From IMG/VR virus record IMGVR_UViG_650377941_000004: a DNA stretch of 20,000 nucleotides. The stretch is one strand, 5' to 3'. Source of the DNA: an uncultured virus (IMG/VR IMGVR_UViG_650377941_000004) (lineage: Duplodnaviria; Heunggongvirae; Uroviricota; Caudoviricetes). The position numbers and the translations under genes were made by a program. Below, in pieces: positions 1 through 20,000 of the stretch; within the stretch, counting starts at the first letter, position 1, and every line of letters starts with the position of its first letter. The notes below the pieces were generated by a model that worked only from the letters and a program-made list of their open reading frames with translations, ran no database searches and was not told the origin of the DNA.

Positions 1-135
1 GGCACTAAGACTTGGGCAGAGATGCCCGCATCCCGCCGCGCCGGTGTCAAGAAAGTTCTGGCCGAGCGCATAAACAAGGGCGAGATCACCGCAGACGACT
101 ACAAGGACATCACGGGCGAAGACTATGCAGCATAA
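1..135 (+). CDS. 3' part of XkdX-like small phage protein (5'-truncated by window)
   Basis: Frame 1 reads ...KKVLAERINKGEITADDYKDITGEDYAA*; the G-x-IT...Y..ITGE.Y ending is typical of XkdX family; lies just upstream of lysis genes. Confidence 0.7.
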   Translation, partial: GTKTWAEMPASRRAGVKKVLAERINKGEITADDYKDITGEDYAA

Positions 136-298
136 AAGCTGGCCCGATCTGTGCGAAAGCCTGCTGACCCGGCTGGAAACCAGTGGTGCGGACACGACCG
201 CAGAGCGCGGCGAATTTGCCGTGCTGGTGGCTGAGTGCGGGTCGAGCGGCTGCAAAATGGCATTGAGCCAGAAAGGAGAAAACGACAATGGCGATTAA
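125..298 (+). CDS. Small hypothetical phage protein (57 aa)
   Basis: ATG at 125, MQHKSWPDLCESLLTRLE...ENDNGD*; overlaps both neighbours and fills the gap exactly; below ORF-track cutoff. Confidence 0.55.
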   Translation: MQHKSWPDLCESLLTRLETSGADTTAERGEFAVLVAECGSSGCKMALSQKGENDNGD

Positions 299-701
299 AG
301 CCTATTCACTGGCAAAGGATGGTAACAAGAAACTGTCCGCAAATTTTGCCGTGAAAGAGTTTCGCTGCAAGGATGGGACTGACCCCATCTTTATTGATGA
401 TGTGTTGGTGAAACTGTTGCAGAACATCCGGAATCACTTTGGAAAGGCTGTTACGATCACCAGCGCATATCGCACTGCCGCCCATAACAAGGCGGTCAAG
501 GGCGCAACGTACAGTCAGCATTGCTACGGTATGGCGGCAGATATTCGGATTCAGGGCGTGGACGTGGAAACGCTCGCGACCTACGCCGAAACGCTGCTGA
601 AAAACACCGGCGGCATCGGACGTTACCCGGTAAAAACTGGTCGTCCTGCTGGCTGGGTACACATCGACACCCGTGCGGTAAAGAGCCGTTGGGTGGGTTA
701 A
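288..701 (+). CDS. Peptidase M15 family endolysin (catalytic domain only)
   Basis: Motifs SAYRT, SQHCYGMAAD (SxHxxGxAxD) and WVHID; AAGGAG RBS; next to holin-like genes. Confidence 0.88.
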   Translation: MAIKAYSLAKDGNKKLSANFAVKEFRCKDGTDPIFIDDVLVKLLQNIRNHFGKAVTITSAYRTAAHNKAVKGATYSQHCYGMAADIRIQGVDVETLATYAETLLKNTGGIGRYPVKTGRPAGWVHIDTRAVKSRWVG

Positions 702-719
702 GAGTAGGAGGAAAACAAA

Positions 720-1115
720 ATGGAGAACATTCTGAAAGTTTTTCTGATGGCATTCCCTGAATGGCTGGCCTGTATCTTCATGATGGTCGGCCTTGTGGTC
801 ACGGCGCTGGCGGCGGTACGTCTGGGCTACGGCCTTGTGGTCGCAAAGACTGTGTACAAGTGGATCGTCAACGCAGAGGAAAAGTTCGGCAGTGGCGCGG
901 GTGCAGAAAAGAAAGCCCATGTCATTGCCGTACTGCGTGGGTACACCCCGGACTGGCTGGACTGGGCAATCAATGAGCGGACGCTGGATTGGATCGTGCA
1001 ACTTGTGTTCGACTTTACCAAGAAGAAGCTCGAAGATTACATGGCAAAGAAATCTGCAGAAACCACTACTGTGGCCCATTTCGGTAACGTGGGGGAGAAC
1101 AAGCGTAATGACTGA
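720..1115 (+). CDS. Holin-like phage membrane protein
   Basis: AGGAGG RBS; N-terminal hydrophobic helix, then AEEKFGSGAGAEKK as in LL-H-like holins; lysis context. Confidence 0.65.
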   Translation: MENILKVFLMAFPEWLACIFMMVGLVVTALAAVRLGYGLVVAKTVYKWIVNAEEKFGSGAGAEKKAHVIAVLRGYTPDWLDWAINERTLDWIVQLVFDFTKKKLEDYMAKKSAETTTVAHFGNVGENKRND

Positions 1116-1425
1116 CGAGGAACTGGAACATCGCCTGACAGCGGTCGAAAACCGTGCACAGAGCAACACCCACCGGCTGGACGAGCTGGGGAAGCTGACC
1201 GATGCAGTAAACGGCATGAACACCAATATCAAGTTGACCATCCAGCAACTCGAAACCACAAACCGGAGCCTTGAAGTTGTGACGGCACAGAACAAGAAGC
1301 AGGACGACCGCTTGACCGCGCTGGAAAAAGCCCCCGGAGTATTTGGAAACAAACTCTGGTGGGCAGTCATTGCGGCAGTGATCGCAGGCTTTGTTGCATC
1401 TGAATTGGCAAGGTATCTCCACTAA
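1108..1425 (+). CDS. XhlA/haemolysin-like holin-associated protein (105 aa)
   Basis: Likely start ATG 1108 (MTDEELEHRLTAVENRAQSNTHRLDEL...); coiled coil plus C-terminal TM segment (LWWAVIAAVIAGFVA). Confidence 0.7.
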   Translation: MTDEELEHRLTAVENRAQSNTHRLDELGKLTDAVNGMNTNIKLTIQQLETTNRSLEVVTAQNKKQDDRLTALEKAPGVFGNKLWWAVIAAVIAGFVASELARYLH

Positions 1426-1432
1426 GTAAAGC

Positions 1433-1481
1433 AATGCCCCACTGGCATCCTGACGGATTGCTGGCGGGGCATTTTTTGTTT
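1433..1481 (+). terminator. Intrinsic terminator after lysis cassette
   Basis: AATGCCCC...GGGGCATT stem followed by T-tract. Confidence 0.75.
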
Positions 1482-1585
1482 GCGCAAAGATTACAAAATA
1501 ATTACAGATTATGCGGTGCGCCACAAACGGGCCGAAAATTGGTGTTCAACCAGTGAAAAGTAGCCGGAAGCCGCATAAAGGGAAT

Positions 1586-1635
1586 AGTTCGCTTGTTGAT
1601 GTGCAAGGTGGACCAAACAAAAATAATCCGAACTT
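1586..1635. other. Attachment-site junction: prophage right end / island left end
   Basis: AGTTCG(1586-91)-N17-TGGACCA(1609-15) has identical spacing to 19527-19556; AATCCGAACTT (1625-35) is the exact reverse complement of 19526-19536. Confidence 0.8.
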
Positions 1636-1671
1636 GTTTCCGATAGGAGACGGGTTCGGATTATTTGTTTT
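1621..1671 (+). terminator. Hairpin at island left end (terminator-like)
   Basis: 13-bp inverted repeat AAATAATCCGAAC (1621-33) / GTTCGGATTATTT (1654-66) followed by GTTTT. Confidence 0.5.
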
Positions 1672-1746
1672 CTTCGGAAAGTTCAATGCAGGTGTCCGTG
1701 GAAGATGAAAATTAAGGATAATGAACTATTAATCGCAAATAATCTG

Positions 1747-1755
1747 TGCTATAAT
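1747..1755 (+). promoter_or_regulatory. Extended -10 promoter for peptidase-DUF4411 operon
   Basis: TGcTATAAT followed by GGGAGG RBS and ATG 1775. Confidence 0.65.
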
Positions 1756-1774
1756 ACTAAAGGGAGGTGTCATA

Positions 1775-2947
1775 ATGCAGATTAACGTGAAGTTGTCTCC
1801 AGATGTGCTAGACTGGGTTATGGCACATATTCAACAAGAAAATGTTCCGCGGGATGTTGTAAAGTATTTAACAATATGGAAAAGTGGTGAAAAATTGCCC
1901 ACTTTTAATCAGATCGAAAAAGTTAGTAAAGCATCTGGAATCCCATTTGGGTATTTTTTCCTCCAAGAACCTCCCAAAGAAGAATTTCCGTTATTAGAGT
2001 ACAGAACCATAGATAGCACATCGGCAATGAATCCGAGCAGAAATATTATTGATGTTATGCATGATATGGAACAAGTTCAGGATTGGGCTAGAAATCATGC
2101 TATAGAGGAAGAACAGCAGGCTCCAGAATTTATTGGAAGCCAAAAAAACAATGTGGATACTGAAGACTTTGCCGAATATGTCCGAACAGTTTTAGAGTTA
2201 GAAATTAAATGGTATGAAAACAGCAAATCGGCTGTAGAGTCTTTTAAAACACTGAGAGATAAAATTAGTCAAGCAGGCGTTATTGTTATGATGAGTGGTA
2301 TTGTTGGAAATAATACGCATCGACCGCTCGACATAAATGAATTTCGTGCTTTTGCGATGGTAGATGATCTTGTACCATTAATTTTTATCAATTCAAACGA
2401 TTCGGTTAGCGGGAAACTATTTTCTTTGCTACACGAATTTGCTCATATATGTATAGGAAATAATAGTTTATACAATGACAGATATAGCTCTGGAACAAGG
2501 GTTAGTAAGGCGGAAAGTGTATCTAATGCAGTGGCTGCGGAAATTTTAGTTCCACAGGTCATGTTTGAGAAAAAGTGGAAAGAAATCGATAAATTTGATG
2601 ATCCAATTAAAACGATTGATGCGCTTACAAAGTATTTTAGCTGTGGGACGACAGTTATAGCAAGGAAAGCATTAGATAACGGATATATTGATTATTCTGT
2701 ATATAGGAAGCTGTCACAAATTGCGGTTAATCGTTACAATGAAAAACGAAAAAAGGAAAAAGAGCAAGGCGGTGGCGGAGACTATTATAGAACTGCGGCA
2801 AGCCGAATTGATACACGGTTTTTCAAGAGCTTGGTCTCAAGCGTTCACGAAGGAAAAACTTTATACACGGACGCTTTTAGACTTACTAATACCAATAGAT
2901 CTACCTTTGAAAATTTGGTTAACAAAATGGGGGGTGGGTCGAAGTGA
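1775..2947 (+). CDS. HTH + ImmA/IrrE (M78) Zn-metallopeptidase; putative antitoxin
   Basis: XRE-like N-terminus (WKSGEKLPTFNQIEKVSK), HExxH motif LLHEFAH, E..SNAVAAEILVP. Confidence 0.9.
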   Translation: MQINVKLSPDVLDWVMAHIQQENVPRDVVKYLTIWKSGEKLPTFNQIEKVSKASGIPFGYFFLQEPPKEEFPLLEYRTIDSTSAMNPSRNIIDVMHDMEQVQDWARNHAIEEEQQAPEFIGSQKNNVDTEDFAEYVRTVLELEIKWYENSKSAVESFKTLRDKISQAGVIVMMSGIVGNNTHRPLDINEFRAFAMVDDLVPLIFINSNDSVSGKLFSLLHEFAHICIGNNSLYNDRYSSGTRVSKAESVSNAVAAEILVPQVMFEKKWKEIDKFDDPIKTIDALTKYFSCGTTVIARKALDNGYIDYSVYRKLSQIAVNRYNEKRKKEKEQGGGGDYYRTAASRIDTRFFKSLVSSVHEGKTLYTDAFRLTNTNRSTFENLVNKMGGGSK

Positions 2948-3459
2948 ATCAAGAAGTTTTTCTAATAGATACAAATGCTTTGCTGACACCGCATCTTATG
3001 TATTATCCGTTTGACCTCGCACCTAGCTTTTGGGAACAGCTAGAAGAAAAACTTAAAGATGGTTCAGTTGTTCTCTTAGATATGGTGAAAAATGAAATAA
3101 CAGAGGGTCATGATGAACTTTCAAATTGGATGAAGTCATTACAGGGGATAAACATCATTGACCATAGAACTCCCGAAATCATAGAAAAATATAGTAGAGT
3201 TTTAGGTGCAGTTCAAAGCAATACATGCTATAAGCAAAGTGCGCTTGCAGAGTGGTCAAGAGAAAGTGTTGCAGATCCATGGCTAATTGCAACTGCGGCA
3301 GTAAGAAAATTAACAATAGTAACATTTGAAAAAAAGAATGGTGGTCTGTCACCCAAAAATCCGAGTAAAAATGCTAAAATACCAGATGTGGCGATTGAGT
3401 TTGGAGTAAGCGTTTGTGATCTATATTATATGATGAGAAGTTTATCATTTCGTCTTTAA
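2944..3459 (+). CDS. DUF4411-family PIN-like nuclease; putative toxin
   Basis: FLIDTNAL, ADPWLIATA, IVTFE, KIPDV motifs; GTGA overlap with upstream stop. Confidence 0.85.
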   Translation: MNQEVFLIDTNALLTPHLMYYPFDLAPSFWEQLEEKLKDGSVVLLDMVKNEITEGHDELSNWMKSLQGINIIDHRTPEIIEKYSRVLGAVQSNTCYKQSALAEWSRESVADPWLIATAAVRKLTIVTFEKKNGGLSPKNPSKNAKIPDVAIEFGVSVCDLYYMMRSLSFRL

Positions 3460-3465
3460 TAGAAC

Positions 3466-3753
3466 CTAAATTGCATTATGTGATATAACAAAAACAGGGT
3501 GCGCCCGCCCGGACGCACCCTGCCAAAAGCCACAGACAATAACGATATGTACAGCAGGAAGTTCCCCAACGGGAACTTCCTGTTTTTCTTTTCCTGCAAG
3601 ATGAGCCTGTTCTGTCTGCCATGCGGCAAACTCCCTCTGGCCTTCCTCGCTGTTCCAGCAGGCAAGGATGGCCGGGTAGAATGCCCGCGCCAGACGGTCA
3701 ATGACTTCATCGGGATAAGGGGAAGTATTTGTGGACTTTTTCTTTTTGTTCAA
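3466..3753 (-). CDS. Small hypothetical element backbone protein
   Basis: TTG start at 3753 after AAAGGAG RBS; core IDRLARAFYPAI...SEEGQREFAAW resembles small proteins I recall at ends of clostridial IMEs. Confidence 0.6.
   Translation of the reverse strand: MNKKKKSTNTSPYPDEVIDRLARAFYPAILACWNSEEGQREFAAWQTEQAHLAGKEKQEVPVGELPAVHIVIVCGFWQGASGRAHPVFVISHNAI
3555..3592 (+). terminator. Intrinsic terminator of peptidase-DUF4411 operon
   Basis: Perfect 12-bp stem CAGGAAGTTCCC-caac-GGGAACTTCCTG followed by TTTTTCTTTT. Confidence 0.75.
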
Positions 3754-3897
3754 ACGCACACTCCTTTGACTGTCCCACCGTGGCAAAGCCGGGCAAGAAA
3801 ATCAAAGTTCCAATTTCATGTCAGGCGCAAGGGCGCGGATGCTTTCCGCCCTGTACTTGCGGCTGGTGGCTCATTGATGGCTTACAAGTGCCTGCCG

Positions 3898-4833
3898 TTA
3901 TGCCGTTTTAGAGGATTCACTGCTGGATTCTGCAAGAACTTCGTCCAGCGTTTTCAAAAATTCAAGATGAGGTTTCAAGGCAAAGCGAAGAACTTTGACC
4001 TGTTCCGGATGCGTAAGAAGTTTCGGGTTCAAGTCGAACGTAACCTCCCAACTCTTTCGCATGAGAGATTCAGCATTGTGGAGCCGGTAGTACAGTTCGA
4101 GAAACTTTTGGGGAACATCATAGTTTTCATCAATGGTGTTGCTGGCGGCTTTCTCTGCCTGCTTCACCGTTACCTTGTTAGGCTTGACCTTCTTCGGCTT
4201 CGGCACATAATTCTTGATTTCCTCAAAAATTTCAGCCTGTTCTTCGGGCTTGGCCTTGCCGAGATTTTCGAGAAGATAATCGGGAATGTGCAGTTCCTCG
4301 CGGAAGAACCGATCACGGAAACCGGGAGACAATTCATCCGCAACGTCAACACCGTGCGCATAGTATTCTGCACGGCGGACAGAACTTGCACTGCTGTGAT
4401 TTTCCTGTGCGATGCGCTCACAGGTTTTCATAGGCTTCTGGTTGTGTTCAGACTGAACACTGCCAGATTTCTTTACAGTATGCTGATTGCCGCGAAATGT
4501 TTCGGTACGCTTTTCAGAGGAATACTGCTTGCCCATCAGAAACTTCTTTTGCTCCGGGGTTAAATTGCGCCGCCCCAACTGGTTTTTGCAAATCCAAGCG
4601 AGAACTTCTTCCCGGCTTTCAAAGGGGAGCGGCATGGTGGAGAAATAAATCTCAGGATGCTTCTGGAGAATGGCATAACGGTTGTGTCCATCAACAAGGG
4701 TATTGTTCCAGACAATCAAAGGAGAGAGCAGCTTGCCCTCTTTGAGGATGTTTTCTTCAAGCTGCTTAAATTCATCATCGGTCAGAGGAGGAATCTGGGA
4801 CTGGAACTCCGGGTCGATTTTCAGATTGATCAT
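3898..4833 (-). CDS. ParB/Srx-like N-terminal domain protein
   Basis: IDPEF...PPLTDDEFKQLEENIL..G..PLIVW...VDGHNR and NQLGRRNLT motifs; ATG 4833 after AAAGGAG. Confidence 0.8.
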   Translation of the reverse strand: MINLKIDPEFQSQIPPLTDDEFKQLEENILKEGKLLSPLIVWNNTLVDGHNRYAILQKHPEIYFSTMPLPFESREEVLAWICKNQLGRRNLTPEQKKFLMGKQYSSEKRTETFRGNQHTVKKSGSVQSEHNQKPMKTCERIAQENHSSASSVRRAEYYAHGVDVADELSPGFRDRFFREELHIPDYLLENLGKAKPEEQAEIFEEIKNYVPKPKKVKPNKVTVKQAEKAASNTIDENYDVPQKFLELYYRLHNAESLMRKSWEVTFDLNPKLLTHPEQVKVLRFALKPHLEFLKTLDEVLAESSSESSKTA

Positions 4834-4845
4834 ACGCACACTCCT

Positions 4846-6492
4846 TTATCTCTCCTGCTGCGTCTGTTCTTCCTCCCGGAAAAAGGACGCAACATTCTGC
4901 TTTGCGGTTTTCAGTTTGAGCAGTTCTTCCTTAGCTTCCTTGTACTGCTCGTAGAACTTTGCCTTTTCGGATGCCAGCTGCGCATACTCGGCTTCCAGCT
5001 TTTTCGGGCTGGGCAGCTTGGTGAGGTTGTTTGCCTTGAAATAGGCTGCTGCCGCCCGGTACGCTGTCAGCTCTGCACGATGCTGTTCCTCAAAGACTGC
5101 GGGGCGCTTGGCGGTCTTTAACTGCTGGGCAACATTCTTGGTGCTGGTGTAGGCTGCGATATGATAGCGCAGCTCATTGTTGGTCTTCATGCGACCTTCG
5201 AGGTCTTTCACCACCGCCAGCGAGTCGTGATACTTGGCTTCCAGTTTGGCGATGCGCTGGTTCAAGGTGTCCTCGTCGGTCAAGCCCTTTTCCTGCAGAA
5301 GCNNNNNNNNNNNNNNNNNNNNNNNNNNNNNNNNNNNNNNNNNNNNNNNNNNNNNNNNNNNNNNNNNNNNNNNNNNNNNNNNNNNNNNNNNNNNNNNNNN
5401 NNNNNNNNNNNNNNNNNNNNNNNNNNNNNNNNNNNNNNNNNNNNNNNNNNNNNNNNNNNNNNNNNNNNNNNNNNNNNNNNNNNNNNNNNNNNNNNNNNNN
5501 NNNNNNNNNNNNNNNNNNNNNNNNNNNNNNNNNNNNNNNNNNNNNNNNNNNNNNNNNNNNNNNNNNNNNNNNNNNNNNNNNNNNNNNCGATGCGCTGGTT
5601 CAAGGTGTCCTCGTCGGTCAAGCCCTTTTCCTGCAGAAGCTTCACGGTCTGTGCCATAATTTTGAGATTGTGTTTCGTGAGCCAACGCTTATAGCCGATG
5701 CCCTTGTCCTCGATCATCCTCGACTGGATGTCGATCAGTTTCCCGATGGCATCCTGCTTGAACTGCACCTTAGGTTTGCGTTCGGCGTTTGCCTGCAACG
5801 TGGCAAGCACTGCCGCCTTATCGAACTTGTCACTGAGATGTTTCGCTCGTATGAACTTTGTTCTTCCAGCAGGTAGATAACTTAGGCACCCACGACTTTC
5901 CTTGCCGGCAATTCCGTACTGCTGCAAGAGCCTGTCGGAAAAATCTTCAAAGCTGGTGGCACGGTACAATACAGACGAAATCTGTCTCCGCAAAGTGTCC
6001 TTCACGGTTTCAAACTTCTTCTGCTGGGGCGGCTGTCCAGCTGCGGTGAGGGCTGCGTTTTCGCGGTCAAGTTTCAACTGGCCGCGCCTGTGCGCCCAAT
6101 ACTCAGCTTCGCTCACACGCTCTTTCGAGCCGTTGAGCAGGTCGATCTGGTACAGTCCGGCACCCTCGCACAGCTCCATGACCTCGACACGCAAATGCCG
6201 CATGGTCTGGGCTGTGCTGGAGTGCTTCATGCCCTCTAGCCAGTCACGGGGCTTCTGCATATAGGGCTTGCGCTCCACCTCTCGTGTTCGGATGCTGCCG
6301 ATCACGATGTGGACGTGGATGTTTCCCGGTACTGTTGTGCCCATCCGGGTGAGTGCAGACGATGGCAGGATGAGTGGGGAAGTTGTCCTTGCAGAACTGC
6401 AAGCCAAGGGCTTGCGCCCGCTCCATGGTCAGGCCGTTCTCTACTGCGTCCTTCGGGTCGAAGCTGATGATATAATGGTGGGTCTTCACGTC
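4846..6492 (-). pseudogene. MOBP-type relaxase/mobilisation nuclease, N-terminally deleted and frameshifted
   Basis: Motif II HHYIISFDP (from 6489) and motif III HPDGHN..GNIHVHIV are split by a 1-nt frameshift near 6321-6327; no motif I or mobC upstream; C-terminus ends EEQTQQER. Confidence 0.85.
5303..5587. other. Scaffold gap (N run) flanked by identical 53-bp sequences
   Basis: 5250-5302 equals 5588-5640; collapsing them gives an in-frame relaxase. Confidence 0.9.
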
Positions 6493-6585
6493 CGCAGACT
6501 GTTCGTAAAACAGTATTCAACAAATGACACGGCAACTGGATGTCAGGATTGGTTACTGTTCACTCCGCTAGGCCTAAAAAGCATT

Positions 6586-6630
6586 AAGTCCCATGACCAC
6601 ACCGCCGAGGTGTTGGCCATGGGACTTTTT
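6586..6630. terminator. Long hairpin, possibly bidirectional terminator
   Basis: AAGTCCCATGACCACACC-gccga-GGTGTTGGCCATGGGACTT then TTT; downstream of minus-strand membrane gene. Confidence 0.6.
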
Positions 6631-6752
6631 GTGTCTGGGAGCGGCACACCTCTATCGAGGTGTAACACACTAGACTTTGTTTCAAAGTCGTGTGCCAAAG
6701 GAGATTACGCTCCTTTGAAATTTCCGTCATCATAGAGGAAAGAAACAATCTA

Positions 6753-7208
6753 TTAACTTTCCCATGCAGCAACAATGCTTCTTTCTGGGTTTTGAGGGTC
6801 AATAGTCACCTTTATAGGTGTTCCCTTGCTCACGAGAGGGTTGAACCAAAACCAATGGGACTGTCCATAATAAGTGTCTTTTCCAATCTTGTATTGGTAC
6901 CGAATCACCCAAGGATAAATTACATCTTCATCAGCAAGGTGATAGGTACTCATGTGGAATTTTATGTGAACCCTTTTTACTGCATTAACTTTTCCGGAAA
7001 CAATCTTTCCGTTTTTCAGCAGGTCTGCTTTGCGGATGTCTGTAATCCATGCTACCCCGATAATTGCCATAGCAATAAGCCACGCAGCTATGAGTGCCCC
7101 GATTCCAACTTGCTTATAGGCGATAGAAATCAGAAAAGCAACAAAAATCCCAACAGCACCAAGAATATGGAGCAAATCTTTAGAAAAGAACTTATGGATT
7201 TTTTTCAT
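6753..7208 (-). CDS. Membrane protein, DUF3592-like
   Basis: Two N-terminal TM helices then LLKNG...G.V...YP..IRYQY...G..IKVTIDPQNPERS; own RBS and promoter. Confidence 0.7.
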   Translation of the reverse strand: MKKIHKFFSKDLLHILGAVGIFVAFLISIAYKQVGIGALIAAWLIAMAIIGVAWITDIRKADLLKNGKIVSGKVNAVKRVHIKFHMSTYHLADEDVIYPWVIRYQYKIGKDTYYGQSHWFWFNPLVSKGTPIKVTIDPQNPERSIVAAWES

Positions 7209-7250
7209 GGAAAGACACTTCCTTTCTCGGTAGACAACATTATTTGTTCT

Positions 7251-7279
7251 ATTGTATCATATGCTCTGTGTTTTTTCAA
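7251..7279 (-). promoter_or_regulatory. Sigma-A promoter for membrane protein gene
   Basis: Minus strand TTGAAA-17 nt-TACAAT with TGn extension. Confidence 0.65.
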
Positions 7280-7439
7280 ACCAAGTCAAGTGATTGGTGA
7301 AACGACATGAAATAATTGCATCTCACGACAGGTCACCGAAGATAATTGGATTTTTGCAAAAAAGAGGAGTAGTGTATCGTCGAAGGATGTGTTATACTCA
7401 GTCCATGGAACAATTATGAACTTTATTGTTACTCGGCAG

Positions 7440-7570
7440 GGTTTGGGGCAGGCACGCCCCAACAAGAAGCACTTCGGAAACGCACGAGCGTTGCAGAAGT
7501 GTAGTCCCGGAGGAACACAGAATTTTCAAGAATTGAAAATTTGTGTCCACGGGACGGTTCTTGCCCTCTA
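7440..7570. other. Candidate oriT/mobilisation control region
   Basis: Non-coding; hairpins TTGGGGC/GCCCCAA (7443-62) and AATTTTCAA/TTGAAAATT (7521-41), then TCTTGCCC; upstream of relaxase remnant. Confidence 0.35.
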
Positions 7571-8081
7571 CCGCTGCGCTCAAAACGCATTTTCAACAAA
7601 TGTTTCCGAATTTTTAAGGCGCAAAAATAAGTAGAGGTGGTGCTGCTCATGTAATGGGGTCACCGTTTGCTCCGAACGAAGTTCCTGCCCCTGTTTGTGC
7701 AGCGGCGTTGACGGAAAGTCGGTATCACGTTCGGTCGGCTCATGAAATTTTCAAGGTACAACTCCCGTAAAGAAAAATACCACCCTGCAAGACAGGCGAA
7801 AAATTTTGTCGGGTGAATCGGCGGCAAAATGAATCGGGTGTGTTGCGGGGCGGTAAATCTTTCAGGGATAATCCACGGTGAGGCAGTGTTCAAAATGAAC
7901 ACGACCACATTTTGTGGGTGGCTTCAAACCAATCCACAAAGACGGTGGGATTTACAAGAAAAATACCACTGTATGTGAAATTCGTCAAGAGGGTTTTGGA
8001 AAATTTATTACGGTAAAGTGGCGATAGTAAGACTTATCCGACAAAAAACAAAAGCATATGCAGAGAAATTTTGCGCACAAA

Positions 8082-8110
8082 TTGGAAAATCGAGCTATCT
8101 GTGTTATACT
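8082..8110 (+). promoter_or_regulatory. Promoter of hsd operon
   Basis: TTGGAA-17 nt-TATACT with TGn; GGAG RBS before ATG 8150. Confidence 0.6.
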
Positions 8111-8149
8111 CAAGTCAGAATTTGTTGAGCAAAACGGAGGTACTGAGCT

Positions 8150-9694
8150 ATGGCAGAGAAAAACACCGCCGACATTGGGTTTGAAAAGCAGATTTGGGAT
8201 GCCGCCTGTGTGCTTCGGGGTAATATGGATGCTTCGGAGTATAAGGGCGTTGTCCTTGGTCTTATTTTCTTGAAATATATTTCGGATCGTTTTGAAGATA
8301 AGTACAATCAGCTGGTTGCAGACGGTGATGGTTTTGAGGAAGACCGTGACGAGTACACATCGGAAGGAATCTTCTTTGTGCCTGCTGGTGCGCGTTGGAG
8401 CGATGTTTCTGCAAAGGCACATGATCCCGAAATCGGTCAGGTAATCGATGATGCAATGCGTGCTATCGAAAAAGAAAACGCGCGCCTAAAAGATATTCTG
8501 CCGAAAAATTTTGCGCGTCCGGAATTAGATAAACGTCGGTTGGGCGAAGTTGTTGACCTGTTTACGAACATCAAAATGATTGAACACGGCAGCGAAAAGG
8601 ACATTCTGGGGCGCACTTATGAATACTGCCTGTCGATGTTTGCAGAGCAGGAAGGCAAGCGCGGCGGCGAGTTCTTTACACCGTCCTGTGTTGTGCGGAC
8701 ACTGGTGGAAGTGCTGCAACCGTTTAAGGGACGAGTGTACGACCCTTGCTGCGGCAGCGGCGGTATGTTTGTTCAATCTGCAAAATTTGTAGAGAACCAT
8801 AGCGGAAATATCAACGATATTTCAATTTATGGTCAGGATTCCAACCCGACTACATGGAAGCTGGCACAGATGAACCTTGCTATCCGTGGCATTGAACCCG
8901 ACCTTGGCAAGTATGCAGCAGACACATTCCTTGATGACCAGCACCCGACCATGCGGGCAGACTATATTATGGCGAATCCCCCTTTTAACCTGTCGAATTG
9001 GGGCGCAGAGCAGCTCAAAGATGATGTACGCTGGCAGTATGGTATGCCGCCTGCAAGCAACGCGAACTTTGCATGGCTTCAGCACATGATTTATCATCTT
9101 GCGCCGGGTGGCCGCATGGGTATGGTGCTTGCAAACGGTTCGCTCTCTTCTCAGTCTGGCGGCGAAGGTGACATCCGCAAAAATATTGTGAATGCTGACC
9201 TTGTGGACTGCATCATTGCCATGCCGACACAGCTTTTCTATACCACACAGATTCCGGTTTCGCTCTGGTTTATCTCCAAACGCAAGAAACGAGCCGGAAA
9301 AACGTTGTTTATTGACGCCCGTAAGATGGGCGTTATGGTGAGCCGCAAACTGCGTGAACTTACAGATGGCACAAAAGAAGAATACAAAAACGAAGATGGT
9401 ACATCAAAAAATGACATCAAAAAGATTGCCGATACCTACAATGCCTATGTTAATGGTACACTGGAAGATGTAAAAGGTTTCTGCGCAGTTGTTGATACAG
9501 AGAAAATTGCAGAGCAAGATTATATTTTAACGCCGGGCCGTTATGTTGGGGTTGAGGAACAGGAAGATGATGGTGAGCCGTTTGAAGAAAAAATGGCTCG
9601 ACTGACTTCTGAACTTTCGGATTTGTTTAAGCAGTCGCACAAGTTGGAAGCAGAAATCAAGGAGAAGCTGGGGGCGATTGGATATGAAGTTTGA
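8150..9694 (+). CDS. hsdM: Type I R-M methyltransferase subunit (m6A)
   Basis: GEFFTP, DPCCGSGG (motif I), NPPF (motif IV), LTPGRYVG. Confidence 0.97.
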   Translation: MAEKNTADIGFEKQIWDAACVLRGNMDASEYKGVVLGLIFLKYISDRFEDKYNQLVADGDGFEEDRDEYTSEGIFFVPAGARWSDVSAKAHDPEIGQVIDDAMRAIEKENARLKDILPKNFARPELDKRRLGEVVDLFTNIKMIEHGSEKDILGRTYEYCLSMFAEQEGKRGGEFFTPSCVVRTLVEVLQPFKGRVYDPCCGSGGMFVQSAKFVENHSGNINDISIYGQDSNPTTWKLAQMNLAIRGIEPDLGKYAADTFLDDQHPTMRADYIMANPPFNLSNWGAEQLKDDVRWQYGMPPASNANFAWLQHMIYHLAPGGRMGMVLANGSLSSQSGGEGDIRKNIVNADLVDCIIAMPTQLFYTTQIPVSLWFISKRKKRAGKTLFIDARKMGVMVSRKLRELTDGTKEEYKNEDGTSKNDIKKIADTYNAYVNGTLEDVKGFCAVVDTEKIAEQDYILTPGRYVGVEEQEDDGEPFEEKMARLTSELSDLFKQSHKLEAEIKEKLGAIGYEV

Positions 9695-10892
9695 CATTTG
9701 GAAAGAGTGCCCGAAAGTACCGTTGCCCAGTGTTCTTTTAACGGTTGTTGACAACCGAGGAAAAACTGTACCAACTGCCCCTTCGGGACATAAACTAATT
9801 GCAACAAATTGTGTCAGAAATGAAAATCTATACCCTGTATATGAAAAAATTAGGTATCTCTCAGAGGAAACATACAGAACGTGGTTTAGAGCGCACCCTG
9901 AACCTGGAGATATTATTTTTGTGTGTAAAGGAACACCTGGAAGGGTGTGTTTGGTGCCCGATCCAATAGATTTTTGTATTGCGCAAGATATGGTTGCATT
10001 AAGAGCCGATCCTAAAATTGTATATAACAAATATCTTTTAGCTGTTTTGCGTAGTTTTCAAATTCAAGAGCAAATTCTAAGTACAAGTGTAGGTGATGTG
10101 ATTCCACATTTCAAAAAAAGTTTTTTTGATCAAATAATGATTCCGATACCGAATATGGATATTCAAAAGTCAATCGGTGATTTTTATTACACAATATCCG
10201 AGAAAACGGAGTTAAACAAAAAGATAAACGATAATTTAGAGCAGCAAGCCGCCACCTATTTTCAAGAATTATTTATCAACAATGCAAATCCCATGTGGCA
10301 AATCAGCACAATAAGTGACCTTGGAACTGTTGTGGGCGGTAGTACGCCTTCAAAAACCAAGCCTGAATACTATACCAATAATGGTATTGCGTGGATAACG
10401 CCAAAAGATTTATCTATCAACAAGTCCAAATTCATATCTCATGGCGAAAATGATATCACAGAACTTGGTTTGAAGAACAGCAGTGCAACAGTCATGCCCA
10501 AGGGTACAGTATTGTTTTCATCACGTGCTCCCATCGGATATATTGCAATTGCATCTAATGAAGTTACAACCAATCAAGGCTTTAAGTCTGTTATACCTTA
10601 CTCGGAAATTGGAACAGCGTTTGTATACTTTTTCTTGAAACACAGTCTTCCGGTTATTGAGAGTGCAGCATCAGGCTCGACATTCAAAGAAATTTCAGGA
10701 AGTGCCATGAAGAATATCCCCGCCATCATTCCTGATCGGAACACACTTGACCAATTTAATAGTTTCTGTGCGCCAATCTTTGCGCAACAAAAAATCTTGG
10801 AAGAGCAAAATCATTCACTTGCTATGCTAAGAGATAGTCTGTTACCTAAACTAATGTCTGGTGCAATTGATATCGCGAGTATTCAGATCTAA
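9684..10892 (+). CDS. hsdS: Type I R-M specificity subunit (two TRDs)
   Basis: Overlaps hsdM stop; central helix KKINDNLEQQA, GGSTPS, SSRAPIG, C-terminal LRDSLLPKLMSG. Confidence 0.95.
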   Translation: MKFDIWKECPKVPLPSVLLTVVDNRGKTVPTAPSGHKLIATNCVRNENLYPVYEKIRYLSEETYRTWFRAHPEPGDIIFVCKGTPGRVCLVPDPIDFCIAQDMVALRADPKIVYNKYLLAVLRSFQIQEQILSTSVGDVIPHFKKSFFDQIMIPIPNMDIQKSIGDFYYTISEKTELNKKINDNLEQQAATYFQELFINNANPMWQISTISDLGTVVGGSTPSKTKPEYYTNNGIAWITPKDLSINKSKFISHGENDITELGLKNSSATVMPKGTVLFSSRAPIGYIAIASNEVTTNQGFKSVIPYSEIGTAFVYFFLKHSLPVIESAASGSTFKEISGSAMKNIPAIIPDRNTLDQFNSFCAPIFAQQKILEEQNHSLAMLRDSLLPKLMSGAIDIASIQI

Positions 10893-10912
10893 GCCGCTAA
10901 ATTATCGTTTAT
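10224..10912. repeat. 16-bp perfect inverted repeats flanking TRD2 of hsdS
   Basis: ATAAACGATAATTTAG at 10224-10239; reverse complement CTAAATTATCGTTTAT at 10897-10912. Confidence 0.9.
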
Positions 10913-10932
10913 AAAAGATATGAAGGGATAAT

Positions 10933-12225
10933 ATGGAAGATTTTGATAATGCTAAGACAAGAAATCCGAGGGAATGCGTTGTTACAAACCTTAATAGCTA
11001 CCTGACCTACATTTCTGATATAAAGGAAACCATAAAGAAAGAGGAAGGTGCGGAAGTAAGCGCAAAGCATTATTTCTTCCGTGGACAGGCCAGCAACGAA
11101 TGGAACGTCATGCCGGGAGTGTTCCGTGGTGGGATGCTGCCACATGAAGCAGAATTGATAAATGCGGCTTACACACGAAATCCCGATGACTTCCGGCAAC
11201 TGACAACAGATTTTGAAAAACTCGCAAAATTGCAGCACTACGGATTGCCGACAAGACTGTTGGACGTGACGGAGAATCCGCTAGTGGCACTGTATTTTGC
11301 TTGCCAGAACAATCAAGAGAGAAAGACAAATGACGGGAAGACCACATTGTTGCCGCCGACCGATGGAAAAATCTATTATAAGCGCGATTACGGAAAAAGC
11401 TATAGCGACATAGAGATCAAAGTGCTGGCATATTTAGCGAGTCATAAAATTTCGGGCGATTATACATTAGAAAAGCTGCTCTCGGATTTGAACAAGTATG
11501 GAATTTATACAGATAAAGAGGTAAAAGAGTGCGAGGCAAGCGAGTACAAAAGCTTGCTTTCGACTATTCAAAGAAATTATTTTGTGATTTCCAACTTGAA
11601 TAATGAAAGATTGGTACGGCAAAGCGGCTCTTTTTTGATCTGCGGAAAATATAATGTTCAGCTGAAAGAAAAACTCGGACAGAGCATTGTTAAACGGGCA
11701 TATAGTGATGTCCAAGATGAATTTGAACTTCAAAGTTTTAGAATACCAGCGGGAAGAAAAGATGCGATTTTAGAGGAACTGAGTTTTTACAACATCAACG
11801 AAGGGACGCTGTTCCCGGAACTTGAGCACCAGATGGCATATATTAAAAGCAATTATGCGAACACACAAAAGCCTATGGTTGATCGGTTTGTGAAAACAGA
11901 AGTTCCGATAACAAGTATTAGAGAAGTGCGTGATTCAGATGTTTCAGACGATAAAGTGGACGAGATTATTCGAGAAGCATTGCATAATGCTGTGCATCCA
12001 GAAATTTTTGATGATTGTTACGTTGCAATTCAAAAGAATCTGATGCCGGATTGGTATCGCAAGGAAATTGGACTCAGTAAAGTTCGATTGGCACTGACGG
12101 ACACATTGGATAATGGTACGCCGATAGGACGTGCGATGGCAAAAAGAGCAGCACAGTCTATCGTTGAAAAGATTGTGAATGCCATTGCGCAAGAATCGAA
12201 TACAGCAACTTCGGATAATAGTTGA
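10933..12225 (+). CDS. FRG-domain protein
   Basis: YFFRGQ, QHYGLPTRLLD.TENPLVALYFAC, NERL..QSG.F and LFPEL motifs. Confidence 0.92.
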   Translation: MEDFDNAKTRNPRECVVTNLNSYLTYISDIKETIKKEEGAEVSAKHYFFRGQASNEWNVMPGVFRGGMLPHEAELINAAYTRNPDDFRQLTTDFEKLAKLQHYGLPTRLLDVTENPLVALYFACQNNQERKTNDGKTTLLPPTDGKIYYKRDYGKSYSDIEIKVLAYLASHKISGDYTLEKLLSDLNKYGIYTDKEVKECEASEYKSLLSTIQRNYFVISNLNNERLVRQSGSFLICGKYNVQLKEKLGQSIVKRAYSDVQDEFELQSFRIPAGRKDAILEELSFYNINEGTLFPELEHQMAYIKSNYANTQKPMVDRFVKTEVPITSIREVRDSDVSDDKVDEIIREALHNAVHPEIFDDCYVAIQKNLMPDWYRKEIGLSKVRLALTDTLDNGTPIGRAMAKRAAQSIVEKIVNAIAQESNTATSDNS

Positions 12226-12236
12226 GGAGAAAAATC

Positions 12237-15200
12237 ATGCTTTCATTTACCGAAGATACCTTTGAACAAGCGGTCATAGAGCTATTTGAAAATATGGGTT
12301 ACACCCACATTTATGCTCCTGATATGAACCGAACAGATTACAGCCGCCCTCTGCCGGACGATGTTTTGCGGGATTGTCTGGTGCGGCTGAATCGCAGCCT
12401 TCCGGCTGTGGCAATTGATGAAGTCATCCTGAAACTGAATGATTTTGATGCAGGAAGCCTATTGCAGAAGAATATTATTTTTATGGACTATCTGCAAAAC
12501 GGTATCACGGTCAAATACGCAGTCAAGGGTGAAGAACGGTCTTCGGTAGTAAAGCTGATTGATTATGCAGATGCAGACAAAAATGATTTCTATGTGGTAA
12601 ACCAGTATACCTTCGTGGAAAATGGAAACAACCGCCGCCCGGATATCACTCTGTTTATCAACGGAATGCCACTGGTCTTGATGGAACTGAAAAGTCCTTC
12701 CAAGGATGAAGTGGGCGCAGAAAACGCCTACAATCAGATTCGGAACTATATGCAGGACATTCCCTCCATGTTCTATTATAACGCCATCTGTGTGATCAGC
12801 GACCTGTCCACCAACAAAGCAGGTACGATTACTTCCGGGCTTGACCGTTTTATGGAATGGAAAACAAAAGACGGTGATTATGAAAACACTGCGTATGCGC
12901 AGTTTGATACCTTCTATGAGGGGATGTTCCAGAAAGCACGGTTGCTGGATATTCTGAAAAATTTCATCCTGTTTTCCGGTGATGGGCAGAAGCCGATTAA
13001 AATTTTGGCTGGGTACCACCAGTATTTCGCTGTACGAAAAGCCATCGAAAAGGCCAAAATTGCCACCAAAACAGACGGCAAGGGTGGTGTGTTCTGGCAT
13101 ACGCAGGGCAGCGGAAAATCTCTGTCGATGGTATTCTATGCCCATTTGCTGCAAGAAGCTTTGGATAGCCCCACCATCGTTGTGATGACGGACCGCATTG
13201 ACCTTGACGATCAGCTCTACACGCAGTTCGCCAGGTGCGCGCCGTTTTTGCGCCAGACACCTGTACAGGCAACCAGCAAGGAAAATCTAAGCAAGCTGCT
13301 GGATGGTCGAAAAGCAAACGGCATTATCTTCACCACGATGTTCAAGTTTGAGCGTGGCGAGAAGCCACTGTCCGAACGTAGAAATATTGTGGTAATGGCG
13401 GATGAAGCCCACCGTGGACAGTATGGTTTTGATGAAAAAATTGTCATCAAAGAAAATGAACGGGGTGAAAAAGAAGCACATACGGTCATTGGCAATGCCC
13501 GTATCATTCATGATGCCCTGCCGAATGCAACCTACATAGGCTTTACGGGAACGCCGATTTCGGCAAAAGATAGAAATACGCGTGAAGTTTTTGGTGATTA
13601 TATCGATGTTTATGATATGACACAGGCTGTGGAGGATGGCGCAACGCGTCCGGTTTACTACGAGAGTCGTGTTATCAAACTCCACCTCGACCAGAATACA
13701 CTGGCCTTGATTGATGCGACCTACGACGCACTGGAACAGCAATCGGACGCTGCAACGATTGAAAAAAGCAAAAAGATGCTGGGGCAGATGGAGAGTGTGT
13801 TGGGGGCAGATTCTACCATTCAATCCCTGTGCGAAGATATTGTCGACCACTACGAAAAGTACCGCGCCAATCTCCTGACAGGTAAGGCAATGATCGTAGC
13901 GTATTCGCGCCCGATTGCGATGAAGATTTATCGAAAACTTCTGGAGCTGCGCCCGACATGGAACGAAAAAATCGGCGTAGTTATGACTGGTGGCAACAAT
14001 GACCCGGAGGATTGGAAAGAAATCATCGGCACAAAATCTCACAAAGAAGAACTTGCCCGGAAATTCAAAGACAACGATGACCCGATGAAGATTGCCATTG
14101 TTGTGGATATGTGGCTGACAGGTTTTGATGTGCCTTCACTGGCTACGATGTATGTTTACAAGCCAATGCACGGATACAATCTGATGCAGGCCATCGCGCG
14201 TGTCAACCGCGTGTTTAAGGACAAAGAGGGCGGCTTGATTGTAGATTACGTTGGCATTGCATCTGCCCTCAAAGCCGCTATGAAAGAGTACACCAAGCGT
14301 GACCAGTCCCGATATGGTGATATGGACATTGCCAAAGTTGCATATCCGAAGTTTCAGGAAAAACTTCAGGTGTGTAAAGATTTGTTGCACGGCTTTGATT
14401 TTAGCGGATTTATTGGAGGTTCTCCGTTAATGATGGCAAAGCTGGTCACTGGCGGCGTAAACTTTGTTCTGGACGCAAAAGCACCCAAGCGCAAAGATCT
14501 GTTCCTGCGAGAAGCTCTGTTGCTGAAACAGTCGCATTCGCTGTGTTCCAGCATGACCACGGAGCAGGAGCGACATGAAGCGGCCTATATGGAAGCAGTC
14601 CGTTCTACGGTGGTGAAGATCACCTATGGTGGGAGTGGCGGCAAGACACTTTCTTTGAAAGAAATCAATGCTCAAATCAATGAGTTGCTAAAGGCGAGTA
14701 TCCAGAGCCAAGGCGTTATCAGCTTGTTTGACAGCAAGCAGGCGGATGAAAATATCAGCCTGTTTGACCCGGCGGTGTTGGATGAAATTTCAAAAATGAA
14801 GGAAAAGAACATTGCCGTAGAAATTTTGAAAAAACTTATGGCAGAGCAAGTTTCACTGTATAAACGGACAAATGTTGTGCAGTCTCAGAAGTTTTCAGAA
14901 AAGATTACACAGTTGATGAACTCTTACTACAATGGCTTGATTACAAACGAGGAGGTCATCAAGGAACTTCTGAAAACGGCACAGGAGATTACAGAACAGT
15001 ATAACAACGGTAAAAAGCTGGGCTTGACGCAGGAAGAACTGGCTTTTTACGATGCTTTGACAAAGCCGGAAAACATCAAGGATTTCTACCAAAATAATGA
15101 ATTGATTGACTTGACCAGAGAACTTACGGAAATGCTGCGCAAAAATCGGACGATAGACTGGCAGAAAAAAGAAACTGCCCGTGCGAGTATGCGTAAGATG

Positions 15201-15308
15201 GTGAAGCACTTGCTGAAAAAATATAAGTATCCACCGGAAGATTATGATACGGCAATCAGCACGGTCATTAGCCAGTGTGAGATGTGGACTGACAACATGG
15301 TAGTATGA
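12237..15308 (+). CDS. hsdR: Type I restriction endonuclease subunit R
   Basis: PD...ELK nuclease motif, HTQGSGKS Walker A, DEAH, FTGTP, QAIARVNR; ATG 12237 after GAGGAG. Confidence 0.97.
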   Translation: MLSFTEDTFEQAVIELFENMGYTHIYAPDMNRTDYSRPLPDDVLRDCLVRLNRSLPAVAIDEVILKLNDFDAGSLLQKNIIFMDYLQNGITVKYAVKGEERSSVVKLIDYADADKNDFYVVNQYTFVENGNNRRPDITLFINGMPLVLMELKSPSKDEVGAENAYNQIRNYMQDIPSMFYYNAICVISDLSTNKAGTITSGLDRFMEWKTKDGDYENTAYAQFDTFYEGMFQKARLLDILKNFILFSGDGQKPIKILAGYHQYFAVRKAIEKAKIATKTDGKGGVFWHTQGSGKSLSMVFYAHLLQEALDSPTIVVMTDRIDLDDQLYTQFARCAPFLRQTPVQATSKENLSKLLDGRKANGIIFTTMFKFERGEKPLSERRNIVVMADEAHRGQYGFDEKIVIKENERGEKEAHTVIGNARIIHDALPNATYIGFTGTPISAKDRNTREVFGDYIDVYDMTQAVEDGATRPVYYESRVIKLHLDQNTLALIDATYDALEQQSDAATIEKSKKMLGQMESVLGADSTIQSLCEDIVDHYEKYRANLLTGKAMIVAYSRPIAMKIYRKLLELRPTWNEKIGVVMTGGNNDPEDWKEIIGTKSHKEELARKFKDNDDPMKIAIVVDMWLTGFDVPSLATMYVYKPMHGYNLMQAIARVNRVFKDKEGGLIVDYVGIASALKAAMKEYTKRDQSRYGDMDIAKVAYPKFQEKLQVCKDLLHGFDFSGFIGGSPLMMAKLVTGGVNFVLDAKAPKRKDLFLREALLLKQSHSLCSSMTTEQERHEAAYMEAVRSTVVKITYGGSGGKTLSLKEINAQINELLKASIQSQGVISLFDSKQADENISLFDPAVLDEISKMKEKNIAVEILKKLMAEQVSLYKRTNVVQSQKFSEKITQLMNSYYNGLITNEEVIKELLKTAQEITEQYNNGKKLGLTQEELAFYDALTKPENIKDFYQNNELIDLTRELTEMLRKNRTIDWQKKETARASMRKMVKHLLKKYKYPPEDYDTAISTVISQCEMWTDNMVV

Positions 15309-15335
15309 ATTGTATGAAATGTCGTTGATTTGTGC

Positions 15336-15364
15336 TTGACAATCGGATCCCTTTTCTGTAAAAT
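15336..15364 (+). promoter_or_regulatory. Near-consensus sigma-A promoter
   Basis: TTGACA-17 nt-TAAAAT. Confidence 0.8.
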
Positions 15365-15407
15365 GATTTTAGAAAATACTATTATTGAAAATAAGAAAGG
15401 CTATTTT

Positions 15408-15937
15408 ATGGGAAAGATGATCTTAGATGACCTCCGCAAGCGTCTGGAACGTCTGGACGAAGACGCAGACCTGATGATCGACAATAACGACCACTATCAG
15501 ATGGTGATCGTAGGCGGCAGTGCGTTCATTCTGCTGGGCAAACTGACCCGTGCCACCCATGACATTGATGCCTTGAGCGTTCCGAAAGAACTGTACGGCT
15601 TGCTCGGTAAGTACGATATCAACACGGATGTGGAAGCCTACATCGACAATTTTCCCTATAACTATCCCGACCGTTTGAAACCGCTGCCCTTCGGTGGCAC
15701 AAAGGTTCAGTTCTACACACCCAGTCTGGAAGATCTGGTGATTGCAAAGCTTTGCTCTTTCCGTGATACCGACAAGGCGGACGTGGAGAGCGAAGCTGTG
15801 AGGAACTCGCTAGACTGGGATTTGCTGGAGCATCTTGCAACAGATGAGGACGAACTGAAAGCCAGCATCTGAATGAGTGGCGGTATCGGGACTTCTACAT
15901 CCGGTATCAGGAGTATGTGGAGAGGTGGAGACCGTGA
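15408..15937 (+). pseudogene. DUF6036/AbiEii-like nucleotidyltransferase with a 3' frameshift (stops at 15872 as assembled)
   Basis: IVGGSA...TRATHDID, EDLVIAKL..RDTD..D motifs; shifted frame continues LNEWRYRDFYIRYQEYVERWRP to TGA 15935-37, overlapping next start. Confidence 0.75.
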
Positions 15938-16473
15938 GGAAGCTGACATTTGAGGGATTTTTGAAGCAGTATGTGACGGAACTTTCCGGTGTTCAGACTG
16001 CCAGCATTCACAAGCTGGCGAACTGCTTACATGAAAATCCACGGCTGAAAGAGCCGCTGTACCTCTATGCACTGGTGTTTGATAAAGTAAATCTGCTGCT
16101 CCGCTATGCAAAAGACCCTGTGTGTCTTGCAGAGTATGAACGACTTTCAAATCGCTATTCGAGGGAGCAGGTACTTGCGCTTTTGCAGAACCAGTCGGCA
16201 GAGCTGTCGGAGGGCTATCTGAAAGTCTGGCGCAGTTATTGCTCCGTCCGGGATGCTGCTCTTGCCGACAATGATACAAAAGAACTGATTCACCGCAGAG
16301 TGGTAGAGATTCAGCAAAAGAAACATCTGACGAATTATCGTATTTATGCAGACCTGAAACTGAATCCCGGCAACGTGAATGCGTGGCTCAAGCACAACGA
16401 TTCCAGCAAAATGAGCCTTGACTGCGCCCGGCAAATTTACAAGTACGCAAAGAGTTATTCGGCTGTCCGTTAA
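15934..16473 (+). CDS. Protein with C-terminal XRE-like HTH; putative partner/antitoxin of the NTase
   Basis: GTG 15934 after GGAGAGG; TNYRIYADLKLNPGNVNAWLK HTH-like segment. Confidence 0.7.
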   Translation: MRKLTFEGFLKQYVTELSGVQTASIHKLANCLHENPRLKEPLYLYALVFDKVNLLLRYAKDPVCLAEYERLSNRYSREQVLALLQNQSAELSEGYLKVWRSYCSVRDAALADNDTKELIHRRVVEIQQKKHLTNYRIYADLKLNPGNVNAWLKHNDSSKMSLDCARQIYKYAKSYSAVR

Positions 16474-18072
16474 AAAGGAAGTGCACTCATGGGAACTACA
16501 AAAGCTCTAATCGTTGGCGTAAGCGAATACTTTATTGATGGAGCGGATAACCTCTTCTTTTATAAAAACGATATTATTGCAATGCAAGATGCCTTTATTT
16601 ACGGCCTAGAAGTTGCGGAAAAAGATATGATAGTTTGCGGATTAACAAACACAGTTACAGCAAACGACTTAATCACAGCATTAAAAGGGATTGAAAGGAT
16701 TGTACAAGATGACGATACTTTACTATTCTATTTTTCAGGACATGGGACAACATTGAGTGAAAAACATTACTTGGTATTAAGTGATAGATTAATATGTACA
16801 CAAGATATAATTTCTTTTTTAGATGCAATTTCTGCACGAAATAAAGTGATCTTTCTCGATTGCTGTTTTGCGGGGAACTTTCAAGTTGATGGGTCTGCTG
16901 TTTTTGATATGGAATCGACAGTACGCGATTTTGCAGGAAAAGGGTATGCAGTTTTTGCTTCTAGTAATGCAAGCCAGGTTTCTCGACTTTACCCAAATAA
17001 ATCGATCAGCTTGTTTACTGATTTTTTATACGATGCAATAACAAGTAAGTGCACAATCCGAAACGGAAAGAAAAATTTGAATGATATACACAAATTGTTG
17101 TTCTTACTTTTAGAAACATGGAACAAAAACAATCCAAATTGCGTGCAATTCCCGATTTATAGAGCTAATATAGGCGGCACTGTTTTTTTTGATGTTAAGG
17201 ATTACAAGCCGTATCTTCCGAAAAAGTTCTTTTATGATGATGAGGATTATTGTATTTGCTCAGTCGAGCCGCTTCATAATGGGATTGCAAAACGTTATGC
17301 AGTTAAAGTGATTCTTAAAAAGCCAGTATCATTCGAGCAAGTGTCCTTGATAAACCTTCAAATTGTTGAAAGGATAAAGTTATTAAACATTTTCAATAGC
17401 AAAGCACAAGAATCGAAGTGGAAAAATAAGCCAGCCAACTTGATTTTTGCTTATTTTGGACTTGACTATTCAGACATAGTATCGGGAAACTATATTTGTG
17501 ACACTACTTGGGCGGATGATACGCAAGATAAAAAATGGTGGTATCGTATAAGAAAAGAATCAGAGGCTGTAATAAATGGAATTTATTTCAATATTCATTC
17601 TTATTATCAATCATTAAAAGAATACACTGCTGAACATACTGCGAATGCAGAAGAAATCATACAAGAAACAAAATCAATTCTGTCAGAAATGATTACATTG
17701 GCCGAATATGTTATCGCACAATACAATGAAGTTCTCAATAACGAGCGAACCGAAGAGGAGTTTGTGAATCTTGTAGCAGATGCCCTATCTAGAATTAATG
17801 AACTGTATTGTAAAGAAGGCGATTTGGACTTTCCCCCGGAAGAGCTCCGAGAGTGGAGCCAACTCTGTTCAAATATTATATCCGGCATACACGATTTTTC
17901 GCTTTTTTATGGAAGTCAACACTTTTTACAGAGAACGGAAATGAACAGAAGGCAATGTATGAATTTATCAATCAAACAATATTATCAGGATCTTGAACGT
18001 CTAAAAGATTATGAAACTCAATAATTATGGACGTGCAATGAAATATTAAGTTTACCCGTTAAAAAGGAAGTG
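16467..18072. repeat. 17-bp direct repeats flanking the caspase gene
   Basis: CCGTTAAAAAGGAAGTG at 16467-16483 and 18056-18072. Confidence 0.85.
16489..18024 (+). CDS. Caspase-family (peptidase C14) protein with uncharacterised C-terminal domain
   Basis: KALIVGVSEY, LFYFSGHG (His), IFLDCC (Cys), SLFT..L. Confidence 0.88.
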   Translation: MGTTKALIVGVSEYFIDGADNLFFYKNDIIAMQDAFIYGLEVAEKDMIVCGLTNTVTANDLITALKGIERIVQDDDTLLFYFSGHGTTLSEKHYLVLSDRLICTQDIISFLDAISARNKVIFLDCCFAGNFQVDGSAVFDMESTVRDFAGKGYAVFASSNASQVSRLYPNKSISLFTDFLYDAITSKCTIRNGKKNLNDIHKLLFLLLETWNKNNPNCVQFPIYRANIGGTVFFDVKDYKPYLPKKFFYDDEDYCICSVEPLHNGIAKRYAVKVILKKPVSFEQVSLINLQIVERIKLLNIFNSKAQESKWKNKPANLIFAYFGLDYSDIVSGNYICDTTWADDTQDKKWWYRIRKESEAVINGIYFNIHSYYQSLKEYTAEHTANAEEIIQETKSILSEMITLAEYVIAQYNEVLNNERTEEEFVNLVADALSRINELYCKEGDLDFPPEELREWSQLCSNIISGIHDFSLFYGSQHFLQRTEMNRRQCMNLSIKQYYQDLERLKDYETQ

Positions 18073-18077
18073 AATCT

Positions 18078-19559
18078 ATGACTGCTGTTATCTATGCTCG
18101 TTACTCCTCCGACAACCAGCGTGAAGAATCTATCGAGGGGCAGATTCGGGAATGCACGGCTTATGCGGAAAAGAACGGCATCACGGTCATCAAGCACTAC
18201 ATTGACCGTGCATTCTCTGCCAAAACGGACAATCGCCCGGAGTTCCAGCAGATGATCAAAGACAGCGGCAAGAAGCTGTTTGATGTTGTTCTCGTCTGGA
18301 AATTTGACCGCTTTGCCCGGAACCGTTTTGATAGTGCAAACTACAAGATGATTCTGAAAAAGAACGGTGTCCATCTGATTTCTGTTATGGAACCCATTGC
18401 CGAGGGCTCACAGGGCATTCTGGTGGAAACGCTGCTGGAAGGCATGGCAGAATACTATTCGGCAGAGCTGTCCGAAAAAGTGATTCGTGGTCAGACCGAG
18501 AACGCCCTGAAGGGTAAGTGCACTGGCGGTACGGGAACCATCGGCTATAAAATCGACGAGGACAAGTTTTATCATCTTGACCCGCTGACCGCTCCGCTGG
18601 TGTTGGAAGCATTTCAGCGGTATGACAACGGCGATAAGATGGTGGAGATCGTAAACTTTCTCAACGACAAGGGTGTCCGCAATATGCTGGGCGGCAAAAT
18701 GACCCACAGCAGCGTGAATACCATGCTGAAGAACCGTCGGTACATTGGCGAACTGTCTTTCCGGGATATCGTTGTGCCGGATGCGATTCCGACTATTGTT
18801 CCGAAAGACCTGTTTGACCGGGTGCAGAAGCGTTTGGATAAGAACAAGCGTGCCCCTGCCTGCGGCAAGGCAGACGAGGAATATCTGCTGACCACCAAGC
18901 TGTTCTGCGGCAAATGCGGTACGCTGATGTTCGGCGAAAGCGGAACCAGTGCTACTGGGCGCACCTACTATTATTATAAATGCGCCAACGTCAAGCGGCG
19001 CAAGGGCTGCAACAAAAAGACCGTGCAGAAGGAATGGCTGGAAGATCTGGTCGTCCAGAAGACCATGAAGCTGATTCAGGACGATGCGGTGATCGACAAG
19101 ATCGTTCAACTGGTTATGGATGTCCAGAATCAGGAGAACACTACGATCCCGCTGCTGGAAAAGCAACTGAGAGAGGTCAACAAAAAGCTGGATAACCTGA
19201 TGAAAGCTATCGAGGACGGCTTGTACACCCGGACAACGAAAGAACGTCTGGAAGCACTGGAGATCCAGAAAGATGAGCTGACTGCAAAAATCGCAGATAA
19301 AAAATTGAAGAAGCCCAGCTTCAATGAGGATTTCATCCGGTTCTGGCTGATGAAATTTAGAAAGTTCGATATTTCGCAGAAAAAGCAGCGGAAAGCGCTG
19401 ATCGAAATTTTTGTCAATGCCATTTTTCTGTACGATGATCGGATGCTGATCACGTTCAACTACAAGGATGGCACCCAAACCGTCCGATTTGAGGACGCTT
19501 TGACGGCTGATGGGGTAGAAGGAAAAAGTTCGGATTTGTCCAGTTCTGCTGGACCATAA
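18078..19559 (+). CDS. Large serine recombinase (resolvase + recombinase + Zn-ribbon)
   Basis: YARYSS catalytic Ser, DRFAR, CGKCG...YYKC...C zinc ribbon, coiled coil. Confidence 0.96.
   Translation: MTAVIYARYSSDNQREESIEGQIRECTAYAEKNGITVIKHYIDRAFSAKTDNRPEFQQMIKDSGKKLFDVVLVWKFDRFARNRFDSANYKMILKKNGVHLISVMEPIAEGSQGILVETLLEGMAEYYSAELSEKVIRGQTENALKGKCTGGTGTIGYKIDEDKFYHLDPLTAPLVLEAFQRYDNGDKMVEIVNFLNDKGVRNMLGGKMTHSSVNTMLKNRRYIGELSFRDIVVPDAIPTIVPKDLFDRVQKRLDKNKRAPACGKADEEYLLTTKLFCGKCGTLMFGESGTSATGRTYYYYKCANVKRRKGCNKKTVQKEWLEDLVVQKTMKLIQDDAVIDKIVQLVMDVQNQENTTIPLLEKQLREVNKKLDNLMKAIEDGLYTRTTKERLEALEIQKDELTAKIADKKLKKPSFNEDFIRFWLMKFRKFDISQKKQRKALIEIFVNAIFLYDDRMLITFNYKDGTQTVRFEDALTADGVEGKSSDLSSSAGP
19526..19556. 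other. attR of island, overlapping last recombinase codons
   Basis: AAGTTCGGATT...TGGACCA immediately followed by the TAA stop. Confidence 0.8.
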
Positions 19560-19600
19560 ATCCAACGATTTCACGTTAGAAATCGTTGGATTTTTTGTTT
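19558..19600 (+). terminator. Intrinsic terminator after attR
   Basis: AAATCCAACGATTTC-acgtta-GAAATCGTTGGATTT then TTTGTTT. Confidence 0.85.
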
Positions 19601-19619
19601 GTGGGCTGACCTCATTTGG

Positions 19620-19643
19620 TTTTGACCACAATTTTGACCACAA
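19620..19643. repeat. Tandem 12-bp repeat (possible integrase arm-type sites)
   Basis: TTTTGACCACAA x2, about 65 bp from att core. Confidence 0.6.
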
Positions 19644-19673
19644 TGCCAACGATTTTATCTGGTCTACTGCCTG

Positions 19674-19805
19674 CCGGATGCCCGCTGTCAGCGGCGCAGA
19701 GAAGCCGTTCTGCTCGGCAAAGAGCAGTGCTTCCTGCTCCACGGTCATGCCCGTGTACACCTTGCAGAGGATCGGCAGATCTTTGCCGCCGTTACGGTGG
19801 ATGCG
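19674..19805 (-). pseudogene. Internal fragment of a DUF6551/ParB-like protein
   Basis: RIHRNGGKDLPILCKVYTGMTVEQEALLFAEQNGFSAPLTAGIR; recognised from memory of the family, no start codon. Confidence 0.45.
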
Positions 19806-20000
19806 TCAGTGGGTCGGCTGGGTATACTTTTTTGCGGCCTTGCTTGTCAATGTGGCCACGATCAGCGTGGGCGAGTAAAAATTTCCCACATCGTTCTGGA
19901 GAACGACTGCCGGACGATTCCCGCTTTGCTCTGAACCGGTAGCGTTGTCGAAACGGGTGAAGAAAATGTCTCCACGCTGGAATTTCCAGTTTTGGATCAA
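19806..20000 (-). pseudogene. mazF: PemK/MazF-family toxin, C-terminally truncated
   Basis: RGDIF...GSEQSGNRPAVVLQNDVGN.YSPT.IVA; stops at PTH, lacking the C-terminal half. Confidence 0.8.

Follow-up and report, generated by a model that had tools for sequence, protein, structure and literature searches.

The large serine recombinase (LSR) encoded at the right end of the window, the whole 20,000-nucleotide stretch of DNA that was analysed, reads without a stop of its own into an attachment core, and its last 30 codons lie at the opposite end of the element. We consider it probable that this element and its relatives carry attP inside the frame of their own LSR, target the 3′ ends of tRNA genes, exchange the C-terminus of the recombinase upon integration and maintain the exchanged tail by selection. 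In this model, the P arm would encode the residues just before the crossover, which would fall at the dinucleotide preceding ACCA, while the P′ arm, the following 25–50 codons and the true stop would sit across it. The normal target would be a tRNA 3′ end, whose T-loop (GTTCRA) would act as the B-arm motif, 5 bp nearer to the crossover than in attP. Because attP would lie within the LSR frame, integration would cut the gene to leave a short protein ending at the first stop in the host flank (here at once, at TAA), and the excised or joined copy would encode the full protein with its conserved tail (here 30 aa). The tail, we infer, is of consequence only while the element is excised.

Results

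Attachment site within the recombinase gene

The recombinase gene, the cores and the arms are arranged in the window as follows.

18078–19559, plus strand: large serine recombinase, integrated (short) form, 493 aa (Resolvase, Recombinase and Zn_ribbon_recom domains, Pfam)
1616–1708, plus strand: last 30 codons and stop TGA (1706–1708) of the recombinase in the joined form (translation; open and conserved in relatives)
1609–1615, plus strand: left copy of TGGACCA, crossover GG at 1610–1611 deduced from relatives' junctions
19550–19556, plus strand: right copy of TGGACCA, crossover GG at 19551–19552 deduced from relatives' junctions
19526–19536, plus strand: P arm of attP, AAGTTCGGATT, in the last 11 codons of the recombinase (direct reading, integrated relatives)
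1625–1635, plus strand: P′ arm of attP, AATCCGAACTT, coding N-P-N (perfect inverted repeat of 19526–19536)
1621–1676, plus strand: 20-bp hairpin with a T-rich tract, terminator-like (folding, terminator analysis)

The product of 18078–19559 contains the catalytic (PF00239, E 3.4e-33), recombinase (PF07508, E 6.3e-16) and zinc-ribbon (PF13408, E 4.6e-12) domains of a large serine recombinase. The 493-aa frame ends in ...SSDLSSSAGP, with GGA CCA at 19551–19556 and TAA at 19557–19559; this stop belongs to the flanking DNA, and the gene has none of its own before TGGACCA. Direct reading and translation thereby confirmed the original prediction that the att core lies inside the 3′ end of the recombinase gene. 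The two TGGACCA copies are in the same codon phase, and the left-end frame (1616–1705) translates as NKNNPNLFPIGDGFGLFVFFGKFNAGVRGR, with no plausible start codon of its own in the translation of the left end. Joining the ends at TGGACCA was predicted to add a 30-aa C-terminus, and the frame is indeed open as far as the TGA at 1706–1708.

The 11-nt arms AAGTTCGGATT and AATCCGAACTT are perfect inverted repeats located 14 and 13 nt from the GG, in agreement with the rebuilt attP that had been proposed. The P′ arm was among the fixed anchors of the search pattern that returned 235 loci, and it is present in all 235 by construction because the pattern required it. Three junctions (L010, G001b and G003_877k) confine the exchange to the two bases preceding the discriminator A, and the crossover is deduced to be the GG dinucleotide before ACCA. 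The site so rebuilt resembles a short pseudo-palindromic attP (~40–50 bp) with a central 2-bp crossover. The GG corresponds to the final two acceptor-stem bases of a tRNA and the core mimics a tRNA 3′ end (GG-ACCA), which points to the 3′ end of tRNA genes as the normal target. Neither this mimicry nor the targeting of tRNA genes by the family featured in the original prediction. GTTCG starts 23 nt before the crossover in the P arm and 18 nt before it in the tRNA T-loop, a 5-bp shift of the kind given for LSR attB and attP in passages of PMC3783163. This shift of the ZD motif was found for the left half only, and the B′ halves vary among relatives.

In G001, the nearest genome, six sites are homologous to the left end, with the match beginning at 1610–1612, directly after tRNA 3′ ends, and the right flank is homologous from 19551 to an unoccupied tRNA-Pro(GGG) site in the same genome (95% identity over 19551–19666). 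In L332, a metagenome contig of 1,288 nt, the counterpart of window positions 18980–19556 (95.3% identity) runs directly into that of 1609–1683 (97.3%), with 7 nt common to both joined ends. These homology starts, the empty site and the L332 junction agree with the claim that the ends join at TGGACCA. L332 is the sole natural junction of the window's own type and carries only the last ~200 LSR codons; judged from its sequence, it is a tandem or remnant junction rather than a proven circle. No circle junction was seen in one raw-read run, from which the island is absent (zero depth at ~8005–18000), and contigs are incapable of showing rare circular forms.

Left-end hairpin and tRNA targets

The hairpin (1621–1666) has a folding energy of −33.7 kcal/mol and a z-score of −6.07, and none of 200 shuffles was as stable. 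Of the 120 genome loci that contain it, 74 place it 9 nt past the CCA of an intact tRNA gene called in the sequence, and 21 have it behind a partial tRNA. A same-strand family LSR is located 6–32 kb downstream of the hairpin in 6 of 8 cases in G003, 8 of 10 in G002, one in G006 and three in G001. In normal insertions, the hairpin would terminate the transcript of the upstream tRNA. The left-end hairpin thus appears to serve in three ways, as P′ arm, as replacement terminator of the tRNA and as codons; the dual use suggested for it was borne out, with more than one role found (arm, terminator-like, coding). Within the hairpin, constraint on DNA or RNA is inseparable from coding constraint.

It is extremely improbable that TGGACCA is a chance repeat, that the hairpin is a host tRNA terminator and that the element ends elsewhere. 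A 7-bp match is weak by itself, and the hairpin does follow tRNA genes in many genomes; however, the same 70–90 nt are found behind no fewer than 14 tRNA species, spread over several genera, whereas the flanks at the recombinase end contain diverse native terminators. The empty G001 site, the pairing of hairpin and LSR and the exact junction in L332 likewise speak against coincidence. These comparisons refute a chance repeat unless the empty site in G001 is a misassembly.

Read-through across the family

All 17 integrated LSRs lack a stop before the crossover and end 0–110 codons into the flank. The joined-form loci that could be evaluated, 170 in number, all have their stop past the crossover, although IMG/VR contigs may contain prophage flanks and some of these 'joined forms' are therefore perhaps not free attP. 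The tail measures 24 or 25 codons in 72 of the 93 joined-form loci with an upstream open frame of at least 420 codons, CCA being taken as a codon. In two lineages the core is translated in different frames, yet both proteins finish with ...VFVQTKRHxLP. The long tail is not universal, since eight joined-form LSRs in another frame have a stop only 12 nt past the discriminator (a 4-codon tail). Among 125 unique left ends, three have a stop in the spacer, one has a 1-nt deletion and ~10 end 18–24 codons in. On this evidence, the presence of attP within the LSR frame appears to be family-wide, spanning both islands and temperate phages from gut Oscillospiraceae. The spread across the family, phages as well as islands, had gone unrecognised in the original prediction.

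Coding signature of the tail

The coding tests used DNA outside the positions fixed by the search patterns, in groups set by peptide motifs, which may favour intact frames. In three island-type groups, the extra alleles at the first, second and third codon positions numbered 23, 20 and 51; 22, 26 and 57; and 7, 6 and 14, with pN/pS values of about 0.42–0.44 (the higher from a peptide-guided alignment), 0.21 and 0.37, respectively. The other frames of these tails gave values near or above 1 or were closed by stops. Two phage-type groups gave 20, 12 and 30 (pN/pS 0.32) and 9, 4 and 25 (pN/pS 0.17), so that 5 of 7 groups have a tail pN/pS of 0.17–0.44 with an excess of third-position variation. 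The internal indels of the tails (about 32–33) are all multiples of three, and the signature extends past the hairpin and into phage tails that lack a hairpin arm. A coding signal was absent from one phage-type group (n = 7; pN/pS 1.60) and, past the hairpin, was weak in the subfamily to which the window belongs (8, 9 and 13; pN/pS 0.66). Conservation of the left-end frame at the codon level, which the original prediction had named as a test, thus held in relatives and was only weakly visible in the window's own subfamily. Given the read-through in integrated and joined forms, the coding signature and the lack of a plausible start of its own, we conclude from sequence comparison that the long isoform is real and that its tail is under purifying selection.

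Read-through could instead be passive, with the left end kept only as P′ arm and terminator, the frame without a protein role and the long isoform irrelevant, which we regard as quite unlikely. The best-conserved tail codons overlap the P′ arm and the hairpin, AlphaFold does not confidently fold the tail, integrated copies accept arbitrary flank-encoded ends of 0–110 codons, a lineage with a 4-codon tail and a few left ends with early stops exist, and the subfamily of the window gives a weak signal. Against this stand the third-position excess and the pN/pS of 0.17–0.44 beyond the hairpin and in phage tails lacking its arm, the in-frame state of every indel, the absence of any stop upstream of the crossover in all 187 cases, the tight tail length of 24–25 codons and the convergence of two frames on one C-terminal motif.

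Predicted properties of the tail

An AlphaFold model of a relative's recombinase has a mean pLDDT of 79.9 and a long helical insert; the tail, with a pLDDT of 31–41 (AlphaFold2), has no confident fold. This C-terminal segment is hydrophobic, rich in aromatic residues (FGLFVFF) and, by prediction, disordered and placed after the last folded element, outside the coiled coil. Tails in the family end in ..VRGR, ..VKVP, ..CHRP, ..HALP or ..EEVG, and an ssrA-like ..AA end was absent from those inspected.

Selection on the tail, the preferred reading, allows several roles, and the setting of directionality or stability, which the original prediction suggested, is among the candidates. Most likely, the tail tunes the stability or activity of the enzyme during integration or blocks re-excision; through such tuning or blocking, the enzyme itself would register whether the element is integrated or free. 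By a logic like that of integration-dependent immunity in mycobacteriophages, the tail might be an instability signal that makes the free-element enzyme short-lived and confines integration to a period after entry, its loss upon integration changing the half-life; we regard this as less likely than not. Tails rich in aromatic residues can act as protease signals. The hydrophobic, aromatic-rich, predicted disordered C-terminus suits such a signal, and passages of PMC3694055 and PMC4557955 provide a precedent for integration altering the C-terminal tag of a protein; however, the tails have no ssrA-like ..AA end, and a degron of another kind would have to be supposed.

It is doubtful that the tail is a directionality device, with the long isoform only integrating and the short one excising with little or no separate factor. 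The isoform switch tracks the state of the element by construction, the tail is under selection, and the Pfam and PADLOC annotation scans named no directionality factor among the island ORFs. However, separate directionality factors are small and diverse, these were annotation scans only, and the phage relatives may well carry such a factor. The tail is moreover predicted to be disordered and to lie outside the coiled coil to which the model published in PMC3783163 assigns control of directionality, as given in passages of that paper. It also seems unlikely that the tail is a state sensor, with the full-length enzyme of the free element integrating and the truncated one released for excision or silenced; if it were, a separate directionality factor would be partly replaced, and recombinases mined from integrated copies of this gut family would all be C-terminally wrong.

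Cargo of the island

The window contains an integrated defence island of ~18 kb (1610–19552) of a gut bacterium, with the following contents.

1775–2947, plus strand: RmrA/CapP-like M78 peptidase protein (Pfam, PADLOC)
2944–3459, plus strand: DUF4411 protein (Pfam, PADLOC)
3456–7908, mostly minus strand: poorly annotated backbone (relaxase fragment at 6244–6489)
8150–15308, plus strand: type I restriction-modification genes hsdM, hsdS, an inserted FRG-domain gene (PDC-S15) and hsdR (Pfam, PADLOC)
15330–18024, plus strand: DUF6036 nucleotidyltransferase, unassigned ORF and caspase-domain protein (Pfam, PADLOC)

The pair at 1775–3459 looks like a Rosmer-type toxin-antitoxin defence pair. The backbone is probably a decayed mobilisation module. 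Integrative and mobilizable elements (IMEs) combine their own integrase with a relaxase, an oriT or both; in the island the integrase is present, and the relaxase only as a fragment (PF03432, E 1.5e-05). An oriT-like motif of relatives has three one-mismatch matches in the window, against 0.81 expected, and no exact match. Read depth over the backbone is high in many runs.

Flanks of this copy

The flanks of the island differ in origin.

1–1482, plus strand: host chromosomal flank, with a gene end at 1425 and a stem-loop at ~1433–1475 (match to genome G282)
1483–1609, plus strand: 127-bp stretch of obscure origin, ending in a decayed P-type half-site (spacing, partial motif match)
19557–19666, plus strand: native downstream flank of tRNA-Pro(GGG), with its own terminator at ~19560–19600 (95% to the empty G001 site)

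Positions 1–1482 are 83% identical to G282, a genome of the same genus that continues with other DNA. In the adjoining 127 bp, GTTCG at 1587–1591 lies 18 nt before ACCA, a spacing as in family P arms; compared with the family pattern GTTCGGAT-N18-CCA, the half-site has equal spacing and matches at 6 of 8 bases, and its frame reads KGNSSLVDVQGGP against EGKSSDLSSSAGP. The stretch is probably the stump of the recombinase 3′ end of a lost left-hand neighbour, which we infer from these features since it has no BLAST match to any locus in the comparison set. ARAGORN found no tRNA gene anywhere in the window, and this copy, with a host gene and a further 127 bp on its left, does not sit at a tRNA 3′ end. 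Because a decayed P-type half-site is all that the left flank offers, this copy cannot be assumed to excise at attL × attR. The original prediction had passed over this non-tRNA flank.

Discussion

The joint of a circular element can create a new expression state, as in Tn4451 tnpX and Tn916, where it assembles a promoter or is read across. There the joint acts via a promoter, whereas here it would complete a reading frame. In archaeal fusellovirus SSV-type integrases, attP lies within the int gene and integration partitions the gene. Those enzymes are tyrosine recombinases that are split into two large parts and inactivated, whereas here only the last 25–50 codons would be exchanged, and the catalytic and DNA-binding domains of the window's recombinase stay intact. 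The enzyme is like the serine integrases phiC31, Bxb1 and A118/LI in its Resolvase, Recombinase and zinc-ribbon domains, its ~50-bp pseudo-palindromic attP and its putative 2-bp crossover; it differs in that attP would lie in its own ORF, that integration would swap its C-terminus and that the target would be a tRNA 3′ end with the T-loop as B-arm motif. In the literature searched, we found no paper describing an own-ORF attP or tRNA 3′-end targeting for serine integrases, and the main text of PMC10083194 does not contain the word 'tRNA'.

In mycobacteriophage BPs and its relatives, attP lies in the 3′ end of a gene whose free and integrated forms have different C-termini, according to passages of PMC3694055 and PMC4557955. 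As in that integration-dependent immunity, integration here changes the C-terminus of the encoded product, as read in all 17 integrated copies and all 170 joined forms, and such a switch would report the state of the element. In BPs, however, as those passages have it, the split gene encodes the repressor, the integrase is of the tyrosine type and the tag is ssrA-like, whereas here the serine recombinase itself is split, with no ssrA-like end. Faecalibacterium IMEs and other mobile elements at tRNA 3′ ends, often in tandem with remnants and with defence cargo, are described in passages of PMC12084326, among them IME_FduA2165_tRNApro_2, which carries type I restriction-modification plus Rosmer, as in the window; neither an att site within the reading frame of the recombinase nor a tail at the opposite end is discussed in those passages.

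Serine integrases are valued as simple, one-way enzymes, and what is known of how natural elements control the reverse reaction comes from a small number of directionality factors. A C-terminus that changes with the state of the element would be a directly testable alternative control point. Enzymes mined from integrated copies would lack their true 25–50 terminal residues or bear flank-encoded junk, and the true recombinase gene would be readable only by joining the ends of the element. The family would also represent serine recombinases whose target is the T-loop and acceptor end common to all tRNAs, which would account for the spread of close relatives over at least 14 tRNA species and for their tandem stacking in Faecalibacterium genomes.

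Attachment core within the recombinase gene

The large serine recombinase (LSR) of the window has Resolvase, Recombinase and Zn_ribbon_recom domains, and the 3′ end of its gene shares a TGGACCA core with the left end of the defence island. The features at the two ends are as follows.

1609–1615, second copy of TGGACCA, in a codon phase identical to that of the copy at the LSR 3′ end
1616–1705, open continuation of the LSR frame past the left core (the tail, NKNNPNLFPIGDGFGLFVFFGKFNAGVRGR), closed by TGA at 1706–1708
1621–1666, left-end hairpin of 20 bp with a T-rich tract behind it
1625–1635, arm AATCCGAACTT, 13 nt from the central GG
18078–19559, plus strand, LSR ORF of 493 aa with the C-terminus ...SSDLSSSAGP
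19526–19536, arm AAGTTCGGATT, a perfect inverted repeat of AATCCGAACTT, 14 nt from the central GG
19551–19556, GGA CCA, the last two LSR codons, followed by TAA at 19557–19559

The hairpin has an RNA free energy of −33.7 kcal/mol (z = −6.07), which was equalled by 0 of 200 shuffles, and together with its T-tract it received a terminator-like score on the plus strand. The original prediction had placed an att core inside the LSR 3′ end, with an in-frame left-end extension, inverted arms and a hairpin; direct reading, translation and folding found all of these details accurate.

Element ends and relatives

The sequence at 1610–1697 occurs in six copies in the nearest genome (G001), with homology starting at 1610–1612 every time. 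Copies in G001 lie directly behind the 3′ ends (...ACCA) of tRNA-Pro GGG, tRNA-Pro UGG, tRNA-Tyr and tRNA-Leu, and the remaining ones (L003 and L007) lie behind a tRNA 3′ fragment left uncalled by ARAGORN. The right flank of the island (19551–19666) shows 95% identity to the DNA directly 3′ of an unoccupied tRNA-Pro(GGG) in G001; this locus is an empty site. In the same genome, three hairpins are paired with a same-strand LSR of the family 6–32 kb downstream. Among the other relatives, such pairing was found for 6 of 8 hairpins in G003, for 8 of 10 in G002, where two of the paired LSRs are broken, and once in G006, in an element of 5.9 kb.

Scanning a single genome for each species gave at least 120 hairpin copies, with hosts among the matches listed that include Faecalibacterium, Gemmiger, Oscillibacter, Lawsonibacter, Pseudoflavonifractor, Ruthenibacterium and others. 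Of these copies (at least 120), 74 are located 8–11 nt past a called tRNA, 21 behind a partial tRNA, 2 at P-type spacing and 17 in another upstream context, while 6 have too little upstream DNA. The preceding tRNAs represent 14 anticodon species of Tyr, Leu, Pro, Arg, Lys, Ala, Met and Val among the matches listed. The flanks at the LSR end are diverse native terminators, whereas the left-end hairpin is one constant sequence, indicating that the hairpin is part of the element and not of the host.

Approximately 175 nt of conserved non-tRNA DNA lie ahead of the hairpin at L072, L078, L184, L042, L111, L123 and L074, and at the first three of these loci a tRNA precedes that DNA. A 5S rRNA end was considered for this stretch and rejected, as Rfam gave only tRNAs ~175 nt upstream (six loci), which points to small remnants between tRNA and hairpin; the stretch probably represents a remnant element of minimal size, lodged between the tRNA and the island.

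Crossover and tRNA target

The 3′ ends of LSR subfamilies mimic the terminus of their own tRNA, reading GGACCA for Pro, GCACCA for Leu, Arg and Lys, and CCACCA for Tyr. Three native flanks that diverge early (L010, ...GCTGG/GACTGG; G001b, ...GCTCGA/TATGAC; G003_877k, ...CTGCAC/TCTTG) place the exchange no later than the dinucleotide ahead of the discriminator A (the first base of ACCA), and the base before that dinucleotide is T in attP versus C in the tRNA. These junctions and the T/C difference bound the exchange, so that the exchanged dinucleotide is GG (1610–1611 and 19551–19552). The T-loop motif GTTCRA of the tRNA starts 18 nt before the crossover and GTTCG of the P arm, the attP half-site left of the core, 23 nt before it; the same 5-bp shift of the zinc-ribbon-domain motif between attB and attP appears in the LI integrase model in Figure 6 of PMC3783163. 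Targeting of the T-loop and acceptor end thus offers a simple reason for the spread of close relatives across many tRNA genes. A candidate B′ half-site in the right flank (TAAATCCAAC), which resembles the P′ arm, is offset by 7–8 bp and missing from other flanks, and it was treated as a chance match.

Read-through of the crossover

No stop codon precedes the crossover in the integrated LSR ORFs of 17/17 paired elements. The stop is supplied by host DNA 0–110 codons further on, the value being 0 at the tRNA-Pro(GGG) site, as in the window. In several integrated copies (G001a (L009), G001c, G002_544k and others) the native tRNA terminator is reached before the stop that the flank supplies, and we speculate that the transcript of an integrated LSR gene may often end without a stop codon.

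Joined forms, in which the element ends meet, were searched with a pattern in which the two arms and CCA are the sole fixed elements (GTTCGGAT-N18-CCA-N9-AATCCGAAC). It matched at least 114 IMG/VR loci and at least 121 metagenome loci (235 orientable among the matches listed); these are not always free phages or circles, since the flanks of a prophage may be part of an IMG/VR entry and a tandem or remnant origin is clear for several junctions. Among the matches listed, an LSR match ends at the site in 174 loci, 4 of which run off the locus end, and a stop follows the crossover in 170/170 evaluable loci. The core is traversed in the frame of the window in 145 of these 170 listed loci (stop 76–79 nt past the discriminator in 105), in frame +1 in 24 (stop at 75 nt in 13 and at 12 nt in 8) and in frame +2 in 1 (stop at 29 nt). 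The tail measures 24 or 25 codons in 72 of the 93 listed loci with an upstream open frame of at least 420 codons, counted with CCA as a codon. The 13 frame +1 loci with the stop at 75 nt share the C-terminus ...VFVQTKRHxLP with one frame-0 group. A metagenome contig (L332) carries the exact joint predicted for the element type of the window, with only the last ~200 codons of the LSR.

A long tail is not a feature of every member, as the eight loci with a stop at 12 nt demonstrate. In this lineage (L188, L239, L290, L366, L369, L375, L287 and L227; LSR ~43% identical), the P arm is read in another frame and TAA overlaps the P′ arm, with the usual frame open alongside for ~32 codons upstream and 22–26 downstream. 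The lineage could have lost the tail or could carry a frameshifting site.

Coding signal in the tail

The tail lacks a plausible start, and normal insertion places it behind a tRNA gene; its translation is therefore possible only as the terminal part of an ORF that begins upstream. In 125 unique island-type left ends, the frame is extended by 28–52 codons (for example ...FFGKQNEGSFPTAVCPKPYQKNRITKVTTVKVP, ...FFDRYETTYFRNGVKRKPTSKPRGPRKKRAAI and ...FFGYNNEGSRGRRKTPIPCHRP); counter-cases comprise a stop in the spacer in 3 and a 1-nt deletion in 1, and ~10 stop 18–24 codons in. Codon tests were applied to the stretch behind the hairpin, which the search pattern leaves unconstrained, in groups defined by peptide motifs, a grouping that could be biased towards intact frames.

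Codon-level variation of the tail (values in brackets, peptide-guided alignment)
Group; type; n; extra alleles at codon positions 1, 2, 3; pN/pS
VKVP; island; 29; 23, 20, 51; 0.42 (0.44)
SKPRG; island; 15; 22, 26, 57; 0.21 (0.21)
PCHRP; island; 18; 7, 6, 14; 0.37 (0.37)
Window's own subfamily; island; 14; 8, 9, 13; 0.66, signal weak
FFVKH; phage; 33; 20, 12, 30; 0.32
TITV; phage; 16; 9, 4, 25; 0.17
IPIGDGFGFLLF; phage; 7; 5, 7, 4; 1.60, no signal

In VKVP, SKPRG and PCHRP, the other frames gave pN/pS values of ~0.9–2.7, save the antisense frame that shares third positions, which is closed by stops in 29/29, 8/15 and 16/18 sequences, respectively. Internal gap runs in DNA-only alignments of these three groups were of length 3, 6, 9 or 15 in 32/32 cases, and the FFVKH alignment has a single gap run, of length 9. 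The 3′ hairpin arm reaches at least 8/9 matches in only 68/159 unique joined forms among the matches listed, and the coding of the tail is thus conserved where the hairpin is not. The predicted codon-level conservation of the left-end frame was borne out in VKVP, SKPRG, PCHRP, FFVKH and TITV, was weak in the subfamily of the window itself and was not seen in the seven-member phage group.

Tail model and candidate roles

A natural full-length relative (L344, 513 aa, 59–60% identical to the LSR of the window) was modelled with AlphaFold2 from a 35-row alignment. The body is confident (mean pLDDT 79.9) and its last strand ends at residue 470. Residues 480–512 have a pLDDT of 31–41, and the model offers nothing to suggest that the tail folds or docks; pLDDT values of this kind do not identify a docking site, nor do they prove disorder.

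The tail cannot be essential for catalysis, because the prophage-encoded enzyme is always tail-less and prophages must nevertheless excise; selection on the tail must act in the free state. We hypothesise that the tail may have a role in directionality or stability, and we would tentatively rank the candidates as follows. A stability or degradation signal and a modulator of integration stand first, although each is unlikely when taken singly. A directionality device appears more doubtful. A tail without function is considered slightly less probable still.

Flanks and history of this copy

ARAGORN found no tRNA in the window. Positions 1–1482 are host chromosome, with 83% identity to a same-genus genome that has other DNA thereafter, and the left flank (1476–1615) gave no BLAST match at E ≤ 0.01 to any of the collected loci. 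Between the host terminator and the island lie 127 bp (1483–1609) with GTTCG near their end at P-type spacing and a frame that gives KGNSSLVDVQGGP, compared with EGKSSDLSSSAGP in the LSR; judged by the motif spacing, this stretch is probably the stump of another LSR 3′ end. The tRNA expected on the left side of the island is missing, and the right flank is DNA from downstream of tRNA-Pro(GGG). The simplest history would be a tandem whose left member was later lost together with the tRNA. The contig of the source run matches 1–3667 without difference, so the left junction is not an artefact of the window. A joint from 19556 to 1609 did not appear in any of four runs, but one of these, the sole raw-read run, lacks the island and the other three consist of contigs, which drop rare forms, so that a circle junction would have escaped all four. 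From 19678 onwards, the right flank matches a region of G001 other than the empty site. Past the stretch derived from downstream of tRNA-Pro, this flank holds a gene fragment: a long antisense ORF opens with a 29-residue match to DUF6551 (19674–19760, minus strand; profile positions 66–94 of 242).

Cargo and backbone

The following were found between the island ends.

Defence cargo, RmrA/CapP-like M78 peptidase with a DUF4411 partner
Defence cargo, type I RM system with an inserted FRG-domain gene (PDC-S15)
Defence cargo, DUF6036 nucleotidyltransferase
Defence cargo, caspase-domain protein
6244–6489, minus strand, relaxase fragment

The relaxase fragment overlaps a 375-aa ORF in another frame (5280–6407, minus strand), and differences of 1 nt at 6322 and 6329 appear in other runs; the region 5280–6489 probably represents a relaxase gene with a frameshift. 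A perfect 53-bp direct repeat is present at 5250–5302 and 5588–5640, and 51 reads of the raw-read run X21 skip 338 bp between its copies, which indicates a deletion variant in a related strain. In three runs, a 48-bp stretch at 7470–7519 is swapped for ~15 other letters (TGTCCCAAAGGGGCA and variants), and this is a small variable cassette of the backbone. Within hsdS (9688–10890), 531–645 bp are skipped or replaced in contigs of run X3, as expected for swapped target-recognition domains of type I RM.

The oriT-like motif, an 81-bp module of relatives with two small GC hairpins, is absent from the window. The module lies in frame (27 codons) within the LSR 3′ end of two G001 elements (L009 and L010) and elsewhere directly behind the left-end hairpin (L003, several left ends and an X2 loose end before window position 1679). 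Its reverse complement resembles strings labelled 'putative oriT' in relaxase-less elements in Supplementary Fig S7 of PMC12084326.

Discussion

By its domains and site anatomy, the LSR of the window is an ordinary LSR; it departs from the norm in having attP within its ORF and in targeting tRNA 3′ ends. SSV-type archaeal tyrosine integrase genes are partitioned upon integration, which is also close to the split LSR. The closest logic is that of mycobacteriophage integration-dependent immunity (PMC3694055 and PMC4557955), in which the repressor gene contains attP and its product loses a degradation tag upon integration. In a large LSR mining study (PMC10083194), tRNA goes unmentioned in the main text, as do att sites inside the LSR ORF in the portion accessible. 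Our literature search, with most subscription journals outside its range, yielded no description of the attP-inside-ORF arrangement for serine integrases. Tandems and remnants, common in the LSR family of the window, are also described for Faecalibacterium in PMC12084326, where the element class appears as IMEs and MGEs integrated at tRNAs, frequently in tandem and carrying defence cargo, and where the entry IME_FduA2165_tRNApro_2 lists type I RM plus Rosmer.

After insertion of the island type, the hairpin and T-tract would terminate the tRNA transcript. In the joined form, the hairpin falls inside the LSR ORF, and translation and termination would compete. The splitting of the LSR gene by its own attachment site is real, family-wide and under selection, unusual both in anatomy and in reach, with the left end of the element in triple use.

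Follow-up and report, generated by a model that had tools for sequence, protein, structure and literature searches.

The hsdS gene described here is best understood as what a deletion has left of a shufflon with four arms and two cassettes, the kind that occupies the same chromosomal site in a related Faecalibacterium genome (G001), not as a purpose-built minimal switch. Between relatives, cassettes are inverted and exchanged at exactly the two short arms that flank its second TRD; the relatives share a common architecture, and the recombinase that belongs to it is absent from the window, by which we mean the whole 20,000-nt stretch of DNA analysed. Excision is the most likely route by which the recombinase was lost, and the remaining allele most likely no longer flips and specifies a single methylation motif.

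A Type I operon with paired recombination arms

The window carries a Type I restriction-modification operon of Faecalibacterium, composed of hsdM, hsdS, an FRG-domain gene and hsdR, with Pfam matches to all three Type I components. hsdM (8150-9694, plus strand; 514 aa) matches PF02384 (N6_Mtase, E 1.4e-109) and PF12161 (HsdM_N), and its product shares 95.5% amino acid identity with the G001 orthologue. The full-length hsdS (9678-10892, plus strand) encodes two TRDs in 404 aa counted from TTG 9678, the probable start being ATG 9684, and matches PF01420 (Methylase_S) in two stretches. Between it and hsdR (12222-15308, plus strand; 1028 aa; PF04313, PF18766, PF11867) lies the FRG gene (10933-12225, plus strand; PF08867, E 4.8e-20), which has the same position in G001 at 97.7% amino acid identity. 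Neither the ORF list nor the Pfam scans revealed a second Methylase_S ORF between hsdM and hsdR, so that the locus has a single hsdS where invertons are defined by at least two hsdS genes or pieces.

Two 16-nt arms, found by an inverted-repeat listing and a 16-mer scan, bracket the second TRD. The left arm (10224-10239, plus strand; ATAAACGATAATTTAG) lies within hsdS, in the helix joining the two TRDs, where it encodes INDNL; the right arm (10897-10912, minus strand) starts 4 nt past the hsdS stop codon and is non-coding in the present orientation. They are 100% complementary, with 657 nt (10240-10896) between them. With up to two mismatches allowed, the arm 16-mer has exactly two matches in the 20-kb window, one per strand; dinucleotide-preserving shuffles give an expectation of 0.01 matches, and in 0 of 200 shuffles were two or more found. 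The original prediction had placed 16-bp perfect inverted repeats around 10240-10896, and the repeat listing and the shuffles bear this out. The shortest pneumococcal ivr repeat, which is recombinase-dependent, has about the same length (~15 bp).

Could the repeat nevertheless be a coincidence, or the by-product of a conserved coding motif, with no role in recombination? The NDNL encoded by the left arm is invariant among 22 aligned half-HsdS sequences, which would suit such a reading. We find it scarcely credible, however, because the right arm is non-coding, because no shuffle produced a pair of matches, and because orientation differences among relatives start and stop exactly at the arms. 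Sequence comparison identifies the arms as the recombination sites of a Faecalibacterium hsdS shufflon, flanking an invertible TRD2 cassette. With hsdS sequence lying between perfect 16-nt repeats at which the cassette is inverted in relatives, the window locus belongs to the known hsdS invertons.

The layout of the cassette predicts two forms of HsdS. The segment 9684-10223 (plus strand), which encodes TRD1 and the first part of the connecting helix and recurs as the same TRD1 in the shufflons of relatives, would still be expressed after inversion; the cassette (10240-10896, plus strand) supplies the remaining helix, TRD2, the C-terminal helix, the stop codon and a GCCG spacer. Near its end, the CTAA at 10889-10892 reads as a stop in both directions: TAA ends the full-length gene, and the complementary TAG would end the truncated form after two alanines. 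From the right arm, the minus strand reads ATA AAC GAT AAT TTA GCG GCT TAG (INDNLAA*), and reading through the arm after inversion would thus give an HsdS of 187 aa, counting from ATG 9684, a truncation of the kind that marks clade-2 or TvrR-type invertons. A product of about 187 aa with this ending had been foreseen, and exactly this ORF exists, intact in 8 metagenome loci. In an AlphaFold2 monomer model of the natural 187-aa ORF (mean pLDDT 89.3), the C-terminal helix is predicted at residues 158-186.

A four-arm shufflon at the same site in relatives

At the same chromosomal site, relatives carry hsdM, half-hsdS, arm, TRD2, arm, tyrosine recombinase, half-hsdS, arm, TRD2, arm, FRG gene and hsdR. 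Synteny between G001 and the window extends to either side of hsdS: positions 7457-9688 and 10898-16483 of the window match the G001 locus (L016) at 93%, and homology picks up again exactly at the right arm (10898-16483 against L016 9953-15542). The interval from hsdM to the FRG gene measures 3.46 kb in G001 versus 1.2 kb in the window. In it, a 327-aa recombinase (PF00589, E 1.9e-33) has on one side a half-hsdS that ends in VNDNLAA* with an inverted TRD2, and on the other a half-hsdS that ends in INDNLAA* with another inverted TRD2; the arms are in the order + - + -. The relatives' recombinase falls within NCBIfam NF040815 (XerA-like; 244.9 bits against a cut-off of 220). Seven further shufflon loci from six Faecalibacterium genomes (G003, G004 with two, G014, G020, G091 and the second locus of G001) likewise have the recombinase between two cassettes, whose orientations vary among these loci; the 15-nt arm core is present as the full + - + - set in six of the seven and as three arms in the second G001 locus. 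Locus L104 has two tandem recombinase units. That hsdS shufflons usually carry a tyrosine recombinase and spare TRDs, as stated at the outset, is true of these relatives; the purpose-built two-state switch proposed for the window is contradicted by the G001 synteny, which puts a four-arm, two-cassette shufflon at the same site.

The TRD1 of the window stands at position 1 of recombinase-bearing shufflons, at 99-100% nucleotide identity, in metagenome loci that include L073, L079, L080, L095, L103, L121 and L139. The inverted orientation, whose presence or absence in related genomes had been proposed as a test, is indeed found there: the TRD2 cassette is inverted at the same arms in L080, L095 and L073 (99.6% identity in L095 and L073), and isolate run X8 has a 10.7-kb contig with 10224-10912 on the opposite strand, differing at 2 of 689 nt. 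All inverted copies found of this cassette are in loci that still have the recombinase. At 99.9-100% identity, L073 and L095 differ in that their two cassettes have exchanged positions, and the recombinase segment itself is inverted in L064, L079, L092, L098, L128 and L132. Because of these swaps and inversions, the sequences indicate that the shufflon is active in nature.

Two loci of a paralogous type, L124 and L136, align colinearly at 94-95% identity, with no recombinase between hsdM and hsdR in either, and the 696-nt cassette of L124 is inverted relative to that of L136 (98% identity). This pair is explained more simply by one loss followed by flipping in trans than by two losses independent of each other, an observation that runs against a locked remnant.

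The recombinase-less allele of the window itself was found in the forward orientation only, namely in the window and in runs X1 and X3. X1 has a single 11.7-kb contig that is colinear over 8000-13000 at a depth of 253, and contigs of X3 bridge both arms colinearly, the orientation in both being read from assembled contigs, which drop rare variants, so that a minority inverted population in X1 would escape; the uncovered parts of the stretch in X3 and X8 have no meaning. Two candidate signs of mixed orientation were set aside. Metagenome run X4 has a cassette depth of 6.4 versus about 55 in the flanks and several alternative junction ends, which could reflect several strains instead of flipping within a clone. 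Draft contigs of G010 (C58, C73, C76, C19, C53) stop at the arms or no more than about 80 nt from them, and were rejected because the arm and its shared flank form 30-40 nt repeats able to break a short-read assembly.

Recombinases and their distribution

No PF00589 match was found among the 34 window ORFs scanned, and the best tblastn E-value for the relatives' shufflon recombinase, searched against the window over its full length, was 0.18; within the window, no site-specific recombinase lies in or beside the locus. The original prediction that the locus has no invertase therefore holds for tyrosine recombinases, but left unmentioned a large serine recombinase 7.2 kb downstream (18078-19559; PF00239, PF07508, PF13408). 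As the sole recombinase in the window, this enzyme might be thought to act as an invertase on the arms, and Huang et al. 2020 (PMC7672463) do describe a few hsdS loci with serine recombinases. We nonetheless hold such a role to be very improbable. All 48 recombinase-bearing loci use a tyrosine enzyme, sited between the cassettes, and the start of the serine recombinase gene is conserved in G001 (window 18061-18531 corresponds to L016 15531-16001), which retains its dedicated tyrosine recombinase all the same. The protein moreover resembles, below NCBIfam cut-offs, CcrB and XisF-type large serine recombinases, which are typical integrases or excisionases of mobile elements.

In total, 86 loci were classified: 77 from metagenomes and 8 from genomes, plus the window, once 2 contig duplicates had been removed. 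Further loci were gathered by pattern scans, and a search with the FRG protein gave 5 loci, two of which duplicated G014 and G020 and one of which ended 99 nt upstream of the gene. A recombinase is present in 48 loci and missing from 7, where recombinase-less means that hsdR or the FRG gene directly follows the second arm; 19 loci are cut by a contig end, and 12 have no hsdM on the piece. Three palindromic contigs with hsdM on both strands around one cassette (L087, L111, L129) look like assembly artefacts at the inverted repeat and were classed as unknown. The recombinase-less loci comprise five in the full-length state (window, L084, L108, L133, L136) and two in the truncated state (L097, L124), and among the recombinase-bearing loci the first hsdS is truncated, as assembled, in 27 of 48. 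In recombinase-less loci, the TRD1 of the window is paired with three different TRD2s (window, L084, L108), which fits repeated loss from different shufflon states.

How the recombinase may have been lost

In its complete form, the shufflon consists of an XerA-like tyrosine recombinase between two units, each made up of half-hsdS (TRD1), arm, TRD2 cassette and arm, and the enzyme would exchange strands within the 15-16-nt arms. Acting on an inverted pair of arms, it would flip a cassette and leave the upstream hsdS either at full length (TRD1-TRD2) or ending two codons past the arm (NDNLAA*); acting on a direct pair, it would excise the intervening DNA. Judging from the comparison with relatives, we think it probable that the recombinase was lost by excision between two arms in direct orientation, which left a locked, full-length hsdS. 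A single such event, between either the two minus arms or the two plus arms, would have taken the recombinase gene, the second half-hsdS, one cassette and one arm, leaving one full-length hsdS with the plus arm inside it and the minus arm just past its stop. As no cognate recombinase is present in cis, hsdS is most likely locked, and it would then specify one motif only, asymmetric and bipartite. Parsimony alone (48 loci against 7) favours deletion of the recombinase unit over its gain by a simple locus.

But what if the cassette still flips? Driven in trans or now frozen, as originally suggested, has proved to be the right pair of options. In the former case, the locus would be a live two-state switch, in which the tyrosine recombinase of a paralogous shufflon with the same 15-nt arm flips 10240-10896 and thereby alternates between the 404-aa HsdS and the 187-aa form ending in INDNLAA*. 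G001 and G004 each carry two shufflons, in itself a point against a locked remnant; both shufflons of G004 use the same arm, those of G001 have arms that differ by one base (C to T), and the paired recombinases within each genome are 78-80% identical. The opposite orientations of L124 and L136 and the occurrence of both states among recombinase-less loci fit such a switch as well, as does the statement by Huang et al. 2020 (PMC7672463) that an inverton with no invertase of its own may be flipped by one whose gene lies elsewhere, for which they cite HvsR of Mycoplasma pulmonis. However, a second shufflon recombinase, the possible actor in trans, occurs in only 2 of the 7 Faecalibacterium genomes with the locus type (G001 and G004, the only genomes with two copies), and any homologue (E <= 1e-50) in only 8 of the 41 Faecalibacterium genomes with a completeness of 90% or more. 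When 401 family genomes were scanned with the arm, 82 had at least one match, and five were examined further that had exactly one plus and one minus match, 600-740 nt apart on one contig; in four of these five no recombinase homologue was found at E <= 1e-20, and in the fifth the only match was 33% identical and on another contig. The restriction of the window allele to the forward orientation in the window, X1 and X3 also speaks against flipping, and independent excisions from differing shufflon states would yield both orientations without a recombinase. The junction cannot separate these two routes, since it is identical after either. We regard flipping in trans as possible, though unlikely.

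The window could also represent a recipient state and not a dead end, if its arms were an empty docking site in a cycle of excision and reintegration, in which an excised circle (arm, recombinase, half-hsdS, arm, TRD2) re-enters at any arm. The arms are intact and perfect, the two tandem units of L104 fit an extra integration, and Kwun et al. 2018 (PMC6265443) describe the recombinase-mediated excision of circles with tvrR and one or two TRDs, followed by reintegration. Yet a lost circle does not replicate, and refilling would need horizontal transfer, which leads us to consider such a cycle improbable. Excision of the recombinase, with the remaining hsdS locked at full length, is the explanation that we carry forward.

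A half-size HsdS as a possible functional state

What might the truncated HsdS do in those loci that encode it? One proposal combines two elements: the two-arm cassette would still work as a one-bit switch, flipped in trans by the recombinase of another shufflon, and the truncated HsdS, far from being OFF, would be a selected, functional half-HsdS that methylates a palindromic motif, either as a homodimer or paired with a second half-HsdS. Taken together, we deem this quite unlikely. Selection on the short form is nonetheless suggested by the conservation of its tail, in that each of the 110 terminating arms in the 86 loci has its stop as the third codon past NDNL (AA* in 104, VS* in 3, VA* in 2, SA* in 1), and by the frequency of the truncated state at the first hsdS of recombinase-bearing loci. 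The conservation of the AA* tail spans paralogues with HsdM identity down to 41%, and AA* also occurs in the four other genera examined. If the proposal were true, Faecalibacterium shufflons would encode more specificities than the number of TRD pairs suggests, shedding the recombinase at times to fix one of them.

Half-size HsdS proteins are known to work elsewhere. As described by Loenen et al. 2014 (PMC3874165), those of EcoR124I(delta50), EcoDXXI(deltaC) and NgoAV act as homodimers on a palindrome of the TRD1 half-site, and the truncated HsdS of NgoAV occurs naturally; EcoR124I, EcoDXXI and NgoAV are all Type IC, and that review knows of no reported homodimers outside this family. In these proteins a dimerisation helix comes after the N-terminal TRD; the 187-aa HsdS may resemble them, its model having a C-terminal helix. 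Unlike in them, the truncation would cut the helix itself, whose last modelled residue is 186 of 187, and about 10 connector residues before TRD2 would be lost, since TRD2 aligns from residue 199. This alignment is to the S subunit of PDB 1yf2, the best PDB match, which covers both halves of the window HsdS (E 2.1e-51) and places the start of TRD2 near that residue; the EcoR124II S subunit (7bst) is only a weak match (E 1e-13).

Implications and relation to known systems

Faecalibacterium, a major commensal of the human gut, is difficult to work with genetically, and its strains vary in their restriction barriers and methylomes. The loci analysed here suggest that, in some species of the genus, part of this diversity comes from a recombinase-driven hsdS shufflon, which often occurs in a configuration coding for no more than a half-size specificity subunit and which repeatedly loses its own recombinase, fixing one specificity; the window is most likely one such locked allele. 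For strain engineering, a locked allele would provide a stable methylation motif to mimic, while for phase variation it matters whether the half-size form amounts to OFF or has a palindromic specificity. A literature search of main texts turned up no published account of this Faecalibacterium hsdS shufflon, although paper supplements may list one, and the word Faecalibacterium is absent from the main text of PMC7672463, PMC11741434 and PMC9881135.

Finally, we would like to place the locus among the systems that it resembles. By their arrangement and by the truncation, the Faecalibacterium shufflons are akin to the clade-2 (TvrR-clade) Type I invertons described by Huang et al. 2020 (PMC7672463), in which a tyrosine recombinase lies among hsdS pieces of mixed orientation and inversion truncates HsdS. 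The window itself falls outside the search criteria given there, which call for at least two hsdS genes, because it has one hsdS and no recombinase; where those authors discuss the truncated state, they read it as OFF without a test. The tvr locus (SpnIV) of S. pneumoniae, as portrayed by Kwun et al. 2018 (PMC6265443), similarly has its recombinase gene between TRD cassettes, from where it is co-excised via short repeats. According to the same source, tvr has a single fixed arrangement in natural isolates that lack the recombinase or the repeats, and low-level shuffling persists without tvrR. Two differences stand out: shuffling in tvr proceeds mostly through direct repeats, by excision and reintegration, whereas the Faecalibacterium relatives differ by inversions at inverted 15-nt arms, and tvr has toxin-antitoxin homologues that regulate the recombinase, of which none were seen in the Faecalibacterium loci. 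Like SpnD39III (ivr/cod) of S. pneumoniae and other clade-1 shufflons, the present family has short inverted repeats within hsdS, a tyrosine recombinase belonging to the locus and several alternative specificities. In clade 1, however, every inversion leaves hsdS at full length (Huang et al. 2020, PMC7672463), while here one of the two orientations would end the gene just past the arm.

Results

The hsdS gene of the window and its inverted repeat

The window carries a Type I restriction-modification operon (8150-15308) made up of hsdM (8150-9694), hsdS with two Methylase_S stretches (9678-10892), an FRG-domain gene between hsdS and hsdR (10933-12225), and hsdR itself (12222-15308). A perfect 16-nt inverted repeat starts inside hsdS and ends beyond it: the left arm (10224-10239) encodes INDNL in the helix connecting the two TRDs, the right arm (10897-10912) begins 4 nt past the hsdS stop codon, and 657 nt separate the two. 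With up to two mismatches allowed, the 16-mer is found in the 20 kb at just these two sites, against 0.01 expected by chance, and two arm matches occurred in 0 of 200 shuffles of the window. Read on the opposite strand through the right arm, the frame is INDNL-A-A-stop, and the inverted hsdS, counted from the ATG at 9684, would encode 187 aa. Our re-derivation of arms, frame and ORF thus agrees in every detail with the original prediction of the repeat, the INDNLAA* junction and a 187-aa truncated form. That prediction also placed no invertase in the locus, and a tyrosine recombinase is indeed missing: none of the 34 window ORFs matches PF00589, and the relatives' recombinase reaches a best E-value of 0.18 against the window by tblastn. 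A large serine recombinase is present at 18078-19559 (+ strand; Resolvase, Recombinase and Zn_ribbon_recom domains), CcrB/XisF-like and below the NCBIfam cut-offs.

A complete shufflon in related genomes

The related loci belong to Faecalibacterium. G001, the nearest genome examined, shares its chromosomal context with the window on both sides, with 3484-9688 and 10898-16483 aligning at 87-93%, and has 3.46 kb from hsdM to the FRG gene versus 1.2 kb in the window. This stretch of G001 opens with a half-hsdS of 182 aa that ends VNDNLAA*, followed by a TRD2 that lies on the opposite strand and is in frame with an arm. Next come a tyrosine recombinase of 327 aa (PF00589, E 1.9e-33), which passes the threshold of the XerA-like NCBIfam family NF040815, a half-hsdS of 178 aa that ends INDNLAA*, and another TRD2, again on the opposite strand. 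The four arms of the stretch are ordered + - + -. The arm motif occurs in 11 of the 91 Faecalibacterium genomes scanned, and the four-arm layout recurs, with varying cassette orientations, in the complete genomes G003, G004 (two loci), G014, G020 and G091. Three arms were found at a second, paralogous locus of G001, and the two-arm layout of the window in 0 of the 91 genomes.

Arms in use among relatives

A metagenome scan whose query joined the left arm to the 9 nt flanking it on the outside returned 91 stretches, representing 79 loci. In two of these, L080 and L095, the window TRD1 (100% nucleotide identity) is followed by an arm, an AA* stop and the window TRD2 inverted, and then by a recombinase and a second cassette, so the predicted junction exists exactly as proposed, in recombinase-bearing loci. 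The 187-aa ORF with the window TRD1 is intact in 8 metagenome loci. L095 and another metagenome locus, L073, are 99.9-100% identical throughout, yet their two cassettes have traded places, a rearrangement that, judged by this near-identity, must be very recent. The recombinase segment is itself inverted in L064, L079, L092, L098, L128 and L132. In the isolate X8, one contig of 10.7 kb has hsdM with a TRD1 and a TRD2 that both differ from those of the window, and about 1.5 kb of further sequence. Window 10224-10912 comes next, on the opposite strand and with 2 differences over 689 nt, and after it the FRG gene and hsdR.

Several loci show further variation. In L073, L080, L095 and L069, the arm adjoining the recombinase differs by one base, the first of the 14-nt core (CAAACGATAATTTA), and cassettes nevertheless moved between L073 and L095. 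L090 has the window TRD2 (99% nucleotide identity) at both cassette positions, inverted in each, and therefore a single full-length specificity is possible per TRD1. In L104, the unit of arm, cassette, arm and recombinase stands twice in tandem (recombinase matches at 3218-4198 and 5537-6517, both 97%), which a duplication could explain, as could reinsertion of an excised unit.

Census of loci and the truncated form

The census covers 86 loci: 77 from metagenomes, 8 from genomes, and the window. L071 and L077 were left out, as each shares its contig with another locus. The metagenome loci were chosen by the 24-mer of the scan and are not a random sample. A recombinase is present in 48 of the 86 and absent from 7, in which hsdR or the FRG gene directly follows the second arm; 19 end at a contig edge and 12 have no hsdM on the piece. 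The hsdS adjoining hsdM is full length in 21 of the 48 complete shufflons and truncated in 27. Arms were classed as terminating when NDNL is followed by a stop no more than four codons away; in all 110 of them the stop is the third codon (AA* 104, VS* 3, VA* 2, SA* 1). The third-codon stop is also found in the G001 paralogue, whose HsdM is just 41% identical, and the AA* tail in the four other genera examined. The TRD2 stop and the truncated-frame stop are one tetranucleotide, YTAA one way and TTAR the other.

Loci without a recombinase

Among the recombinase-less loci, hsdS is full length in the window, L084, L108, L133 and L136, and truncated in L097 and L124. L084 and L108 join the window TRD1 to two other TRD2s; one hsdM-TRD1 backbone has thus been fixed with three partners. 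L124 and L136 represent a paralogous locus type (by Pfam: hsdM, hsdS, 119-aa ORF, GmrSD-like gene, hsdR; no recombinase) and are colinear at 94-95% identity, with a 696-nt cassette (arms included, 98% identity) inverted between them.

Scanning 401 genomes of the family for exactly one + and one - arm 600-740 nt apart on one contig identified five genomes, all of genera other than Faecalibacterium. The G001 recombinase as query had no match at E <= 1e-20 in four of them, and the sole match in the fifth is a 33%-identical protein on another contig. G151, G234 and G324 have a full-length hsdS, and G426 has the forward arrangement on a contig that stops 60 nt past the second arm. In G332, a two-arm cassette with a truncated hsdS (L154) adjoins an N-terminally shortened hsdM (277 aa; N6_Mtase positions 94-305), and a search of this genome for a shufflon-type recombinase found none; going by its shortened hsdM, the locus looks like a decaying relic.

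Neighbouring genes

The slot between hsdS and hsdR holds the FRG-domain gene in the window and G001, a 56%-identical FRG allele in G003, G014, G020 and G091, the GmrSD-like gene and 119-aa ORF in L136 and L124, an AAA_15/AAA_21 ATPase in L133, and an unknown 265-aa ORF in L155. In L054 (G004) and L155 (G151), hsdM and hsdS are separated by some 1.1-1.6 kb of additional DNA, which in L155 is a 366-aa PIN_12-domain ORF. Directly 3' of hsdR, window 15330-16473 encodes a DUF6036 nucleotidyltransferase (180 aa) and an unannotated 198-aa ORF. The caspase-domain ORF that follows (16489-18024; Peptidase_C14, E 8.8e-13) is missing from G001: the alignment breaks off at window position 16483 and resumes at 18061, whereas the G001 locus is contiguous there (L016, 15531-15542), so close relatives differ here by an insertion or deletion. 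The surrounding region looks like a defence island. The start of the serine recombinase is conserved in G001; a 450-aa ORF with a weak DUF6551 match overlaps it on the minus strand (18408-19760), and likely just one of the two is real. Upstream, 1775-3459 encodes an IrrE-like Peptidase_M78 protein (390 aa) and then a DUF4411 protein (171 aa); the stop of the first gene overlaps the start of the second, and the pair looks like a two-gene module. A Peptidase_M15_3 ORF lies at the left edge (288-701; 137 aa, E 2.5e-20).

Discussion

How could the window have arrived at two arms and no recombinase? Tyrosine recombinases invert DNA between inverted sites and excise DNA between direct sites. This rule is well established for these enzymes as a class, and Huang et al. 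2020 (PMC7672463) apply it to those of the TvrR clade. In a + - + - shufflon, the two minus arms form direct repeats, as do the two plus arms, and excision between either same-sign pair would remove the recombinase, the second half-hsdS and one cassette; the product would consist of hsdM, TRD1, arm, TRD2, arm and FRG gene, the structure of the window. Homology to G001 picks up again with the right arm's first base. A window-like cassette is found in forward orientation at position 1 in G003 and L076 and at position 2 in G020, so starting states for the exact pairing of the window exist. Because its structure matches the excision product and source states occur in relatives, the window locus reads as a self-inflicted deletion product, a route of loss that we infer.

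We lean towards a window allele that is now locked, whose continued flipping would depend on a recombinase elsewhere in the genome. Such flipping in trans seems rather unlikely: a homologue at E <= 1e-50 is found in 8 of the 41 Faecalibacterium genomes at least 90% complete, and two homologues in G001 and G004 only. The allele appears solely in forward orientation, in the window, in the isolate X1, which may have supplied this DNA (one colinear 11.7-kb contig, depth 253), and in the run X3, whose contigs span both arms. However, assembled contigs drop rare variants, and a minority inverted population would stay hidden in X1 and X3. A docking-site reading, the serine recombinase as invertase, and chance jointly share the small remainder. 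Of the minimal two-state switch originally proposed, driven in trans or now frozen, the use of the arms and the predicted junction hold, and the window is most likely a locked derivative.

A more interesting question that the window raises is whether the frequent half-size state in Faecalibacterium is a real specificity. The conserved two-residue tail with its two-way stop would fit a functional protein, as would how often the truncated state occurs (27 of 48 loci), although demands of the recombination site could just as well explain the tail. For the 187-aa ORF found in nature, an AlphaFold2 model based on a 22-sequence alignment predicts a compact TRD and a 29-residue terminal helix (158-186; mean pLDDT 89.3), which also favours function; however, truncation would take away about 10 connector residues before TRD2, judging by the alignment to 1yf2, in which TRD2 starts at residue 199. 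Homodimeric half subunits offer a possible precedent in EcoR124I(delta50), EcoDXXI(deltaC) and the natural NgoAV, but the account of them in Loenen et al. 2014 (PMC3874165) has all as Type IC and none known in other families. Furthermore, Huang et al. (PMC7672463) read such truncations as OFF, and Kwun et al. (PMC6265443) concluded that an HsdS whose C-terminal TRD is short is apparently inactive.

Finally, our literature search, which included the main texts of PMC7672463, PMC11741434 and PMC9881135, turned up no printed account of the Faecalibacterium shufflon. It resembles the 'clade-2' epigenetic invertons as outlined by Huang et al. 2020 (PMC7672463), in which inversion truncates HsdS, and the pneumococcal tvr locus as outlined by Kwun et al. 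(PMC6265443), in which the recombinase sits inside the excisable unit. Two or more hsdS genes and a recombinase are among the defining features of an inverton; the window has neither the second hsdS nor the recombinase, and 'locked derivative' is the name that suits it best.
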